A stretch of 64,000 bases of DNA from a virus. Positions 1 through 64,000 of this stretch are shown here, one piece after another. Numbering within the stretch: the first letter of the stretch is position 1; every line of letters starts with the position of its first letter. A model generated the notes under the pieces. The model worked only from the letters and a program-made list of their open reading frames with translations. It was not told where the DNA came from and did not search any database. A program made the translations under genes and the position numbers. The stretch is from the IMG/VR virus record IMGVR_UViG_3300025012_000042, positions 48,821 to 112,820 of that record; one strand, 5' to 3'.

Positions 1-65
1 ATATTATAAAAATGAATTTGAAGTTGTTTAATCTTTAATTATTATCAATAAAGGAGGAAATACTC

Positions 66-257
66 ATAGATATTCTACTCTACAACTCCAAAGACGAAAT
101 AGTGACCGCATACACCTCTAACAATCCTAATTACCAAAACAATGATCAAATCACTATCAAAGGAAGCAATAAAAACTACAAAGTAGTTGATATCAATAAG
201 TATCATGTTATGGGAAGAGAACAGCATGTAGCATTGGAATTAAAAGTTATTAAATAA
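66..257 (+). CDS. hypothetical 63-aa protein with non-canonical ATA start
   Basis: Strong RBS AAGGAGG 8 nt before ATA; frame open to TAA at 255-257; absent from the ORF track. Confidence 0.45.
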   Translation: MDILLYNSKDEIVTAYTSNNPNYQNNDQITIKGSNKNYKVVDINKYHVMGREQHVALELKVIK

Positions 258-298
258 ATCATAAGTAATAAATCATAAAATAATATAGAAGAAAGGGT

Positions 299-496
299 GT
301 GAATATTATGGATAAAGACGAACGTGTTACCTGTACAGATTGTGTTAATTGGGATAAATTAAAAAAGAGGTTAGAAAACTACTTTAGTTGTAATACTGCA
401 CTATGTTTTCGATGTCCTTGTAATAATTGTAGTTGCTATGATCCCACCAGTACCAGAAGATTTGAACATAGGCCAATGTTTGTAAGAAAAGATTGA
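299..496 (+). CDS. small Cys-rich hypothetical protein
   Basis: ORF track; CxxC motifs; purine-rich RBS. Confidence 0.6.
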   Translation: MNIMDKDERVTCTDCVNWDKLKKRLENYFSCNTALCFRCPCNNCSCYDPTSTRRFEHRPMFVRKD

Positions 497-613
497 TGTT
501 GTTACATAAACATAAATTTTCAAAACGAAGTGAAATAAGCAATAGAAAAATACAGTTATTATTTCATTTTGTTAATATTTATGAAATAAATAAATAAAAG
601 GAGTGTAATTAAT

Positions 614-808
614 ATGAGAAATCATGTAAATATATTAAATAAAGAAATTTTAACAAATGAGGAATTATCTCAAAAACATTATGAAAGAATGATGGAATTC
701 TTGATTGCAGATTTTGAAGGTAAAGATTTTAACGAATGCGATGTAATTCTTAGACAGATTATTAAGGTTGCTTATGATCTATTAAATGAACCTGATGTTA
801 TGAAGTAG
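614..808 (+). CDS. hypothetical protein
   Basis: ORF with RBS AAGGAG. Confidence 0.6.
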   Translation: MRNHVNILNKEILTNEELSQKHYERMMEFLIADFEGKDFNECDVILRQIIKVAYDLLNEPDVMK

Positions 809-924
809 AAATGATTTGTGAGCGACAGAATGGCATGTAGGTTGATTTAGAAATTTGTTATGGTGGAATTGTTTATGCATGTTTATGAAGGCTGAGACAA
901 GGCAAATTAGAGGAGGAATATATT

Positions 925-1260
925 ATGAAAGAATTTGATTTAGAATGGTTTAATTCAAAAACATTGAATAAACAAATATCTATTGAATCAGTACATACGG
1001 AAGATGGTCTACTTGGAATAAAACTTTTTGATCTAATTGTAAATGATTGTGCATTAGAATCAGCAAAATATTGGAATGGTTATTTACTTAAAATTAATGA
1101 TGGAAGTATAAATATTTATTTTAGTGAATGTGAGCAAAGTAAGGCTGAAGAATGTAGCCATGTATTACAAATGTTTAGAGAAGGAGAATTGGTGGCAGAT
1201 ATTTTATTACCAGATGGAGATTGTTGGGATGATAGGGAAGTAGGGTTTGTTCAGTATTGA
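925..1260 (+). CDS. hypothetical protein
   Basis: ORF with RBS GAGGAGG. Confidence 0.7.
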   Translation: MKEFDLEWFNSKTLNKQISIESVHTEDGLLGIKLFDLIVNDCALESAKYWNGYLLKINDGSINIYFSECEQSKAEECSHVLQMFREGELVADILLPDGDCWDDREVGFVQY

Positions 1261-1268
1261 TTATTAAA

Positions 1269-1297
1269 TTGACTTTGTGTATAAAGTAATATATAAT
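1269..1297 (+). promoter_or_regulatory. SigA-type promoter
   Basis: TTGACT-17 bp-TATAAT upstream of the 1338 operon. Confidence 0.7.
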
Positions 1298-1337
1298 ATT
1301 ATTAGTTGGAATACATATAAAATAAATTGTAGAGGAG

Positions 1338-1844
1338 GTGAAAATTATAGCAAAGGGAAAATCATTGTTATCACAAACATCAAGTAAACCTAAGAAAGAA
1401 AATAAATATGGCGAAGTATCATCTATAGTAAAAGAATATGAATTTAATGTAGATGATAGAGTTGTATTTTTAGGATTGGTTAGTGACTATAGATGTTTAG
1501 AATGTACTGTTGTGAAAAGAACTATGAAAAAGAAGACAACAGATTATTATGTTGTAAAATTCGATGACGGAAAGATTATTGAATCTGTTGTTTATGGGTT
1601 TTTAAGAACTCCTGAACAATATGAATTGGAGTTAGAAGAGCAAAAAAATAAAAAAGAGGATGGTCATAGTGATTTACCTGAAATTGAGTTAGAAATGATT
1701 AAACAAGGGATAGAGAGTCATAAGAACTATCACTCTTGTCTATCGCCATTAAATTTCCACCATATGGATTGTGATTCCTGTACTTATAAGTCAAAATGTG
1801 TATATGAGAATAAATTTGACTATAAAAAAGCAAAGTATAATTAA
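1338..1844 (+). CDS. hypothetical protein with C-terminal Cys cluster
   Basis: ORF track; first gene of the nucleotide-metabolism run. Confidence 0.7.
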   Translation: MKIIAKGKSLLSQTSSKPKKENKYGEVSSIVKEYEFNVDDRVVFLGLVSDYRCLECTVVKRTMKKKTTDYYVVKFDDGKIIESVVYGFLRTPEQYELELEEQKNKKEDGHSDLPEIELEMIKQGIESHKNYHSCLSPLNFHHMDCDSCTYKSKCVYENKFDYKKAKYN

Positions 1845-1858
1845 GAGAGGAAGATTAT

Positions 1859-2602
1859 ATGCAAGTAACATTATTAAATCCAGATCAAATTAAAAACATC
1901 TTTAAATCATGGGGAGAATTCGCAGCTACTTGCTACGACACACCACAAGAATTTGCTGAAAAAGTAGGGAATTCATGCTATCAAGATGAACATTATAGTG
2001 GCAGTAGAACTGAATATATTAAGTTCAAAATTGAAGGTGTAGATAGAGGTGTGAGCGAGCAAGTTATGCGTCATGAAATTGGTGTCAGATATAATTTTAT
2101 TGACGATAATACATATGATGAAAATCCAATGAATATTGTAAAGAATCTTAAATCTTTTAGATATGTTGATATGGAGAATTTTGATTATACAATTCCTAAA
2201 ACAATTGAAAGTATTCCTGAAGCATTAAATAAATATAATAAATTAATGGAGTATATAAATACAGAAAGAATTCAAATTAAAGATATTCTAGTAAAAAATA
2301 ATATCAATGAAAAACAAGCAATAGAAGATGCAAATTATTCTCTACCAAGAGCTACAAATACTTCACTTGTTATTGCTTTTACATTGGAAGCATTTATTCA
2401 TTATCTACATAAAAGATTATGTACAAGAACACAATATTTTCATAGACAAATTGCAAAATTAATGAGAAATTCTGTATTAGAAATATTGCCTCAAGTAAAA
2501 GATAGATTAGTGGCACAATGTGAATACTTATTATGGTGTCCAGAGGGTAATAGGTGTTGTGGTAAATATCCTACTAAGGAAATGTTATTGAAAGGAGAAT
2601 AA
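1859..2602 (+). CDS. thyX: FAD-dependent thymidylate synthase ThyX
   Basis: AATCY, F-x-IEGVDR, QVMRH...SFRY, LPRAT, RLCTRTQ and C-terminal CPEG motifs typical of ThyX. Confidence 0.85.
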   Translation: MQVTLLNPDQIKNIFKSWGEFAATCYDTPQEFAEKVGNSCYQDEHYSGSRTEYIKFKIEGVDRGVSEQVMRHEIGVRYNFIDDNTYDENPMNIVKNLKSFRYVDMENFDYTIPKTIESIPEALNKYNKLMEYINTERIQIKDILVKNNINEKQAIEDANYSLPRATNTSLVIAFTLEAFIHYLHKRLCTRTQYFHRQIAKLMRNSVLEILPQVKDRLVAQCEYLLWCPEGNRCCGKYPTKEMLLKGE

Positions 2603-2606
2603 ATAA

Positions 2607-3128
2607 GTGGATATAATAATTTTTGGTCAAATGGGTGCAGGTAAAAGCACTGTAGCAAATTACTTAAGAGATAAATATGGTTACTCTAAATTCTCTCTTG
2701 GTGCAAAAATTCACTCTGAATGTGAACTATATAATAAACACGATAGGCAACATATGCAAAAATATGGACAAATGATGCGAGAAATATTTGGAATTAATAT
2801 TTGGTGTGATTATGTTAAAAATCAAAGCACCAATACAGATAAAGTAGTTATTGATGACGCTAGACAACTTAATGAATATGATTATTTTGAAGGTTTTGGG
2901 TATCTAACAGTAGCAGTTATAGCAGACGACAACAAAAGAATAGAAAGACTTAATAAAAGAGTTAATTATGTAATTGATCCTAATACTTTTAATCACGAAA
3001 CAGAAGTTCAGGCTAGAGCATGTATTAATAAGTGCAAAATAACTATATATAATAATTCGGATGATTTAAAAGAATTAATAGAAGCAATTGAATTCAAATT
3101 AGGTGAATATTTAGGAGGTAAAATTTAA
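2607..3128 (+). CDS. deoxynucleoside monophosphate kinase-like P-loop protein
   Basis: GQMGAGKST Walker A; VVIDDARQLNE; HETE. Confidence 0.75.
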   Translation: MDIIIFGQMGAGKSTVANYLRDKYGYSKFSLGAKIHSECELYNKHDRQHMQKYGQMMREIFGINIWCDYVKNQSTNTDKVVIDDARQLNEYDYFEGFGYLTVAVIADDNKRIERLNKRVNYVIDPNTFNHETEVQARACINKCKITIYNNSDDLKELIEAIEFKLGEYLGGKI

Positions 3129-3551
3129 ATGTATACATATCTTGCTGGAGCATTAACCGTACATCATAGAAACAATGAATTCTATAAGGCTACAGATTGG
3201 AGGGATAAATTAGGTGCTTGGGCCTATGAAAATTCAGTAAAAGTATTTAATCCTTGTATTAATTTTCTAAGAGAAATTAATCATACATACGATCCTAAAA
3301 TTGTGGTTGACCAAAACAATTACTATATTAATAAATGTGACATCTGTATTGTGTGTCTAGATGCTATAGATTATAGCCCTGGTACTATCTTTGAACTAAC
3401 TAGATTTAGAGAACTAGGAAAGCCTGTCATTGCCTTTGGAGTTAAACATTGGAGCCCTCATATCAATAGTTGTATTTCAAATCAATGTGAGACACTTGAT
3501 GACGCTATTGAACTAATTGAAAATATGTTTGATCAGGGTAGTTGGGATTAA
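3129..3551 (+). CDS. nucleoside 2-deoxyribosyltransferase-like / nucleotide N-glycosidase
   Basis: YLAG, FNP, CDICIV, SPGTIFE and KPVI motifs. Confidence 0.75.
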   Translation: MYTYLAGALTVHHRNNEFYKATDWRDKLGAWAYENSVKVFNPCINFLREINHTYDPKIVVDQNNYYINKCDICIVCLDAIDYSPGTIFELTRFRELGKPVIAFGVKHWSPHINSCISNQCETLDDAIELIENMFDQGSWD

Positions 3552-3601
3552 TACAATACAATAATAAATAAAATACAAACACAAAGGAGATAAGATAAAC
3601 T

Positions 3602-4039
3602 ATGACATATTACTCAGATATAATTTGTAACCTGTGTCCAAGAATTGAGTCATGTGAATTTCCATGTAATAAATATACTGATTATATGCACAACCAATCA
3701 TTAAAAAATAATAATATTAGCGAGAGATATGAAGATATACATAGTGAATCAATTACAAAAATTTCATATGAATGTGATGACATTGAAAATTTTATGGAAT
3801 TTAGCGTTGGAGATCCAGAATATTTACAAATTTGCAATGGTTTAATTTCTCCAATTCAAGCAATAGATTTTAGTAAATTGCGTCAATATATGATTGAAAA
3901 GAATGAAGAATATTCTAAAGATTATGGGTTGTGTGAAACTTGTCATAGTGAATTACAAGAAATTAAGGAGTCAAGAGGGGAACACTTTGGTAGAGAAAGT
4001 TTTGAAAGAATAATGATTTGTACTCGTTGTGGAGAATAA
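3602..4039 (+). CDS. Cys-rich hypothetical protein (Zn ribbons)
   Basis: CNLC, CETC, CTRC; RBS AAGGAG. Confidence 0.65.
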   Translation: MTYYSDIICNLCPRIESCEFPCNKYTDYMHNQSLKNNNISERYEDIHSESITKISYECDDIENFMEFSVGDPEYLQICNGLISPIQAIDFSKLRQYMIEKNEEYSKDYGLCETCHSELQEIKESRGEHFGRESFERIMICTRCGE

Positions 4040-4075
4040 TATATAAATTTTAAATTAAGAAAGAAGGAATTAACA

Positions 4076-4429
4076 ATGGCAAAGATTAAACAATTCTGTA
4101 ATAAAAACAAAAACAATAAGAATATTAAATATCAAGTGAGATTTGGAGTTAATCTATTTGAAGAAGGCAAATCGGGAGTATTTGGAAAACCTACATTTCT
4201 TAAAACAATTGAGGAAGCAAAGAAAGAAGTATTTGAGACATATAATACTGCAATTAAAGATATGTTTCCTGATGCAGAATGTGGTGAATTAATTATGGTT
4301 AGTGATTTAAAATGCGATTGTGGATGTAATTATGAATCTGCTAAGTATGAGGATGGGACTGAGTTGATTGGTAGGATGGAGATAGAATTTGAGGGAGGAG
4401 AAGGGTATGTTGAGATTGTGAAGGGATGA
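4076..4429 (+). CDS. hypothetical protein
   Basis: ORF with RBS GAAGGA. Confidence 0.65.
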   Translation: MAKIKQFCNKNKNNKNIKYQVRFGVNLFEEGKSGVFGKPTFLKTIEEAKKEVFETYNTAIKDMFPDAECGELIMVSDLKCDCGCNYESAKYEDGTELIGRMEIEFEGGEGYVEIVKG

Positions 4430-4464
4430 TTAACAAATATAATAATATAATGTTTTAATAAGTT

Positions 4465-4490
4465 AAGGATGCTGAATGGCATCCTTCTTT
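4465..4490 (+). terminator. intrinsic terminator
   Basis: AAGGATGC-6 nt-GCATCCTT followed by CTTT. Confidence 0.6.
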
Positions 4491-4520
4491 AAAATTTCTA
4501 AATTAATAAATAATATTTGT

Positions 4521-4549
4521 TTGACATATAATATAATTTATGATATAAT
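4521..4549 (+). promoter_or_regulatory. consensus SigA promoter with extended -10
   Basis: TTGACA-17 bp-TATAAT with TG. Confidence 0.8.
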
Positions 4550-4590
4550 ATTAGTGGGTAGGTTTAATATTTATAGAAGGAGGGTTAGAT

Positions 4591-6126
4591 ATGTTAATTA
4601 GTAAAACAGTAATAATTAAATGGCATAATAAGACTAAAAAATGGTATGAGAATAAAGGTTACATATATACTCACAATGGTGACGAATTTGAAGTTAAAGT
4701 GGAAGATTTACAAGATGGATCTCACGCATTGGTAGATGTGCAATGTGACGAATGTGGAGAAATATTAAAGGGAAAGAAATGGCAAAGTTACAAAAGACAC
4801 GTGAAAGAAGATGGTAAATATTATTGTAGTCCATGTGCATCACGATTATATGGGGGAGAAATAACCAGGAAAATAAAACTGTCAAAAAGTAAATCATTTA
4901 AACAATGGTGCTACTTGAATCTTTCAAAAGAATTAGCAATATGGACGTTATCTAGATGGGATTATGAATTAAATATCGATAAAGATGGTAACGTAATATT
5001 GCCTGATGATGTAAGTTACGGTTCTGACAAAGGGTATTGGTTTAAATGTCTTGATCGTCCTGAACATGGATCAGAATTAAAGAGCATTCATAGTTTTACA
5101 AATGGTCGAGAAAAAAGTATTAATTGCATTAAATGCAATTCAATTTCAATTACACATCCATTGGCTGTTAAATATTTGGCGAATCCAGAAGACGCATTAA
5201 AATATTCTCATAGTTCAATGGTTGAAGTTATTACAAAATGCCCAGAATGTGGTCATGAAAAATCAATGGATATTAACCGTTTAATAAATAAGGGGTTTAG
5301 TTGTTCTGTTTGCTCATCTGGGTATTACCCAGAAAAATTTGTATTTAACATGTTAAAACAATTAAATACAAATTTTCAAACACAATTATCTAAAAAAACA
5401 TTTAAATGGTGCGATAAATATAAATATGACAACTACATAAATAAAATAAATTGTATTATAGAAACTCACGGGATTCAACACTATGAAGATTCTACTGGTA
5501 ATTGGATGAAATTGTGTGAAGTCCAAAAAAATGACAGGAATAAAGAGGAATTGGCTAAAAACAACGATATTGAAAATTACATTGTAATTGATTGTCGTAA
5601 GTCAGATATGGAATGGATTAAAAAAAGTATTATGAATTCTGAATTACCCAAGTTGTTAGATTTTAAAGATGATGATGTAAATTGGCTAGAATGTCATGAG
5701 TATGGTTGTAAAAGCTCTGTAAAATTAGTTTGTATTGAGTGGCATGGCGAAGTTAATAATATTTTAAATATAGAAAATAAATTAAAAATAAGTAGAAGTG
5801 CGGTAATAAATTACTTGAAACAAGGAACTAAACTAGGATGGTGTATACCTCCCTACAATCCCAAGCAAGAACAAGAAAAAAGAATTGAATTAATGAAAAA
5901 GAAAATTAGTAAAAAGGTAATATGCTTAACTACAAAGGAGATATTTAATAGTATATCGGAAGCGACAATAAAAAATAATTTACGCAATAGTAGTGGTATA
6001 TCTCAATGCTGTTTAAACAAAAGGAAATCATCTGGAAAACATTTAGAAACAAATGAACCGTTAAGATGGATGTATCATGATGAGTATTTAGAAACACAAA
6101 ATCAAGAACTTCTCCCATTACAATAA
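4591..6126 (+). CDS. multi-Zn-ribbon PD-(D/E)XK-type putative homing endonuclease with NUMOD-like C-terminus
   Basis: Repeated CxxC; YDNYINKINCIIETHGIQHY nuclease-like motif; KKVICLTTKEIFNSISEA C-terminal motif. Confidence 0.65.
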   Translation: MLISKTVIIKWHNKTKKWYENKGYIYTHNGDEFEVKVEDLQDGSHALVDVQCDECGEILKGKKWQSYKRHVKEDGKYYCSPCASRLYGGEITRKIKLSKSKSFKQWCYLNLSKELAIWTLSRWDYELNIDKDGNVILPDDVSYGSDKGYWFKCLDRPEHGSELKSIHSFTNGREKSINCIKCNSISITHPLAVKYLANPEDALKYSHSSMVEVITKCPECGHEKSMDINRLINKGFSCSVCSSGYYPEKFVFNMLKQLNTNFQTQLSKKTFKWCDKYKYDNYINKINCIIETHGIQHYEDSTGNWMKLCEVQKNDRNKEELAKNNDIENYIVIDCRKSDMEWIKKSIMNSELPKLLDFKDDDVNWLECHEYGCKSSVKLVCIEWHGEVNNILNIENKLKISRSAVINYLKQGTKLGWCIPPYNPKQEQEKRIELMKKKISKKVICLTTKEIFNSISEATIKNNLRNSSGISQCCLNKRKSSGKHLETNEPLRWMYHDEYLETQNQELLPLQ

Positions 6127-6863
6127 TGATAATTAAAGTAAGCACTTTCTCCGGAAACAAAATCTCTAAGTATTTTCTTTACAAAACCAAAAGGATTCTT
6201 AATATGGAATTTTGCATTGAATAATGTATCTAAAGCACTTTTTAATTGATCTGCATTAGCATTGACCTCTCTTAATATTTTAGTTACAGTAATTGCAAAA
6301 TCTGAATCTGGGTCTATCCGAGAATCTCCAAGAGTTTTTATGATAGACCAATCATTTTCTTGATTCCAAAATTCTTCTTTTACAGGTTCATTTTCTGATT
6401 TAACCATACATACATCTTTAAATATTGTTGTATTAGGTGTAATGATAGGGACATCTAGGGAAACTTCTTGGACATCTTGTCTTTTTTTATCCACAGGTTT
6501 AGAGGGGATAGGAACACCTAATAATTTATACAAAACATCTAAATCAATTCTATAGGATTTTCCATGATACCAATCTTTAGATTCAAATTGTTTAGATATT
6601 AAAACTTTCTTATTCTCTAAATCTTTAATTGCTCTTTGAATTGTCTTAGTAGATTTGTTAAGTTCTAAGGCCCACTGATCTACTGTCTTATAAACCCATA
6701 AGAAACCATCTCTATACTTGGTTGCTCTATTCATCCAATACTTCAAACGCGACAATAATTCTGCTTGGGTCTGCCCAAAAACATTAACAACAGTAGGTTG
6801 AACAACAATTGGTAATTCATTTTCTAAAATAAGATCCATCTGATTAAAACCTTCTTTCAGCAT
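6102..6863 (-). CDS. replication initiator protein (winged helix); likely start ATG at 6839
   Basis: LKYW...DGFLWVYKT..QW...KTIQRAIKDLE motif of phage/plasmid Rep proteins; internal TTATCCACA at 6487-6495; DnaA boxes upstream. Confidence 0.7.
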   Translation of the reverse strand: MLKEGFNQMDLILENELPIVVQPTVVNVFGQTQAELLSRLKYWMNRATKYRDGFLWVYKTVDQWALELNKSTKTIQRAIKDLENKKVLISKQFESKDWYHGKSYRIDLDVLYKLLGVPIPSKPVDKKRQDVQEVSLDVPIITPNTTIFKDVCMVKSENEPVKEEFWNQENDWSIIKTLGDSRIDPDSDFAITVTKILREVNANADQLKSALDTLFNAKFHIKNPFGFVKKILRDFVSGESAYFNYHYCNGRSS

Positions 6864-6889
6864 TTTTCGAATAGCAATGCTGAAGACTG

Positions 6890-7001
6890 TTTACAAATTT
6901 TTAAAATCATGCTAAAATGACTTAAAGAATTTAATACGAGTCTTCGTGGTCTCCTACTAGATGTTGTGTCGGCAAAACTTAGCATCTAATAGGAGATTTT
7001 T
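6890..7001 (+). ncRNA. putative counter-transcribed RNA 1 antisense to the rep leader (promoter included)
   Basis: TTTACA(6890)-17-TAAAAT(6913) with TG; terminator TCTCCTACTAGATG...CATCTAATAGGAGA-TTTTT (6950-7001); no ORF. Confidence 0.55.
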
Positions 7002-7036
7002 CATTACCTATTCAATTTGATTAATATTAACTCAAT

Positions 7037-7081
7037 AAAAAAGTTAGTAGCACGTACATCTCTGCACCAACTACTAACTTT
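7037..7081 (-). terminator. attenuator-like terminator inside the rep leader
   Basis: 11-bp stem AAAGTTAGTAG/CTACTAACTTT with a U-run on the minus strand. Confidence 0.6.
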
Positions 7082-7113
7082 GAAATCCTTAATCTAATTT
7101 ATTATCCAAAGAC

Positions 7114-7225
7114 TTGATTTTCTCACAGTCTTTGTTTATAATAATCTCAAGAACTTAAAGCTTAATGTTGGTTCAGAACATTTTGCTAGAAAACACTTGA
7201 TCTTTGCAAGAGGTCAGGTGTTTTT
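7114..7225 (+). ncRNA. putative counter-transcribed RNA 2 (promoter included)
   Basis: TTGATT(7114)-17-TATAAT(7137); terminator AAAACACTTGA...TCAGGTGTTTTT (7190-7225). Confidence 0.55.
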
Positions 7226-7267
7226 GAATTTATTGAGTTAATTTGATTTTTGATTTGTTAGAGTTAT

Positions 7268-7297
7268 ATATTCGACAGGTTGATACAATTCTCCTTC
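7268..7297 (-). promoter_or_regulatory. putative SigH promoter for rep, overlapping a 0A box
   Basis: Minus strand AGGA-18 nt-GAAT (AAGGAGAATTGTATCAACCTGTCGAATAT); TGTCGAA at 7271-7277. Confidence 0.5.
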
Positions 7298-7309
7298 TAA
7301 GAAGAAAAA

Positions 7310-7389
7310 TTATCCACAGGTAATAGTATATATCATAATTTCCTTTGTGGATAGATAGTCTTCGACAAAATTTATCCACATGTTGATAA
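7310..7389. other. putative replication origin: DnaA-box cluster
   Basis: TTATCCACA at 7310-7318 and 7372-7380; one-mismatch boxes TGTGGATAG 7346-7354 and TGTTGATAA 7381-7389; TTCGACA at 7361-7367. Confidence 0.65.
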
Positions 7390-7412
7390 GTGTTCAGGTC
7401 GGACAATAAAAC

Positions 7413-7461
7413 AAAAAATAAGCCACACTCAGATACAATTAAGTATTCTGGTGTGGCTTAT
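7413..7461 (-). terminator. intrinsic terminator
   Basis: TAAGCCACAC...GTGTGGCTTA stem with minus-strand U-run after the 7464 ORF. Confidence 0.7.
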
Positions 7462-7463
7462 AA

Positions 7464-7763
7464 CTATTTCCTATTAGATTCAATCATATCTGCTAAAAGT
7501 TGCACTCTTTTACTTGCTTCTTTCTTTCCTATACTCTGTTCCCATTCATCATAGGTAGTATTATCTAAATCTAATCCCATTATTTTTCTAAACATTTCAT
7601 GGAGACATTCTGTTAATAAACCACTAACATCTCGATCTGTTTTTTCGGCTACTTCAAACAATACCTTCATTTCTAAACTATCAGCAGATAACATAAATTC
7701 AGGAAAATCATTGTTTTCGCAATGTACAGGTATGAATTTATACGGTCTACTTTTTAAATCCAC
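7464..7763 (-). CDS. hypothetical protein
   Basis: RBS AAGGAG, GTG start. Confidence 0.6.
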   Translation of the reverse strand: MDLKSRPYKFIPVHCENNDFPEFMLSADSLEMKVLFEVAEKTDRDVSGLLTECLHEMFRKIMGLDLDNTTYDEWEQSIGKKEASKRVQLLADMIESNRK

Positions 7764-7824
7764 TTACTTCAACTCCTTTATATAAAATATATTAGCATTG
7801 AATATCCTTAAAGTCCACATGCTT

Positions 7825-8646
7825 TCACCTAACATTCACTGGCAACCATATTTTCTCCTTAACCTCTATTCTTTCAATTTCTCTTTTCATCTCATTAATC
7901 CTATTATCGCATTCATCTTTCATTTCTTGTCTCATTACCCTTAATTCCAATACATGACTTTCTCTCAATTCACTAATTTCCTTAATTCTATCTTGTTTTA
8001 ACTCAACTAATTGTCCTTCTAAAAACACCGATCTATTCTCTGATTCTTTTAATTGAAGTTGCAAATATTTATTAGAGTCTTCCATCTCGCCGATAGAAAG
8101 TTCCAATTCATCTACCGACCCAATTCTTTTCTTCATCTCATCATTTTCTAATCTTAATGTTTCTATTAAATAATTTGAGTTATTATGTCCGGCCTCTAAT
8201 TCAATATTCCTTTTGGATAAAGTCTCCGACTTATCTTCTGCTTCTTTTTTAGCTTTATCAGAATCTTTTTTGCTATTTTCAGCAATATCAATTCTTTCTC
8301 TTAGAGAATCTAAAGTGGTTTTAAAATCATTTGTTAATGTTTGAACTGTCTCCATATGGAATCTTTTCTGATCAGCTTCACTCCTGGTAATCTCAGTAAA
8401 CATTTGAACTATGCGTTCTACATGCTCTTTCATTTTCAACATGTTTGGAGTTATAAGTTCGGATATTCCACCCGATTCTGATTCTAATTGATCTTTCTTT
8501 AATCTGATTACATCAAGCAATAAGTCTTTTGATGTTAAACCTGTGCGGGTTTGAAGTGAGGCCCATTCATTTTTACCATCTTCGTTGTCTAATCTGATTG
8601 AAAGGGAGGATGGAGATGGTTTTCTAGTATCTTCTGATTCATTCAT
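7825..8646 (-). CDS. coiled-coil protein with putative N-terminal DNA-binding domain (KfrA-like)
   Basis: SLSIRL ribbon-helix-helix-like start, long heptad-rich region; lies between rep and parM. Confidence 0.5.
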   Translation of the reverse strand: MNESEDTRKPSPSSLSIRLDNEDGKNEWASLQTRTGLTSKDLLLDVIRLKKDQLESESGGISELITPNMLKMKEHVERIVQMFTEITRSEADQKRFHMETVQTLTNDFKTTLDSLRERIDIAENSKKDSDKAKKEAEDKSETLSKRNIELEAGHNNSNYLIETLRLENDEMKKRIGSVDELELSIGEMEDSNKYLQLQLKESENRSVFLEGQLVELKQDRIKEISELRESHVLELRVMRQEMKDECDNRINEMKREIERIEVKEKIWLPVNVR

Positions 8647-8676
8647 GATTTGGTGCCTCCTTTGAGATTATGATAA

Positions 8677-8773
8677 TGTATACATTTTAGGTAGTTATAA
8701 TGGTACGTATACACATGTATACACGTAAACTTTTGTATACATTGATTATAGCATAAAATGGTAAGGTGAGCAA
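8677..8773 (-). promoter_or_regulatory. promoter (TTGCTC-17-TATAAT) with a TGTATACA palindrome array
   Basis: TGTATACA at 8677, 8716 and 8734; CGTATACA at 8706; all downstream of the promoter. Confidence 0.55.
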
Positions 8774-8789
8774 GATGTATAAAAATGTG

Positions 8790-8858
8790 TTGCAAAGTAT
8801 GGGGTATGACTATATAATATCCATAAAGGTAAATACCCCATACTTTATAGTGGGGTAT
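8790..8858 (+). promoter_or_regulatory. parM promoter with parC/operator repeats
   Basis: TTGCAA-17-TATAAT; AAAGTATGGGGTAT (8794-8807), its perfect inverse (8833-8846) and TGGGGTAT (8851-8858). Confidence 0.7.
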
Positions 8859-8878
8859 AATATGAAGGAGGAATATTT

Positions 8879-9730
8879 ATGGCAATTCAGATCATTCCAA
8901 TCGACTGTGGACGCAACACTGTAAAGTTATTAAACAATCAATCATTTAGATCTGTGGTTGGAGATTGGCATCATAGGGAAATATCTGATAATGAAGAATA
9001 TGAAGTAATTATCAACGACAAAGAAAAACATTTTGTAGGACAATTGGCACTCGATGAGTCGTTTGCCCCAATCGAGATGAGTACAACATCAAAGATTCAT
9101 GAACAGACAAGAGTGCTTTTTTTAACTGGGGTCGGCCTATCCTTAGAGGAAGATGACAGTGATTTATATATTTGCACAGGTGTACCAGTTGATCAGTTCA
9201 ATGCCACAACAAAATCTGCATTGGAAAATTTATTATTTGGCAAATACGATATTCAAATTAATGGGGAACATAAAAAATTCTGTATAAACAATCTAAATAT
9301 TATACCTGAATCTGTTGCCAGCTTTCAATATGCATTATCGAAAGATGAAAATTTATCAATTGGTAAGAAAAGAATAATTGACTTAGGAAGTTTAACCGTG
9401 AATTATAGTTCTATGAACGGTAGTAAGTTTGTCACAAGAGATTCTGGAACACTGGCTTTCGGTTCCATTAAACTAAAAGGGAATCAAATTGATAATTCTC
9501 AATATGTTGGAAAGATTGTAGCTGAACTTAGTCAGAGATTCACAGACTACGAAATCTCTGATCGAGTTTTATTAACTGGTGGAGGAGCATTGCAATTTGG
9601 TGATTTATTTAAGAAATATTATCCTAATTGCTCAGTTTTAGATAATTGTGTCTATGCTAATGTAGAAGGTTATCACAGGATGGGCGTGAAAAAATGGGCA
9701 AAAGCACAGGCGAACTCACAGGTCGAGTAA
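8879..9730 (+). CDS. parM: ParM/StbA-family actin-like partition ATPase
   Basis: IDCGRNTVK, TGVPV, IIPES, IIDLGSLTVN and LLTGGGA actin-fold motifs. Confidence 0.9.
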   Translation: MAIQIIPIDCGRNTVKLLNNQSFRSVVGDWHHREISDNEEYEVIINDKEKHFVGQLALDESFAPIEMSTTSKIHEQTRVLFLTGVGLSLEEDDSDLYICTGVPVDQFNATTKSALENLLFGKYDIQINGEHKKFCINNLNIIPESVASFQYALSKDENLSIGKKRIIDLGSLTVNYSSMNGSKFVTRDSGTLAFGSIKLKGNQIDNSQYVGKIVAELSQRFTDYEISDRVLLTGGGALQFGDLFKKYYPNCSVLDNCVYANVEGYHRMGVKKWAKAQANSQVE

Positions 9731-9945
9731 AAAGAAAAGGTGTTTATTTTAATTTAGACGATGAAGATGAATTATTACTTTATGAAAAGGCAAACGAGAT
9801 TAGAAATTTTAGTAAATGGGTTAAGAAGCAATTAGTTAATGATGGGGTCGTAGTTAAAGAGGGAATAAAAGAGACTGTAGTAGAGCATATTAAGGTTGAA
9901 AGAAGGAGAGTAGAAAAGGATGAACTTGACGATATGATGATTTAA
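9694..9945 (+). CDS. ParR-like centromere-binding adaptor
   Basis: Small ORF overlapping the parM end; KGVYFNL...NFSKWVK RHH-like region; acidic tail. Confidence 0.7.
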   Translation: MGKSTGELTGRVKRKGVYFNLDDEDELLLYEKANEIRNFSKWVKKQLVNDGVVVKEGIKETVVEHIKVERRRVEKDELDDMMI

Positions 9946-9976
9946 AGACATAACTGTAATAGTTGTGTCTTCTTTT
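9944..9976 (+). terminator. terminator after parMR
   Basis: AAGACATAACT/AGTTGTGTCTT stem followed by CTTTTT. Confidence 0.6.
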
Positions 9977-9982
9977 TGTTTA

Positions 9983-10065
9983 GATAGTATGTAGGAATAT
10001 AAGGGGTAATGTTTGTGGTAATGGGATAGTATGTAGGAAAATTTATAGGAGAGTATGGGGTATGA
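9983..10065. repeat. downstream parC-like repeats
   Basis: GATAGTATGTAGGAA at 9983 and 10025; AGTATGGGGTATGA at 10052-10065 is identical to 8796-8809. Confidence 0.6.
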
Positions 10066-10201
10066 AATTAGTCCTGAGAAATCAGGGCTTATTCTTTTCC
10101 CATTTATTACATTTACTAAAAGTGTAATATTGTACAATCCCTACTCAATAAAGATTAAACATATCATCATTAATCACAATCTATCAAAGGAGGATGCAAC
10201 A

Positions 10202-10462
10202 TTGATTACCGATAAACTCAATAAATCAGAGATTAAAGTTCTTCAAGTTCTTCAAGAATCAAATATCACTAATGATATGAATGCTATGAAAATATCAACA
10301 TTGTCAGAGAAAACTGGATTAAGTTATTTCATTGTAAGAAATATTATCAAGAGTTTTTATATTGCTGGTATCTGTACAAAAGGACGGAAAGAGGGGAATG
10401 GAGAGACATTTTATTTAAGTGAATTATATCAAGAAATTAAGGGAGGAATTATTAATGAGTAA
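10202..10462 (+). CDS. winged-helix DNA-binding protein (start revised to TTG 10202)
   Basis: RBS AAGGAGG before TTG; LSEKTGLSYFIVRNIIKS HTH-like segment. Confidence 0.6.
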   Translation: MITDKLNKSEIKVLQVLQESNITNDMNAMKISTLSEKTGLSYFIVRNIIKSFYIAGICTKGRKEGNGETFYLSELYQEIKGGIINE

Positions 10463-10757
10463 ATTATACACAATCCTAAAACCAAGTAATTCTATCTATA
10501 AGAAAACACAAAAGCGACTTCAAACTGTAACTTTTAATTGTGAAATATGTGCAATTAAATATCCTACGTTTACCGAAAAATCTATTATCACAAAAGATAT
10601 TGATTCTGAACTTATTCATGTTTTAAATTATTGTCCTAAATGTTTACAGAGATTCCCCATTCAATTTAATTTAAATGATAATAGTGTTTCTATAGCATGG
10701 CCTAGTTGGGATGGTAAGGATGAAGATGGAATTTATCCGAGGAGAATGGAGGGTTAG
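10455..10757 (+). CDS. Zn-finger hypothetical protein (start revised)
   Basis: RBS GGGAGG; CEIC and CPKC. Confidence 0.6.
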   Translation: MSKLYTILKPSNSIYKKTQKRLQTVTFNCEICAIKYPTFTEKSIITKDIDSELIHVLNYCPKCLQRFPIQFNLNDNSVSIAWPSWDGKDEDGIYPRRMEG

Positions 10758-10782
10758 AGGTTAGATTAAGGGAGGAATCATA

Positions 10783-11070
10783 ATGCAAGCATATTTTACT
10801 AAATTTGATAATGATTCTAATTGGGTTAAGGGTGAAGTCGGTAGATTTAGATTTGATGCTAAACTATACAACACTCCATCTAGATTAGGTATTGATGGTG
10901 GAAGGGTTAGTGCGTTAGCAATATTTGAAGGAGAACAGTTTAATCATAATAATTGCGAAGTTCATTATAATCGTGGATGGGACATTGAACCAAATGAGGA
11001 TATGATGGATTATTTTGATGCTGTAATGGATTTATTGGAGAATAGTGAGGAAAGGGATTTGGATGAGTAA
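10783..11070 (+). CDS. hypothetical protein of a type common on Firmicutes mobile elements
   Basis: GIDGGRVS...YNRGWD motif; RBS GGGAGG. Confidence 0.65.
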   Translation: MQAYFTKFDNDSNWVKGEVGRFRFDAKLYNTPSRLGIDGGRVSALAIFEGEQFNHNNCEVHYNRGWDIEPNEDMMDYFDAVMDLLENSEERDLDE

Positions 11071-11305
11071 TGATATTTACCTTAAAGTATTGGACTTAGC
11101 AGGTTACGAATTAGAATATGGTATTTCATTAGAGACTCAAGTTAGGAATTTGTTTATTGATATGGTAGATGGTGGAATGTATTCAGATGTAAGGAATAAA
11201 GAGGAAGTAGATGATTTTATTGAGGAAATTGGAATTGATGGAGTGGTTAAGATGTTGGTTAGAAGTATGGAGGGTTATAGGGAGTTTAAGGTTAAGTATG
11301 GTTAA
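11063..11305 (+). CDS. hypothetical protein (start revised)
   Basis: ATG overlapping the previous gene end; acidic ORF. Confidence 0.55.
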   Translation: MSNDIYLKVLDLAGYELEYGISLETQVRNLFIDMVDGGMYSDVRNKEEVDDFIEEIGIDGVVKMLVRSMEGYREFKVKYG

Positions 11306-11319
11306 GGAGTTAAATTAGT

Positions 11320-11910
11320 ATGAAAAAAACAAAAGGAAAACTAATTCCCAAACTAAGCAAAAAACTATTATTTTCGCTTTTATTATTAACTTTATTGTCA
11401 ATACCTCATCCTGCCTCAGCTAAAGGAGAATTGACCACAGAAGAAGCAAAAAGCATTTTAAACATTATTATTAATAAAACTTATATATTGCTTACTTCTT
11501 CCTCTAATTATATCTATCCAGTAGATGGAATAATCTCAAGTCCTTATGGCACAAGAGAGTCTTCATTAGATGGATTTCATTATGGAATTGATATTGCGGT
11601 AGTAGAAAATACCCCTGTTCATGCTTCAAATTTTGGCATAGTAATTAAAGCAGAATTTAATGAAATGATTGGAAATGTTGTGTATATCAATCATTCTGAT
11701 GGAAAACAGACTGTGTACGCTCACAACAATAAATTATTAGTCAATGTTGGAGATAAAGTAAATCAAAATGATGTAATTGCTTTTTCTGGAAATACAGGAT
11801 TACTGTCCAGAGGACCACATGTACATTTTGAAATTCGTACTAATAATGGAACTAATTCATTAAATCCAATGAATTATTTACCTGCAAAACAAAATAAACC
11901 CCTCAAATGA
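11320..11910 (+). CDS. secreted M23-family peptidoglycan peptidase
   Basis: Signal peptide ending PASA; HYGID, YAHN and GPHVHFE motifs. Confidence 0.9.
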   Translation: MKKTKGKLIPKLSKKLLFSLLLLTLLSIPHPASAKGELTTEEAKSILNIIINKTYILLTSSSNYIYPVDGIISSPYGTRESSLDGFHYGIDIAVVENTPVHASNFGIVIKAEFNEMIGNVVYINHSDGKQTVYAHNNKLLVNVGDKVNQNDVIAFSGNTGLLSRGPHVHFEIRTNNGTNSLNPMNYLPAKQNKPLK

Positions 11911-11936
11911 GGGGATGAAATGGAGCATATGATTAA

Positions 11937-12038
11937 TTATTGAACTAATTTTCCTAATTGCTGTACTATATCAACTAATTCGTATGCTCCATATCCCATT
12001 AATCCTACTCCAATTACTGTTCCAAATATTAAAAACAT
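11937..12038 (-). CDS. 33-aa hydrophobic peptide MFLIFGTVIGVGLMGYGAYELVDIVQQLGKLVQ
   Basis: RBS AAAGGAGTG; single TM-like segment; below the ORF-track length cutoff. Confidence 0.6.
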   Translation of the reverse strand: MFLIFGTVIGVGLMGYGAYELVDIVQQLGKLVQ

Positions 12039-12074
12039 AAATTTTCACTCCTTTAAATCATATTTTAATGACTA

Positions 12075-12104
12075 TATTGTTACCAAACTATATGTCGAAT
12101 ATAC
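12075..12104 (-). promoter_or_regulatory. putative SigF promoter with a 0A box in the spacer
   Basis: GTATA-15 bp-GGTAACAATA matches GYATA-N15-GGnnAnAHTR; TGTCGAA at 12093-12099. Confidence 0.5.
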
Positions 12105-12283
12105 ATGAATTAATGTAAATTTTAAGACAAGAACCCTATATTAACCCCCTATGTTAAGTATAGTACACTCTAAATCCTACAGCCCTTTAATACCAATGGT
12201 CTTAGAATTGAAAATGTGGGGTCTTCTTATATAAGGAGGCAAGATTTGCCGACTGTTTTAAATTTCAAAGGAGGTTGTTTACA

Positions 12284-12535
12284 TTGAATGAATTTTTAAG
12301 TTGGTCAACAAAGATTTGTTTGGCTATGACTGCTCTTGGTGGAGGATTGGCTATGCTCATGATAGTATGGTCTGGGATTATGGATATAATTGGAAATGGG
12401 CAATGGAAGGCACAAGCCAAGGAATTAAAGGAATCGGTAATTAGAGGATGTATTACTATAATCGTTGGGCCTTGGGTTATAAAAATTCTTTGGACTATAC
12501 TCAAAGGAATTTTTCCAACACTTCCTACATTTTAA
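12284..12535 (+). CDS. VirB2/TrbC-like pilin (start revised to TTG 12284)
   Basis: Two hydrophobic segments separated by a KAQAKELKE linker; first gene of the T4SS-like operon. Confidence 0.6.
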   Translation: MNEFLSWSTKICLAMTALGGGLAMLMIVWSGIMDIIGNGQWKAQAKELKESVIRGCITIIVGPWVIKILWTILKGIFPTLPTF

Positions 12536-12564
12536 TTATTGCAATTCTAAAGGGGATGATCATA

Positions 12565-13599
12565 ATGCTTACAGTTGGAGAAGTTGGAGACGCAATTATT
12601 GATTTATTTATTAAACCACCATCTCCTGAAACTGTTGATAAAGTAAATGGGGCATTATTTGATGTCCCTACTCCAGAAACGATAGAGAGTGTCAATAATG
12701 TTTTATTTAATGCGCCTACACCACATGATATTTCTACGGTTAATGGGAGATTAGAACATTTTATTACTGATTCATTAGTACAAAACTTTGCACAATTATT
12801 TCTTCATACACCTAATGTACTATTAGAAAATCCAACAATATTAGTTTTACACTCATTCTTTTTAAAAATAATTATTGCTTTTTCATTCGCAGGAATAGTA
12901 TATTTTGGAATTATGCAAGTCATGAACAAAAGTAGTAAATATCAGACAAATGAATATATTGTAAAAATAGCTCAATCGATGGTAATTATAAATATAGTAA
13001 TTATAGCACTACCAACACTAATAGAAACAACAAACAAATTAACTATAGCAATTCTTTCAATAGGTGGAACAGAAGCAGAGATGATAAAGGCTCTAACTCC
13101 TCAGTACGGTTTAGGCTTAATCATATTCACACTAATATTTGCTTTAATACTAATCAATCTAATATGGTATTACTTTATGAGAATGATTTCTATTATGTTT
13201 TTAGTTGCTACAGCACCCATATTCTTTTTTCTATGGTTATTTCCTAAACATCAAAATATGAGACAAATATGGATTGATGAGCTATTGGATAACTTACAAG
13301 CACCTATTATTCATGCGATTATTATGGTCATTTGGTTAGGTTTTGAGTCATCTATTTCAAAATCAAATCACGGAGGACTTTATCACATTATGCTTTGTAT
13401 AGCAGCAGGTTCATTTATGATTCAAGCACCTAGTTATGTGCAACAATGGATTAGTTATGGACACCAAGCACCTACTCCTATTCAAATGTTCAAAGAAATT
13501 AAGTATGGATTAAGTCCTAGAAAACTTATCGGTTATGGAGGATTTGGAAGAATGGGAGGAAACATGTTTAGAGGAAGAGGAACTACAAGAAGGAGGTAA
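12565..13599 (+). CDS. VirB6/TrbL-like polytopic conjugation membrane protein (start revised)
   Basis: Several TM segments; ATAPIFFFLWLFP..W; Gly-rich tail. Confidence 0.65.
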   Translation: MLTVGEVGDAIIDLFIKPPSPETVDKVNGALFDVPTPETIESVNNVLFNAPTPHDISTVNGRLEHFITDSLVQNFAQLFLHTPNVLLENPTILVLHSFFLKIIIAFSFAGIVYFGIMQVMNKSSKYQTNEYIVKIAQSMVIINIVIIALPTLIETTNKLTIAILSIGGTEAEMIKALTPQYGLGLIIFTLIFALILINLIWYYFMRMISIMFLVATAPIFFFLWLFPKHQNMRQIWIDELLDNLQAPIIHAIIMVIWLGFESSISKSNHGGLYHIMLCIAAGSFMIQAPSYVQQWISYGHQAPTPIQMFKEIKYGLSPRKLIGYGGFGRMGGNMFRGRGTTRRR

Positions 13600-13603
13600 T
13601 TTA

Positions 13604-13951
13604 ATGTTTAATAATGAGATGTTTGAAACTAATCAAATCATTGAAATGAAGGATGAAATATTCTATGGACTTACAGGCAAACAAACAATTTATTTAATAT
13701 CTGGGATAGTTTTAAGTTTATCTATATTTAATACTGCATTACCTATTATTGCAAAACTATTCATTCTACCAAATATCGGTATTCCTACTGCAATTCTAGT
13801 TAAAACTGATATTGATCAAGGAATAGTTTCTTTCTTCAAATTTAAGTGGAGAGGGGTGACAAAACAAAATGTTACAATACAATCTTTACCCAAAAGCAAA
13901 TTATCTTTTAGCAACAAAAGAAGAACAAACACTACTCCGATCCAAGTTTAA
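13604..13951 (+). CDS. PrgI/TcpE-like (VirB3-equivalent) membrane protein (start revised)
   Basis: IFYGLTGKQ motif plus two TM segments; directly upstream of the VirB4-like gene. Confidence 0.65.
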   Translation: MFNNEMFETNQIIEMKDEIFYGLTGKQTIYLISGIVLSLSIFNTALPIIAKLFILPNIGIPTAILVKTDIDQGIVSFFKFKWRGVTKQNVTIQSLPKSKLSFSNKRRTNTTPIQV

Positions 13952-15374
13952 ATATCTATTAAATTCTCTAAATGAACCGTCTAGAATCATTTGTAGAACT
14001 GACTCAAATAAATTGAATAAAGACACACAAATCAATGAATCAATTTATCATTTAATAACTAATGCTGATATTTATGAGAATTTAAGTAATTCTGGAATAG
14101 ATTATACTCAAAATAAATGTCCTACATCAAATATTCAAGTAAAAGAACATCGAAAATATATTGCTATTACTGAAAACAATGAAAAATATTTTGCTAAATC
14201 AATCAAGGTTATCCAATTTCCACAAATGCTTTCTACTGGATTCATAAACAACTTAATGATTTCTGACACTGAAATTGCCCTTACAATCTTTCCATTGCCA
14301 CAAGAAGAGGCTGTGAAGACAGTAAAAAAGAGAATTGATACTAATGAAGCAAATGTAAATTGGAAGGTCGTAAAGAACCCTAATCAAGAGTTTTATGTAG
14401 AAGATGAAATTGTACTAAAACTTCAAAAGACTATGGTTGATCTTATGGGTAATGAAGAAAAACTTTGTATGGTTGGATTATATATCTTAATTAAAGGACA
14501 AACACTTGAACAATTGGAAACAAAAGCAAAACAAATATCAATGCTTTTGGATGGAATGCAAATTAGGTTTAAATTCGCTAATTATGAACATTTTAATTGT
14601 TTTAAGAATTTTAGAGCATATAAAGAAATTGATTATGTAAATGAGTTAAAAGTATTTTTGACAAGTGTAATTAGTAATTTTTATCCATTTGTTAGATATG
14701 TATCAGGGGATGGAGTTATTATCGGATATGATTATCAAAATTATCAATTGATTAAAATTAATTTTTCAGAACTCTTCAATCTGTCATGGTTTATTTTCGG
14801 AATTTCAGGAAGTGGAAAGTCATTTGCTGTAAAGAGCATTGTAAAGAAAATATCTAGTCATAAGAAGATTTATATTCTTGATATTACTGGTGAATATGCC
14901 AAACTAAAATCAAAGAATATTATCATAATATCTAAAGATTTTGAGAAATTTCTATTATACACTGATTTTAAAGATTGCATGATTATAATTGATGAAGCAT
15001 GGGATATTTTAAAAACTGATAAAGTTATTAAAAGAGTAGTAGCAATAGCGAAAGGATATAGAAAGAGGGGAGTAGGTGTTTTAGTCTGCACTCAAAACAT
15101 TGCTGATACAAGTAAAGAGGATATTGAATTAATTATTAAAAACTGTGCTAATACTTTAATTCTTCATTTGACTTCACTAGAACTTCAACATATTAGCGAA
15201 TACATGAATATACCTCATCATATTATTGATTATCTTTCTAGGATTGAAAAAGGACAAGGGTGGATGACCATAGGAACAAAGCAATATGCTTTTAGACCAA
15301 TATTTAGTGATGAAGATTACTTGTTATTCAATACTAATTATGAGGAAATGAAAGGGGTTGGTTATAATGGGTGA
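13869..15374 (+). CDS. virB4: VirB4-like conjugation ATPase (compact)
   Basis: FYPF, GISGSGKS, LDITGEY, IIIDEAW, RKRG and TQN motifs. Confidence 0.8.
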   Translation: MLQYNLYPKANYLLATKEEQTLLRSKFKYLLNSLNEPSRIICRTDSNKLNKDTQINESIYHLITNADIYENLSNSGIDYTQNKCPTSNIQVKEHRKYIAITENNEKYFAKSIKVIQFPQMLSTGFINNLMISDTEIALTIFPLPQEEAVKTVKKRIDTNEANVNWKVVKNPNQEFYVEDEIVLKLQKTMVDLMGNEEKLCMVGLYILIKGQTLEQLETKAKQISMLLDGMQIRFKFANYEHFNCFKNFRAYKEIDYVNELKVFLTSVISNFYPFVRYVSGDGVIIGYDYQNYQLIKINFSELFNLSWFIFGISGSGKSFAVKSIVKKISSHKKIYILDITGEYAKLKSKNIIIISKDFEKFLLYTDFKDCMIIIDEAWDILKTDKVIKRVVAIAKGYRKRGVGVLVCTQNIADTSKEDIELIIKNCANTLILHLTSLELQHISEYMNIPHHIIDYLSRIEKGQGWMTIGTKQYAFRPIFSDEDYLLFNTNYEEMKGVGYNG

Positions 15375-17064
15375 GAAACTTAGCAAGATTAAAGATTTGG
15401 CAATTAAATCAGGTAAATATTCTGCTTTATATAGTGGAAAATTTATTTTAGGTGGATTAGGTTATGCTGTTCAAATTGCTTCAAACGGAATATTAGGAAT
15501 GAGTATTCCAGATTATAAATTGCCTAATTTGAAGTTTGGTGATGATAAAACTTCATTAGGAGATAGAGTAGTTTTAACTCCTAGCAAATTTCTCCTTAAA
15601 GGAAATGGTATAGTGGTTGGTAAGGATTTTAATACAAAGAATGTAATTAGTTATCCAATAGATCATTTTGACGATCTTTGTAAACATTCTATTTATGTTG
15701 GTGCTCCTGGAAGTGGCAAATCAAATTTAGCAGAAAATGTAGCCATTCAAATATCTAAAATTAATAATTTACAAAACTTTAATACAGCAGGATTTTGTGT
15801 TATAGATGTTGCAGATGGGGCCTTGATTGATAATGTTTTATTGTCTATTCCAGAAAATAGATTAGATGATGTAGTTTTATTAGACTTCTCTAATAAAGAC
15901 TTTCTACCAGGAATTAATCTCTTAGAATTTGATGAAAAAGTAGAGAAACAATTTCCACACTTTATTCATGCTGAAATAATCTCATTCTTTAAAAAGCGAT
16001 TTGGTGAACAAATTGGTTTTGCAAGTGAGGATCTTTTATCAAACTCACTCAATGCTATTCTGAAGCAAACAGATTATCCAAAAACACTTTTAGGAATTAT
16101 TAAAATGTTAACTGAGGTAGATTATAGAGAACAAATATTAAAATCATTAAGAAAAAACAAAAGAAATGCTTCTGTTGTTAGATATTGGGATAGATTTGAA
16201 GCACAATCACCATCTGTAAAAAGAGATATCGTCAAACCTCTGTTAAACAAGGTTGGCAATCTTACTAATAACGATTATTTAAAATCTATTATATGTCAAA
16301 ACAAATCTACCATTGACTTTAGAACAATAATGGATGAAGGCAAAATTCTATTGATTAAAGCTCCTAAAGTTGCAGTTGGTAAAGTTAATATAGAAATATT
16401 AATACCACTAATCCTTTCAAAATTTTGGATATCTGCATTATCAAGATTTGATATTACTGACAAAAACCAAAGAAGACCTTTTATGCTTTTTCTTGACGAG
16501 CCACAAATGTATTTGTCAAATGAAGCAGGAATTGAAGAAATGCTAACAGAATCAAGAAAATACCGACTATGCTCACATTTTTTCTTTCAGTCTCCAGAAC
16601 AAACTCAACTTCAATCTGTCATTAGAATGATGTTAGAAGTGCATCCTCAGATTATATCATTTGCTATAGGTAGGGGTGGCGCACAGACGTTGTTTAAAGA
16701 ATTTGAAACAGGTGATGAAGAAAAAGATATGTCCATAAGATATACAATTCTTAATCTACCTAAATATCATGCTTTGTGTAGATTCTTATATAAGAATGAA
16801 AAGAGTGTATCTATTATTAAATGTGATCCTCCCACTAAACCTTTGCGAAAAAAAGTACCCGATATTATTACTGAAAATAGTCAAATGTATTTACGTTCTG
16901 TTGATGAAATTATGGAAGAAATTCTTGAATCAGATTATATCCCAGAACCAGATTTTAGTTTAATAGAGGTGAACAATAATGAACAGCAAAGATTTAATGT
17001 TGAAGAAGTTGACTTTAGGAACAAAGTTTCAAGATTTAACAAACCGAGATTTAGAGATAATTAG
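15358..17064 (+). CDS. virD4: type IV coupling protein (VirD4/TraD-like)
   Basis: HSIYVGAPGSGKS, INLLE, IDFRTIMDEGKILL, FLDEPQ, ESRKY. Confidence 0.8.
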   Translation: MVIMGEKLSKIKDLAIKSGKYSALYSGKFILGGLGYAVQIASNGILGMSIPDYKLPNLKFGDDKTSLGDRVVLTPSKFLLKGNGIVVGKDFNTKNVISYPIDHFDDLCKHSIYVGAPGSGKSNLAENVAIQISKINNLQNFNTAGFCVIDVADGALIDNVLLSIPENRLDDVVLLDFSNKDFLPGINLLEFDEKVEKQFPHFIHAEIISFFKKRFGEQIGFASEDLLSNSLNAILKQTDYPKTLLGIIKMLTEVDYREQILKSLRKNKRNASVVRYWDRFEAQSPSVKRDIVKPLLNKVGNLTNNDYLKSIICQNKSTIDFRTIMDEGKILLIKAPKVAVGKVNIEILIPLILSKFWISALSRFDITDKNQRRPFMLFLDEPQMYLSNEAGIEEMLTESRKYRLCSHFFFQSPEQTQLQSVIRMMLEVHPQIISFAIGRGGAQTLFKEFETGDEEKDMSIRYTILNLPKYHALCRFLYKNEKSVSIIKCDPPTKPLRKKVPDIITENSQMYLRSVDEIMEEILESDYIPEPDFSLIEVNNNEQQRFNVEEVDFRNKVSRFNKPRFRDN

Positions 17065-17743
17065 AGTTGTTAGAGATTTACAAATTGTTTCAAGGAGCCA
17101 ACTTCAAATTATGTTCTTTCCTACAAAGCAAAGTTTAACTATCTGTAATAGAAGATTAGCCAAAATAGAGAAATTAGGATTTATTAATAGAACTCCTATT
17201 ACTTTGAACGGTGAATCTTTAATTACTGCTGGAAAATTACTTTGTCTAGCAGGAGGTACTTATATGTCTAAATTGCCATCTGATTACACTCATCAGTTAT
17301 TGATGAATGAAATTTATGCTTTGTTATTTAGAGAGCAGAATTTGAATCGAATTATCATTAAACAATACAAACCTGAATTTGTTTATAAATTTAGGGACAA
17401 GGATGAAGGTAAGCAATATATTTTAAGGTCTGATATTTTAACTGTATTAGAGAAAAATGGAATGGATACAACTCTATTATTTGAGATAGATGCAGGAACA
17501 GAAACAAAGAAACAATTAAGAGAAAAGATTAATATTTATGAAAAAGTATCTATGAAAGTAAAGGGATTTCCTCAACTGTTTTGGTTGGCAAATGACAAGG
17601 GATTCAGAAAATTAATTAGTTTGGACAAGACTGTTAATATAGCAAAAGTAGAAGAATTGAGAGAAAATTTTTATTTATGGACAAGGTATCCTGATATGAA
17701 AAGGACAAGATTAATTCCTGATATTGTTGTTTGGAAAATTTAG
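16979..17743 (+). CDS. replication-relaxation (Replic_Relax) family relaxase
   Basis: LTNRDLEII N-terminal wHTH; HQLLMNE; LRSD; FEIDAGTET; follows the coupling protein. Confidence 0.75.
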   Translation: MNSKDLMLKKLTLGTKFQDLTNRDLEIIRVVRDLQIVSRSQLQIMFFPTKQSLTICNRRLAKIEKLGFINRTPITLNGESLITAGKLLCLAGGTYMSKLPSDYTHQLLMNEIYALLFREQNLNRIIIKQYKPEFVYKFRDKDEGKQYILRSDILTVLEKNGMDTTLLFEIDAGTETKKQLREKINIYEKVSMKVKGFPQLFWLANDKGFRKLISLDKTVNIAKVEELRENFYLWTRYPDMKRTRLIPDIVVWKI

Positions 17744-17768
17744 ATGAATGAAATGGTGGTGTGATTAG

Positions 17769-17933
17769 ATGGGATTATTAGGTAATCTGATTAGTAGTTT
17801 TAGCAAACCAGAAATTGATGTTGATGAATTAGTAGATTTTATAGCTGAAGGGACACATATTGACAGAGGAATTATTGAAATTATTTTAGAGGCAGAAGAT
17901 ATTTATTTGAGAGAAAAAGGGATTATATATTAG
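17769..17933 (+). CDS. 54-aa hypothetical protein
   Basis: GGTG RBS; MGLLGNL...DELVDFIAEGTHIDRGII; followed by a terminator. Confidence 0.55.
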   Translation: MGLLGNLISSFSKPEIDVDELVDFIAEGTHIDRGIIEIILEAEDIYLREKGIIY

Positions 17934-17941
17934 AGGAGTGG

Positions 17942-17970
17942 GAGTGATAGGATGTCACTCTTTTCTTTTT
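17942..17970 (+). terminator. terminator of the transfer operon
   Basis: GAGTGA-TAGGATG-TCACTC followed by TTTTCTTTTT. Confidence 0.6.
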
Positions 17971-18063
17971 AGGATTATTTTCAATAAATTTTATAAAAAC
18001 TAGCATTAAATATTTGCAATCTCATAAAATATCATATATTATGTGTGAAAGGGTTGATTTTAG

Positions 18064-19764
18064 ATGATTTTTAAATTTGATAAAGTTGGAAATATGGAAG
18101 ATGTTGGAGATGTTGAAGATACTAAATTGGAAGGAGATATTGAAATGGGTAGGAAAAGTAATAAGGATAAGGATAGGTTTTCTCGAATGGATGTTGGTGT
18201 TGTTAATTCGGTGAAAGAAGAGGTTTTAGGGATGGTAAATGAAACTAAAAGTCAGGTGGCAGTTGGATTTAATGAAATTCTAGATGATGAGGATATGGTT
18301 CAACAACATGAGATGGAATTGGTTAAAGAAATGGAATCTGAGAGTGATAAAATTTGGGATAGAGGGAGCAGAGATGGGGTTGTTGGGGATAGTGTAGGTG
18401 ATGATGGTGATGGTGAGAGTGATAAATCTGTAATGTCTGATGAAGAATTGAAGGAGAAAATGAGGGAAAGAAATATGGGTAATGCTAGTAGTTCTGGTGG
18501 GATGCCTGCGTTTGGTAGTTTGAGTGAGAGGGTTAAGATGGAGGATGAAAACAATATCAATGATTTTAGTGATGAAGATGAAACCAATGAACAAAAAAAT
18601 GAAGCTCAAAGAAAAAAGGATGAATTGGCTAAAAAAAGAGAAGCAAATAAATTGAAGAAAGAATTTAAAGATAGAGAAAAACAATTAGCAATGAAAAAAG
18701 AAAGTAACGATAAATCATGGTCGTTTGATAATATATCGGTTGTTATGAGAGATGGTATTCCTTATAAGTTTAATTTATCATTATCTGCTTTACAATTGGC
18801 AGAAATGTATGGAGTGACAGGACAAATTTATTATCAAAAAAGCATTCAAAGGGGTAGTAAAGTTAGTAAAACCAAAGGGGAAATTCCTCTTATTAATGTG
18901 AAGCACAGTAAGGATATTTTGAATTCTCTTTTAGAAAGTGAAAATGTTGATGGAGGAACCATATATTTAAATTATGCAAAAGAATACTCAACTCCATTAC
19001 AGTTTAATTCATCTGATAACACTTTATCTGGTCAATTTCCCTTATCCATAAATGACGGAGGTCACAGACTGGAATCCTGTTTGCTCTGGTATAATAAATT
19101 TCGAAAGGATATGGACTCAATTAAAGATCCTAATGATTTTTATTTTTCGGTAAGTATCTTAAATTTAGATCATGAACAGTCAGAAAATATATTTGTCGAA
19201 TTAAATTCTCTCGGACTTCCTGTTTCTAAAACTGCTGTAGCTTATCATGATGTGCGAAACATAAATAACGTTATTGCCAAAAAAGTTATGAATAATTCAT
19301 TTCTTCGTGGACGTATTGAATTATTTTCAAATAGTTTGAAAAAAACAAGCAATTGCGTAATGACATTTAATACCTTATTAAAAGGTTGTTCTATGATGTC
19401 TCCTGAAACACCTAGTCAAGTAGAAGAAGCAGGGAATTTCTTGTGTTCTTATTTTAATGAGATTATAGAATTATTTCCTAAAATATATGGCAATGTCTCA
19501 TCAGAAACAAGACAAATTGAAAAGGCCAATACGTTTATTGGCGAAGTAATGTTCATCCACGCATTGTTCGGTCTTGCAGTTGAATTACAATTTGTTGCTG
19601 ATTGGAAAGATAAACTTAAAAAATTGACACAACCAAGTAGTTTTTTGAGTCGAGATAATGACTTATGGATAAGAAATATTACTCGTAATGAAGGTAAATT
19701 AATCAATACTAGTAAAACTCAAGATTTTGTGAAGGATCAGTTATTGGCGAAGGTTATGGGTTAG
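18064..19764 (+). CDS. DGQHR/DndB-like (ParB/Srx fold) protein with acidic disordered N-terminus
   Basis: LSINDGGHRL...IFVELN motif; about 200 aa D/E-rich N-terminus; start possibly ATG 18145. Confidence 0.6.
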   Translation: MIFKFDKVGNMEDVGDVEDTKLEGDIEMGRKSNKDKDRFSRMDVGVVNSVKEEVLGMVNETKSQVAVGFNEILDDEDMVQQHEMELVKEMESESDKIWDRGSRDGVVGDSVGDDGDGESDKSVMSDEELKEKMRERNMGNASSSGGMPAFGSLSERVKMEDENNINDFSDEDETNEQKNEAQRKKDELAKKREANKLKKEFKDREKQLAMKKESNDKSWSFDNISVVMRDGIPYKFNLSLSALQLAEMYGVTGQIYYQKSIQRGSKVSKTKGEIPLINVKHSKDILNSLLESENVDGGTIYLNYAKEYSTPLQFNSSDNTLSGQFPLSINDGGHRLESCLLWYNKFRKDMDSIKDPNDFYFSVSILNLDHEQSENIFVELNSLGLPVSKTAVAYHDVRNINNVIAKKVMNNSFLRGRIELFSNSLKKTSNCVMTFNTLLKGCSMMSPETPSQVEEAGNFLCSYFNEIIELFPKIYGNVSSETRQIEKANTFIGEVMFIHALFGLAVELQFVADWKDKLKKLTQPSSFLSRDNDLWIRNITRNEGKLINTSKTQDFVKDQLLAKVMG

Positions 19765-19783
19765 TTTTAAAAAATTGTAAAAA

Positions 19784-19818
19784 ATAGAGGTATCTACAAT
19801 TAAAGTAGATACCTCTAT
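19784..19818. terminator. bidirectional terminator at the strand switch
   Basis: Perfect 14-bp stem ATAGAGGTATCTAC/GTAGATACCTCTAT between convergent genes. Confidence 0.75.
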
Positions 19819-19826
19819 GCTATTTA

Positions 19827-21151
19827 TTAAATATCCAAATGTCTAACCAATCTTAACTCTCCATAATCGTATTCTTTAGTCCACTTACTTGTAGTAACAT
19901 TATTATTATCAATGTCAAATACAACCCTGTGAAAATTATCTTTTCCAAATAAATCTTTAGCATATTCTAACATTCCTAATAATATTTCATCCGAAGGTAA
20001 AAAATCCTTGAGTGATATAATTCTTATTTCTTTCCACCCACTTTTTATTAATCCATAAGAACGTCTTTTTTCCTTTTCTTCAAAATCATGTTCACTAATT
20101 TGACCATGTATAACTCCTAGTCTATGACCACTACCATCCCATTCTATATAAATATCTTCCTCTAATAATCCCACATCAACAAAACATTTTCCGTTCGCAT
20201 AGTAATTTAATTTCCCATTATATAATTTATTTATGTATCTTTGCTGTTTGGAACTTCTTATATTGCCACCTTTATACATGGATGCCATTTGTTTTTGTTT
20301 TATTTCTTCATTTTGCATTACATTTTCAAATCCGTATTTATCTAAATTTGTTTGCTTGATAACTTTTCTAAATTCTGGTGACATAAATATATTTTCTACA
20401 CCATATCTTTCTAAATTTGTATTTTTAGCTTTGTCTTGAAAAATAGGAACTTGCATATAACTTTTTACACCATATTTATCAAATATATTTTGCGTAAGTT
20501 GCTCTTGAAATTCTTCTGACTCAAATAAATATTCAAATCCATATCTATCAAATTAGTTAATTTAATTTTATCTTTAATCTCTTCTGATTGTATATGCCAC
20601 TCTACTCCGTATTTATCCATATTTGTAGTTTTAGCTCTGTTCATCATTTCTTCTGACTGCATTAAATACGGAACTCCATATCTTTCAATATTTGTAATTT
20701 TAGTTTTCTCTTGTATAGATTTTAATTTCATGGGATGATCTACTCCGTATTTATCAATAAAAGTTTCTTTTCTTTTTATCGAAGTCTCTTGTAATTCGGT
20801 TGTATTTTTTACACCATAAGTTAATAAATTACTTTCATTTCTTTTTTCTATTGAACATGCAACACAACAATCATCTTTTATTATACCGTTTTCTTTCTTT
20901 CTATTATAGTCACTATATGTTGGAGTTAATAAAGTTTCTCTATTCTCTTTTAAACAATAATCACATAAAACTTCAATTCTTACTATACTTCTAGGTGTTA
21001 AATCTTCTACTTTTACCACTATCTTAGTACCACGTTTAACTACTGATTTACCTTTTTTAGTTATATATCTTGGAATATAATATTCCAAATCTTCATAATG
21101 TTTTATATTATTTCCCGTCAACCCTACCTCAACCTCTTTTGTTATTAACAT
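19827..21151 (-). pseudogene. frameshifted KYG-repeat PD-(D/E)XK-type endonuclease gene (joins the 238-aa and 209-aa ORFs)
   Basis: One base missing near 20550 (AAT TT^GAT AGA TAT GGA restores the TNLDRYG repeat); intact paralogue at 38439-39371. Confidence 0.7.
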
Positions 21152-21170
21152 AAATACACCTATCCTTTCT

Positions 21171-21268
21171 TTTTGCCACAAGAAACAAATGGGAATAGAC
21201 CTTATATCGGCAAAATATAAAGTCTATTAATTACACTTATTAATTTTCGAACATCAATAAGAAACCAT
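21171..21268 (-). ncRNA. structured leader L1 (three-way junction with loop-RBS pseudoknot)
   Basis: P1 AUGG/CCAU; UUCGAA hairpin; loop UUUUGCC (21209-21215) complementary to GGCAAAA (21171-21177) beside the RBS. Confidence 0.55.
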
Positions 21269-21638
21269 GAAACTATTTAACTAACCCCAAACAAAACAAA
21301 AAAGAGCCTCAAACAGCTCTTCAAAACTAAAAATACTAAATTCTAACTAATTTACACTCCAAAACCCAACTCCCAACAATTCCCACCTCTACAACCCTTG
21401 CTACAAACCACTTTTAAATCCACTATTTCAAACAAAATAAAAACATACTTTTATTGGATAATATTATTTTATTTATATATTTATTTCAATTCATTTATTA
21501 CTCTCATCCTCATCCCCTCAAATCATAAAAATCATCATCACTTATATCTTCTTGCATTTGATGAATTATTCTTTTAACTTCTTTTGACAAAATAAAAGAG
21601 AGTCAAACTAACGACTCTCAAAATAAAAATTATTAAAT

Positions 21639-21860
21639 TTATTTGCCTTCCCAAGAACTAACGTCATAGCAATCTTTAAAAACTCTTCCTTTATTGGTAT
21701 TATTATATGAATCATCCATTACAATACCATCTTTAACTTCAATATAATAATCTCCATATCCATTAATAAATTGTTCTCTATTAAAATCACCGATAAAGTA
21801 ATACCATTTTTCTTCCTCTTCAATCCATACCATAATATAAACGATGCTTTCTTGTGACAT
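21639..21860 (-). CDS. hypothetical protein
   Basis: RBS AGGAGG; promoter-like sequence upstream. Confidence 0.6.
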   Translation of the reverse strand: MSQESIVYIMVWIEEEEKWYYFIGDFNREQFINGYGDYYIEVKDGIVMDDSYNNTNKGRVFKDCYDVSSWEGK

Positions 21861-21962
21861 AAATAAAACCTCCTATATATCTTTTATTTATTTGTAATTA
21901 TAATATCACAATATGTATAGATTTACAAGTTATTATAAAAATTTTATTTATTGCTTTATGAT

Positions 21963-22577
21963 CTAGGCAACTAAAGTATGTAATTTAGGATAAGAACATA
22001 TATTATATTTCAACTTCTGCAATAATTCATTTTTTCTCCTTTTACCATTACAATTAAAATATATGTATCTATGCTTCCTTGGCCTATCCACTAGCATTGT
22101 ATCTTCTTTATCTTCATGAGCGTGTCTATTATGTTTTATAGTAGATCCATCAATTTTAACTCTGTTTGTTCTCTTTGCAGTTAGTCCAGTGTATATCCAA
22201 TTAGTAGCCTGATATACATAACCTACATGACCTTGTTCTGGCTCAGAGTAAGATACTATTATTTCTCTATCTAATAGTTTAATAGTATTACCTATTAAGA
22301 AACTTTCACCATTCTTTGGAACTTTATCATCAACCCATAACCGAGTTAATTCATATACATTTAATTCTTCTTCTCTTCCACATATTCCTCTACAAACATT
22401 TGGACTAGCAGGTATTCCATATATAATTACACCCACTAAATTATCTGTAAGTATTTCAAATAAACCAAATGCAAATACACAAGATGCTTTTCTATGTAGA
22501 TAATGTTTCTCAATAATTATATCTATAGCTAATTTATATGGAATTTGTTTTATGTAATAATTATCTTTTATGCTCAT
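21963..22577 (-). CDS. Mom-family adenine-modification enzyme
   Basis: HYL, ELTRLW, KNGESFLI, VSYSE..GHVGYVYQATNW, KHRY motifs. Confidence 0.8.
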   Translation of the reverse strand: MSIKDNYYIKQIPYKLAIDIIIEKHYLHRKASCVFAFGLFEILTDNLVGVIIYGIPASPNVCRGICGREEELNVYELTRLWVDDKVPKNGESFLIGNTIKLLDREIIVSYSEPEQGHVGYVYQATNWIYTGLTAKRTNRVKIDGSTIKHNRHAHEDKEDTMLVDRPRKHRYIYFNCNGKRRKNELLQKLKYNICSYPKLHTLVA

Positions 22578-22709
22578 TTAATCCTCCTTTTATTTATGAA
22601 AATAGATTGTTTTCCCACAATTTTTAATCAAACATAATATTATCACCTCACTTTGCAATAATTATACATCGTGAGGCAATAAATGTAAAGGAATATTTTA
22701 TTTATTAGT

Positions 22710-23693
22710 TTATAACTCATCTTCGTAATCATAGTCTTCTTCGCTATCATGTTGCTCAATAATATTAAGTTCCAATAATGCTTTATTATATTTGTCTATA
22801 CTAATATTAGTAATTCCTAAGTCTTCATTGATTTGCTTGAGAGAAAATGGAATTTTCAGGGACTTTACACATTTTAAATATGAATAATATAAAAACAATT
22901 TATGATTATTAATTTTATCAACTGTTGTTTGATTTAATATTTTATTTTTCTCTGAATCGTAAAGGATAAAATAATTATTGTTTAAGTTAATTTCTAATGA
23001 ACATTCAAGTCTATCATTTATTCTTGCTTTATTAAAATCTTTATCTGACTTAATAATTTTGCTTGCTTGAATATTGCACAATATATCTTTAAATCTATCA
23101 ATAGATTCATCTTTTCTTGAATTACACATAAATCCACAGTCTGAAATCATATCCTTTAGACGAAATTTTATTATATTTCTCCTATTTTGATTCATATATA
23201 AAAAATCTAAAATATATAGAGTTTTATAGTCATTATTATTATTTTTCAATATACTTGATTTACCATTAACATAAAAAAGTTCATTTGGGATTTTAGATAG
23301 ATAATCCTGTTTTGATTTCAATGAATCAATTCTAAATATATTATTACGAGCACCTTTCTTTAATTTGTACCCTCCTCCACCGCCAGAAGATATATTGTAA
23401 TAATGACTATCCTCTACGGCATTGTGGTTTTTAATTGAATCAATTTCTAATTTATTGAGTTCTTCTTTGGAATATGCAATAGCAATTATTTCTCTATTAA
23501 AATTTTCTTTATTATGTTTAAATACTGCTATTTTTAAAAGAGATCCACTTCCTAAATATGTTCTCCAATCATTGGTTAACTTCTTTTGACCAATATACTT
23601 TCTATTATTAATTTGATTTGTTGTTATGTAAATGAATCCATATGGTTTTATGACTTCTAACTCTTCAATACTATATATCTTTTCCTCTAACAT
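22710..23693 (-). CDS. GIY-YIG (Seg-like) nuclease fused to a wHTH region
   Basis: GFIYITTN...KYIGQ; YLGSG; YYNI; C-terminal LKQINEDLGITNISIDKY HTH-like segment. Confidence 0.7.
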   Translation of the reverse strand: MLEEKIYSIEELEVIKPYGFIYITTNQINNRKYIGQKKLTNDWRTYLGSGSLLKIAVFKHNKENFNREIIAIAYSKEELNKLEIDSIKNHNAVEDSHYYNISSGGGGGYKLKKGARNNIFRIDSLKSKQDYLSKIPNELFYVNGKSSILKNNNNDYKTLYILDFLYMNQNRRNIIKFRLKDMISDCGFMCNSRKDESIDRFKDILCNIQASKIIKSDKDFNKARINDRLECSLEINLNNNYFILYDSEKNKILNQTTVDKINNHKLFLYYSYLKCVKSLKIPFSLKQINEDLGITNISIDKYNKALLELNIIEQHDSEEDYDYEDEL

Positions 23694-23900
23694 AATTTAA
23701 TACATCTCCCTTATATCGTTATTTACATATTTCTTCCAAAATTTGGGCGTGTCAAAACTTTACATAATATATTATTTTACTCTTACGTTGCGTAACCTCG
23801 TTCCCTACGTAACCCCGAAGGTGTCTCTTAATCCATTACCACTATTACTATTGGTTAAAGTATTATAAGAGGGATAAAGATTAAGAGATAATATAAAATA

Positions 23901-25487
23901 TTAAACAGTAACAATATTATTATTTTTATAATCCATTAAATCCTCATAGAATCTTCTTCCGCATAGAGATTTTATTTCTTTATTCTCAAAATTATTTATA
24001 ATACAATTATTAAATGATTCTATGTAATTATCTCCCTCATTAAATTCAAAACATTTTTCTTCTTCAACATCCTTATCCTCTATAATATTCAAAGTTATTT
24101 TATATTTATTTGGCTCTTTCATGTATTTATGTTCTATTGGAGTATTTCTAGAAACAATTTCTATAAAACTATTTTCTGATAGTTGATTAACTATTTTTAT
24201 TAATGTCACTCTTGATAAATTTGTGGCTTGTTCCATTAAACTATACGGAAAATAAAATATGCCAGATTTCTTAGCATATCTCTTGCTATGTATAAGCATT
24301 GAGTATAATACCAGTTTATTATTTTTACCACTTGCTTTAAGGATTTCTTTAATTTCTTCATATGTAATCTTTACTGTTTTTACTCCACCAACAAGATTAA
24401 ACTCATGAGTATAAACATATTCAACAATATTATCTATATCTTTTAAAACATTATTCCATTTTGTTGTGTAGCAATTTTTATCCTGCTGATTCATCCATTC
24501 TGTAATCCACTCTTTACAATCCTCCCTAGATACCTCTAAATGCTTATAATATTTCGTGATGTTTATTAACGACTTCCATCTCATTCCTGTCTGAGTTAAC
24601 CCTTTTTCTATTAAGTCTTCTATTGCTTCTATAGTTATTTTTTCATCAACATTCTGATCATATTGGGGCAATGGATTGTGAGCATTTTTTGTTTCTTTAT
24701 AGTCTTCTATATTCTTTGTACTAACATCTTCTTCCTCAATATCAAATATTTTATCAAGAATAAGTCTAAATAATATATTATCCATCTTCTTAATTTTAGT
24801 TATATGTAATGGATCTTTGATTCTTCTTAACCCCTTACTATAATCACAGAAATAGCAATAATTGTTTTTATCAATTTTATTATTGAAATTAATACCTAAA
24901 GGAAGTTTTACGCCTTGCTTATTAGTTGGTCTAAATTCTACTTTACCAAAATTCTCTCCATCAATGATTAAATCTTCTTTTTCTTTTAAACTCTCTTTAT
25001 CTAATACATATTTATGAAATTTCTTTAGCAGATTTACTTCAATTGGTGAATCGAAAAACAACTCTATATGATAACCCTTACCTCCTGAGAAGCTAATATT
25101 AATAAAATCATAATCTATGCCAACATCTTGTAAAACATGAACTATTTTATCGACAACCCATTTTGCCTTTTCTATGTTTTTCCTTTTCTCTTCTTTATCA
25201 GTTTTATCTTTTTGTCCTATATCAATATCAAAAGTTATAAACTTGCTATCTTCAACACCTTTCATATCCCTAGCAAAAACACCTATAGTTTTAATTCCAT
25301 CAATGTGATTTTTAACTATAGAATCTGTCAACATTGGCCCATTTGTTTTTTCTGGATAATCCTTATAATAATGAATTGAAACATAATTATCCTTTTTCTC
25401 ACTCCATATAAGATATTTAAATCTTTGTAATATGTATAAATCATTAATTGCTTTGACAATTTCCTCTTTCTCTGGATTTATTAGCAT
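23901..25487 (-). CDS. AEP-superfamily primase/Rep (TOTE-like) with C-terminal wHTH
   Basis: FITFDID, SGGKGYHI, VKLPLG. Confidence 0.75.
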   Translation of the reverse strand: MLINPEKEEIVKAINDLYILQRFKYLIWSEKKDNYVSIHYYKDYPEKTNGPMLTDSIVKNHIDGIKTIGVFARDMKGVEDSKFITFDIDIGQKDKTDKEEKRKNIEKAKWVVDKIVHVLQDVGIDYDFINISFSGGKGYHIELFFDSPIEVNLLKKFHKYVLDKESLKEKEDLIIDGENFGKVEFRPTNKQGVKLPLGINFNNKIDKNNYCYFCDYSKGLRRIKDPLHITKIKKMDNILFRLILDKIFDIEEEDVSTKNIEDYKETKNAHNPLPQYDQNVDEKITIEAIEDLIEKGLTQTGMRWKSLINITKYYKHLEVSREDCKEWITEWMNQQDKNCYTTKWNNVLKDIDNIVEYVYTHEFNLVGGVKTVKITYEEIKEILKASGKNNKLVLYSMLIHSKRYAKKSGIFYFPYSLMEQATNLSRVTLIKIVNQLSENSFIEIVSRNTPIEHKYMKEPNKYKITLNIIEDKDVEEEKCFEFNEGDNYIESFNNCIINNFENKEIKSLCGRRFYEDLMDYKNNNIVTV

Positions 25488-25527
25488 TATAAATCAATCT
25501 CCTTTATATCGGTAATATTAAATTAAA

Positions 25528-25716
25528 TTATTTATCCTTTTTGCACCATTCTCTAAAAGCTTTTTGAAGTTCATCTGTATTAAGGAATTGAACATATAAG
25601 TCACCTTTTGAACCAAAATCAATTTTTAGTGGCACAATTCCTTTACTGAAATAAAATTCATATTGAAACTTATTATAAATGAAAGCGTACTTTTTCTCTG
25701 CAATGGCATTTGTCAT
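25528..25716 (-). CDS. small hypothetical protein, paralogue of 27702-27905
   Basis: Shared Y..Y...Q..FY.SKG...F.....W pattern. Confidence 0.6.
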   Translation of the reverse strand: MTNAIAEKKYAFIYNKFQYEFYFSKGIVPLKIDFGSKGDLYVQFLNTDELQKAFREWCKKDK

Positions 25717-25879
25717 TATAGATCAATCCCCTTTTCTATTTGTATGTAGATAATTTTATTTATTAGTTTCCTCCTTGTGATAATTATACTACACTTATGA
25801 ATACTTGTCAAATAAATTTATTTATTAATTTACTAATAGGATAGGCTCTCTATCTGTACATAATTAAATTGGACAAGTT

Positions 25880-26140
25880 TTACCAACCCAAATCATCATC
25901 AATTACATCTGTTTTCTTACCCTTCACAAATTTAGGTTTCCAATAATCATCCTCTTGACATTCCTCTTCATCATCCCAACCTTCACCAAGATTATAAAAA
26001 TTATCTAAACACAAATGTCTAAATTTCTCATATAATTCATTTGCTATGACCTTTTCATGTTCAGTTTCATATTGTGAATCATGTAATACTTTAATCAATA
26101 AATCTAATTTTTCCTCATTTAGTCGCAAAAATCTATGCAT
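25880..26140 (-). CDS. hypothetical protein
   Basis: RBS AAGGAG. Confidence 0.6.
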   Translation of the reverse strand: MHRFLRLNEEKLDLLIKVLHDSQYETEHEKVIANELYEKFRHLCLDNFYNLGEGWDDEEECQEDDYWKPKFVKGKKTDVIDDDLGW

Positions 26141-26234
26141 TGTTTAATCTCCTTTATTTTTTTAATTATTTAAGGAGTCATCCGTGATGGACAACTCCTT
26201 AAATTAAGTAATATTCATTCACCAACCATTCACA

Positions 26235-26441
26235 TTAATCAAAACTAAATTCAGCATCATCTTCAAATATTTTATTATATAATTCAGTTAAACCAATTGT
26301 ATAAGTGTCTACAATTTCATCATTATCATTTATAATGTGAACATTGAAGGTGTGAGTTGAGTTATCAATTTCCATATTAACAAAGTAATCCTCATTTATT
26401 TTTAGTAGTAATTTTATTTCTTCAATTCTTGATTTCTTCAT
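26235..26441 (-). CDS. hypothetical protein
   Basis: RBS AAGGAGG. Confidence 0.6.
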   Translation of the reverse strand: MKKSRIEEIKLLLKINEDYFVNMEIDNSTHTFNVHIINDNDEIVDTYTIGLTELYNKIFEDDAEFSFD

Positions 26442-26471
26442 GTTATATTCCTCCTTAAAATTATGTATTAT

Positions 26472-27635
26472 TTAATCTACGTTCTTTATACAAATATAAA
26501 TACGTCCTTCACCATATGATTTTACTGTCTTATTTCTTTCAAGTATCACTTTATCAACAATTTTATCGTCCTCTAAATAATCTCTCGTTATTACTTGATC
26601 TAAAATACTCTTCGTAAAATTCTGTAGGTCAAATCTATCTAAACAATCATATTTAAGAAATACCACAATTGGAACATTCCAATCAATGTTTAAATCTTCT
26701 TTATTTAATAATTGATGTGAAGGGAAATTTCTAATCCAATTATTATATGTATTAGTTTTAACCATAATATTCTTGCCAGTATAATCACTTACAACTGTCT
26801 CATACATATAATTCTCAGAAAGAGGATGGGTGTCTAAAACCATATATTCTGATAAAGAAGGATTTAATATTGCAATTGCATTCTCTAATTTAGATAATTC
26901 CTCATTCTTCTCATTAATTAATTTTCCTTGATTGTTTATTATTCTGGTTTTGTAGGCCATTCTGCCTCCACTAATCTTTAATCTTAATGACTCCTTATCT
27001 TCTTTTATAATCTTAATCAAATCATCACATATTGTTATAAGGGCTAGGTACTTGCTATCACCACTATATATTTCTATCCTATCTTTTAATCCTTGTTCAA
27101 TGTTTTTCATTACTTTTACCCTAAAATCTGTATCCCTAGATTTATATTTATAGAACTCTTTTACATCTTGATATGTATTATGTATTAGTTCAATATTCTC
27201 TGTTTTAAAAGTATTCTTTAACTTGGGTAGTGAATACTTAGTTAGTTTATTAATTTGCTCTTCTGAAGCATTATCAATGATATATCCACCATTTCTATTT
27301 ATTGAAGGTAAAACTTCTGATGTTACCCATTTTCTAAATGCTTTACATTTGTCTGTTCTAGCCTCAAGCATAAAATCATACAGCATTTCTTCGTTTAAAT
27401 AAGTTAGTCCGTTATGGACTAATGGCACTATACCTGCGTTTTCAATGTTTTTATCAACTCTATCTTTTCTACATTGAATATAAACTTTACCTTTTACTGT
27501 ATTGGTTTTTGTGTGACCTAAAGCTATACCTGTGGAGTACAATTCGAACAAAACATTCCCATTTTCATCTGTAATAATTCCTACATTTGTTCCCTCAAAG
27601 TTATTTACCAAAGCTAATACATTATTATTTTCCAT
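26472..27635 (-). CDS. BRO-N antirepressor-like protein with C-terminal RusA-like domain
   Basis: AFRKWVTSEVLPSINRNGGY; HPLSEN..Y and DLQNFTKSILD...DD. Confidence 0.7.
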   Translation of the reverse strand: MENNNVLALVNNFEGTNVGIITDENGNVLFELYSTGIALGHTKTNTVKGKVYIQCRKDRVDKNIENAGIVPLVHNGLTYLNEEMLYDFMLEARTDKCKAFRKWVTSEVLPSINRNGGYIIDNASEEQINKLTKYSLPKLKNTFKTENIELIHNTYQDVKEFYKYKSRDTDFRVKVMKNIEQGLKDRIEIYSGDSKYLALITICDDLIKIIKEDKESLRLKISGGRMAYKTRIINNQGKLINEKNEELSKLENAIAILNPSLSEYMVLDTHPLSENYMYETVVSDYTGKNIMVKTNTYNNWIRNFPSHQLLNKEDLNIDWNVPIVVFLKYDCLDRFDLQNFTKSILDQVITRDYLEDDKIVDKVILERNKTVKSYGEGRIYICIKNVD

Positions 27636-27701
27636 TATATTTTTCCTTCTTTCTTTAATTTTATTTCCTTATTTCATTAAATACCTAATATCAAACCATT
27701 T

Positions 27702-27905
27702 TTATCTTTGATAATTTTTCCACAGTTCGTAAACGTCTGCTGTCTCTTTCCTATCAAATTTATGCCACATCTTTTTTGTTGCGTAATGAACTCCTACATC
27801 CTTAACCATTTTTCCTTTAGAAATATAGAATTGTACTTGGACAAGATCATATAAGTAAACATATTTATCCTTTGGATCAATTTCCATCCTCTCACCTCCC
27901 TTCAA
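27702..27905 (-). CDS. small hypothetical protein
   Basis: GGAGG RBS before an internal ATG (MEIDPK); paralogue of the 25528 ORF. Confidence 0.6.
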   Translation of the reverse strand: MKGGERMEIDPKDKYVYLYDLVQVQFYISKGKMVKDVGVHYATKKMWHKFDRKETADVYELWKNYQR

Positions 27906-28228
27906 TAAAATTAATTTTGGACATAATAATAGAGAGGAAATTTATTCTCATAAATTCCTCTCAAAACAATCTCAACCATACCTTTAAAATTAGCATTTTA
28001 AATTAATTACACCCAATGTGACCTTAGTGAACTAACTCTTAAAAAATGTAAATTCCAACCTCTAAAAAACCCAATCATATCAACACTTTCAGGCCGCACA
28101 ATAATCTAATATCCACAGAAAGGACTCTCTAAGCTGTTCAAATTGATGCTATGTAAGTATATATGGTAGAGACTTTTCTAAACGCTTAGAGAGCGATTAT
28201 ATTTGTGATATTATTAATTATAATTTAA

Positions 28229-28414
28229 TTAAAATTTATCTCCATCACTAGGATTATTAAGAATCCCAAATCCAGTTAAAGCTACAAGAATTAAATTAAC
28301 CAATTCATCAGCTTGAGGAATTTCATATCCAATATAAGTCTTACTAACAAACGTTACAAGTGAAGCAACTGAGAGCCACAATCCCCATGATTTGAATCTG
28401 TTTTGATTTTGCAT
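28229..28414 (-). CDS. holin
   Basis: NRFKSWGLW...GILNNP; two TM segments; next to the endolysin. Confidence 0.8.
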   Translation of the reverse strand: MQNQNRFKSWGLWLSVASLVTFVSKTYIGYEIPQADELVNLILVALTGFGILNNPSDGDKF

Positions 28415-28436
28415 TATTATTTCCTTCTTTCTTTTA

Positions 28437-28913
28437 TTATTTTATTGAAATGCCATACTTCACAGCCACAACTGAAGTTATTAGTAAACTTACAATCCCT
28501 ATAATTTTCAATGCCATGCTCAAATTATTATGTAATTTTATCTTTTTTATTTCAGTATTGCTAATTATTTCTTGTTTTTTTATTTCAGTATTACCTGTTG
28601 AATTACCTATAGCTATTTGACTTATTGTATTAATTAAGAGATTAGAAGTTTGTAGATTTTGCAATGTTGTATTTTCTACTCTAGCAAGAGTATTGTCCAG
28701 AGAATTAAATCTGGTCTCGTAGGAGATGTCCTTTAACTCAAGTTCATGGAGTTTTTCACTATGATTAATAATTTTATCAGAAAGTCCATGAATTTTTTCT
28801 TCGTGTTGAGTTGTTTTTGTTTGTAAATCTATAATTTTTCCTGAATGACTCTCAAGGACTTCTTTTATTTCATTTTCATCCACTTCCAACACCTCCATAA
28901 TTATATTTTCCAT
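28437..28913 (-). CDS. XhlA-like coiled-coil membrane protein of the lysis cassette (start revised)
   Basis: Coiled coil plus C-terminal TM between amidase and holin; RBS AAAGGGG. Confidence 0.55.
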   Translation of the reverse strand: MENIIMEVLEVDENEIKEVLESHSGKIIDLQTKTTQHEEKIHGLSDKIINHSEKLHELELKDISYETRFNSLDNTLARVENTTLQNLQTSNLLINTISQIAIGNSTGNTEIKKQEIISNTEIKKIKLHNNLSMALKIIGIVSLLITSVVAVKYGISIK

Positions 28914-28920
28914 TTGACAT

Positions 28921-29033
28921 TTGCCCCTTTCTGATGTATTATTAATCAAGGTTGCATCTCTAGTACAGATGTACTCCTAGACAAGCTACAGAAATTGGGC
29001 AATTTTTCTGTACTTGTCGCTACATATGACAAC
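28921..29033 (-). ncRNA. structured leader L2 before the lysis membrane genes
   Basis: P1 GUUGUCAU/AUGCAAC; long hairpin with loop UUGCCC (28997-29002) complementary to GGGCAA in the RBS (28921-28926); small GUAC hairpin. Confidence 0.5.
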
Positions 29034-29118
29034 TGAAAATAAATAATATTTATAAAGAATTAATAAATTAGATCAGAAGAGATGTAAAAATAAATTTACA
29101 CCTCTAATTTGAGTTTGT

Positions 29119-29964
29119 TTATTTTCCTTGCAAATACTGATGAACTTTGTTTGCCGTATCGTATTTATCATTTCCACTCAGAAGCAACTCGTTTTTATGT
29201 CCAGTTTTTGAACCACCTACTACAATCAGTTTCTTACTATTCATAGCACCTTTGGGAACACTTTTATCAGCAGGTCTAATAAAAATAGCACAATTGCCAT
29301 TCTTTTCTGCTACATCAGTTCCACTCCAATAATCCTCTTTTGAATATAAAAGTACACAAACATCTAACATGTCATTCACTCCTTGATTATTATTTGTTGA
29401 TTGAATAGTCTTTTCTGTCACATATTCCAAACCAAGATATTGTTGTATGCCTTTTACAATAGAAATTGCACATTTTCTCTGAAATTCAGGACTTGCCAAC
29501 AATTTTTCTTCTGTAGGATTACTTATGAATGGTAATTCTACTAAACAACTAGGACATTTGGTGTATTTATTTACATATAAATCAGTAACCTTAATCCCTC
29601 TATTTGTTAGTCCTGTATCTGAAATTAAATTTGATTGAATTGCTTTTGCTAATTTTTCTGCATCTGCCCCCAAAGCAGACACATGGGTTTCGATTCCATG
29701 AGCAGTTTTATCAGAATGGCTATTATTGTGTATAGATACAAACCATTCTGAATTAAAATTATCTGATGAATCAACAACTGCCCATAAATCGCCATTCTGA
29801 ATAGCATTAATATTATGACCTAATCTTTGTAATTCTGAGACAACAATTGTTCCTACTGCTTTTACAACATCTGATTCTTTAAGTCCTGATGCTCCTATTG
29901 CCCCTGGATCAAATGTACCATTAGATTTTTTACCATGACCAAAATTTATAGTTCCTCTTGACAT
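29119..29964 (-). CDS. N-acetylmuramoyl-L-alanine amidase endolysin (Amidase_3) with CWB2-like C-terminus
   Basis: GHG..DPGA..E, FVSIHNN, LVELPFISN; LIVVGG...LSGNDKYDTA. Confidence 0.9.
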   Translation of the reverse strand: MSRGTINFGHGKKSNGTFDPGAIGASGLKESDVVKAVGTIVVSELQRLGHNINAIQNGDLWAVVDSSDNFNSEWFVSIHNNSHSDKTAHGIETHVSALGADAEKLAKAIQSNLISDTGLTNRGIKVTDLYVNKYTKCPSCLVELPFISNPTEEKLLASPEFQRKCAISIVKGIQQYLGLEYVTEKTIQSTNNNQGVNDMLDVCVLLYSKEDYWSGTDVAEKNGNCAIFIRPADKSVPKGAMNSKKLIVVGGSKTGHKNELLLSGNDKYDTANKVHQYLQGK

Positions 29965-30041
29965 TGTTTCATTTCACCTTTCTTTACAATATGAAATAAA
30001 GTCACATTTAAGCGACAATTATTTTATATTTAATTAATTAT

Positions 30042-30518
30042 TTAATAACTTCCAACAAATTTTAGCCTCTCTGAGTTAATTACCTCTTTTGGCGAAGGAT
30101 ATCTTTTCTTTACTAATCTCATTCCATTTGCTTCAGAATATGAATCATTAACCAACTCACTGCAAACATCACTATTTCTATCCCTGATTCTAAATCTAAA
30201 TTTAAATATTTGTCTCAAAAACATAAAAATTAATAAACCATAATCGTACTTATCTCCAACTTTTGATATAGCATAATCACAGATTTGTTGACGTTGAATA
30301 TCTGTTAAATCACAGGTATAGATATCTAAATAATTTTTATATTTGTCTATATTACAATATTGAATACCATTCCAGTCTGCTTCTACAAACACTGAATTAC
30401 CAATATAAAGACATAAATGAGAATAATTAGAATTTGTTAATTTCTTAACTATTTTTGATATTGGATTTTTACCTTTATATGCTAATATATCTCCTTTTTT
30501 TATATCATTAATGTCCAT
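30042..30518 (-). CDS. permuted papain-like NlpC/P60 (YiiX/YebB-like) protein
   Basis: GDIL, YSH, KYDY, CSELV. Confidence 0.8.
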   Translation of the reverse strand: MDINDIKKGDILAYKGKNPISKIVKKLTNSNYSHLCLYIGNSVFVEADWNGIQYCNIDKYKNYLDIYTCDLTDIQRQQICDYAISKVGDKYDYGLLIFMFLRQIFKFRFRIRDRNSDVCSELVNDSYSEANGMRLVKKRYPSPKEVINSERLKFVGSY

Positions 30519-30520
30519 AA

Positions 30521-30877
30521 TTATAACCCATTCATTTTTGCTAAATATAATTGTCTCAAGTCATTGTTTAACTTCTTCAATTCAATAATTCCTCCGACTT
30601 TCCAATATTCATAAGGAGACTCTATTAAATTCAAGTCAATACTAGACTGTTCTAAAATCGTACTCAATATATTTAATTTAGTTTGTAATTGAGGTGTAAT
30701 AGATTCTGGGGGAAGAATTGCTACAACATCTTTTAGAATTAATGAAATGATATCTGTATAATACTCTAAAAAACTTATATTTTTACTTAATGCGCCTGAT
30801 CTTTTAATTAAATCATTCTCTACTATTGACCATAAATCAGTATTATTTTCACTCATCAGCACAACCCTCCTAAACAA
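30521..30877 (-). CDS. hypothetical tail-region protein
   Basis: ORF in the late operon. Confidence 0.6.
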   Translation of the reverse strand: MFRRVVLMSENNTDLWSIVENDLIKRSGALSKNISFLEYYTDIISLILKDVVAILPPESITPQLQTKLNILSTILEQSSIDLNLIESPYEYWKVGGIIELKKLNNDLRQLYLAKMNGL

Positions 30878-31713
30878 TAGAGTTCTAAGTTTTTATTAGT
30901 AGGATTTGATACACTGATTGTTATTTTGTCTGTTTGGGTTGGAAGTTTGACTCTATTATTTTCGACTAAAGTATCATTAACTTTAAAAACTAAACCATCA
31001 TGTGATTCTGTATATAATTCTATGATAGTTGTAAATTTAGGAAGTTGGATTATTGGAGTAGCGACACTTCCGTTAGGCATAATTGAAATGAATCCATCAC
31101 CAATGCTACAATTAGATAGAATTAAATCGTTGCCCAAAAAATCTTCATCCATATATACGATGCTTGTTAATGAATTATTATTTATTGATTGTTTCTTTGC
31201 TTCTAGGATTTCATAATAATCAAAATTCATATATCCATTTTCTAATGTATAAGTTTTACCAACCATCTGATCAATCATCACAGGTTCTAATTTTACAATA
31301 GTCTTAGGAACATTAGCTACATTTGTTATTTCTTGATATACAGGAATTTGAACTTCTTCTTGAACAATGCTCCCATCCTCTTGAATCACATCTTGTAATT
31401 CTGTAATATATTCATCTGACGCTATGCGATATGTTACAGTTTGTTCATCCCATTCTATTACTTTTTCTGATTCAATGGTTTCATCAAATACTTCAACTTT
31501 ATTGCCGAATTCATCAGTAGTGATTTGGATATTATCTTTGTATAAATACTGGTTATTTTCATTGACTTTCTGGATTTTTTCATTTGTTGGTTCTGATATT
31601 GTTTTGTTGAGATTGATGGAGAATGGAAGAAGGACTGAATATTCGAAATTTAATTTTTCTCTGTCGATTCCTGTAATTTTGTTGGATGAGCGATTTAATA
31701 ATATTGTTTTCAT
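30856..31713 (-). CDS. hypothetical tail-region protein
   Basis: RBS AAGGAGG; late operon position. Confidence 0.65.
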   Translation of the reverse strand: MKTILLNRSSNKITGIDREKLNFEYSVLLPFSINLNKTISEPTNEKIQKVNENNQYLYKDNIQITTDEFGNKVEVFDETIESEKVIEWDEQTVTYRIASDEYITELQDVIQEDGSIVQEEVQIPVYQEITNVANVPKTIVKLEPVMIDQMVGKTYTLENGYMNFDYYEILEAKKQSINNNSLTSIVYMDEDFLGNDLILSNCSIGDGFISIMPNGSVATPIIQLPKFTTIIELYTESHDGLVFKVNDTLVENNRVKLPTQTDKITISVSNPTNKNLELYCLGGLC

Positions 31714-31751
31714 TAAGATTTGTTGCCTCCTTTATATTTAGTTTAGTTTTG

Positions 31752-32780
31752 TTATTTACTTGTTAATGTGGGCAATAAAATAGAACTATCGGTTTGGATT
31801 GATAGTTCTAAATTATGTAGTATTTCTTGAATTTTAGTATCGACTAATTTTTTAAATTCTTTTACCTTATTTGTTTTATACGGTATTCTAGTTATTTTTA
31901 TACCATTATCCTCACAATACTTATTTTTAATATTATCCTTTCTAATTCTATCTAAATACCCTTCTTTTCCACCAAAATAATCAATAATTTTCCCGTGTTG
32001 CTCTCCATCTATTTCTACAACTTCATTTAATTCAGGTATGTAAAAATCGAATTTTAACAATGCTTTATCTTTACATTCCTTAAACTTCTTTTCGGATTTA
32101 TACAATATACCATTTAAAATCAACGCATTTTCAAATATTTTGTTTCCATTTGATTTAGAAAAATAAGGGTGTCCACTTCCTCCATTAATAAAACAATCAG
32201 CAGTTTGAGTAAATGTTGAGTTTATATTAACTGGCAAGTTACCTTTATAAATCCATTGATAATCTGATTTAAGTTTATCGTATTCTGTGCTTATTATCTC
32301 ATAATCTGGTCTGAATAATTTGCAAAATAACCGTATGTTATCCAATGCAAATTTATTATATTGAAAAGGAGAAGGACAAGAATTTTTTCTTTTAATATTT
32401 GAGATAGATACTTGAACCTTAAATCCATATTTATCATGACACCATATAGATTTGTCAACATTTTTCCAATCATCTATATTTATCATTTTATATCCTCGTT
32501 CATCCAAAAAAGAATACGCTAATTCATTTGTCCAATTAGTTAGTCCATTTTTATCGCAATAACATTGTTTACATAGAAATCCTTTTTTAAAACTATTCCA
32601 TAACACCCAAGATTCCTTATGATTGTTGTTTGGACATTTTATTAGTGCCCATAATTCTTTTTGATATGATTTTTGTATCCATTTAATATCTAATACTTTA
32701 TATTCCATGCATTCAGACTTACTTTCGCAAAATGTATTCATTGAATCTACATTCCATTTCTTTTTACCCATTATTCTCAT
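31752..32780 (-). CDS. Zn-ribbon PD-(D/E)XK-type putative homing endonuclease (start probably 32771)
   Basis: LKFDFYIP...VEIDGEQH...D..KNKYC. Confidence 0.7.
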   Translation of the reverse strand: MRIMGKKKWNVDSMNTFCESKSECMEYKVLDIKWIQKSYQKELWALIKCPNNNHKESWVLWNSFKKGFLCKQCYCDKNGLTNWTNELAYSFLDERGYKMINIDDWKNVDKSIWCHDKYGFKVQVSISNIKRKNSCPSPFQYNKFALDNIRLFCKLFRPDYEIISTEYDKLKSDYQWIYKGNLPVNINSTFTQTADCFINGGSGHPYFSKSNGNKIFENALILNGILYKSEKKFKECKDKALLKFDFYIPELNEVVEIDGEQHGKIIDYFGGKEGYLDRIRKDNIKNKYCEDNGIKITRIPYKTNKVKEFKKLVDTKIQEILHNLELSIQTDSSILLPTLTSK

Positions 32781-32786
32781 TCCTTT

Positions 32787-32881
32787 CTGACAAAAGTTTT
32801 AGGAAATGGGAAAAGAGCCAATGTGTCAGCACAGCTCTTTTAATTACCTTTGTAATGCTTCGAATCACTACAAAGAACCAT
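32787..32881 (-). ncRNA. structured leader L3
   Basis: Same layout and shared sequence with L1; CUGACA (32824-32829) complementary to UGUCAG (32787-32792) abutting the AAAGGA RBS. Confidence 0.55.
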
Positions 32882-32897
32882 ATTTAATTATAGATTA

Positions 32898-35800
32898 TTA
32901 AGTAGTAATTAATTTATTAGTTGCTTTATCTACAAAACCTTGTATTGTCAATCCATTTGTTTTAAATGTGGTTGGCGTAATAACTCCTGAACGAACTAAG
33001 CCATTATCCATCTTAATCAAAGGATTTCCAGTTAAACTGACTAAAAATATTTGCCCTGTATTATCGGTATTTAACACACCGTTTGTTACAAGTTTACTAA
33101 AGACAAGTAAATAAAGTTGAGAATTATACATGACAAGCCATCTACCAATTCCTACCATTGGTTTTGATATAGCAGTTAATCCATACTGTTTGGTGTAATT
33201 ATTTGTAAATCCACCAGTGTTCAAATTAACCAATGCACCTGTATTTAGGTTGATACTCTCTTCGGCGAATCCTAATTGAGATATTCCGAATTCACCATAA
33301 AGAGAAGTAGAATCTTGACCAATTTTATATGTCAAACCAGACCAAGGATGATTACCAAATTTCCCACCTACAGACGAAGAAATATCACAAATTACCCAAT
33401 TTGAAAGTTCCCTAACAATTGTTACGTCTGTACTTGAAGTAATAGGTGAAGGACTAGGCACATACTCACTATATGTTGTTAGGTTATACTCGTTACTCCA
33501 ATTAAATAAAGTCTGCATTTCCTTTGTTTGTTTATTGATAACCATTACATTCGCAAGTCCAGAATCTCTTCTCAAACTTTTAGGAATCAAAATATCATAT
33601 CCACTAGGATACATACCTGAAGCCAAACTTAAATCCAAACTACAATAATCAACAAAAATTGTACTTGCAGTTTCATCACTTGCAGCAGAGTGTATTAAGA
33701 AATGAACCCAACCAGAACTATCTATCATATTTGCAATAGAAACAGATGCACTGCCACCACTAATTTTTGTTACAGCACTAGTTGTATTTACAGAACCAAT
33801 AGTAGTAAATGTTAGGGCAACACTATTCCATACTGCAAATGTAGCACTATTTCCTCCACTTGCTAATGAACCATATGTCCATACATTTCCAACAATAGTT
33901 CCTAGATTGGATTTCAAATATGCAACTTTGTCTATGGCACTTATAGAACCATATTTTTGCTCGAACTCAGATATGGCATTGTAAGAAATAATATATCCTG
34001 CACCTTTACCACTTGTTGAAGTCGCATATGAAGATAATGTGGCATCAAGTTTGGATAACCCACTATAATTATAAGCACCACTTGTTGATTCAATTTCTGT
34101 TCCAGTTCCAGGAACAAATTCTGTATTACGACTTGCAATTGTGCCTTCTTTATACCTGATTATATTTGGATTGGAAGCAACATCGCCTTTTAATTTTGAA
34201 GCGAAGTCATCAGAAAGGACAATACTTGATGAAGTACCTATAGAATTTTCCGAGCAAATCACGATTTTATCGGAGAATTTGATGTCTAATGATGCGTAAT
34301 CTACGTTGATGACGGATGGGGTTATTCCGTCCGATGCGTCTGCGTAGGCAATAGCGTAAATCGTACCAGTGGGCGAAATGTAACTAGGAGAAATAGTAAG
34401 AGTTGTAAGAGTTGGCGTACTTTGAGTATTGGTCACTGCTGTAGCAAAAGCAGCACTCGTATAATAACTAACACTTGCTTTATTACCTGTTGGACTTGAA
34501 CCATGACAGTAAACTTTACAAGTCATGGTACTAATATTATTTTTCATCCACGTTGCTTTTTCAGCAGTGGTTTTAGCAGGAATTTTACATCCTAATTTCC
34601 GTTCAACAATTTTAATCACATCTAGTATAAGAGGAACTTGTGCTCTCTTTCCGTTTTCAGAAGTTGTGACAGTATAACTTATTCCATCCTGTGTTTTGAT
34701 TTTATCAATATCCGTCTGCGAAGATACTTCAATTATAGTCGTATTTGCAGGAACACTCAAAGGACTTGAACTATCGAACCATGCCGCAAAGATAACGTTA
34801 CATTGGCCTTGAGTTGGTTCGTTTCCTGCACCGAATGTAGCGGTTAGATTTATAACAATAATATTGTCAACATAATAAGTTGACCAAGCAGAAGCTCTAG
34901 AATCTCCAATCTCCAATAAGGTACTCGTGGTCGTAGCTGTGATAATTGATGATACTTTTTGCAGGGTAGGGGAATAGGCATAGGCATCTGTTCCTTGTCC
35001 AAACTTTAAATATATTTTTGAAGATACATCAGTCTCAATATCCGCTGAGACATAATATTTATTACCTGTAATAGTTGTTTTTAGTTGTGATATAGAGGCG
35101 AACTGTGCTGTTGCTAATTTGCTCGCTCTACCATCCACTATAGCTGTAATATTACTCCATCCAGTAGTCCCATTAGTGAAATCGCCATTCGTTACAATAT
35201 TTGTTGCCGTTCCATCAGGATATGGAAACTCTAATATATTACTTTCACAGTCATATAGCTTATTCGGATTCTCCCAAGTCCTACCGCTAACCTTACTAGC
35301 AAAATCACTCGTAATTGTCTGATTTGCATAAGGTAATCTAAACCCTGCTTCACCCATCAGAGTAGTTGTGGTAGGTACACTCAATGCAGGTTGACCTGCT
35401 GACATAATCATTGAGTAATCAATCTGTAAATCTTGATTTGTTAAACTAGCATTAGTTCCTAGTTTAAACGTAGCAACATTTCCAAACATTCCAGTCCAAG
35501 GAGTAACTGCATCGCCTACCACTTCTGTTTTAGTTGTTCCATTCATGTAATAAACTTTTGGAACTGAACTAGTAGCAGTTGCCTCCATAGCAACAACTTG
35601 ATATTTACTTAAAGCTATTCCAATTGTTTCAGTGAAAGTTAATTTCTTATTTGTAGCATCTACTCCACCAGTATTAATTATTTTAGTAGCTAAGACTGTT
35701 CCTAAAACTCTATCAACAAGTTTTACAGTATCTCCATCTGAATATAAAGTTGTATCAACAATATCAAAATATGCTGATGTGTCTGTGGATAAAGCGTCTT

Positions 35801-38426
35801 TTACTAATGTAGATTTAGCAGTATCAGTATCAAAAACACCAGAAATTAATTCCCCTGCCATACCAGTAATTGTGACAGTATCTCCTGCACTCCATGTCGA
35901 AGGAGTACCAATTACTACGCGATTCACACCACGACTATTGCCAGTATTTGTCGCTTTAACAATAGAATTGACGGTTTGTGTCATTTGTGCTTCCGATGAA
36001 ATGCGTCTTTGGTCGGTGTATGCTGGCATGATGATTGCATCACCTGAGATGAAGTCGGGAGGGATATTAGGGAAAATGGAGCCACGGTCAATGTTGGAGA
36101 TTGAGATGTCTGATAAAATTGAATTATTATATTCAGCAACACTATCCCTAGGTCTATTTATACTCACAACGGCATTGGAGATATCTACTACAGCAGTTAA
36201 TGTTGAAGTTGAAGTATAAAATTTACTATTTTTATAGACGTCTGCAGATGTTCCAGTTCTAACAAAACGTAAATGTAGGGGAAATTCACTATTTGAAACG
36301 GAAATAGAAAGACCTGTTGTGCTACTGGGACCACAAAGTTTTAACGAACCTGCTGTAGTTCTTGTTTCAAGGGTACATATCCCATCTACGTTTAATATAT
36401 CATTGAAAGTATCCCATCGTAGCCCTGCATAATCTTTAATCCATAGATCAATAGTGTAAGTTTTATTTGCAGATATCTGCAGTGTAGTGTTATATCTTAG
36501 TCTTCCATTATAACCTGAACCTGTAACCGTTGGAGCAAATACTCCCGCCGTTGTTTCAGCAGGACTCCCACCAACCTCCGCAACAGTCGTCCCATCCAAA
36601 CTAGCATAAAACACAGTGTTAGCATCAACCTCTGTCTTAGGTATACCATGATGCACAGTCAGCATTTTCTTCAGCGAAAGTTCTCCACGCTTGAACTGAT
36701 CATCTGCTTTTTTGAGGAGGTAGTCATAATTATATTGGGATTTTGTTTCGTGGCGAAGGTCTGTGATGTCGCGTGAGTCGATTACGTTGGAGTAGAGGGA
36801 TTGTGGATGGTCTGAGAGTAAGCATAACGAGTAAGAAGCAAATACATTCCAAACATTAGGTGCGGTAATAGCCTCTATTGTCATTAAGTTAGCACTATCA
36901 ATACTTATAATTTTTGCGATATATATTATACTTGCATCATTGTTTCTATATACAATATCACCCACTTTAAACAATGAAGTGTTTGATATTTGAACTTGAT
37001 TGCGAACCCCGATAGCGGTAAACGCAAAAGATGAAGCAGTTACAGATGATTGAACATAACCCCTCGCCCCATTCGGATTACTCGGACTGAAACCCGATGA
37101 ATTCCGTCTTTGATTGGCGCAGATTCCAACTCCGTACACGTACCCGTCGAATGTCAAAAGTGCATTCTTAGCAGTTGTTGAACCGTCCCCAGATTTAAAA
37201 ATTCCTTTGTCCACTGAATCTAAAGCAAAAGTATAAGTTGTATTAGCTGAATTTCCTCCCCATGCTTTTACATTTACAGTGTCATTTACACCTTCAGGAT
37301 AAGTTGTGATATTTACACCTGATTGTGTTCTGAATCTATAGCTTAAGGTATAACCATTTCCATTTTGAGGAAACCAAAATTCAAGGAATACTAAGTCTGT
37401 TCTCTTGCTTGTGGTTGGAGGTGCATCAAATGTCACGACAGTTTGTGGTACTGAAACTTCATATCCATTAATCGAATAAGTATCAGCAGGGACAGTAATT
37501 GAATTTAAATTAGTTGTTGAACCAGTGACAAATGGAAGAGGTCTTAAGCAACCTGAATGTCTTTGATTACGAATTATATCTGCTTTTGCTTTGTCGATAT
37601 CATTAAGGGACGCAGTATTAGGAACACCACTAAGATTAAATTGATACCATAAAACCCAAGCAGTTCCATTCCATCTCCAATGACCATTTTTTGTAGTATC
37701 TGAATCAGAAGTTACATGCCAACTATCACCTAATACATTACCAGATGAAGGAAGCAAAGCATAGGTTGTTTTAATTCCTTTGGGATTGGTATATGTATTA
37801 TTATTTATTGTTGTAACCGTATTATTAGCTAAAGTCGTTGCATTTTGTGCATTTATAATAGCCGTTGTGGTGTTATTTGTTGCAGTTATTGCACCTTGCC
37901 TAGCAACCTCAGTTTCAGCAATTTTATTTGTTGCTTCTGCTATTTTGTTGTTTACATCTGAATTCCATTGAGTTGAATCATCATTATATTGAGCTTGTAT
38001 GTCTAATAATTTAGCATCAATTACTGTGATTTGATTAGAACTTAAAATTCCTTCACCATTATCAATTGAAGCTGTAACAGTAAAATTAAATTGTGCTGTG
38101 CTTAATTTCTTACCTGACACATCTGAAAAACTAATTTCTGCCTTTACTATTCCCACTGCTGCCAAAGTTTGAGATTTTAATATACATTCTATTTTACCAT
38201 TTGTGGCATCAAGCGTGGAAACTCCTGAAGAAACATCTTGTAAAACTAACGTTTGGTCAGATTTTAAAAATGCAAATGTGACAACTTGATCAGTCAGATT
38301 TACTGGTACTCCTTGATTACAAATCATAAATTCTAATACTGATGTATCTATATCATTCTGAACAAATTTTATATTTGTAAATGAACTTTGCTTAAAATCT
38401 AATATCAGGGAATATCTATTTTCCAT
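32898..38426 (-). CDS. BppU-like baseplate / tail fibre receptor-binding protein
   Basis: N-terminal FVQND...V.LTD...AEI BppU-like domain; coiled coil; LamG- and CBM-like beta-rich modules. Confidence 0.8.
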   Translation of the reverse strand: MENRYSLILDFKQSSFTNIKFVQNDIDTSVLEFMICNQGVPVNLTDQVVTFAFLKSDQTLVLQDVSSGVSTLDATNGKIECILKSQTLAAVGIVKAEISFSDVSGKKLSTAQFNFTVTASIDNGEGILSSNQITVIDAKLLDIQAQYNDDSTQWNSDVNNKIAEATNKIAETEVARQGAITATNNTTTAIINAQNATTLANNTVTTINNNTYTNPKGIKTTYALLPSSGNVLGDSWHVTSDSDTTKNGHWRWNGTAWVLWYQFNLSGVPNTASLNDIDKAKADIIRNQRHSGCLRPLPFVTGSTTNLNSITVPADTYSINGYEVSVPQTVVTFDAPPTTSKRTDLVFLEFWFPQNGNGYTLSYRFRTQSGVNITTYPEGVNDTVNVKAWGGNSANTTYTFALDSVDKGIFKSGDGSTTAKNALLTFDGYVYGVGICANQRRNSSGFSPSNPNGARGYVQSSVTASSFAFTAIGVRNQVQISNTSLFKVGDIVYRNNDASIIYIAKIISIDSANLMTIEAITAPNVWNVFASYSLCLLSDHPQSLYSNVIDSRDITDLRHETKSQYNYDYLLKKADDQFKRGELSLKKMLTVHHGIPKTEVDANTVFYASLDGTTVAEVGGSPAETTAGVFAPTVTGSGYNGRLRYNTTLQISANKTYTIDLWIKDYAGLRWDTFNDILNVDGICTLETRTTAGSLKLCGPSSTTGLSISVSNSEFPLHLRFVRTGTSADVYKNSKFYTSTSTLTAVVDISNAVVSINRPRDSVAEYNNSILSDISISNIDRGSIFPNIPPDFISGDAIIMPAYTDQRRISSEAQMTQTVNSIVKATNTGNSRGVNRVVIGTPSTWSAGDTVTITGMAGELISGVFDTDTAKSTLVKDALSTDTSAYFDIVDTTLYSDGDTVKLVDRVLGTVLATKIINTGGVDATNKKLTFTETIGIALSKYQVVAMEATATSSVPKVYYMNGTTKTEVVGDAVTPWTGMFGNVATFKLGTNASLTNQDLQIDYSMIMSAGQPALSVPTTTTLMGEAGFRLPYANQTITSDFASKVSGRTWENPNKLYDCESNILEFPYPDGTATNIVTNGDFTNGTTGWSNITAIVDGRASKLATAQFASISQLKTTITGNKYYVSADIETDVSSKIYLKFGQGTDAYAYSPTLQKVSSIITATTTSTLLEIGDSRASAWSTYYVDNIIVINLTATFGAGNEPTQGQCNVIFAAWFDSSSPLSVPANTTIIEVSSQTDIDKIKTQDGISYTVTTSENGKRAQVPLILDVIKIVERKLGCKIPAKTTAEKATWMKNNISTMTCKVYCHGSSPTGNKASVSYYTSAAFATAVTNTQSTPTLTTLTISPSYISPTGTIYAIAYADASDGITPSVINVDYASLDIKFSDKIVICSENSIGTSSSIVLSDDFASKLKGDVASNPNIIRYKEGTIASRNTEFVPGTGTEIESTSGAYNYSGLSKLDATLSSYATSTSGKGAGYIISYNAISEFEQKYGSISAIDKVAYLKSNLGTIVGNVWTYGSLASGGNSATFAVWNSVALTFTTIGSVNTTSAVTKISGGSASVSIANMIDSSGWVHFLIHSAASDETASTIFVDYCSLDLSLASGMYPSGYDILIPKSLRRDSGLANVMVINKQTKEMQTLFNWSNEYNLTTYSEYVPSPSPITSSTDVTIVRELSNWVICDISSSVGGKFGNHPWSGLTYKIGQDSTSLYGEFGISQLGFAEESINLNTGALVNLNTGGFTNNYTKQYGLTAISKPMVGIGRWLVMYNSQLYLLVFSKLVTNGVLNTDNTGQIFLVSLTGNPLIKMDNGLVRSGVITPTTFKTNGLTIQGFVDKATNKLITT

Positions 38427-38438
38427 AATAATCCTCCT

Positions 38439-39371
38439 TTAAACAGAAGAAGAACTATTTTCTAGTTCTTCTTCGAATTTTATATAAGTAACTCTTTTTA
38501 ATTTTCCATAATCAAATTCATTGTGGAATTGCGATGTTATTATTAATCCATTATCAATATCAAATTTTATCCAAGAATGTCCAGTATTTAGATATTTTAT
38601 TGCGTATTTATAAATGTCAATAATTATTTCTTTGCTAGGAAGATTATCTTTTAAAGATATTATTCTTATTTCTTTCCAACCTTTATTATTTAATGCATAT
38701 GATCTTTTTATTTCTTTATTTTTAAATTCTTGCTCTGTTTGATATCCTCTTTGTACTAATAAATTATGACCTCCACCGTCATATTCTATGTAAATTTTAT
38801 CTTCTAAAAAAGCAATATCTAAAAAGAAATAAGACTGAAGATAATTTAATTCACCTCCAAGAACATTTGAAATATACTGTTGGCCACGACTTAAAGGAGC
38901 CGTACCATTTCGATATAAAGACATCAATCTCTTTTTATTAATTTCCTCAGTGTGTAAAAAATAACCTATCCCATTATATTTTTCTTCAAAAGTTTTACTT
39001 ATTTTATCACTTACTGATTTCAATTTAGTAGGAATATTCACTCCATAACGAAGCATATTACTTTCCTCCCTTTTTAAAACAATACAATCAACACAACAAT
39101 CTTTATGTATTATTCCATTTTTATTTTTATTGGAATAACTATCAAATGTTTGAGTATATTCTTTTCCACAATAATCACATATAAAATTAACTTGTATGTT
39201 ACTATACTCAGATAAGTCTAATACATCAACCATTATTTTTGCATCTTTTGGTATATGAAATCTATTTCGTTTATCTAATCTTCTAGGTATTTCATACCCT
39301 TTTTCTTCATAATATCTAATTGTTCTCCCTCTTAACCCTACCTCTACTTCTTGTGGTAATACTAACGCCAA
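38439..39371 (-). CDS. PD-(D/E)XK-type putative homing endonuclease (start revised to TTG 39371)
   Basis: CDYCG; FLDIA...YIEYDGGGH; GWKEIRI; RBS AAGGAGG; paralogue of 19827-21151. Confidence 0.7.
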   Translation of the reverse strand: MALVLPQEVEVGLRGRTIRYYEEKGYEIPRRLDKRNRFHIPKDAKIMVDVLDLSEYSNIQVNFICDYCGKEYTQTFDSYSNKNKNGIIHKDCCVDCIVLKREESNMLRYGVNIPTKLKSVSDKISKTFEEKYNGIGYFLHTEEINKKRLMSLYRNGTAPLSRGQQYISNVLGGELNYLQSYFFLDIAFLEDKIYIEYDGGGHNLLVQRGYQTEQEFKNKEIKRSYALNNKGWKEIRIISLKDNLPSKEIIIDIYKYAIKYLNTGHSWIKFDIDNGLIITSQFHNEFDYGKLKRVTYIKFEEELENSSSSV

Positions 39372-39393
39372 ACTAAATCCCTCCTTAAGATTA

Positions 39394-39484
39394 CCTCCCA
39401 TATAAATACAAACAATAAGAAAGCAAGCAGAAACACACTATGGGAGGAAAGTTAAATGTGTTTTCAGATATCATCTGCCTACTT
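39394..39484 (-). ncRNA. structured leader L4
   Basis: P1 AAGUAGGCAG/CUGCUUGCUU; loop CCUCCCAUA (39439-39447) complementary to UAUGGGAGG (39394-39402). Confidence 0.55.
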
Positions 39485-39559
39485 ACTAAAATAGACATAC
39501 AAAAGAAGAGGTTAAAATCACCTTTCCCTCTCACCTTTTATTCTTCTTTTAACACAAAA

Positions 39560-39592
39560 TAAAAAGACTCCAATTAATTTGAAGTCTTTTTT
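39560..39592 (-). terminator. terminator of the surface-protein moron
   Basis: AAAAGACT...AGTCTTTT inverted repeat. Confidence 0.55.
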
Positions 39593-39604
39593 CTAATCCT
39601 TATA

Positions 39605-40318
39605 TTAATCCCTTAATCCAACCAATCTTTGCATTAGCACAATCACATCTTTGATATTCAATTTATTGTCAGGAAAAATAGATGCCATATTCACCAAATT
39701 AATTTCATTCTCTTTTTTCAATCCAACTAAATACTGTAATCCTGCTACCGCATCTGAAATACCAACAACTGAATCATCTTTAATAATTTTTCCTCTTTGA
39801 AATTTTAAATTATCTTGTTCGGGCAATATAATTGAATTTGAATTTTTGTCTTTCAGATTAATGAATTTTACAGTAACATTAACTTGTGCATTTGATGAAT
39901 TACTAATTGACATTGGAATAAATACTAATTTTTGAACTGATAATGTTTCTGTATTTGAACCAGAAATTATTACTTTTCCAGAAACACTATCAATAGTTTG
40001 ACTGAATTGTTCAAAATTTGATTCATTTAAAACATCCAAAACCTCAATCTCAGTAGAACAAAAATCTAATTCAATATCATAATTAGAAAGTGAATTTTCT
40101 GGATCAATATTATCTAATCCAATATATAATCCTACGCCATTTTCATTACTCCCTTGTTCTATTGAAATTGATGGTTTAGATTGAACTTCTACATTAATGA
40201 TTTCAAATTGACTTTCAGTATCAGCTAATGCGTTATTAGTTATTAATAGCAGTATCATCATAGAAACTAATACAAACAATGATAATCTTCTCAACATCAT
40301 CACACTAATTATCAACAT
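39605..40318 (-). CDS. secreted cohesin-like plus dockerin-like protein
   Basis: Signal peptide; YDIELDF..LEV cohesin-like strands; duplicated ISDAVAGLQYLVGL / IKDVIVLMQRLVGL. Confidence 0.65.
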   Translation of the reverse strand: MLIISVMMLRRLSLFVLVSMMILLLITNNALADTESQFEIINVEVQSKPSISIEQGSNENGVGLYIGLDNIDPENSLSNYDIELDFCSTEIEVLDVLNESNFEQFSQTIDSVSGKVIISGSNTETLSVQKLVFIPMSISNSSNAQVNVTVKFINLKDKNSNSIILPEQDNLKFQRGKIIKDDSVVGISDAVAGLQYLVGLKKENEINLVNMASIFPDNKLNIKDVIVLMQRLVGLRD

Positions 40319-41117
40319 ATTTCAAATTTATCCATTTTGGATTAGTGAGAATATTTCCTTCCAAATCCTTCAAAGTATCCTTAATAATAATATGATATTT
40401 TTTAGATGTTAAATAAGAAGAATTGTTTTCTACTGTGAAAGATTTTTTATCATCAGATACAGTTATATTATAATCTGTAAGTTGTTTAAGATCATATGGA
40501 ACATTATTATTGCCAAAACCAAAATTTAACTGAGACTCGTACAATAAAATCGATTGTGTTGTAATTGTTGTTGGATCAACTTCTTCAGATAAAGAAATTT
40601 TTACAAAATCATCGCTTCTTTCAATAATTAATTCTTGGTCACTAAAATAACTATAATTAGATGGGAAAACATGGAATGTGAAATCTGTAAATGTTCTCTC
40701 TGTTGAAATTCCTGCAATGTCAGTGGCAATTATTTTATTCAAAGTCCAAGTACCAATATCACTGTCATTAAATAGTCTGGTGAACTTCCATCGAGAAAGA
40801 AGAAATTCGCTTGATGGATTGATTATTTCGTTTCCATTTGGTGTACTGAATTCAAGTGAAACACTTTCCACAGGTGACATACTATTATAGTCAACCCACA
40901 CTTGCATTTCAAACGATTCTCCAGATTTTGCAAAAGAATCTATTCCCCTTCCTAGAAATGAACCACTTCCACTTGTAATCGTTGGAGCGTTTCTATCACT
41001 ATTCGGTATCACAAGAACTTCTATTATAGAAAAATTTAAAGTTTCCTCTCCATGTACCAATGGAGCACTTGAAAATAAAAATAGGAACATTGTTAGCAAA
41101 GTCATTACTTTTCTCAT
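40305..41117 (-). CDS. secreted Ig-like (Big_5/SbsA-type) protein
   Basis: Signal peptide; ISLSEEVDPTTI...Y.I.I...LKDLEGN. Confidence 0.65.
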   Translation of the reverse strand: MRKVMTLLTMFLFLFSSAPLVHGEETLNFSIIEVLVIPNSDRNAPTITSGSGSFLGRGIDSFAKSGESFEMQVWVDYNSMSPVESVSLEFSTPNGNEIINPSSEFLLSRWKFTRLFNDSDIGTWTLNKIIATDIAGISTERTFTDFTFHVFPSNYSYFSDQELIIERSDDFVKISLSEEVDPTTITTQSILLYESQLNFGFGNNNVPYDLKQLTDYNITVSDDKKSFTVENNSSYLTSKKYHIIIKDTLKDLEGNILTNPKWINLKYVDN

Positions 41118-41159
41118 TGTATTTTCCTCCTCTTACTATTTTTGTCTTATCTAATAATT

Positions 41160-41188
41160 AGTATATAGCAATAAAGGAGGATTTACAA
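41160..41188 (-). promoter_or_regulatory. SigA-type promoter of the moron
   Basis: TTGTAA-17-TATACT. Confidence 0.55.
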
Positions 41189-41232
41189 TGAAAAATAATG
41201 ATTTATTTAGTAATGTTATGTTGAAAGTTACT

Positions 41233-41367
41233 TTATTTTTCTAAAATTAACAAAACAACCTCTCTCAAATTATCCAACTTAGGGATATCTTCTTTTGAAT
41301 ATTTATTATTTTTATTTTTAATTAAATTAATCCAAATTTTTACTAAACCACTTTCACTGTTAAACAT
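41233..41367 (-). CDS. 44-aa XkdX-like tail-associated protein
   Basis: TAATG coupling; MFNSESGLVKIWINLIK...IPKLDNLREVV. Confidence 0.6.
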   Translation of the reverse strand: MFNSESGLVKIWINLIKNKNNKYSKEDIPKLDNLREVVLLILEK

Positions 41368-41774
41368 TATAAAATTCCTCCAGTTATATTAGAAAATGAT
41401 ATACTTAATTCAGCAATGGCATTCTGTGTTTCAATATTTTGTTGCTCTTGCCGTGCTGAAATAATTGACATTTCAGCAATTGCTGAATACAAGGATGCGT
41501 TTTCTTGTTCGAGTTTTTCAATTTTCTTTTGTAAAGACGTTTTAATTTTCTTGCTTTTTAATTCCTCGTCTGTCATTTTTATAATTGTGTTATTAATTAT
41601 TTTATAATGATTAATATTCCCATTTGGAACATCTTCATCATTAATATAAATTCCTGACAGTCTTTCAAGGGCAGAAGAATTATTTTGATAAATGTTTTCA
41701 ATTTTTTGGTCTCCCGAAAACTTGGCTTGAATTTGTCTCGTTGATTTTTCATAAATTATTAGCACTAATTTCAC
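41367..41774 (-). CDS. XkdW-like tail-fibre chaperone-type protein
   Basis: C-terminal coiled coil with AIAE motifs; follows the large tail protein. Confidence 0.55.
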   Translation of the reverse strand: MKLVLIIYEKSTRQIQAKFSGDQKIENIYQNNSSALERLSGIYINDEDVPNGNINHYKIINNTIIKMTDEELKSKKIKTSLQKKIEKLEQENASLYSAIAEMSIISARQEQQNIETQNAIAELSISFSNITGGIL

Positions 41775-41778
41775 CTCT

Positions 41779-44700
41779 CTATAAAACAGTTATAAGCAAA
41801 AATTCTATACCTTGATAGTAATACCCTTCAAACGATTCATATGCTGTACAATAACCTCTCACTTGGACTTTAGCCAAACTTACATCAGTAGATACTATTG
41901 TTAAAGTTGTGTAAGAATAAGCAGCATCTACCCCCAAAGGGAGTTGCATAGCAGTAGTAGATAAAAAGCATTTAAAGGCTTTATTTCTAAACCTAACTGG
42001 TAGGTCGATATATAATCCATTTTCCCAAACTAATTTTGCTGCAGCTTCTTCAGCGTCCGTCCAATCTAGATCAACCCATGCAACACCTAACCCTATAGTT
42101 GAGCCGGATATTATATGGGTTTCATATTGATAAGGAATTGTTTCACCATCCACTAATCTCTCTAACCCATTTGCAGTTAATTGTGTATGACCACCTCCTG
42201 CTGAATCAGAATGACTTGCTCTTATACCATACAGCCCAGTTGCAAATTCGCCCATATTAACAACTTCTGTAGAAGTTCCATTCTTAACCTGAATACCATT
42301 TTGAGTAATATATGTGCTATTATAACTAGTATCAGGTTGAAGAGAATTACCTGCTTGATCTTTCACGGTTGAGGCAGATACTCCATCAATAGTGCCAGTT
42401 ACATCTCCACCAAAAGCAACAGTAGATGAAGGTTGGTAAGGATTTTCTCCTTCATAAACAGATTTAATAATAGAAGAAGATAAAAATCCAGATACATTAA
42501 TATCTTGATCGACTATTCTATATGCTTTAATACCAAAAGTATAATATTTATTTGATGGAATTCCATGTAAAATAAATGCTCTTTTTTCAGGTGTTACATA
42601 AAATACTTGTTCGCTTGCAACAGTTGTTCCAAATGTATAAGAAAAGTTTACATCTGATTGATAAACATAAACAATAAACCCATCAATATCGTAGGCATCA
42701 CCTGTACCAGTAAAATCCCATTCAAAACTAATATTTGCCGAACCATCTGTATTAATAGTATGATCTATTGATGTTCCATCGTTTGCAATTATAGGGTTAG
42801 CAGGTGTTGTTGACTTTCTATCATTTCTACCATCAAAATTTATAGTTGCAGTTTGAACAGTTTCGGCAGTTTGTGTACCAACATTATCAGTATTTATTGC
42901 ATTTCCACCTTGAGAATCAGATGTGGCAAAATTAAATTCTACATTTCCTGATGGAAGAGTATTGTTTAAGCCACTAAATTTATTCCATGCTTGATTTGCT
43001 ACTGTATCGTCAGTATATCTTACTTTTAAAACCCAATTACTTTCTAAATATGAAGTATTGTTAGAATTTGATGTTAAAATCTCACCTTGTGAGTATAATG
43101 AATGGACAATATCACTTTCTAATATCCATAAATCATCTTTCTGATAACTTGTAGGTTTTAAAGTGTATATAGTCTTTTTACCATCAATAGTGTCAAAAAT
43201 GTCTTTAGGTATTTCTTGTTGTGACCACTTATAATCAAAATTACTTCCATTCACAGTTTTAGTATAAATATAAGTCTTTTTAATAGTTGGAGTAGAATCA
43301 TACCATAAGTCAGTTACAAATTTATTATAATCACTGTTATCGGGGACATTGACATATTCAGGATGTGGCATTATGGTTTGATAAAATGTATCTGCTTTCC
43401 CATCAATCAGACCTTCAAGAGTAGTTTTATCAGTAGGATAAATTACATTAACAAATTCGTTCGTACTAATCTCTTCGTTAGTTGCTATTCTTATCGATAC
43501 CCTATCAAAGATAATGTCTTTTGTTGCTGTTGTATCAATAGAGTAACTATTTGCCATTACATATCCAGTCATTCCAGTCCATCCACTTAAATTATCATGT
43601 GGTCTAGTGACTAAAGTTCTAACAGTATACCATTTCCCTAAAGTTGGACTTAAAACATAGTCTGATAATTTAATAGTTGCATGATACGGCGTTGACATAC
43701 CTATCCAGTTAATTAAAATTCCTGCACCTGTCAAAGCACCACTAACCAACATAAAATCAATTTCAATAACTAAATATTTGTGATTGGCTATATTAGAAAC
43801 ATAGGCTGAAGAATCCATAGCCATTCCAGCTTGCGCAGTACCTATATTCCAACGACAGGCATAACTTCCATTAATTTTAAGAGTTGTTTCTCTTGTTGGG
43901 CCAGAATAAGAACTCCATGCACTAAATCCAACAGGATAATTACTAGATGCAAGCCAATTAGAAAAATTAGGATTAGTGCTTAGTAATCCAACTGTATCAT
44001 TAAGTATAGATGACGTTGCTGAACTTGAATTTAAACTAAAAGATGTTGAAACATTATTCCATTTGTCTCTAACTTTTAATTTATAAGTATAAGTTGTAGG
44101 AATGTCTACAGGAGGATCATAATCAATAAAATAACCTTGCGAAGCACCACTTCCTGCTACAGATGCTATTTTTGTTGCTGAACCATCACTCCAAGTTGAA
44201 CCCGAACATCTCCATATTTCATAGATTAAACCTTGTTCTGATATTTCAGTCCATGTAACCTTTATGGCTCCAAATTGACTAGTGGTAGTCGGGTTAGGAG
44301 GAGTAGGGGCTGTATTATCTACAGCAATACTATTTTGAGCAGAAGTTAAACTACTTTCCATTCCACTATAATCTATAGCCGAAACTTTATAATAATATAT
44401 TTGGGCAGGTTTTAAATATGGATCAGTATATTGACGCGAGGTTGTTTCAGCAATTACATAATAATTTATATTATTCAAACTACGATAAATTCTATATTTT
44501 TCTACATCTGTAGATGTACTCGCTGTCCAAGAAATTGTTATTCTTCCATCATAATCTGGAGTCAATGTTAAATTTGTTGGAGTATTAGGGACAAAAGCAT
44601 CAGCAGGTTTATAAATATTAGTATTAGGAGCAGAAGATATGGTATATAAACTTGACAAACCAATAATATCTACTGCTTTTACTCTATATCTATAATTAGC

Positions 44701-47700
44701 TAAAGTTGTGGTAGATGCAGAAATATTATATTCTGTGTAATTGTTTGTATTTATATTAAATATTGTTGGATAAGTAGAACCACTATCTGTAGATTTTTCT
44801 AGTATATAGCCTACCACATCATTACTAGAACTTTTATCCCAAGTAATATCTATACGCCCTAACCTTGCAATAGCAGAAATACTTATTGGAGCAGAAGGAA
44901 TATTAGTATTGTTGGCAGTACATGATTTCCATTCTAATTCTGGTAACTCGGATTCATTTCCGACTTTATTATAAGCAGAAACATAATACCAATAAGATAC
45001 TTGATGCTGTACAGTTTTGTCTATAAATGATAATATATCTTGAGTTGCGGTTCCTACAATAAACTTATCTGTACCTGTTGCAGAAGTTGCTCTCCAAATG
45101 TAATAACCTGCAATTCCTGAACCATTATCAGTAAAGCCACTCCAACTTATAGTTATTGTCCCATCTGCATTTGCTACTGGAATTCCTACTGTACCAACCG
45201 TAGGGATTGTAGTATTCATTACATTTAATAAGTTTTTCTTTGCTGTATAATAATTTGAAAAATTAGTTCTAAAAGTTTCTCCATTAATATCGGAAGTAGC
45301 AGTTAAACTAAACAATAAAGCAGTAGTATTAGGAGAAATTATAGATGTATTGAGATAAGCATCTAAATCATTATATTTTTCATCATATATCGTATAAACG
45401 TCTTCCATAAGAATTCCATAAGTATTAGCTTGATTATCTAATATTGATTTTTCTGCTACAATTGCATCCCACTGTAATTTAACTGATTGTTTTTCTGAAG
45501 CTGATAATTTAGAATCACTAGAAATATCTTCTAGTGATTGACCAACACTTGTATTTGTCCAATCGGTCAGTAAATAAGTCTCTCCACTTATTTTTGAGGT
45601 AGTACATTTTTTTAAAACACCACCCGTATCCCATAAATCCCCTTCATCATAAGGTGGGGTAGGATAATCAGGATCTTGTTGATAAAATACCCTACGTTTG
45701 TGATCTGTCGCTATATCATATGCTTCATTTGCTTTTTGCAATGCTTCTGTAATTGCACTATCAGTAATTAAACTCCAAGAATATAAATTTACATTATAAA
45801 TAAACCTATATCCATATCCTGTTAAATTATTATAGAATACATCACCTAAATGATTATCTCTTTGAGCAGTTGTATTCCAATCGCTTGAAGGAACATTATA
45901 TATAATTACTTGATTAGCAGTTAATTCTACACCGATTGCTTCTGTTAGTGTAATAGTTTTGTTTACACTATCTACACCATCAGTAGCAATTATTTTTGTT
46001 ACTATTAATATATCTGTAGTTTCGGTTTTACCATAAAAACTAATAGACATTCCATCTGATAAACCAAGTACATTATCTAGATGAATTATTGTGTCTGAAG
46101 TTAATGTGGTTGTTGTAACTGTTGCATAAATTGGAGTATAGTCATAAAACCAAGTTGAAACGCTGCCATCTATTAAACCAAGAAGATAATCGTAATCTGT
46201 ATTACGTGTAGCAATTGTAGAAAAGGTATTGTCTGCGTATATTTTTGCTGAGTCAATGGCATTTTGTTCTGCTGAATTCCAGTTGGAAGTTGAAGTTTGG
46301 TTAATTTGGGATTCTGGAAGACCTTCAACAATTTCCAACGAACCTCCTTTAATTCTAATTCCTCTTTTTTCAGTTTCTCCATCCATATATTTTCCAATTT
46401 CAACGACTGGATTTTCAGTACCATCATATACATCAATACCATCGAAAAGCCCCGAATTGGCGATCACAGTTTTACCCCACAAAACACTAGCATTAACACC
46501 GTCTGGAGTAATTCCAGTGCTGGCAGTTTGCCAACCATCTTTAGTTAGGGCAATAATGTTATTTATAATTCTTAATTGTTCTGGAGAAACTATACCATTA
46601 TCGTCTATTTCTTTTAACCAGATTCCTCTTTTATCAATTATTTGAGATTGATTTTTTGAAGCTAGTATCTTTTTTAATGTGGCATCAATATTTTCATTTC
46701 TAAGTTCAGTTATTACACTTGGGTTTACTTTATTATCCCAATCTACTTTATTCATACTTAAAGTCGTTGAAGAAGTTATGGCATTACTAATTAAATCTTT
46801 GAAATAAATATTAGGATCATCAATAGAATCTTTATTACTAAAAGATAGCACTAGAGAATTATCTTTTGGTTTATACGTATACCCTATTAATCTGACCCAA
46901 ATATCAATTTCAAATTTAGAAAATTCTACGTTTACGATATCTCCTAATACAAGCTTACTCCAATCATGTTGACATTCTACAATCTGTAAAAAATCAATTA
47001 TTTCAATGTCAAATATTAATGGAGGGGTACATAATTTCAATAATTTTTTCTTACCTTCTTCTAATAATTCACTCGAATCTGTATAATTAGAATCATGCCA
47101 TGTAGTCTCCTTAATAAAATTATCAAATTCTTCAACTAAAGCTTCTGTATTAATATAATTAGAAATATCAATACTATTTCTATAATTTATAATTTCATTA
47201 TTTTTATTGTTTATCTCACTTTGTTTTGAATCAACTAATTGCTGTTTTGACGAAACTAGAATTTCAGCATTATCCAAATCAATATTTAGTTGTGTTAAAC
47301 TTTGGTTCGTGGATATTGCCATATCTACAGCATCCTGTGCAATTTCTAAAACACCTTCTGCATCAATTAAATCATTATCGAGTGCTGTATATTCGATTTG
47401 AATGATATTTAATTGTGATAATAAAATACTATAATTTATATTTATTTGTTCCCAAATTGTTCCATCCCAACGCCAATATCCATTATTATCAGGATTAACA
47501 TCAGAAGTTATTTGATATGTATCTCCAATAGTTAAACCAGAAGATGGCAGGGATGCATAATTTAATATAGCACTTTTCCAAGTAGTGAGTATTTCTAAAC
47601 TACTCAAATATTCTTCATATGCATTTAAACTATTAATCAGGTCTTGCGACATATAATCTGTATCTTTATAAAAGGTATAGTTTTCAATATACGGAGCACC

Positions 47701-48438
47701 AGTTGGATTAATATCGCTAATACTAATATCATTTCCAAAGCAATATAATCTTGTTCTAATCTCATCGTTTTTTATTTGCTTATTGATGCTTTTTATATAG
47801 TTTTCTTCAGATATATATAAACCTTTATTTCCTTGAAGTTGATCTAATGTTTTTACTGATATAGTTTTAGTTTTTGTATCAAAAAGGAAAATACATCCAA
47901 AAGCAGGTTGAACATCATTGATTAAAAAATCAAATAAAGTTTTTTCACTTATATCAAATGAACGATATATTGTGTGCGAATTTACAAAATCTAAAAATGA
48001 TTGTGCGTCTAGTTTCCAACTAGTTAATGTCTTTATATAATTCATTACACCTAATTGGTAACCCTCTTCGTCTAAATCATTAGACAGTGTGTATAACTTA
48101 CGAGAAACAAAATTATAACTTCTAATGATTTTTTTATTTAGCATATATTCTAAAGAGTAACAATGGATATTTTTAATTTCTATTCCGTCACCAATTTCTT
48201 CAGGACTATCAATGATGAAATATTTCTCATCATTTAGTAGTACTAAATAGTCTCCTTTAATTAAATCATAATAATTTTCACCATAATTTATATTAAAGCT
48301 TAATTCGTCAGTTGTTGGAAATCTAGCATCATAAGTTATATCTTCATAATTTATAACCCCTATTTGAGTTTTATCAGGTTTGCATAATATTAATTCATAT
48401 TCTATGGGTTCTAAACTTCGGTCAATATCTCCAAGCAT
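41779..48438 (-). CDS. large tail spike/Tal-like protein (prophage tail endopeptidase N-terminus, FN3 repeats, CBM-like domain)
   Basis: Follows Dit; TRLYCFG...INPTG..YIENY; repeated ISW..S...Y.IYR...YYYKVSA FN3 motifs. Confidence 0.8.
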   Translation of the reverse strand: MLGDIDRSLEPIEYELILCKPDKTQIGVINYEDITYDARFPTTDELSFNINYGENYYDLIKGDYLVLLNDEKYFIIDSPEEIGDGIEIKNIHCYSLEYMLNKKIIRSYNFVSRKLYTLSNDLDEEGYQLGVMNYIKTLTSWKLDAQSFLDFVNSHTIYRSFDISEKTLFDFLINDVQPAFGCIFLFDTKTKTISVKTLDQLQGNKGLYISEENYIKSINKQIKNDEIRTRLYCFGNDISISDINPTGAPYIENYTFYKDTDYMSQDLINSLNAYEEYLSSLEILTTWKSAILNYASLPSSGLTIGDTYQITSDVNPDNNGYWRWDGTIWEQININYSILLSQLNIIQIEYTALDNDLIDAEGVLEIAQDAVDMAISTNQSLTQLNIDLDNAEILVSSKQQLVDSKQSEINNKNNEIINYRNSIDISNYINTEALVEEFDNFIKETTWHDSNYTDSSELLEEGKKKLLKLCTPPLIFDIEIIDFLQIVECQHDWSKLVLGDIVNVEFSKFEIDIWVRLIGYTYKPKDNSLVLSFSNKDSIDDPNIYFKDLISNAITSSTTLSMNKVDWDNKVNPSVITELRNENIDATLKKILASKNQSQIIDKRGIWLKEIDDNGIVSPEQLRIINNIIALTKDGWQTASTGITPDGVNASVLWGKTVIANSGLFDGIDVYDGTENPVVEIGKYMDGETEKRGIRIKGGSLEIVEGLPESQINQTSTSNWNSAEQNAIDSAKIYADNTFSTIATRNTDYDYLLGLIDGSVSTWFYDYTPIYATVTTTTLTSDTIIHLDNVLGLSDGMSISFYGKTETTDILIVTKIIATDGVDSVNKTITLTEAIGVELTANQVIIYNVPSSDWNTTAQRDNHLGDVFYNNLTGYGYRFIYNVNLYSWSLITDSAITEALQKANEAYDIATDHKRRVFYQQDPDYPTPPYDEGDLWDTGGVLKKCTTSKISGETYLLTDWTNTSVGQSLEDISSDSKLSASEKQSVKLQWDAIVAEKSILDNQANTYGILMEDVYTIYDEKYNDLDAYLNTSIISPNTTALLFSLTATSDINGETFRTNFSNYYTAKKNLLNVMNTTIPTVGTVGIPVANADGTITISWSGFTDNGSGIAGYYIWRATSATGTDKFIVGTATQDILSFIDKTVQHQVSYWYYVSAYNKVGNESELPELEWKSCTANNTNIPSAPISISAIARLGRIDITWDKSSSNDVVGYILEKSTDSGSTYPTIFNINTNNYTEYNISASTTTLANYRYRVKAVDIIGLSSLYTISSAPNTNIYKPADAFVPNTPTNLTLTPDYDGRITISWTASTSTDVEKYRIYRSLNNINYYVIAETTSRQYTDPYLKPAQIYYYKVSAIDYSGMESSLTSAQNSIAVDNTAPTPPNPTTTSQFGAIKVTWTEISEQGLIYEIWRCSGSTWSDGSATKIASVAGSGASQGYFIDYDPPVDIPTTYTYKLKVRDKWNNVSTSFSLNSSSATSSILNDTVGLLSTNPNFSNWLASSNYPVGFSAWSSYSGPTRETTLKINGSYACRWNIGTAQAGMAMDSSAYVSNIANHKYLVIEIDFMLVSGALTGAGILINWIGMSTPYHATIKLSDYVLSPTLGKWYTVRTLVTRPHDNLSGWTGMTGYVMANSYSIDTTATKDIIFDRVSIRIATNEEISTNEFVNVIYPTDKTTLEGLIDGKADTFYQTIMPHPEYVNVPDNSDYNKFVTDLWYDSTPTIKKTYIYTKTVNGSNFDYKWSQQEIPKDIFDTIDGKKTIYTLKPTSYQKDDLWILESDIVHSLYSQGEILTSNSNNTSYLESNWVLKVRYTDDTVANQAWNKFSGLNNTLPSGNVEFNFATSDSQGGNAINTDNVGTQTAETVQTATINFDGRNDRKSTTPANPIIANDGTSIDHTINTDGSANISFEWDFTGTGDAYDIDGFIVYVYQSDVNFSYTFGTTVASEQVFYVTPEKRAFILHGIPSNKYYTFGIKAYRIVDQDINVSGFLSSSIIKSVYEGENPYQPSSTVAFGGDVTGTIDGVSASTVKDQAGNSLQPDTSYNSTYITQNGIQVKNGTSTEVVNMGEFATGLYGIRASHSDSAGGGHTQLTANGLERLVDGETIPYQYETHIISGSTIGLGVAWVDLDWTDAEEAAAKLVWENGLYIDLPVRFRNKAFKCFLSTTAMQLPLGVDAAYSYTTLTIVSTDVSLAKVQVRGYCTAYESFEGYYYQGIEFLLITVL

Positions 48439-48455
48439 TAATTAATCTCCCCTTT

Positions 48456-49229
48456 TTATGCCCACAATGGGAATTTATATCTAAAAGATAATAAACATTT
48501 TCCAGTAACTTCAATTCTATTTGCTCCATAAACAAATCTAAACCACTTTTTATTAAAATTGCCTATTCTATATAATCCTATGTCGCTTATTATTTGTTTT
48601 CGTTCATTATTTGTATAAATTTTTTCTCCTACTATCAAGTCAGTAAATTCAAATATTTCTCCTCCATTGCTCAGATTTGTTAAGGTCAATCCTGTATCTG
48701 TTCCACTTAATGTAAACTCAATTTCAGGATAAAGGTATTTAACTGCATTAGAATAATTATATATTGTTATAGTGGTTGGAAGAGTTGATGCACTTAAATC
48801 GAAATTGTTTTGATATACTGAAGAATAGCCCCATGGAGCGTCACAACGAAATTTTATACTTATATATCCTTTGAATGAACCAAAAGTTATAAGATCAATT
48901 TTATCAGTAGAAATTACATTATATATAAGGTCTGGATTATCTTCTGATATGAATTGCTTATATTCTTCATGAATTAACCACTTGCTTAGTTGCATTTTCT
49001 TTTCTGGCGTGAACTCTTCATCTAATAGAGAGCAGATTATTTCAAATTCTAATGGTTCTTTTTCAACTCTATATAATGCAGGTATGTGATTTTTGTATTT
49101 TTTCTCTTCAATAATATTTTGTGCAGGAGCGAATGGGGAGGAATTTTCACTTGATCCTCCTATACGAACTATGTATAATCCCATGTCCTGACTAGATATA
49201 TTGTCAAATATGAATGACATATTTATCAA
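48456..49229 (-). CDS. distal tail protein (Dit)
   Basis: F.FDNISSQDMGL, FRCDAPWGYS, G.N.I; directly after the tape measure gene. Confidence 0.8.
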   Translation of the reverse strand: MINMSFIFDNISSQDMGLYIVRIGGSSENSSPFAPAQNIIEEKKYKNHIPALYRVEKEPLEFEIICSLLDEEFTPEKKMQLSKWLIHEEYKQFISEDNPDLIYNVISTDKIDLITFGSFKGYISIKFRCDAPWGYSSVYQNNFDLSASTLPTTITIYNYSNAVKYLYPEIEFTLSGTDTGLTLTNLSNGGEIFEFTDLIVGEKIYTNNERKQIISDIGLYRIGNFNKKWFRFVYGANRIEVTGKCLLSFRYKFPLWA

Positions 49230-49286
49230 TTATTTTCACCTCCGATATAAAGAGGTATATTACACACATACACCTCTTTATATTTT

Positions 49287-52200
49287 TTACTTTCTAAAAA
49301 CTCCGCTACGATTAAACGTTTTATTTAACTCATTTATAGTATATTTGGCTATTTTTTCTAAACTAGGGAGTGATTTTGCATCTACATTCCCTTCAACATG
49401 AATCAGGTTATCAAATTTAAACTCCATTGTTTGTTGTTGAGATTGTTTTAATATATTACTATAATCTGGGAGTTTAATATTACTCATCAAATTGGTAGAT
49501 AAACTAGGTAAATTGTGAACAATATCCCATAATTTTTTCCCATCTGTCGCATTGAAAATTGTTTCTACACTTGAATTAGTTCCATGTAGCATTGTCATTC
49601 CTGGGACATTATTAACTCCACCTGTTTTAAATCCTTCTGTTTTCTTTTTAAACTTTTCTAGTGTTTCGTATCTGTCATCACCCCAAATTCGCTCACCTTG
49701 ACCTATATTTGGTATTACTGCTGACCCACCCAATACTATGTCACCTGATTTTGCTGATGATGCATCCCCATTATTTACAGTAATAAAATTAAACTTATCA
49801 GCATTATTTACGCTCTTCGCTAAACCAATATCAATTGAATTGCCATATACATTTATTTTAGACGACTTAGCACTAGATTCAGATTTACTATCCTTAATAT
49901 CATCAACTGATTTACTCGCAGATTTAACTTCATCAATTAAATCTAATAAATCATTCCAACTCTCCCCCAACGATCTTGCTGTAGACTTATTCATATCCTT
50001 AAAATCACTCAAGAACGAACTCATTTGAGATTTAATTGCATTAGTATTTCCACTAATAATAGCTAATCTCATTGATGCATATTTTCTCTCATCATTAATA
50101 AGTTCATTGTACATATATTCTGTATCAGTTTTCTGCTTATCTAAATTTTCCTTAATGGATTTATATTTAGATTCTTCAGAGTCTTTCTTGGCATCAATAT
50201 CAGTTTTATAATCATCTAATTGCTCTGATAAAGCATCTTTACGTAAATCTCTAGAATGATCTTTTTGCATCTTTTCAATTTCAGTTATTTTATCAGCGAG
50301 TTGAGTTTCTAGTTCTTCTCGTTTAAATTTTGCTTCAATTGAATCATCTAAAGATAAGATGTTGATATCATTTTGAATCTTTTGTGCATCTTTTTGAGCA
50401 TTTGTTAGATTTAAATTATAATCCTCTGCATTTGCTTCATCATTAATTAACTTCATTTTTTCATCATAAGCATCTTGATATTTTTGCATTTCTTTGTCTA
50501 GATTGTCAAGTTTTTTCTCATGTCTTTTGTCTTCATAATCCATTTCATCTTCAATTTTAGAAATAGCAATATCTTTCTGCTTCTCATATACTCTTTTGAA
50601 AGTATTTATTATTGAGTCAGCAATTGAATTATAAATGGACAAAGTTTCACTTTTTGTTGATGATAATGAAGAATATAAAGATGTTAAAGTAGATTGTAAT
50701 TCTTCTTGTGCAGATGCAGTTAGATTAGTTGTGGCGATTAGGATTTGAAGATGATCAATTTCAGATTGAATTGCTTCTGATTTTTGCTTGAGGAGTTCAA
50801 TTTGCTGTTTTTGATTATCAGAGTATTGGGATGAGGATTGAGAGTATTGATCTTGTTCAGATTTAAGGAGAGATAGGGAATCTGAGATGGATTCGATTGA
50901 TTTATTGTAGGTGGTTAGGTCTGATTTTACGATATCGTAGTTTATGTCTAGGATAGTGGATTGGAGTTGTTTTTGGGAATCTGTTGCTTCCTCTGTAGCA
51001 TTTTTATTTTCTACCCATGCTTTACGAAGTTTTTGGATTTTAGTAAATAATGCTTCCATACTTGTTCTGGTTGCATTTGAACTTTCGTTCCATTCGGATT
51101 GGAAAGTTAATGATTCTTCATTATCCTCAGTAAACCATCTCCAATAACCTTGTGGAGTTTCAGCATTTATTTTTGCTTTTGCATCTTGAAGTTGAGTTAA
51201 TTGTAACTCTTGTGAGGCAATTAATTCGTTTGTTTTAGAAAGTGTTAATATATATTCTTCTTGCGATTTTGCTTGTTCAACTTCTTTTTGAATAGAGTCT
51301 GATTTAGTTTTAGTTAGAAGATTTTGAGCATTGATTTCTTTTATTATTGCATCTGTTGTGTCTTTAAATGTTTGAGGATCTTCTATTTTCTTATCGCCAA
51401 TTTCTGCAACTGCTGTCTCATTGCTTTTGCGAGCGTTATAGTCTCCCAACACACTTTTTACATAATTTTGTGTCTCGGCATATGGAGGTATCCCACCATA
51501 TTTTGTAACTGCCCCTGGCCCTGCATTATAAGCTGCTAAAGCAAGTGATATATCTCCACCAAATTTATCTAGTTGTTGTTTAAGATATTTTGCTCCCCCT
51601 TCTATATTTTGTGCAGGGTCATAGGAATTAGATACTCCAAGTGATTTAGCGGTAGCTGGCATGAGTTGAGTTAATCCTACTGCACCAGATGGCGAAACAA
51701 TCTTTGCTCTAAATCCAGATTCTTGTTTTATAAGAGCGTCTAGAAGTGTAGCTGAAATACCATTTTGCTTGGCAGACTCACGAATTAATTCTGCATATGG
51801 TCCAGTTACTACTTCTGGAATGTCAACTTTTTTTGTTGCAACAACTGGCATCTCTAATGCTTTTGTATATAAATCTGCTTTTTTATTAGCCTCATCTATT
51901 TTAGATTGGGCATCAGCTAAATTATACAAGGCACCATATGTGTTATCTTTTTCAAAACCATTGTAAACTTCTCCATACGATTTACCTGTTTTATTCATTT
52001 CTTGAAGAATTAATTGGTGTAAAACACTAGTTATATTTTCGTGAGTGTTTGATAAACCAGCCATCGCATTTTTTTCAAGACCAAGTTGTTTAATTCTTTT
52101 CTCTGATTCTTTTAAAACATCCTCAGATTTTTTCTTTTCATCTGCAATAGTTTGTAATCTTGTCTTAATAGATTGTTTGCGTAAATCCTCTAAAGCATCT

Positions 52201-55200
52201 ATCTCAATTGTAAAACCATTATTGACTTTATGAATATATGGTAATAAATCTTTATGTTTTTCTGCTAATTCAACAAGTTCTTCTGCTGTTAATTCTTCTC
52301 CATTCTTCATTTTTTGCAATAAATCTGTATAATTCTTTTGAGTAGACATTCCATCTTTAAAAGCTTTGTCCATGTTTGATATTGAATTTGTTAGGTTATT
52401 AATTTTTTCTGATGCATCATTTGCATCCGGTATTTTGAAAAATTCACCAATAGCATCTTTTAAGTCTTCATATGTTCCTTTGTCTTTTGCATTTAATTCA
52501 GTTTGATTGTGAATGTCTTCCAACTCTTTAATTAATCCTTGGTTAGTTGGATCTTTAGCAAGTTTTGCTTTTAATTCTTCAACTTTTTCAGAACTATCAC
52601 CAATTGCATCAGCAAAATCAATTATATTTTTAGCAGGAATGTATATACCTAATTTTTTATTAACTTCTTTAAGTTCTGCATTGAGTTTATTGTATTCGGC
52701 AGAAATATCTTCTACTATTGTTTTTGCAAAACTGTCTTTATTAGAAACTTTACCTATTGCTAAACTTAACTTTTCTAATATTGCGACTCTTTCTTCTAAA
52801 GTTCCATTAAGTTCAAGAATATCTTTACTGCCTTTTTGTCCATCAAAATCTCCAGCTATAGAATTTAATATGTTGTCAATTTCTACTTTTTTACCTACTG
52901 AATGCCCAACATATAATTTTGAAGTTGAGACATTTTTAGATTTTGCTAAAGCTTCTTCTCCTGAATTACCCATTGAAGCCAATTGTTCTCGGGCTTTTGC
53001 TACAGCTAGTTTATCAATTATACCAATTTGTTTTTCATATTTACCACTTACTAAATCTAAATCTTTTGCTTCAGTACCATAAGTCTTAATAAGTTCATCT
53101 TGAATACTTTTCAAACGAGCTTTTGATTCACTTGTTAAATCTCCAGACTTAATAATTTTTTCGTATTCAGATTTTAAACTAACTAATGACTCTCGCTCTT
53201 GATTAAGTTTTTGAGTTAACTCTTCTGCTTCTCTCGCATTTTCTTTTTGTTTTTGCTTCCAAATATCAAATACTACTATTGCTGTTGTTATCGCACCTAT
53301 GATAAAACCAATTGGATTTGATTTTATTGCTACATTTAAACCATGCATTGCTAAAGTTAATCCTCTTGTTGCGATGGCAGATCCTAACATTTGCTCTGTA
53401 TAACCTGCCATCGCACCTTTAGAAATAATCATTAATCGAATATTATCAGTTAAAGCCAAACCAAAAGTCCTAGATGAAGTTGCCCAAGCAATAAGAGCTG
53501 AAGTAATTTGTGTTCCTTTAAGTAAGGCCAATACTGCTGTAACTGACATTATTATAGTTGTTAAATTTCCAAATGCGTCTATTAAGTAACTTAAACCATC
53601 AAGTGTTCCTTTAATTAAACTTGAATCTAATGTTGACTGCCAAAACCCCTCGACTGAATTTTTCAATTTGTCGAATTTTGCCGATGTTGATTCTTGATAT
53701 ACATTGAATTTTGATTCTGCCGTCCCAGACGCATTTAAGGCATTTTCATAATTCTTTAATGAGTCACTATAATTATTTAATAGTGTTATACCTCTGTTTC
53801 TTTGAAATGTTCCAAACATAGTTGTAGCGATATATGCTTTTTCATTCTTTTCTAAACTGCCAAATTTTGCACCGACCATATCCATTACTGTTGCAAAATC
53901 CAATAATTGCCCTTGAGAATCTGTTGCTTTAATACCAATGTCGTCCAAGGCTTTTACTACATCATTTAATTGTGTCTCATCGTCTGAATTAAATCCTGTC
54001 TTTTTTATGGATTCATAACGGCTGATCACAGAATTTAAGCTTCGTCCAATAGTTGAGGACGACTCACGTGTGATGCTGGAAATTGTTGCCAGCCATGAAG
54101 CGCTTTTTTCGAGCGAAATGTTACTATTCTCACTTGCTGATGCAACTCTTTGGAGGGCTTCTCCGATCTCATTTGCTCCTGAAGCAGTTGTGTCTCCTAA
54201 TAATGCAAATATATCTATAATTTTTTGCACATCTTCGCCAGTTGCGTTAGCTGTCGCAGTAATAATTGTATTACTTTCTTTTAAGGAAAGAGAACTAATT
54301 TTTGCATATTGAATTATAGACTTCATTCGTTTTTCAACGTCAGATTCAGATAAACCTTGTCTAAAAAGATCGGCAGATGTCCCTGCTATTTCTTTAGTAG
54401 TCACAGACATCTCTTTACCAAGTTTATTATATGATTGTGCTAAACTTTCAACTTCTGCTTGTGTTTTATTAGTTACTATACGAATTTGATTAAGAGAATT
54501 ATCAAGCTCGTATATATAAGAAATTCCCAATTTTAACTGATTGAGGCTGCCATAGACCAAATTCGTACTTATTCCCCAAATTGCGATCTTTTTTGCGGCC
54601 AAAGTGAGCATTTGACTAAAAGCATATCCATCTCTACTTGAGTTTCTAAACTGGCCAGATACTTGAGCAACTCTAGTTCTAAGAGTGTCTAATTGTAATC
54701 CGTATTGTCTAGCAGAAATTTCACCTCTTCTAAATGCATTTTCCATTTCTTTTAATTTTGCAACTTCAGCACTAACCCTTGAATCAGCAAAAACCTTATC
54801 TTTATTTATTTTTAACCTATCAAGAGAGTTATTTATACGCTTAATTTGATCTTCTACATTTTGAGGAAATATATTTTTATTGTTCCCGTTACTCCCACCA
54901 GTACCACTACTTCCTAAATTTCCATTGACATTTACATTCAAATTTAACTTGAATTTCTTAGATAAAATTTCTAAATCTTTTCTGAATTTTTCAATTGATG
55001 CGGTGGATTTATCTAATTGAAACCCTAAATTTACTTTAAATTTCTTAACTTGCTTGTCTACGATATCTTGTGTTAAACTAGTTGCATCAAATTTTCCTTT
55101 CAGAATAATCTTGACATTCTTTAATTTTTTATCTATTTTATCCTGAGTTAAATCTGTTGTATCTAATTGTCCTTTCAAGTTAATTTTAAGATTCTTTAAC

Positions 55201-55277
55201 TGTTCATTAATTTTATCTTGTGTTAAATCAGTAATATCTAATTTACCTTTAATTAATATCGACAATTTATTGTCCAA
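49287..55277 (-). CDS. tape measure protein with soluble lytic transglycosylase domain
   Basis: TP901-like core; IKQESGF...GLTQLMPATA...AAYNAGPG. Confidence 0.9.
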   Translation of the reverse strand: MDNKLSILIKGKLDITDLTQDKINEQLKNLKINLKGQLDTTDLTQDKIDKKLKNVKIILKGKFDATSLTQDIVDKQVKKFKVNLGFQLDKSTASIEKFRKDLEILSKKFKLNLNVNVNGNLGSSGTGGSNGNNKNIFPQNVEDQIKRINNSLDRLKINKDKVFADSRVSAEVAKLKEMENAFRRGEISARQYGLQLDTLRTRVAQVSGQFRNSSRDGYAFSQMLTLAAKKIAIWGISTNLVYGSLNQLKLGISYIYELDNSLNQIRIVTNKTQAEVESLAQSYNKLGKEMSVTTKEIAGTSADLFRQGLSESDVEKRMKSIIQYAKISSLSLKESNTIITATANATGEDVQKIIDIFALLGDTTASGANEIGEALQRVASASENSNISLEKSASWLATISSITRESSSTIGRSLNSVISRYESIKKTGFNSDDETQLNDVVKALDDIGIKATDSQGQLLDFATVMDMVGAKFGSLEKNEKAYIATTMFGTFQRNRGITLLNNYSDSLKNYENALNASGTAESKFNVYQESTSAKFDKLKNSVEGFWQSTLDSSLIKGTLDGLSYLIDAFGNLTTIIMSVTAVLALLKGTQITSALIAWATSSRTFGLALTDNIRLMIISKGAMAGYTEQMLGSAIATRGLTLAMHGLNVAIKSNPIGFIIGAITTAIVVFDIWKQKQKENAREAEELTQKLNQERESLVSLKSEYEKIIKSGDLTSESKARLKSIQDELIKTYGTEAKDLDLVSGKYEKQIGIIDKLAVAKAREQLASMGNSGEEALAKSKNVSTSKLYVGHSVGKKVEIDNILNSIAGDFDGQKGSKDILELNGTLEERVAILEKLSLAIGKVSNKDSFAKTIVEDISAEYNKLNAELKEVNKKLGIYIPAKNIIDFADAIGDSSEKVEELKAKLAKDPTNQGLIKELEDIHNQTELNAKDKGTYEDLKDAIGEFFKIPDANDASEKINNLTNSISNMDKAFKDGMSTQKNYTDLLQKMKNGEELTAEELVELAEKHKDLLPYIHKVNNGFTIEIDALEDLRKQSIKTRLQTIADEKKKSEDVLKESEKRIKQLGLEKNAMAGLSNTHENITSVLHQLILQEMNKTGKSYGEVYNGFEKDNTYGALYNLADAQSKIDEANKKADLYTKALEMPVVATKKVDIPEVVTGPYAELIRESAKQNGISATLLDALIKQESGFRAKIVSPSGAVGLTQLMPATAKSLGVSNSYDPAQNIEGGAKYLKQQLDKFGGDISLALAAYNAGPGAVTKYGGIPPYAETQNYVKSVLGDYNARKSNETAVAEIGDKKIEDPQTFKDTTDAIIKEINAQNLLTKTKSDSIQKEVEQAKSQEEYILTLSKTNELIASQELQLTQLQDAKAKINAETPQGYWRWFTEDNEESLTFQSEWNESSNATRTSMEALFTKIQKLRKAWVENKNATEEATDSQKQLQSTILDINYDIVKSDLTTYNKSIESISDSLSLLKSEQDQYSQSSSQYSDNQKQQIELLKQKSEAIQSEIDHLQILIATTNLTASAQEELQSTLTSLYSSLSSTKSETLSIYNSIADSIINTFKRVYEKQKDIAISKIEDEMDYEDKRHEKKLDNLDKEMQKYQDAYDEKMKLINDEANAEDYNLNLTNAQKDAQKIQNDINILSLDDSIEAKFKREELETQLADKITEIEKMQKDHSRDLRKDALSEQLDDYKTDIDAKKDSEESKYKSIKENLDKQKTDTEYMYNELINDERKYASMRLAIISGNTNAIKSQMSSFLSDFKDMNKSTARSLGESWNDLLDLIDEVKSASKSVDDIKDSKSESSAKSSKINVYGNSIDIGLAKSVNNADKFNFITVNNGDASSAKSGDIVLGGSAVIPNIGQGERIWGDDRYETLEKFKKKTEGFKTGGVNNVPGMTMLHGTNSSVETIFNATDGKKLWDIVHNLPSLSTNLMSNIKLPDYSNILKQSQQQTMEFKFDNLIHVEGNVDAKSLPSLEKIAKYTINELNKTFNRSGVFRK

Positions 55278-55365
55278 AGATTTGACCTCCTTTTAATTTA
55301 TTTTTAAATATAATAAAAGAGGGGCAACCCTCTTGAAAATTCTTTATAATTTATTATTAAAATTA

Positions 55366-55394
55366 TTGATATTCTAACATTTTTGGCATATAAT
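55366..55394 (+). promoter_or_regulatory. SigA-type promoter of the opposite-strand moron
   Basis: TTGATA-17-TATAAT. Confidence 0.65.
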
Positions 55395-55417
55395 GAAAAT
55401 AAAAGGGGTGACACAAA

Positions 55418-55978
55418 TTGGGAATGGCAATTTTTATAGCAATTTTATTATCAGCAATTATTTATATTTATTGTAGTCATAATATTGCAAAACAAAGGAA
55501 AGCATTTGAAGTTAAAGAAAGACAATCTGGAAATATATTAACCACATTTCTCCTTCATCTAAATGGACACCCGTACTTACAACCTAATGATGTAGTAACT
55601 CTTCAATTACGCAAAAACAAAACAATATATATTGAGAATAAAAATATTAATACAAAAACTCATAAGAAATCCAATTTTATAGGGAGTGAAATTCTAATAT
55701 CACAATTAACTAAGTATGAATCTAAAACTGAAACGGAAATTAGAAGAGATGTTACTCTAACGAGATTAATTGCACTTGGTATTTTTGCATTTGGAATTAA
55801 AAAGAAGACAGAAACAAATACTCAATATTTAATCTTAACATATATAGACAATGGTGTAGAAGTAACTTGTGTATTTAAACAAATGCAAGACCATCAAGAA
55901 TTAGGAAGTATTATTAGCAATATAAATCGCATGAGAATTGAATCGAATAATATTAAAAGTGTGTTAACTAACAATTAA
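55418..55978 (+). CDS. membrane-anchored moron protein
   Basis: N-terminal TM; DVTLTRLIALGIFAFGIKKK; antisense to the tail operon. Confidence 0.7.
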   Translation: MGMAIFIAILLSAIIYIYCSHNIAKQRKAFEVKERQSGNILTTFLLHLNGHPYLQPNDVVTLQLRKNKTIYIENKNINTKTHKKSNFIGSEILISQLTKYESKTETEIRRDVTLTRLIALGIFAFGIKKKTETNTQYLILTYIDNGVEVTCVFKQMQDHQELGSIISNINRMRIESNNIKSVLTNN

Positions 55979-55997
55979 CACACTTTTCTATTGACCA

Positions 55998-56414
55998 TTA
56001 TTCTGTTTTGAATCCTCGTTTGTTTAAAGCATTTTTAATAAATAATCTTGCTTTACTTTTTGATAAATCTTCATATGTCTTTGCGAAGAATGGTCTTGGG
56101 CCAATTCTATCATCTAAATCAATACCCCATTGATATCCTTTAGAATACTCAATTATATATGGTATATTTTCACCTTCATCTCCTCGTCTAGTATTTGTTA
56201 ATTCAATAGTATCATTGCTAATATTTGTAGTCTTGCAACTATCAATTAATTTCCAACTGCGTTCATAATGTGTTGGTATGTACTCATTATAGACATCATC
56301 TTGTATATGTTCTCTCATCAAATGCCTACTTTCTAATGCAACGTCTGTTTGCAAACTGTCTGATATTTGTTTCAGTAAGTATTTTTCTAATTCAGAAACA
56401 GTTTTAAATTCCAC
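55998..56414 (-). CDS. tail completion / HK97 gp10-like protein
   Basis: VY..Y.P..YER and GPRPFF motifs; upstream of the tape measure gene. Confidence 0.55.
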   Translation of the reverse strand: MEFKTVSELEKYLLKQISDSLQTDVALESRHLMREHIQDDVYNEYIPTHYERSWKLIDSCKTTNISNDTIELTNTRRGDEGENIPYIIEYSKGYQWGIDLDDRIGPRPFFAKTYEDLSKSKARLFIKNALNKRGFKTE

Positions 56415-56437
56415 TATACCGCCCCTTTTTTAATTTA

Positions 56438-56983
56438 TTATAATTTATCTACACCTTTATCCCATGCCGTGACATCTTTTACAAATTTAAGTTTATCTGG
56501 ATCAAGTTTATCAAATTGTTTAGAAATATCTTTAATAAACTTTGTCATTCCTTTATCGTCTGGTATTTTTGCAAGCAACTTATTTAAACCTTGTGACACA
56601 ACATTTTGAAAAGAATTATCTACTTTATATATTTCTTCAATTTGCTCATTTACACTATCTGTGATAAAAGACATTTCACTTTGATCTATATTATTCATAA
56701 TATACGCGACTGTTCCAGATTCTTTAAGTGAATCATATAATTCTAAATTATCTTCTTCAGACATATCAATATTACTTACTTGATTACAAATAGAAAACTC
56801 AATAGCCATTCTTTTCATTACATGGTCAATATGCTTAAATCCATCTTCTTCGATTGTAACACAAGCGAGTAGAATATTTTCAATTATGTTTTGTTTTACA
56901 AGAAATGGTATATATTTTTTGATAGTAATATTTGAATAATCCTCTTTAATCTCTGATACTTTAATTAAGTTTTTCTCTGTCAT
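56438..56983 (-). CDS. putative tail assembly chaperone-region protein
   Basis: Position upstream of the tape measure gene; no diagnostic motif. Confidence 0.4.
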   Translation of the reverse strand: MTEKNLIKVSEIKEDYSNITIKKYIPFLVKQNIIENILLACVTIEEDGFKHIDHVMKRMAIEFSICNQVSNIDMSEEDNLELYDSLKESGTVAYIMNNIDQSEMSFITDSVNEQIEEIYKVDNSFQNVVSQGLNKLLAKIPDDKGMTKFIKDISKQFDKLDPDKLKFVKDVTAWDKGVDKL

Positions 56984-57018
56984 TTATTTTTCCTTCTTTC
57001 GTAATTTTATTTATTGCC

Positions 57019-58635
57019 TTAATTATTTACCTTTAACTCAATTCCGTGTTCTTTAAATTTATTTATTAAACCCTTCAATCCATGTTTCATATCCTCTGGA
57101 TAAAGTTCTAACAAAGTTAAATTATTGTCCTTACATATCTTTTGTTTTTCTTCTGTTCTTTTTTGGTAAAATTCCTTTCTTTGTAATCCAAAATACTCAA
57201 CAATTATATCGTTCGCTAAAAACCAATCGCATCGTTTATATCCACAACGAATATCATCTGTAAAAACTGAGTAATAAACTTCTTTTTCATATCCAAGACT
57301 ATTATCTATAAATAAATTGGTAATAATTAATTCTGGATGAGATAAACATAAATCATTATTTTTTGATCTATATGTATTATTAGAGAATATATTTCCACTG
57401 TAATTAGGTTCTAACCCTGCCACTTGACAAGCATTAACATAACCATTAAAACAACGTCCATATGTATTATGATGTGCCATTTCTTTATTCTCACTTATTT
57501 CTTGTGCAAGAGGAGTTCTTCCTAGAAACAATGCAAAATCCTTTAAATCCCTTATTAGTTTTTCTTTATCATATGTAATATATAAATGCTCGTCTAAATC
57601 TTTTTTTAATCCAAGTTTTACTCCTTGGGCCATAACCGCATTTGGCGTTCTATTAAAAATGTTTGCCAACTCTTTATTTGTCTTGATTGGGTATTCTTTG
57701 ATAAATATTTCTATATCTTCATCCGACCATCTTATTCTTGACTCCAATCCTAATTTATATCCTTTTGTAACTATTGATGACTCTGTACGATGTGGCAACA
57801 ACATTACTAGTTGTTTTGTAGATTTTTCTCCATAATATTCTTTCAAAATATCAATATCTTCTTCTGACCATTCTGAATTTAGCAATCTTTTTATATTCAA
57901 ATCTGATGCCTTATGTATAATTCCATCTTTATCAAATGGTTTTAATACTTCTAACAATTCCTCCCATTCTGTTGTAGGGTAATATGTTTTAAGATTTTGT
58001 ATTTGTTCTTCAGACCATATATCATTTCTATTTAATTCAATGTTGTATTTTTTAAGAACATAATATATTGAAGCTCCATCACTATATCCATATTTCTTAG
58101 CTATTTCTTGACAATTGATTCCATTCAAATAATCTTGGATAATTAATTGATATTCTTCACTACTTCTTTTTTTTATGTATAATCCTAAGTTGTTTGCTTT
58201 TTTCATTATTATTTCTTTATTACGTTTAATCATTAACTTATTGTTAATATCTTCAATAGAACTATTAGTATAATAATCAATTAAAACTTGCTCATCACAT
58301 TTGTACCACCCACTGTCACCTAATACATCAATTTCTTTTAAAAAACTATTCCAACTTCCCCATTTACGTTCATAATTAACTCCTGATGGATAACCAATTG
58401 TTGGTTTTAATTCTTTTTTTAAAGGATATCTCTCATTTTCATTAAAGAAACGCCAAAATTCAGATATTAAAAATTCTTTAGAAAAATTCGTTATCCTTAC
58501 TAAATGCTCATGATTTCTCTTATCTTTTATTTGTGTTGTTGTTTTACTAAGTTTTTCTGCTAATTCTTCATCTGTCATGACCATATAATTGTCTTTTAAA
58601 AAATCTCTTTCTTCTTTTGACCATATAATTCTCAT
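57019..58635 (-). CDS. repeat-rich putative homing endonuclease
   Basis: WSEE(D/Q)I..LK..Y repeats; LGRTP...Y.R.F....A...AGL repeats; RCDWFL..IVEYFG nuclease-like C-terminus. Confidence 0.65.
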   Translation of the reverse strand: MRIIWSKEERDFLKDNYMVMTDEELAEKLSKTTTQIKDKRNHEHLVRITNFSKEFLISEFWRFFNENERYPLKKELKPTIGYPSGVNYERKWGSWNSFLKEIDVLGDSGWYKCDEQVLIDYYTNSSIEDINNKLMIKRNKEIIMKKANNLGLYIKKRSSEEYQLIIQDYLNGINCQEIAKKYGYSDGASIYYVLKKYNIELNRNDIWSEEQIQNLKTYYPTTEWEELLEVLKPFDKDGIIHKASDLNIKRLLNSEWSEEDIDILKEYYGEKSTKQLVMLLPHRTESSIVTKGYKLGLESRIRWSDEDIEIFIKEYPIKTNKELANIFNRTPNAVMAQGVKLGLKKDLDEHLYITYDKEKLIRDLKDFALFLGRTPLAQEISENKEMAHHNTYGRCFNGYVNACQVAGLEPNYSGNIFSNNTYRSKNNDLCLSHPELIITNLFIDNSLGYEKEVYYSVFTDDIRCGYKRCDWFLANDIIVEYFGLQRKEFYQKRTEEKQKICKDNNLTLLELYPEDMKHGLKGLINKFKEHGIELKVNN

Positions 58636-58643
58636 CTAATTCA

Positions 58644-58770
58644 ACACTCCTTCAAATTTTATATTCTTATCCCTACCAACCACACTCCAAACCAATAAAT
58701 TATAAAAAGGCAACAAAAAAGAAGGGAGGAGTGTATCCCTTCTACTACATTGCAATTGTAGATGTTGCTT
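58644..58770 (-). ncRNA. structured leader L5
   Basis: P1 AAGCAACA/UGUUGCCUU; CUACA-UGUAG hairpin; loop ACACUCC (58728-58734) complementary to GGAGUGU at 58682-58688 and at the RBS 58644-58650. Confidence 0.6.
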
Positions 58771-58842
58771 ATTTAATAGCAAACTAAAGCGTCCAATAAT
58801 TTGCTAAAACTATCAAATTTAAAATTAACCCCACACACAACA

Positions 58843-58872
58843 AAAAGAACCCATATTTTTATGGATTCTTTA
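58843..58872 (-). terminator. terminator after the IS-interrupted gene
   Basis: AAAGAATCCAT/ATGGGTTCTTT stem plus U-run. Confidence 0.6.
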
Positions 58873-59039
58873 AAGAAAGGAACTATGTTCTGGTATATTG
58901 CTCTTTATAAGTAGAAGGAAATAATTGCAATAATTCAGCATATGTTGCATGAATAGATTCAAACAAATTGTAATTATACATAATTGCTTTATCGATATCT
59001 AACATGTTGATAATTTGACCAACAAACCATTCTTCATAA

Positions 59040-59265
59040 AGTTCTGCTTTTGAAATTGTCTGAACCTCTGCACGAGCTGAAGCTCGGCAGGTTCTTATCT
59101 ATTTAAACTTATCATATACTCTCATTTGTAGGCATTGTATTCATCTACATTTTACACATATATGAACTAATTTAATCCGATAAGAATTTTACTAACAAAG
59201 ATTCCATTGAATCCATTAGCGTTAGCATCAAGCCCGATTCTCGACTTGTTTGGTCAAACCTTTAA
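59040..59265 (-). ncRNA. putative TnpB omegaRNA (reRNA) with flanking guide
   Basis: About 200 nt non-coding region between the tnpB stop and the right end; guide would start ACAATTTCAAAAGCAGAAC. Confidence 0.6.
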
Positions 59266-60885
59266 TTAAATTCCCATACTTGATATTTTCTTGTCATCAC
59301 TTGCTAATAATCTACTAATTTCTTTATCATGTAATATTTTAAAGTTATCAAATTTACTAAAACACAAATCTCTATTAAGTGTATTTAGATTCTTATTAAC
59401 ATTCATAATTAAAAATGAACTATATAAATCCCTTTGTATCTTAAACTCACCAAAATCATTCCATCTCTCTGATAAATCCTTCTTAACATAAGTATTATCA
59501 ATATGATTATATTGACTTGCTTTAATACTATAAGTATCAATCTTATACAATTGTGTTCCATTCCATTTCAATTTATTATCTAAAATTGTTAGAAACATTG
59601 AAGGTGCTTTATTTGCTAAAGATTTTCCAAATCGTTTCTTCTTATTAAATTTACCATCTTTGTTTTTGGTAGTTTTCTTAGCTCTCTTTTGCAATCCTTT
59701 ATAACTCATAGTTTCAACATAGAATTTATCTCCTAAATTCAATATCTCATTTGCTAAAATGTTATGAGATTCTTTTCTCAATGCCGATTGTTTCCTGAAT
59801 AATTCTTTCCTAACATTCTTGATTTTAACGTAATGTTTGCTATAAATCCATTTATCTTTATTTCCTTTGACTATAGTACCATTTTTATTGAATTTATTTG
59901 GATTAGTTGCTCTTCTTGATCTATCCATTTTTCGTTGAAGAAGTTTTACTTCTCTATTAATCTTATTAATTTCAGGTGCTAATTCTAATAACTTTACTTG
60001 ATATTGACTACTAAAAGCAATAGTTTGAGTACCAATGTCAATTCCGACAGGTGATTCAATGCCTATTTTACCTTTAATTTCACCTTGTTTAGTTACTTTA
60101 GTAGGAGGAATGCCTTCCATAATTAACTGTATATAATAATGGCATTTCTCCTTAATCATTTCTCTTTTGATACGACAATACTTTACTTTATCTTGAATTG
60201 TCATATGTGCATAAACATCATTATCCTTAATAATTACAGGAATTTTAAGTCCATTCCAGATTAATTGATTGGATTTAATATCATATTTAATACCACTCTT
60301 ATTCCATTTTCCTTCAATGCTTTTTAATTTGTCATATTTAATGAAATTAACTTTCTTAGCAGCATGAAACATTAATTTTTCAAAAGCTGAATATGCTCTT
60401 GAGGCTAATTTTTGACAAGTTAAACTATCAATATTGTCTTTAAAATGTTTATACGTTGGTTTAACAAATTCATGAAGTGAATATTCATTAATATTATAAA
60501 GTTTATTCAAATCATTAAATTGTTTGTTTCTATCTTTGCCTTTAGGAAGTTTACTAATTTTTTGGTATGCCTTAGATTCTCTCATGTGGTTATATCGTTT
60601 CAATATTTCACCTAAACAAGCATTATATATTTGTCTACATATATTAAATCGTTTATCCAAAATATCTTCTTGATATATTTCAGTACTTAAAGGAAGAGTT
60701 AAAACATAATTTGATTTTGAATTATCTTTTGGCAATGAATATTCACCTCATTTCTTTTATTTATTACTTATGTAACATATTAATTATACAATTTATGAGA
60801 ATATATTGCAAGTATATTTATTTAATTATTATACTTAATATAAACACCATTCATCCTCACACGCTGAAGCGTGGAGGCTTTCTGG
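59060..60885 (-). mobile_element. non-autonomous IS200/IS605-family (TnpB-only) element
   Basis: Subterminal hairpins at both ends (GCCTCCACGCTTCAGCGTGTGAGG and CCTGCCGAGCTTCAGCTCGTGCAG); right end finishes TTCAG; no tnpA. Confidence 0.75.
59266..60735 (-). CDS. tnpB: TnpB RNA-guided endonuclease
   Basis: RQIYN; RuvC motifs VGIDIG, VETMS and QRDLYS. Confidence 0.85.
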   Translation of the reverse strand: MPKDNSKSNYVLTLPLSTEIYQEDILDKRFNICRQIYNACLGEILKRYNHMRESKAYQKISKLPKGKDRNKQFNDLNKLYNINEYSLHEFVKPTYKHFKDNIDSLTCQKLASRAYSAFEKLMFHAAKKVNFIKYDKLKSIEGKWNKSGIKYDIKSNQLIWNGLKIPVIIKDNDVYAHMTIQDKVKYCRIKREMIKEKCHYYIQLIMEGIPPTKVTKQGEIKGKIGIESPVGIDIGTQTIAFSSQYQVKLLELAPEINKINREVKLLQRKMDRSRRATNPNKFNKNGTIVKGNKDKWIYSKHYVKIKNVRKELFRKQSALRKESHNILANEILNLGDKFYVETMSYKGLQKRAKKTTKNKDGKFNKKKRFGKSLANKAPSMFLTILDNKLKWNGTQLYKIDTYSIKASQYNHIDNTYVKKDLSERWNDFGEFKIQRDLYSSFLIMNVNKNLNTLNRDLCFSKFDNFKILHDKEISRLLASDDKKISSMGI

Positions 60886-60959
60886 CTGAATTCCTGAATT
60901 CTGTAAATGATTTCTAATTGCATACTTTGGATTTTTCGGTTTTAAAGGACATGACAATA

Positions 60960-61256
60960 TTATTCACCCTTTCTCAATCTTCGTTTTCTCCATCCTTCGA
61001 ATATTTCTTTCTCATCTTCCGTTTCTACGTATATACTATCATAATAATCATAAGTTTCTTGTCGTTTCTTTCTGTCAAAAATAATTTCTGAAAAAGACGT
61101 TGGTTTTACTGCTATCACACTCATTCTTTTCACTCCTTTCCATAACTTTGGTTTGATTCTAGAATCAATAATCTTTACTAATGATTTATGGGAATTACGC
61201 CTAACCCTTCTTGCTCGTGGTTTCACTCTCATGATAATCACCTCTTCCATACACAT
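60960..61256 (-). CDS. hypothetical protein (true start may be internal, MSVIAVK)
   Basis: AAGGAGTG RBS precedes the internal ATG. Confidence 0.5.
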   Translation of the reverse strand: MCMEEVIIMRVKPRARRVRRNSHKSLVKIIDSRIKPKLWKGVKRMSVIAVKPTSFSEIIFDRKKRQETYDYYDSIYVETEDEKEIFEGWRKRRLRKGE

Positions 61257-61348
61257 TTTACCATAAAATGTAATGAAATGAAATAATGATATTTAAAAAG
61301 AGGGAGAATAAGCTCCCCATAATATTCAAACTAACTTAACCAAAATAA

Positions 61349-61525
61349 TCATAACCTCATCAAAACAAACATCAAACATTTTCTAATAAATCCCTTAACC
61401 AAACCGTCCTTAACTAAAACTTCCTCACCATAATCCTGTTCTACATCCTCTTTGTTAGCATAATACTCTTCATAATTCCATTCATCGTAATGATCTCTAC
61501 AAGGGAATTCAATAATCTTACCCAT
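61349..61525 (-). CDS. 58-aa hypothetical protein
   Basis: MGKIIEFP start, directly after the 61528 ORF. Confidence 0.45.
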   Translation of the reverse strand: MGKIIEFPCRDHYDEWNYEEYYANKEDVEQDYGEEVLVKDGLVKGFIRKCLMFVLMRL

Positions 61526-61527
61526 AA

Positions 61528-61977
61528 TTAAACCAACTTCTCTATGTATTCATCACCTTTATCCTTATCCATCCTTTTATACTTTTTCCTTATATCTCTC
61601 ACCAGTTTCCTGTGTAAACCCACACAACCCTTCTTTATGTCATTTATCACAATCGAGCTATCACAACTCCCACAAGCCGAATCCCTACCTCTCACAAACG
61701 ATTCTACAATGTCTTCACGACTTTCAAATTCTTCAATTACCCAATCTAAATCAAATCCTGCCAACAAATTTAATTCTCTTAATTTATTAATCTCATTCTG
61801 CAATTCTAAATTAATCATATCGCAATTATCGCATTCGCACTCGAACCAACTAAAAGGATAAAGAGTTGAGTAATAACTAAACTTATAATCTCCTCTACCA
61901 GTTTCTGAGTTGGAGAAAATATTAATTTTACCACCATAATTTCCATCAGTATCCTTAATTACATATGCTTTAATCAT
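61528..61977 (-). CDS. Cys-containing hypothetical protein
   Basis: RBS GAGGAG; consensus promoter upstream. Confidence 0.65.
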   Translation of the reverse strand: MIKAYVIKDTDGNYGGKINIFSNSETGRGDYKFSYYSTLYPFSWFECECDNCDMINLELQNEINKLRELNLLAGFDLDWVIEEFESREDIVESFVRGRDSACGSCDSSIVINDIKKGCVGLHRKLVRDIRKKYKRMDKDKGDEYIEKLV

Positions 61978-62038
61978 GTTTATGTATCTCCTCTACTCTA
62001 ATATTTTAAGGCCGATTGACTATCAACCTCTTGATATT

Positions 62039-62128
62039 ATTATAGAGGAGAACTAGGATAATGTCAATATCTAAATAGATAAAACTATTTAGATATTGAA
62101 TATTTGATATTATCTATTTAGATAATAT
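62039..62128 (-). promoter_or_regulatory. consensus SigA promoter with overlapping palindrome array
   Basis: TTGACA-17-TATAAT (62067-62039); 15-bp inverted repeat 62064-62099; palindrome 62107-62128. Confidence 0.65.
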
Positions 62129-62130
62129 GA

Positions 62131-62397
62131 TTACACAAAATCAATCTCTATTCGCTCACCATTATTATCATAGTAAAATAAATCTCCAAGTCTTGATTCG
62201 AATATCTGACACAACCCTACTGCGTATATCAATCTCCAATCAGCCCGATTGTTTAAAAGCTGTACAAGTGCTTTGTATTCAATAAGTATTCCAATTTCAT
62301 TATATTTATCAACCAACCACTGAATCTTTCTACTATCCAATTTAATATTGATTTGATATCTATCACATAATACTCTTAATCCTTTGTCCATATCCAA
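62131..62397 (-). CDS. hypothetical protein
   Basis: RBS AGGAGTG, TTG start. Confidence 0.6.
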   Translation of the reverse strand: MDMDKGLRVLCDRYQINIKLDSRKIQWLVDKYNEIGILIEYKALVQLLNNRADWRLIYAVGLCQIFESRLGDLFYYDNNGERIEIDFV

Positions 62398-62752
62398 TCA
62401 CTCCTATCTATTATCTTATTATACCAGAATTTCATATGTTGTAATCAAAAATCAAAACATATGTATTAGGAGTGAAACAAAATAATAACTTAAACCTAAA
62501 AATCAGTAACTTTTACCTTCCTATCAGCATAATATCATGAAAATATATTCATGTCAAATATATTTATATCTTACTTTACAAACCTCTAAACTTACAAACC
62601 TCAATCACAAACAAGAAAAAAGGGGGCCCCCAAATAGAGGTCTTTCTATCGAATTATATTAAATCATATCCAATGTTTACAAATACTGTCGAATCTGTCT
62701 TTTACCTCCCAACATATGTTAAAATGAACATAAATAAGGAGGTGAAAGAAGA

Positions 62753-63028
62753 ATGTATAAAAATATCAAGACGCTAAACTTTAATAAAGAGACTAAATCA
62801 ATGTCTTCTAGCAATATCGTGGGTGGCACAATTGGTAAAGTTGAGTTTAAGGACGGAACTATTATTGAAACCACGAATCTCTCAGACATGATGTATATGA
62901 AATTCAACTGTCCTATTGAGATCCAAGAAAATGGTAATGTAATTTTCCCTAAAACAGATACTTCAAAGTCTATTCCATCTAATACTAAACTTAAAATATC
63001 AGCTAACGGATTAGAAATTATCGCTTAA
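62753..63028 (+). CDS. hypothetical protein
   Basis: RBS AAGGAGGTG. Confidence 0.65.
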   Translation: MYKNIKTLNFNKETKSMSSSNIVGGTIGKVEFKDGTIIETTNLSDMMYMKFNCPIEIQENGNVIFPKTDTSKSIPSNTKLKISANGLEIIA

Positions 63029-63113
63029 TCTCAGCTTTTATTCCTTTTGAAGTGATAGCAATACTAATATTTTTCTCATCAATGTACATTCCATCTTTGC
63101 TAAGTGTGACCAT
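63018..63113 (-). CDS. 31-aa peptide MVTLSKDGMYIDEKNISIAITSKGIKAEIKR
   Basis: RBS GAAAGGAGG 8 nt upstream. Confidence 0.45.
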   Translation of the reverse strand: MVTLSKDGMYIDEKNISIAITSKGIKAEIKR

Positions 63114-63195
63114 TGTGTATTCCTCCTTTCCAAGCTGTTCAAAATTGAACAGCTTCTTTTTTATTTAATTTAATAACCAAACACCCAACCCAAAA

Positions 63196-63333
63196 TCATC
63201 TCCTCAACTTCCTCAACAATTCACTTGCTCTCTTATTCCTTGCAATTGCCTTATCACTTGGTCTTCTTAACAACTCTTCTCTAATTTTATCTGCATATTC
63301 GCCTTCTGCTTCAGTTGCTTTTTCAAGTTTCAT
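63196..63333 (-). CDS. 45-aa basic helical protein
   Basis: RBS AAGGTGG; MKLEKATEAEGEYADKIREELLRRPSDKAIARNKRASELL. Confidence 0.5.
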   Translation of the reverse strand: MKLEKATEAEGEYADKIREELLRRPSDKAIARNKRASELLRKLRR

Positions 63334-63555
63334 TATGATTTCCACCTTCTTAAATATATTTATTTTATACTTTACAAACCCACATCCATCATGGTATACT
63401 ATTTAAAGATAGAAAGGAGTGGATATTATCATTCGTGATGGGCCGGAGTAAAAGATACATAAGGTAGACTAACAAATCCAAGCATCAATAGTAATTCATA
63501 AAAACAATACAAATACAAAAATAAATTAAATTATAAGAAAGAAGGAATTAAAAAC

Positions 63556-64000
63556 ATGACAACAATGACAACTGAATTAATAATTAAAGAAGTAGATTTT
63601 AATGGGGCTAATATATTAGTAGTACAAAATATTGATGGTAAAATGTATGCAGGTGTTAAATGGGTTTGCGATGGTCTTGGATTAGATGTTAAAGGCCAAA
63701 GAGAAAAAATTCAGAAACACGAAGTATTTTCAAAGGGGGTGGCAACCTTGCCCCTACCTTCAAATGGAGGAATTCAAGATGCTATAATGATAGAATTAGA
63801 TTTTCTTCCTCTTTGGTTAGCTGGCATTAATCCAAAACTAGTAGGAGAATCTGTAAAGGAAAAATTAATAATTTATCAACTCAAAGCAAAAGATGTTTTA
63901 GCAAAGGCATTTCTTCCAGACATTGAATTATTCATACAAAATTATCTCGATATGGACGAAGATGAAAGAGGAATTGCATATTTTAAAGAAAAGAAACAAA
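63556..64000 (+). CDS. phage antirepressor, P22 AR N-terminal type (truncated by window end)
   Basis: KEVDFNG...VKWVCDGLGL...LPLWLAGIN...YQLKAKDVLAKAF. Confidence 0.8.
   Translation, partial: MTTMTTELIIKEVDFNGANILVVQNIDGKMYAGVKWVCDGLGLDVKGQREKIQKHEVFSKGVATLPLPSNGGIQDAIMIELDFLPLWLAGINPKLVGESVKEKLIIYQLKAKDVLAKAFLPDIELFIQNYLDMDEDERGIAYFKEKKQ

What the first reader, a model, noticed from the sequence alone, without database searches (positions are those of the whole stretch)
6102..19764. Candidate conjugative phage-plasmid: replicon, partition and transfer block between the two arms of a tailed-phage genome
Seen: Rep with DnaA boxes, parMR with repeats, an M23 peptidase, pilin-, VirB6-, PrgI-, VirB4- and VirD4-like genes and a Replic_Relax gene lie at the +/- strand switch, between phage nucleotide-metabolism genes and an intact-looking tail/lysis region. 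No integrase or att-like repeat is visible in the window. Known: plasmid prophages with partition systems exist (P1, C. botulinum c-st). Inference: this element may persist as a plasmid and spread both by virion and by conjugation, which is rarely described.
Basis: partly seen in the sequence, partly recalled or inferred. Interest (0 to 1): 0.9.

Follow-up and report, generated by a model that had tools for sequence, protein, structure and literature searches.

The report
Phage-borne plasmid replicon plus mini-T4SS
A large uncultivated tailed phage of a low-GC Gram-positive host carries plasmid replication and partition genes next to a small, intact conjugation-type DNA-transfer operon. The same operon occurs in related phages and, distantly, in Bacillus phage G, so it is a resident phage module whose suspected role in cell-to-cell transfer is still untested.

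Summary
Window 6102-19764 encodes:
- a Rep initiator beside a cluster of five DnaA boxes;
- ParM/ParR with repeats;
- a secreted M23 peptidase;
- one operon: pilin-like, VirB6/TrbL-like, PrgI/VirB3-like, VirB4, a VirD4/TraD-family coupling ATPase and a Replic_Relax (MOBC-type) protein;
- a fast-evolving DndB-like gene.

It lies at the strand switch between a replication arm and a tail/lysis arm.

It is not a chimera or a recent insertion. M23 through Replic_Relax recur in the same order in seven independent viral contigs, six of which also carry a DndB-like gene. They are 69-99% identical in protein, with dN/dS 0.02-0.28 and no flanking repeats. One relative, rated 100% complete at 230 kb and read here, has portal and terminase genes and no integrase.

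Two caveats apply. The contig is a 63%-complete fragment without head genes. Homologous gene sets occur in Bacillus phage G, and partly in virulent CP-51, where their function is unknown.

A conjugative phage-plasmid is therefore my leading reading (about 0.4), but it is unproven. This scan noted the same operon earlier on other DNA (e1-5390066).

The parts
6102..6863 (-). Rep: plasmid/phage-type replication initiator (DnaD/lambda-O-like, wHTH)
   Evidence: phrog_6493 7.9e-18, phrog_428 4.7e-10. No Pfam hit. 72% identical copy in L007. A divergent Rep of the same PHROGs sits at the same place in L008.
7102..7389 (.). Cluster of five DnaA boxes (two exact TTATCCACA) in the 600-bp non-coding leader of rep; candidate plasmid origin
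   Evidence: About 0.1 boxes are expected in 290 bp at the shuffled-window density.
7464..7763 (-). 99-aa ORF of unknown function
   Evidence: No family hit. No tblastn match in relatives.
7825..8646 (-). 273-aa coiled-coil protein (weak SMC-like)
   Evidence: TIGR02168 1.7e-5, far below its cut-off. 91% identical in L007.
8675..8850 (.). parC-like repeats upstream of parM: several TGTATACA(T) units and a perfect 14-nt inverted repeat, AAAGTATGGGGTAT. A 35-nt copy recurs at 10031-10065.
8879..9730 (+). ParM, actin-like partition ATPase
   Evidence: PF17989 ALP_N 4.5e-21; phrog_691 5e-47. Related to CP-51 gp96, 3.8e-9.
9694..9945 (+). ParR-like small DNA-binding adaptor (83 aa)
   Evidence: Its position overlaps the end of parM. 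Only weak PHROG hits of unknown function. 55% identical copy in L007. phmmer 1.1e-3 to the small ORF upstream of the ATPase in Bacillus phage 0105phi7-2.
10055..11305 (+). Four small ORFs: wHTH regulator, Zn-ribbon ORF, DUF7678 and an 86-aa ORF
   Evidence: phrog_17403 1.2e-5. PF24726 1.5e-18. DUF7678 is 71-88% conserved in relatives.
11320..11910 (+). Secreted or membrane-anchored M23 peptidoglycan peptidase; candidate VirB1-type wall opener
   Evidence: PF01551 3.2e-29. N-terminal hydrophobic segment at residues 16-34. 69-93% conserved directly upstream of the operon in all relatives; omega 0.13-0.16.
11937..12038 (-). Conserved 33-aa hydrophobic peptide gene (Fst/type-I-toxin-like or a small membrane subunit)
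   Evidence: Kept as an ORF in the window, L007, L008 and L013 despite nucleotide changes.
12085..12165 (.). Highly conserved non-coding stretch upstream of the operon: promoter/operator or candidate oriT
   Evidence: Alignment of four loci.
12275..12535 (+). Pilin-like (VirB2/TrbC-type) protein with two hydrophobic segments
   Evidence: PF18895 0.0027, below the cut-off. Two hydrophobic segments. Phage G gp150 2e-3. Omega 0.04-0.16.
12565..13599 (+). VirB6/TrbL-like polytopic membrane protein (ORF opens at 12448; likely start is M40)
   Evidence: Six hydrophobic segments. Atlas TrbL_3/TrbL_4 clusters at 0.93 with 211 shared features. Phage G gp153 1.9e-8. pLS20_p028 2.7e-4, below the cut-off.
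13604..13951 (+). PrgI/VirB3-like protein with two hydrophobic segments (ORF opens at 13535)
   Evidence: PF12666 2.7e-4, below the cut-off. Phage G gp154 5e-3. Complex prediction with VirB4 gave weak support: 0.35 against a best control of 0.00.
13869..15374 (+). Short VirB4-family ATPase (501 aa) with Walker A GISGSGKS and Walker B IIIDEAW
   Evidence: NF045971 1.7e-30 (106 bits; cut-off 325), VirB4_plasma 8e-29. PDB 4ag5 7e-6. Phage G gp155 4e-37. Motifs are invariant in alignment A3.
15358..17064 (+). Type IV coupling-protein-family ATPase (VirD4/TraD/TrwB-like), 568 aa, with an N-terminal helix
   Evidence: phrog_5156 2e-72. Homologues carry TrwB_AAD_bind, TraG-D_C and T4SS-DNA_transf. 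The profile's top PDB hits are TrwB 3e-10 and DotL 5.5e-10. AF2 pLDDT 84. VIA-align Z: 28.3 DndH-C, 27.9 VirB4, 25.2 TrwB.
16979..17743 (+). Replic_Relax (PF13814, the MOBC class of CONJscan): wHTH plus a PD-(D/E)XK-like nuclease; candidate relaxase
   Evidence: PF13814 2e-9, 38.3 bits against a 25.3 cut-off. Invariant D152, E169, D171, K177, K178. CP-51 gp90 2.7e-8, phage G gp146 1e-4. Omega 0.02-0.08.
17769..17962 (+). 54-aa acidic ORF followed by the operon terminator (17940-17962)
   Evidence: 48-82% conserved in relatives.
18064..19764 (+). DndB-like (DGQHR/ParB-fold) protein with an acidic low-complexity N-terminal half; fast-evolving
   Evidence: PF14072 8.6e-21. Only 25-39% identical among relatives; omega 0.32-0.47.
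19784..19818 (.). Bidirectional terminator at the +/- strand switch

Best explanation
**What it is.** The block is a resident, selection-maintained module of a clade of large (about 180-230 kb) uncultivated siphophages of low-GC Gram-positive hosts. It has two joined parts:
1. A plasmid-type maintenance region: Rep with a DnaA-box origin, ParM/ParR/parC, and possibly a small toxin-like peptide.
2. A minimal Gram-positive-type type IV secretion operon: pilin-like, VirB6, VirB3, VirB4, a VirD4/TraD-family coupling ATPase and a MOBC-type Replic_Relax nuclease. A secreted M23 wall hydrolase sits just upstream.

**Most likely mechanism (inferred, not shown).**
- The phage persists as a low-copy plasmid prophage.
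- Replic_Relax nicks the phage-plasmid at an unidentified oriT.
- The coupling ATPase hands the DNA to a VirB4-energised VirB3/VirB6 channel. M23 opens the wall locally.
- The genome, or part of it, moves to a touching cell without a virion.

The module descends from an old phage lineage of such genes, shared with Bacillus phage G. It was not recently captured from a plasmid.
For: **All core parts are present, intact and co-oriented in one operon**.
- VirB4 identity: NF045971 1.7e-30, 4ag5 7e-6.
- Coupling-protein family: homologues carry TrwB_AAD_bind, TraG-D_C and T4SS-DNA_transf. The family profile hits TrwB and DotL first in the PDB.
- Replic_Relax scores above Pfam's cut-off. PF13814 is the MOBC relaxase class, which in Firmicutes pairs with VirD4-type coupling proteins (PMC5357655).

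**The module is conserved and under selection.**
- M23 through Replic_Relax are syntenic in seven viral contigs from different metagenomes; six also carry a DndB-like gene.
- Omega is 0.02-0.28 at dS up to about 2, with no stop codons.
- The operon is 73-93% identical between G000 and G001, while polymerase, helicase and primase are 26-37% and tail genes 24-42%.

**Signs of a plasmid state.**
- Rep and ParM are replaced by divergent versions at the same site in relatives.
- The relative rated complete and read here (G001) has a portal and TerL but no integrase or resolvase.
- The polymerase is related to that of the plasmid prophage c-st.

**A link to plasmids.** A homologue of the coupling ATPase sits beside a TrbC/VirB2 gene on large C. 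botulinum plasmids such as pCLK.

**VirB3-VirB4 complex prediction:** weak support, score 0.35 against a best control of 0.00. That mark was reached by 58 of 80 solved complexes and 2 of 110 mismatched pairs, but passes at 0.60 or under came from only 7 of those 80 and from both mismatches. The runs agree in at least 58% of contacts and the partner's pLDDT is at least 58. A like complex (R388 VirB3-VirB4) is solved, so the pass may reflect that likeness.
Against: - No oriT was identified.
- No VirB8-like component was found.
- The pilin, PrgI and VirB6 labels rest on sub-threshold or indirect evidence.
- VirB4 and the coupling ATPase score far below the curated family cut-offs.
- The coupling ATPase fold cannot be told apart from VirB4, HerA or DndH.
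- Homologous sets occur in phage G, and the ALP-T4CP-Replic_Relax subset occurs in CP-51, which is listed as virulent. A plasmid-prophage conjugation role makes little sense there.
- RefSeq labels the phage G Replic_Relax homologue 'replication initiation by nicking'.
- Authors describing Bacillus phages treat Replic_Relax and the FtsK-like ATPase as plasmid replication or segregation helpers.
- The contig is a 63% fragment with no end repeats. No repressor was found in it. Lysogeny and a plasmid state are therefore unproven.
- The host is unknown.
Confidence: 0.4

Rival explanations
1. An intracellular DNA-handling module. Replic_Relax nicks to prime or resolve replication of the episome. The membrane-anchored coupling-type ATPase, with VirB4 and the membrane proteins, moves or anchors phage DNA inside the cell or across a division or sporulation septum, for example carrying the genome into the forespore. 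ParM positions the DNA. No transfer to another cell takes place.
For: - The ALP + T4CP-like + Replic_Relax trio is conserved in CP-51. CP-51 is listed as virulent, and its DNA is trapped in host spores (PMC4113786).
- Phage G carries the full set together with many sporulation genes (PMC12484599).
- RefSeq labels phage G gp146 'replication initiation by nicking'.
- Bacillus phage papers place Replic_Relax and the FtsK-like ATPase beside partition genes.
- In this window the operon directly adjoins Rep and ParMR.
- The tblastn relatives found in the phage collection for the T4CP-like, VirB4-like and Replic_Relax-like genes are almost all phages of Bacillus, Geobacillus and related endospore-forming genera.
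Against: - A pilin-like protein, VirB6, VirB3, VirB4 and a secreted wall hydrolase make up an envelope-spanning export set. Segregation alone would not need them.
- No experimental link exists between these genes and spore entrapment.
- The host of this phage, and whether it sporulates, are unknown.
Confidence: 0.3
2. A T4SS-like envelope machine used for something other than moving the phage's own genome. Possibilities are DNA uptake or release, delivery of a protein to neighbouring cells, or exclusion of or interference with competing plasmids and phages.
For: - VirB4 also scores against the archaeal DNA-import ATPase CedB (1.7e-13), and the coupling ATPase weakly against CedD. VirB4-type machines can therefore work in import.
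- The adjacent DndB-like gene evolves fast (omega 0.32-0.47), as conflict genes often do.
- The coupling ATPase fold is as close to the defence ATPase DndH-C (Z 28.3) as to T4SS ATPases.
Against: - A MOBC-class nuclease is translationally coupled to the coupling ATPase. That arrangement is the signature of DNA-substrate processing for export (PMC5357655).
- No effector-like gene lies in the operon.
Confidence: 0.12
3. An artefact or remnant: a chimeric assembly joining a plasmid to a phage, or a recently inserted ICE or plasmid fragment that is now decaying.
For: - The record is a metagenomic contig with no end repeats, rated 63% complete.
- Read mapping could not be done.
Against: - The same junctions and gene order occur in seven contigs from different samples.
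- All genes are intact, with omega 0.02-0.28.
- No flanking direct or inverted repeats, IS ends or integrase were found.
- GC content matches the flanks: 0.28-0.33 in the block against 0.26-0.31 nearby.
- The closest homologues are phage genes, not plasmid genes.
Confidence: 0.03
4. A separate question of lifestyle: the phage is not a plasmid prophage. Rep and ParM serve lytic or pseudolysogenic replication and positioning, as actin-like proteins do in some virulent phages.
For: - CP-51, listed as virulent, also encodes an ALP related to this ParM.
- No repressor was found in the fragment.
- No circular or plasmid form has been observed.
Against: - A second, DnaA-box-dependent initiator exists beside a complete phage replisome.
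- A parC-like repeat array is present.
- Antirepressor genes are present.
- Rep/ParM cassettes are swapped between relatives.
- A repressor-like gene lies beside the block in G001.
- No integrase occurs in G001, the complete relative read here.
Confidence: 0.2

Closest known systems
Bacillus phage G gp146 and gp150-gp156 (TraC-like and TraD-like ORFs; PMC12484599)
   Same: - The same set and order: small membrane proteins, VirB6-like gp153 (2e-8), VirB3-like gp154 (5e-3), VirB4 gp155 (4e-37), coupling ATPase gp156 (2e-34).
- A Replic_Relax homologue, gp146, lies nearby (1e-4).
- The published view is that the function in phages is unknown, and the two ATPases, gp155 and gp156, were not detected in virion proteomics.
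   Different: - Phage G is a 498-kb myovirus with no known lysogeny.
- Within the 19 kb read around its T4SS-like genes, I saw no Rep, ParMR or M23 gene next to the set.
- Its coupling ATPase is 825 aa, with a roughly 370-aa N-terminal extension that is missing here.
- Identities are only about 23-27%.
ALP / T4CP-like / Replic_Relax cluster of SPO1-like and other Bacillus phages (CP-51 gp96-gp90; 0105phi7-2; Novomoskovsk, Bolokhovo, Izhevsk)
   Same: - An actin-like protein, small membrane proteins, a phrog_5156 ATPase (5e-39) and a Replic_Relax protein (3e-8) are clustered.
- In other phages a TrbC/VirB2 gene, Replic_Relax and an FtsK-like ATPase lie beside partition genes.
   Different: - No VirB4 or VirB6 was detected in those clusters.
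- CP-51 is listed as virulent.
- The authors read the genes as plasmid replication or segregation helpers, not as transfer genes.
Gram-positive conjugative T4SS of the MPF-FA/FATA type with a VirD4 coupling protein and a MOBC relaxase (pAD1/pCF10-like plasmids, CD1110-family ICEs)
   Same: - The component list matches: wall hydrolase, VirB6, VirB3/PrgI, CD1110-type VirB4, VirD4-family ATPase and a PF13814/MOBC protein.
- MOBC pairs with VirD4 in Firmicutes.
   Different: - The VirB4 here is much shorter (501 aa against a 752-position CD1110-family profile).
- No VirB8-like, adhesin or accessory genes were found.
- All scores fall below the curated cut-offs.
- No oriT is known.
- The nearest relatives are phage genes; plasmid VirB4s are only 20-25% identical over half the protein.
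Plasmid prophages of Firmicutes and P1 (C. botulinum phage c-st; B. cereus-group plasmid prophages)
   Same: - A large tailed phage with its own replisome plus a plasmid-type initiator and a partition system, and no integrase.
- The DNA polymerase III alpha is 40% identical to that of c-st.
   Different: - A tblastn search of the phage collection, which includes c-st, found no c-st match to the T4SS ATPases; P1 was not examined.
- The literature read here reports relaxase or oriT in only two P1-like phage-plasmids (PMC10879196).

Membership tests
Conjugative T4SS (CONJscan logic: relaxase + T4CP + VirB4 + MPF-type genes) | VirB4-family ATPase | tested here: met
   NF045971 1.7e-30 and VirB4_plasma 8e-29, both below their equivalog cut-offs. 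PDB VirB4 4ag5 7e-6. N-terminal domain matches plasmid CD1110 VirB4s. Walker motifs are invariant.
Conjugative T4SS (CONJscan logic: relaxase + T4CP + VirB4 + MPF-type genes) | Type IV coupling protein (VirD4/TraD/TrwB family) | tested here: met
   No direct Pfam hit. Homologues at 1e-40 to 1e-52 carry TrwB_AAD_bind, TraG-D_C and T4SS-DNA_transf. The family profile hits TrwB (3e-10) and DotL (5.5e-10) first in the PDB. The fold alone cannot separate it from VirB4, HerA or DndH.
Conjugative T4SS (CONJscan logic: relaxase + T4CP + VirB4 + MPF-type genes) | Relaxase of a recognised MOB class | tested here: met
   PF13814 at 38.3 bits, above the 25.3 cut-off. PF13814 equals MOBC in CONJscan (PMC5357655). 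Nicking activity was not tested. The AF2 model was too poor to use (pLDDT 46).
Conjugative T4SS (CONJscan logic: relaxase + T4CP + VirB4 + MPF-type genes) | Membrane channel parts VirB6 and VirB3, plus a pilin-like protein | tested here: inconclusive
   T4SS_pilin 0.0027 and PrgI 2.7e-4, both below their cut-offs. pLS20_p028 2.7e-4. Atlas TrbL clusters at 0.93. Membrane topologies fit. VirB3-VirB4 complex: weak support, 0.35 against 0.00.
Conjugative T4SS (CONJscan logic: relaxase + T4CP + VirB4 + MPF-type genes) | VirB8-like scaffold (TcpC/PrgL/ConB type) | tested here: inconclusive
   No ORF in 6-20 kb matched such a family in Pfam or PHROGs, and none of the unassigned small ORFs has a membrane anchor. 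Remote homologues could have been missed.
Conjugative T4SS (CONJscan logic: relaxase + T4CP + VirB4 + MPF-type genes) | oriT and demonstrated transfer | not testable with these tools
   The only candidate is the conserved non-coding stretch at 12085-12165. No MOBC oriT model was available.
Phage-plasmid (plasmid prophage) | Complete virion gene set on the same replicon | tested here: inconclusive
   Tail and lysis genes are present. No terminase, portal or capsid gene is on this 63% fragment. The collinear relative G001, rated complete, has TerL and a portal.
Phage-plasmid (plasmid prophage) | Plasmid replication initiator and partition system | tested here: met
   Rep with a DnaA-box cluster, ParM, a ParR-like ORF and repeats.
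Phage-plasmid (plasmid prophage) | No integration module | tested here: met
   No Phage_integrase or Resolvase match in G000 or in complete G001. G002 has one short 187-aa tyrosine recombinase frame.
Phage-plasmid (plasmid prophage) | Circular or otherwise autonomous episome in a lysogen | not testable with these tools
   No end repeats. No circular permutation seen between G001 and G002. No isolate genome carries it.
Phage-lineage T4SS-like module (phage G type) | Homology and shared order of the VirB6, VirB3, VirB4 and T4CP genes, plus a Replic_Relax gene | tested here: met
   phmmer 2e-8, 5e-3, 4e-37 and 2e-34; tblastn 1e-4 for gp146.

The most novel reading that the evidence does not exclude
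Large phages of spore-forming Firmicutes, including virulent ones such as phage G and CP-51, use a self-encoded minimal T4SS, coupling ATPase and MOBC nuclease to pass their own genome directly to neighbouring cells without virions. In the clade described here this is combined with a plasmid prophage state. The element would then be a true conjugative phage-plasmid with two horizontal routes.
Probability: 0.25. Interest if true: 0.9.

Novelty: new variant of a known kind. Interest (0 to 1): 0.6.

Why it matters
Mobile elements are sorted by how they travel: phages in capsids, plasmids by conjugation. The papers read here describe phage-plasmids as moving as viruses, and report relaxase or oriT genes in only two P1-like ones.

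This clade of phages keeps a full minimal T4SS, coupling protein and relaxase-class nuclease next to a plasmid replicon, under strong selection. If that machinery works, one element could spread both ways. Its host range would then no longer be set only by receptors.

Even if the module has another job, it is an unexplained and widespread feature of phages of Bacillus and related hosts. It can be tested in cultivable relatives such as phage G and CP-51.

Tried and rejected
**Searches that found nothing**
- Megablast of the block against the phage and plasmid collections: no match.
- Exact end repeats or inverted ends on G000 and G001: none.
- Reading across the contig ends as a circle: the last ORF closes after 3 codons, which is uninformative.
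- Circular-permutation test between G001 and G002: the first 6 kb of G001 is absent from G002, and the last 6 kb maps collinearly, so there is no sign of permutation.
- Phage_capsid Pfam model on G000, G001 and G002: no hit. The capsid gene remains unidentified.
- Host search through VirB4 and the endolysin in 185,579 species genomes: nothing.
- tRNAs in the window: none.
- HTH_3 repressor in G000: none.
- tblastn of the DndB-like protein against phages: no match.
- Flanking att or IS repeats around the block: only short AT-rich chance matches.

**Results too weak to use**
- AF2 model of Replic_Relax: pLDDT 46, unusable, so no fold search was run.
- Fold search of the coupling ATPase: it cannot separate T4CP from VirB4, HerA or DndH.
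- Word-based protein searches for Replic_Relax and VirB4: only close metagenomic relatives.
- Distant T4CP loci in viral contigs: only one (L029) showed recognisable VirB6 and Replic_Relax neighbours by simple phmmer.

Full report
**Where the window lies.** The window is the last 64 kb of a single 112,820-bp IMG/VR virus record (G000). The record is classed linear and CheckV rates it 63% complete. It has 29% GC and no terminal direct or inverted repeat.
- The left part, all on the + strand, encodes a phage replisome and nucleotide metabolism: DNA polymerase III alpha, DnaB, primase, exonuclease and ribonucleotide reductase.
- Window 20-62 kb, on the - strand, encodes lysis and tail genes: endolysin, a 1842-aa and a 2219-aa tail protein, Dit and a 1996-aa tape measure. 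Homing endonucleases and a TnpB-type gene are scattered among them.
- No terminase, portal or capsid gene is on the record.
- The polymerase places the phage among large siphoviruses: a 176-kb faecal phage, Geobacillus E3, the Lactococcus 949 group, Clostridium phage c-st and Tsamsa-like Bacillus phages.

**The observation.**
- Rep (6102-6863, - strand) matches PHROG DnaD/O-type initiators.
- Its 600-bp leader holds five DnaA boxes within 290 bp, where about 0.1 is expected.
- ParM is clear: ALP_N 4.5e-21, phrog_691 5e-47. A small overlapping ParR-like ORF follows.
- TGTATACA units and an AAAGTATGGGGTAT repeat flank the pair.
- After four small ORFs comes a secreted M23 peptidase (3e-29).
- Next is a terminator, then a conserved 33-aa hydrophobic ORF on the opposite strand, then a conserved non-coding stretch.
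- One operon follows, ending at a terminator at 17940-17962. It encodes a pilin-like protein, a VirB6-like protein, a PrgI/VirB3-like protein, VirB4, a second P-loop ATPase, Replic_Relax and a 54-aa ORF.
- A DndB-like gene and a bidirectional terminator at 19784-19818 mark the strand switch.

**How sure each label is.**
- *VirB4* is solid at family level: NCBIfam CD1110 VirB4 1.7e-30; PDB VirB4 4ag5 7e-6; the N-terminal domain matches plasmid VirB4s; the Walker motifs are invariant. It is short, at 501 aa, and scores far below the equivalog cut-offs.
- *The 568-aa ATPase* has no direct Pfam hit, but it belongs to phrog_5156 (2e-72).
  - An exhaustive HMMER search found 8022 relatives.
  - Of ten relatives scanned, seven carry one or more of TrwB_AAD_bind, TraG-D_C and T4SS-DNA_transf.
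  - A profile of 61 members hits the coupling proteins TrwB and DotL first among solved structures.
  - A good AF2 model (pLDDT 84) aligns about equally well to DndH-C, VirB4, TrwB and HerA (Z 25-28). The fold therefore confirms the superfamily but not the subfamily.
  - I accept it as a VirD4/TraD-family protein.
- *Replic_Relax* passes Pfam's cut-off. PF13814 is the MOBC relaxase class of CONJscan, which in Firmicutes goes with VirD4-type coupling proteins (PMC5357655). D152, E169, D171, K177 and K178 are invariant. Its AF2 model was unusable.
- *The pilin, PrgI and VirB6 labels* rest on sub-threshold hits, fitting membrane topology, Atlas neighbours in TrbL families and homology to phage G genes.
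- *The VirB3-VirB4 complex prediction* gave only weak support: 0.35 against a best control of 0.00. The runs agree in at least 58% of contacts and the partner's pLDDT is at least 58. The solved R388 complex may explain the pass.
- *No VirB8-like gene and no oriT* were identified.

**It is part of the phage, not an accident.**
- Seven IMG/VR contigs from different metagenomes carry M23 through Replic_Relax in the same order at 69-99% protein identity. Six of them also carry a DndB-like gene.
- Two of these contigs are 230,300 bp and 227,247 bp and are rated 100% complete.
- The first (G001) has a TerL-like gene, a portal (1e-48), tail and lysis genes, and no integrase or resolvase.
- G000 and G001 are collinear, which places the missing head genes beyond the right end of G000.
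- Between the two phages the operon is 73-93% identical. Polymerase, helicase and primase are 26-37% and tail genes 24-42%. Identity also varies gene by gene among relatives. The module is thus exchanged among phages of the clade and strongly constrained.
- Omega is 0.02-0.28 at dS up to about 2, with no stop codons.
- No att-like or IS-like repeats flank the block, and its GC content matches the flanks.
- Rep and ParM are replaced by divergent members of the same PHROG families at the same site in G001. This is what selection for plasmid compatibility would produce.

**Comparison with what is known.**
- The coupling ATPase has relatives in 121 phage records, nearly all from Bacillus and kin. 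VirB4 has one relative, in Bacillus phage G.
- In phage G the order is small membrane proteins, VirB6-like gp153, VirB3-like gp154, VirB4 gp155 and coupling ATPase gp156, with a Replic_Relax homologue (gp146) 3 kb away.
- A 2025 re-annotation of phage G calls gp155 and gp156 TraC-like and TraD-like, did not find them in virions, and states that their function in phages is entirely unknown (PMC12484599).
- CP-51, an SPO1-like phage listed as virulent whose DNA is trapped in spores, has an actin-like protein, small membrane proteins, the ATPase and a Replic_Relax protein in one cluster.
- Other Bacillus phage papers note TrbC/VirB2, Replic_Relax and an FtsK-like ATPase beside partition genes, and read them as plasmid-type functions.
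- On plasmids, the nearest ATPase homologues sit beside a TrbC/VirB2 gene on large C. botulinum and C. sporogenes plasmids such as pCLK.
- Plasmid VirB4s are only 20-25% identical over half the protein.
- The module is therefore an old phage-associated lineage of T4SS genes, not a recent capture.

**Mechanism.** The component list is the minimal Gram-positive conjugation set, and its most economical reading is export of nicked DNA to a touching cell. The components are a wall hydrolase, a pilin-like protein, VirB6, VirB3, VirB4, a coupling ATPase and a MOBC-class nuclease translationally coupled to that ATPase. With Rep, a DnaA-box origin and ParMRC beside it, and no integrase, the element would be a plasmid prophage able to move by virion and by contact. 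I rate this at about 0.4.

The main rival, at about 0.3, is that the nuclease and ATPase serve replication, segregation or septal translocation of phage DNA. That reading fits the presence of the core trio in virulent phages of spore-formers. Other envelope functions get about 0.12, and artefact or decay about 0.03. Whether the phage is temperate at all is a separate open point. The fragment has antirepressors but no recognisable repressor.

**Novelty and standing.** The papers read here describe phage-plasmids as spreading as viruses, and report relaxase or oriT genes in only two P1-like ones. T4SS-like genes have been noted in phage G and, in part, in Bacillus phages, without a known function. 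New here is a full operon joined to a plasmid replicon and conserved across a clade of uncultivated large siphophages. That makes it a new variant of a known but unexplained kind.

This scan had already noted the same operon on other DNA (e1-5390066, a roughly 237-kb phage). I reached the phage G link independently and then checked the paper that note cited.

**Limits.** The host is unknown.

Noticed in passing
window 11937-12038 (- strand): A 33-aa hydrophobic peptide gene (MFLIFGTVIGVGLMGYGAYELVDIVQQLGKLVQ) lies convergent with the M23 gene. It is conserved as an ORF in four loci despite nucleotide changes. It could be an Fst-like type I toxin for plasmid addiction or a small membrane subunit. 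A highly conserved non-coding stretch follows at 12085-12165.
   Followed up: partly
window 18064-19764: The DndB-like (DGQHR) protein has an acidic low-complexity N-terminal half. It evolves much faster than its neighbours (25-39% identity, omega 0.32-0.47) and has no tblastn match in 50,697 phage records. It may be a conflict or anti-defence gene linked to the transfer operon.
   Followed up: partly
window 8775-8809 and 10031-10065: A 35-nt sequence ending in AGTATGGGGTATGA occurs upstream of parM and again upstream of the wHTH gene. Its core also forms a perfect inverted repeat at 8794-8846. It is probably a shared operator or a second centromere-like site.
   Followed up: no
G000 versus G001: The two phages are collinear mosaics. 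Many small early genes and the T4SS operon are 70-93% identical, but the replisome (26-37%) and the tail genes (24-42%) are far more diverged.
   Followed up: partly
window 19827-21181 (- strand): Two tandem DUF7487 proteins contain 69/138-nt periodic internal repeats (20319-20851).
   Followed up: no
window 21963-22577 (- strand): A Mom-family DNA-modification gene (PF25680, 2.6e-41) lies close to the block.
   Followed up: no
window 23901-25487 (- strand): A 528-aa protein carries an AEP-TOTE primase domain (1.9e-10). It is a second primase-like gene apart from the DnaG-type primase.
   Followed up: no
window 59266-60735 (-) and G000 42876-44309 (+): Two TnpB/IS605-type genes (phrog_506, 1e-52 to 1e-54) have no adjacent TnpA. 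Many HNH or homing endonucleases interrupt the tail and replication modules.
   Followed up: no
L005 (Bacillus phage CP-51, gp96-gp90): CP-51, listed as virulent, has an actin-like protein, small membrane proteins, a 911-aa T4CP-like ATPase and a Replic_Relax-like protein in one cluster. CP-51 is known to be carried in host spores, so this is a cultivable system for testing the module.
   Followed up: partly
L028 (C. botulinum plasmid pCLK, 108.4-111.2 kb): A TrbC/VirB2 gene is directly followed by an 800-aa homologue of the coupling ATPase (25% identity). The same pair lies on many large C. botulinum and C. sporogenes plasmids that MOB-suite types as non-mobilizable.
   Followed up: no
L029 (86-kb viral contig, 5830-10158): A distant viral contig carries VirB6-like, an 800-aa T4CP-like ATPase and a Replic_Relax-like gene in a row, without a separate VirB4.
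   Followed up: no

Follow-up and report, generated by a model that had tools for sequence, protein, structure and literature searches.

A conserved structured leader RNA with a predicted loop–RBS pseudoknot upstream of homing endonuclease genes in uncultured phages

Introduction

Two of the five leaders described here are copies of a widespread, conserved structured 5' leader RNA of ~118 nt, found upstream of homing endonuclease genes in uncultured phages. Its fold, its loop–target pairing and its association with endonuclease genes are established at the level of sequence comparison. The loop of its second hairpin is predicted to form a cis pseudoknot with bases touching the ribosome-binding site (RBS) of the gene behind it, and this pseudoknot probably limits translation of the nuclease.

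In large phages, no selfish elements are more common than homing endonuclease genes. To our knowledge, how they avoid harming their carriers is understood for just a few T-even genes, each studied separately.

Materials and methods

The whole stretch of DNA analysed (the window; 64,000 nucleotides) comprises positions 48,821 to 112,820 of record IMGVR_UViG_3300025012_000042. The leaders (L1–L5) all lie on its minus strand, and coordinates refer to the window. Relatives of L1 and L3 were found in viral and metagenome contigs using a pattern derived from these two leaders and were confirmed with the covariance model R1. The loop–target pairing was never part of the covariance model. For L5, a terminator-stem pattern gave mostly unrelated terminators, and the five true relatives were chosen by context.

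The L1/L3 leader family

A preliminary description of the window had treated the five leaders as one family. The covariance models R1 and R2 from the L1/L3 family were run against the window with filters off at E ≤ 10; they matched only L1 and L3, leaving L2, L4 and L5 unmatched. By this measure L1 and L3, whose shared primary sequence had been noticed before and amounts to 74% identity, are the sole demonstrable homologues among the five. Their features are as follows.

L1, 21150..21273, minus strand: full match to the endonuclease-leader model (R1 83 bits, E 6e-16; R2 74 bits)
L1 P1, minus strand: AUGG 21265-21268 with CCAU 21189-21192
L1 hairpin 1, 21236-21261, minus strand: loop GUUCGAAA
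L1 junction, 21228-21235, minus strand: UGUAAUUA
L1 hairpin 2, 21195-21227, minus strand: loop core UUUUGCC 21209-21215, complementary to target GGCAAAA 21171-21177
L1 SD region, 21163-21168, and start ATG, 21149-21151, minus strand
Gene behind L1, 20465..21151, minus strand: N-terminal part of a homing endonuclease (DUF7487 / phrog_12131)
Separate ORF, 19827-20456: C-terminal part of the L1 endonuclease
L3, 32768..32886, minus strand: full match to the endonuclease-leader model (R1 104 bits, E 6e-21; R2 95 bits)
L3 P1, minus strand: AUGG 32878-32881 with CCAU 32806-32809
L3 hairpin 1, 32848-32875, minus strand: loop AUUCGAAG
L3 junction, 32841-32847, minus strand: GUAAUUA
L3 hairpin 2, 32812-32840, minus strand: loop core CUGACA 32824-32829, complementary to target UGUCAG 32787-32792
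L3 SD AAAGGAA, 32780-32786, and start ATG, 32769-32771, minus strand
Gene behind L3, 31752..32771, minus strand: homing endonuclease of the phrog_559 'HNH endonuclease' type

With R1, 63 distinct copies were found in contigs of uncultured phages, and 58 of these could be used. Each of the 34 phage records searched held one to three copies. Homing endonucleases were encoded by 19 of the 20 ORFs tested behind family copies, and the nucleases belong to at least four families (GIY-YIG/NUMOD, HNH_5, DUF4379/phrog_559 and DUF7487/phrog_12131). The carriers are uncultured low-GC phages, the hosts of which are probably Bacillota.

The L1/L3 motif had no match in 50,697 deposited phage genomes. Megablast and blastn searches of the region against the 50,697 phage records gave only a 74-nt match to Geobacillus virus E3, blastn with the best-scoring leader as query gave no match, and R2 matched neither Moorella phage MTATph1 nor Geobacillus virus E3. 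Prophage copies were sought by a pattern scan of 185,579 bacterial genomes; the model bore out none of the 49 matches (best E 0.2), and the scan thus gives no evidence for such copies. No Rfam family matches the leaders: whether run at the gathering score, on 41 kb at E ≤ 10 or on three short stretches with lax filters, searches returned noise only. The L1/L3 family is uncatalogued in Rfam and could be a candidate new entry for RNA family catalogues.

Family members consist, in order, of a short closing helix P1 (AUGG/CCAU), hairpin 1, a conserved junction GUAAUUAA and hairpin 2, which is followed by UUUUCCCAUUU. Across an alignment of 48 sequences, 97% of hairpin 1 is paired and all ten of its pairs show both-side changes, and hairpin 2 is 97–98% paired; compensatory changes occur at almost every pair of both hairpins. 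P1 is 95% paired and covaries at two of its four pairs, which is weak support for so short a helix. The segments AUGGUU, GUAAUUAA and UUCCCA are single-stranded and invariant beside freely varying stems.

The hairpin-1 loop has a self-complementary core between purines (R-UUCGAA-R or R-UUGCAA-R). The core is UUCGAA or UUGCAA in nearly all family copies and UGCGCG in one; the preliminary description was right to place UUCGAA in L1 and L3 and UUGCAA in L5. The independent self-complementary variants are UUCGAA, UUGCAA, UGCGCG, UCGCGA and UAGCU(A). The loop GUUCGAAA is T-loop-like, yet the variants UUGCAA and UGCGCG agree more closely with self-complementarity than with the T-loop consensus.

The leaders begin after the stop codons or terminators of upstream genes. 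No conserved -35/-10 pair of a fixed sigma-70 promoter was present at a fixed distance upstream of the leader, only AT-richness. ATGGTT was rejected as the start of an upstream ORF (the stops in its frame are not constant, and there are variants with GTG, TTG and AAG). A tRNA or tRNA-like element and a group I intron around the ORFs were also rejected: ARAGORN found no tRNA in the window, and Intron_gpI had no match at E ≤ 10 within 19000-60000.

Loop–target pseudoknot

In each of the five leaders a hairpin loop had been reported to complement a sequence at or beside the Shine–Dalgarno (SD) sequence. All five complementarities are present on the minus strand at the positions given for them. 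As single-sequence matches they are only modestly unlikely by chance (P = 0.015, 0.18, 0.011, 0.005 and 0.03 for L1 to L5 in dinucleotide shuffles). The decisive evidence for pairing is comparative and exists only for the L1/L3 family.

In that family the hairpin-2 loop (6–7 nt) is complementary to 5–7 nt abutting or overlapping the 5' edge of a strong SD, typically ..GG followed by AAGGAG. In 40 of the 58 copies the target starts 15–19 nt (about 17) past hairpin 2 and runs up to the SD. The loops comprise 33 distinct sequences, every one complementary to its own target. The summed longest complement was 198 for own targets versus 147.7 ± 4.9 for swapped targets (0 of 5000 permutations as high), and the mean duplex energy was −6.67 versus −3.25 kcal/mol (0 of 10,000 permutations as low). 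Fixed-register pairing was 72.9%, compared with 63.8 ± 1.8 in shuffles and 32–45% when the register was slid. Two near-identical relatives of L1 (contigs L155 and L163) carry UUGUCA/UGACAA instead, a compensatory change; in other phages, leaders at the L3 locus (same upstream gene end) have the loops CUGAUA, CCGAUUA, CCUGAUA and UUCUGAU, each matching its own target.

G–U pairs are found in the stems and in the pseudoknot (for example CCACUA/UGGUGG and CCGUUA/UGACGG), which places the structure in the sense-strand RNA. Pairing stops at the SD or overlaps it by 0–3 nt, and subgroups exist in which it reaches 2–3 nt into the SD (UAUCGG followed by AGGA; AUAGG followed by AGG). An H-type pseudoknot formed in cis by loop and target is strongly backed by these comparisons, covariation alone being unable to tell cis pairing from trans or within-dimer pairing. 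The class of cis pseudoknots proposed in the preliminary description is supported for the L1/L3 family, in which strong loop–target covariation was found among homologues, but not as a single class of five.

The other leaders of the window

L5, L2 and L4 resemble L1 and L3 in design, with a loop directed to the RBS, but are not members of the family as judged by the models. The minimum-free-energy folds of these single leaders were uninformative (z = −1.1, −0.7 and +0.4 for L2, L4 and L5, respectively). As described before, four leaders (L1, L3, L4 and L5) precede endonuclease genes and one (L2) precedes lysis genes.

Comparison with its homologues indicates that L5 shares the anatomy of the L1/L3 family but is a leader conserved separately from it. 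Neither L5 nor its homologues were matched by R1 or R2.

L5, 58633..58771, minus strand: leader with five homologues (L281, L322, L339, L341 and L345)
L5 P1, minus strand: GCAACA 58763-58768 with UGUUGC 58710-58715
L5 hairpin 1, 58745-58761, minus strand: loop AUUGCAA
L5 hairpin 2, 58720-58743, minus strand: loop ACACUCC 58728-58734, then U6; terminator-like
L5 targets, minus strand: GGAGUGU, proximal copy within 58680-58691 and second copy on the SD, 58644-58653
L5 start ATG, 58633-58635, minus strand
Gene behind L5, 57019..58635, minus strand: 538-aa protein with homing-endonuclease-associated repeats (HNH_repeat)

In an alignment of the six sequences P1 and hairpin 2 are invariant and hairpin 1 has three covarying pairs; the loop–target complementarity is accompanied by no compensatory change. 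The SD itself lies inside the predicted loop–target pairing. A terminator scan flagged hairpin 2 of L5 (58743-58720) and left hairpin 2 of L1 and L3 unflagged. The L5 loop looks like an anti-SD mimic, and hairpin 2 also looks terminator-like.

L2 is, on comparative grounds, a different conserved element, a hairpin before a lysis-cassette gene.

L2, 28899..29018, minus strand: bulged hairpin 28980-29018 with apical loop UUGCCC (28997-29002)
L2 second hairpin, 28962-28975, minus strand
L2 target GGGCAA, 28921-28926, minus strand: complementary to the apical loop; overlaps SD AAAGGGG 28924-28930; in-frame ATG 28911-28913
Gene behind L2, 28437..28913, minus strand: 158-aa coiled-coil protein with a C-terminal membrane anchor

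Against four related phage contigs the stems of L2 differ yet stay paired (ACAGAAA/UUUCUGU, CCAGAU/AUCUGG and CUCAGA/UCUGAG). The loop UGCCC and the target GGGGCAA are conserved, with no compensatory loop–target change. The gene encodes no endonuclease and forms part of the lysis cassette; an Amidase_3 endolysin (29119-29964) immediately precedes it, and a small membrane protein (28229-28414) follows. The three-way junction ascribed to each leader does not apply to L2, in which a bulged hairpin is followed by a second hairpin.

L4, 39362..39496, minus strand: singleton leader with hairpin 39477-39496
L4 alternative hairpin, 39465-39477, minus strand: CAGAU-GAU-AUCUG
L4 hairpin 2, 39431-39463, minus strand: 19-nt loop containing CCUCCCAUA (39439-39447), complementary to target UAUGGGAGG (39394-39402)
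L4 real SD AAGGAGGG, 39379-39386, and probable TTG start, 39369-39371, minus strand
Gene behind L4, 38439..39371, minus strand: homing endonuclease (phrog_12131), N-terminus resembling that of the L1 gene

The 'closing stem' of L4 (GCAGA/UCUGC) shares bases with its 'small hairpin' (CAGAU-GAU-AUCUG), so that the two, reported together, are mutually exclusive. The 9-nt target of L4 is also not on the real SD but ~8 nt upstream of it. No relatives of L4 were found by BLAST in 39 related records or via relatives of its protein, and exact matches to its loop/target pattern were unrelated inverted repeats. Its complementarity comes without compensatory change, there being no homologue to compare. 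Neither L2 nor L4 has a hairpin 1 bearing a self-complementary loop.

Comparison with known systems

The C4 RNA of P1/P7 is a leader-encoded antisense RNA of covarying specificity, the loops of which pair with the downstream RBS region of its own operon. The leaders of the L1/L3 family are likewise structured and leader-encoded, with loop and target covarying between relatives. They show no match to C4 in sequence or structure, and C4 controls an antirepressor, not endonucleases. The Rfam C4 and int-alpA models matched none of L1, L3 and L5, even with lax filters at E ≤ 10; int-alpA, likewise a phage-associated 5' leader motif, also differs in its hosts and downstream genes.

RBS-sequestering structures repress I-TevI, I-TevII, I-TevIII, Aeh1 mobE, probably segB, and T4 lysozyme, while structure improves initiation at T4 genes 25 and 38 (PMC3014915). 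The hairpins of the T-even endonuclease genes and gene e resemble the present case in that a cis RNA structure lies at the translation initiation region of selfish nuclease genes, presumably with the same purpose of keeping a harmful protein low or delayed. L2 parallels the T4 lysozyme gene e, both structures standing before a lysis gene. The T4 structures are simple local hairpins around the SD or AUG and are gene-specific, and a late promoter within the hairpin lifts their repression (PMC3014915). Here, in contrast, a multi-helix RNA family is common to at least four unrelated endonuclease families, a hairpin loop is predicted to contact the RBS flank as a pseudoknot, and an extra hairpin carries a self-complementary loop.

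That loop resembles kissing-loop dimerization hairpins such as the HIV-1 DIS in its 6-nt self-complementary core flanked by purines and in the retention of self-complementarity by leader variants. The resemblance is in sequence logic only, the context here being a phage mRNA leader.

Proposed function

Since the hairpin-2 loop pairs with bases touching the RBS, translation of the nuclease is most likely held down by the pseudoknot, which would block or weaken 30S binding. The nuclease would then be made at a low level, or only in some condition, even inside strongly transcribed operons. Pairing in most copies lies beside the core AAGGAG and not on it, and may thus occlude the site only in part. 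A further contact (an RNA–RNA dimer or a bound factor) is suggested by the conserved junction and the self-complementary hairpin-1 loop, and may determine how stable the pseudoknot is. With its strong SD and elaborate conserved junction, the leader looks more switch-like than a simple damper.

In a bolder and rather unlikely reading, the leader is not just a passive mask over the RBS. Two leader RNAs would kiss via the hairpin-1 loop, which is self-complementary through at least five variants, or the three-way junction would be set free as a C4-like small RNA; in both cases the fast-diverging hairpin-2 loop would serve as a programmable address that chooses the endonuclease mRNA to be silenced in cis or trans.

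An outright C4-like antisense RNA appears unlikely. Processing, or termination at hairpin 2, would free the three-way junction, the small RNA would mask the RBS in cis and in trans, and the many loop/target specificities would prevent cross-talk between leaders. Apart from the P1/P7 precedent, it is favoured by the difference in loops between copies within one phage record and by hairpin 2 of the L5 family, which lies upstream of both targets and, with its U6, makes a textbook terminator-like site; termination there would give a ~60-nt small RNA with an anti-SD loop. The Rfam C4 model, however, is unmatched at E ≤ 10, the terminator scan did not flag hairpin 2 of L1 or L3, and kinetics favour cis pairing 17 nt away.

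It is similarly doubtful that the leader is a regulated switch, in which the junction and hairpin 1 bind a metabolite, a protein of the phage or its host, or another copy of the RNA that decides on the pseudoknot and so times expression. No ligand, protein or mutually exclusive structure was identified and no riboswitch family in Rfam matched, although the invariant single-stranded segments beside freely varying stems, the strong SD and the hairpin-1 loops that are self-complementary across independent variants would all suit such a device.

An enhancing role is decidedly improbable. The leader would stabilize the 5' end against exonucleases, offer a helix for stacking on the SD/anti-SD duplex, or provide a ribosome standby site. 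As a rule the core SD stays unpaired and directly adjoins the pseudoknot helix, and T4 genes 25 and 38 offer a precedent (PMC3014915), but several subgroups pair 2–3 nt into the SD, the predicted L5 pairing covers the SD itself and the precedent for endonuclease genes is repression.

That hairpin 2 is the intrinsic terminator of the upstream gene, or a DNA-level recombination or homing site, with incidental complementarity, is barely credible and already disfavoured for L1/L3: the terminator-like L5 hairpin 2, the UUUUCCCAUUU after hairpin 2 of the L1/L3 family and the same leader before different endonuclease ORFs, as at a recombination boundary, are outweighed by 33 loop variants each matching its own target, by G–U pairs that argue against a double-stranded DNA element, and by unflagged L1/L3 hairpins with separate terminators upstream of L1, L4 and L5.

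Significance

A portable leader common to at least four unrelated nuclease families implies that control of such genes can be modular and RNA-based. It also provides a natural pseudoknot in which the pairing 'address' varies freely on a fixed scaffold, which may be useful for the study and engineering of translation control in Bacillota. The self-complementary loop makes dimerization of phage mRNA a directly testable question. Kissing or C4-like release, if true, would amount to an RNA-based control network for selfish phage nucleases.

Genes behind the leaders

The window covers the rightmost 64 kb of an uncultured phage contig of 112.8 kb (IMG/VR), with a GC content of about 30% and strong, AAGGAG-type ribosome sites; the nearest relative of its endolysin is that of a Moorella (Clostridia) phage. 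The five leaders (L1–L5), each carrying a hairpin loop complementary to the ribosome-binding region, are all on the minus strand. Gene annotation agreed with the preliminary description in placing L1, L3, L4 and L5 before endonucleases and L2 before lysis genes:

Behind L1, minus strand: homing endonuclease, DUF7487/phrog_12131
Behind L3, minus strand: homing endonuclease, phrog_559
Behind L4, minus strand: homing endonuclease, phrog_12131
Behind L5, minus strand: homing endonuclease, HNH_repeat protein
28229–29964, minus strand: lysis cassette, encoding in order the Amidase_3 endolysin, a C-terminally anchored coiled-coil protein (158 aa) and a membrane protein of 61 aa

The gene behind L2, encoding the 158-aa coiled-coil, tail-anchored protein, was assigned to the lysis cassette because it is flanked by the Amidase_3 endolysin and the small membrane protein. 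The L1 endonuclease occupies 19827–21151 as two adjacent minus-strand ORFs (20465–21151 and 19827–20456) matching the N- and C-terminal halves of phrog_12131/DUF7487, respectively, so this gene is probably disrupted or frameshifted, its leader still being intact. Just upstream of L5 is a transposase-like ORF (phrog_506; 59266–60735, minus strand) with a terminator of its own behind it, at 58871–58844.

The L1/L3 RNA family

All five loop/target complements listed previously were found in place in a sequence check of the minus strand. Their chance occurrence in single sequences was estimated with dinucleotide shuffles (P = 0.015 for L1, 0.18 for L2, 0.011 for L3, 0.005 for L4 and 0.03 for L5); the matches are thus only mildly improbable, and the single-sequence folds of L2, L4 and L5 were unremarkable. 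The case must therefore rest on relatives.

L1 and L3 are 74% identical, with compensatory differences in the stems. Relatives sought in viral contigs using the pattern of bases common to both kept the layout with different loop/target pairs. More scans, together with a covariance model (R1), yielded 63 distinct copies from viral and metagenome contigs, at 1–3 per phage record (among them near-complete genomes, 122–349 kb in size) and exactly two in the window's own contig. In a 48-sequence alignment the small hairpin (hairpin 1) was paired in 97%, with both-side changes at 10 of 10 pairs, the hairpin bearing the complementary loop (hairpin 2) in 97–98% and the short closing helix (AUGG/CCAU) in 95%, with little variation. 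By sequence comparison, L1 and L3 are members of a real RNA family. The whole window was searched with R1 and with a second model, R2, trained on 48 sequences (filters off, E<=10). Only L1 and L3 were matched, and L2, L4 and L5 were not; a single family of five was thus not supported.

A decayed copy (44 bits) was seen in another contig at L008:5439–5550 (minus strand), where hairpin 2 is intact and the hairpin-1 loop, target and downstream ORF are gone; here leader and gene have apparently decayed together.

The hairpin-1 loop of the family is nearly always R-UUCGAA-R or R-UUGCAA-R (UGCGCG once). In the L5 group and other related leaders it reads AUUGCAA, UAGCU, UGCGCG, AGUCGCGA or (A)GUAGCUA. 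Because a self-complementary core persists in all variants despite their different sequences, the loop would be better explained by a kissing/dimer contact, or by a symmetric binding site, than by a T-loop of the tRNA type. The leader may also be a switch controlled by a factor or a dimer.

Loop–target pairing

The pseudoknot was left out of the covariance model throughout, so that tests of the pairing were free of model-fitting bias. Among 58 usable family copies there were 33 distinct hairpin-2 loops, each complementary to 5–7 nt beginning about 17 nt past the hairpin and finishing at the Shine–Dalgarno sequence (SD). The summed longest complement was 198 for own pairs versus 147.7 +/- 4.9 for swapped pairs (0 of 5000 permutations as high), and the mean duplex energy was -6.67 versus -3.25 kcal/mol (0 of 10,000 permutations as low). 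In a fixed register 72.9% of positions were paired, compared with 63.8% in shuffles and 32–45% when the register was slid. The earlier statement that the loops differ, each fitting its own target, was thereby borne out for the L1/L3 family. A compensatory difference separates near-identical leaders: UUUUGCC/GGCAAAA in L1 versus UUGUCA/UGACAA at L155 and L163, loci in other contigs. The structure belongs to the sense-strand RNA, since G–U pairs are present.

Endonuclease context

Downstream ORFs of the family encoded homing endonucleases in 19 of the 20 cases tested (GIY-YIG/NUMOD, HNH_5, DUF4379/phrog_559 and DUF7487/phrog_12131). One leader type precedes differing endonuclease ORFs (L1 versus loci L004, L205, L163 and L155 of other contigs), so that the leader acts in a modular way.

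Additional leader variants were seen upstream of phrog_12131 endonucleases at L419, L428 and L429, with UAGCUA-type palindromes in loops and hairpin-2 loops UCUACAC, CUCACAA and CCUCAA that match one or two downstream targets. As read from sequence, the loop-to-RBS design is a broad superfamily of several sequence families.

L5, L2 and L4

Five L5 homologues were found in other phage contigs. In this group (n = 6) neither the closing helix (GCAACA/UGUUGC) nor hairpin 2 varies, and there are three covarying pairs in hairpin 1. The L5 loop (A)CACUCC, anti-SD-like, faces two copies of GGAGUGU, one some 25 nt downstream and the other on the SD. With the U6 that follows it, hairpin 2 resembles a terminator. 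A 'two-target' group (L003:6757, L117:402 and L007:7855) scores 26–59 bits with R1/R2 and has its hairpin-2 and U-tract sequence in common with L5. Given this intermediate group, L5 is probably a distant relative of the L1/L3 family.

L2 had been described as a three-way junction; it proved instead to be a bulged hairpin followed by another hairpin, kept between the endolysin and coiled-coil genes in four related phage contigs. There its stems covary, whereas both the UGCCC at the apex and the GGGGCAA that overlaps the SD are conserved, with no compensatory change between them.

For L4, the 9-nt complement is present and its target lies just upstream of, rather than on, the real SD, with which the loop can also pair over 5 nt. 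The proposed closing stem and small hairpin cannot form together. No relatives of L4 were detected by BLAST of 39 related records, among L4-protein relatives or with the exact loop/target pattern. Group I intron core-like sequence (for example ..GATGAAGATATAGTC..) was observed in other phages, upstream of L4-endonuclease relatives (L420, L422, L426, L421, L425 and L433), so this nuclease family seems to be free-standing with a leader in some places and intron-borne in others.

Comparison with known systems

The nearest documented cases, and the closest precedent for the L1/L3 leader, come from I-TevI, I-TevII, I-TevIII, mobE, probably segB, and T4 lysozyme, whose hairpins sequester the RBS (PMC3014915). 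The Rfam check proposed earlier was run: no family in Rfam 15 matched the leaders. The covariance models of int-alpA and of the antisense RNA C4 were among those without a match. A C4-like antisense RNA may be released from the leader. The best-scoring leader had no blastn match in 50,697 deposited phage records, and R2 had none in Moorella phage MTATph1 or Geobacillus virus E3. No published description of an L1/L3-type motif was found in the literature, nor is one mentioned in the text of PMC10690425, a survey from 2023 of candidate viral RNAs.

Proposed mechanism

For the L1/L3 family, the fold, the loop–target pairing and the endonuclease context are established. The pseudoknot would hinder 30S binding. 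Usually the target finishes with a GG that abuts AAGGAG on its 5' side, and over 8 nt GGAAGGAG could pair with the 16S 3' end. L5 and several subgroups have a pairing that overlaps the SD. Alternatively, the leader may act as an enhancer or stabiliser.

Leaders that come after a terminator have in common a box (..GTGG..TTTTTAAG..TTGA(A)TAGTTT..) immediately before the closing helix, whether they are L1-type or L5-type (window 21269–21300 and 58772–58840, minus strand; L004, L205, L163, L155, L071, L322, L339 and L345). It is a candidate phage-specific promoter, with its start at the leader's first base.

Between many leaders and the stop codon of the structural gene before them there are 10–30 nt, too few for a promoter. 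With regard to hindered 30S binding, this position would suit a need to keep nuclease translation insulated from strong transcription of the operon.
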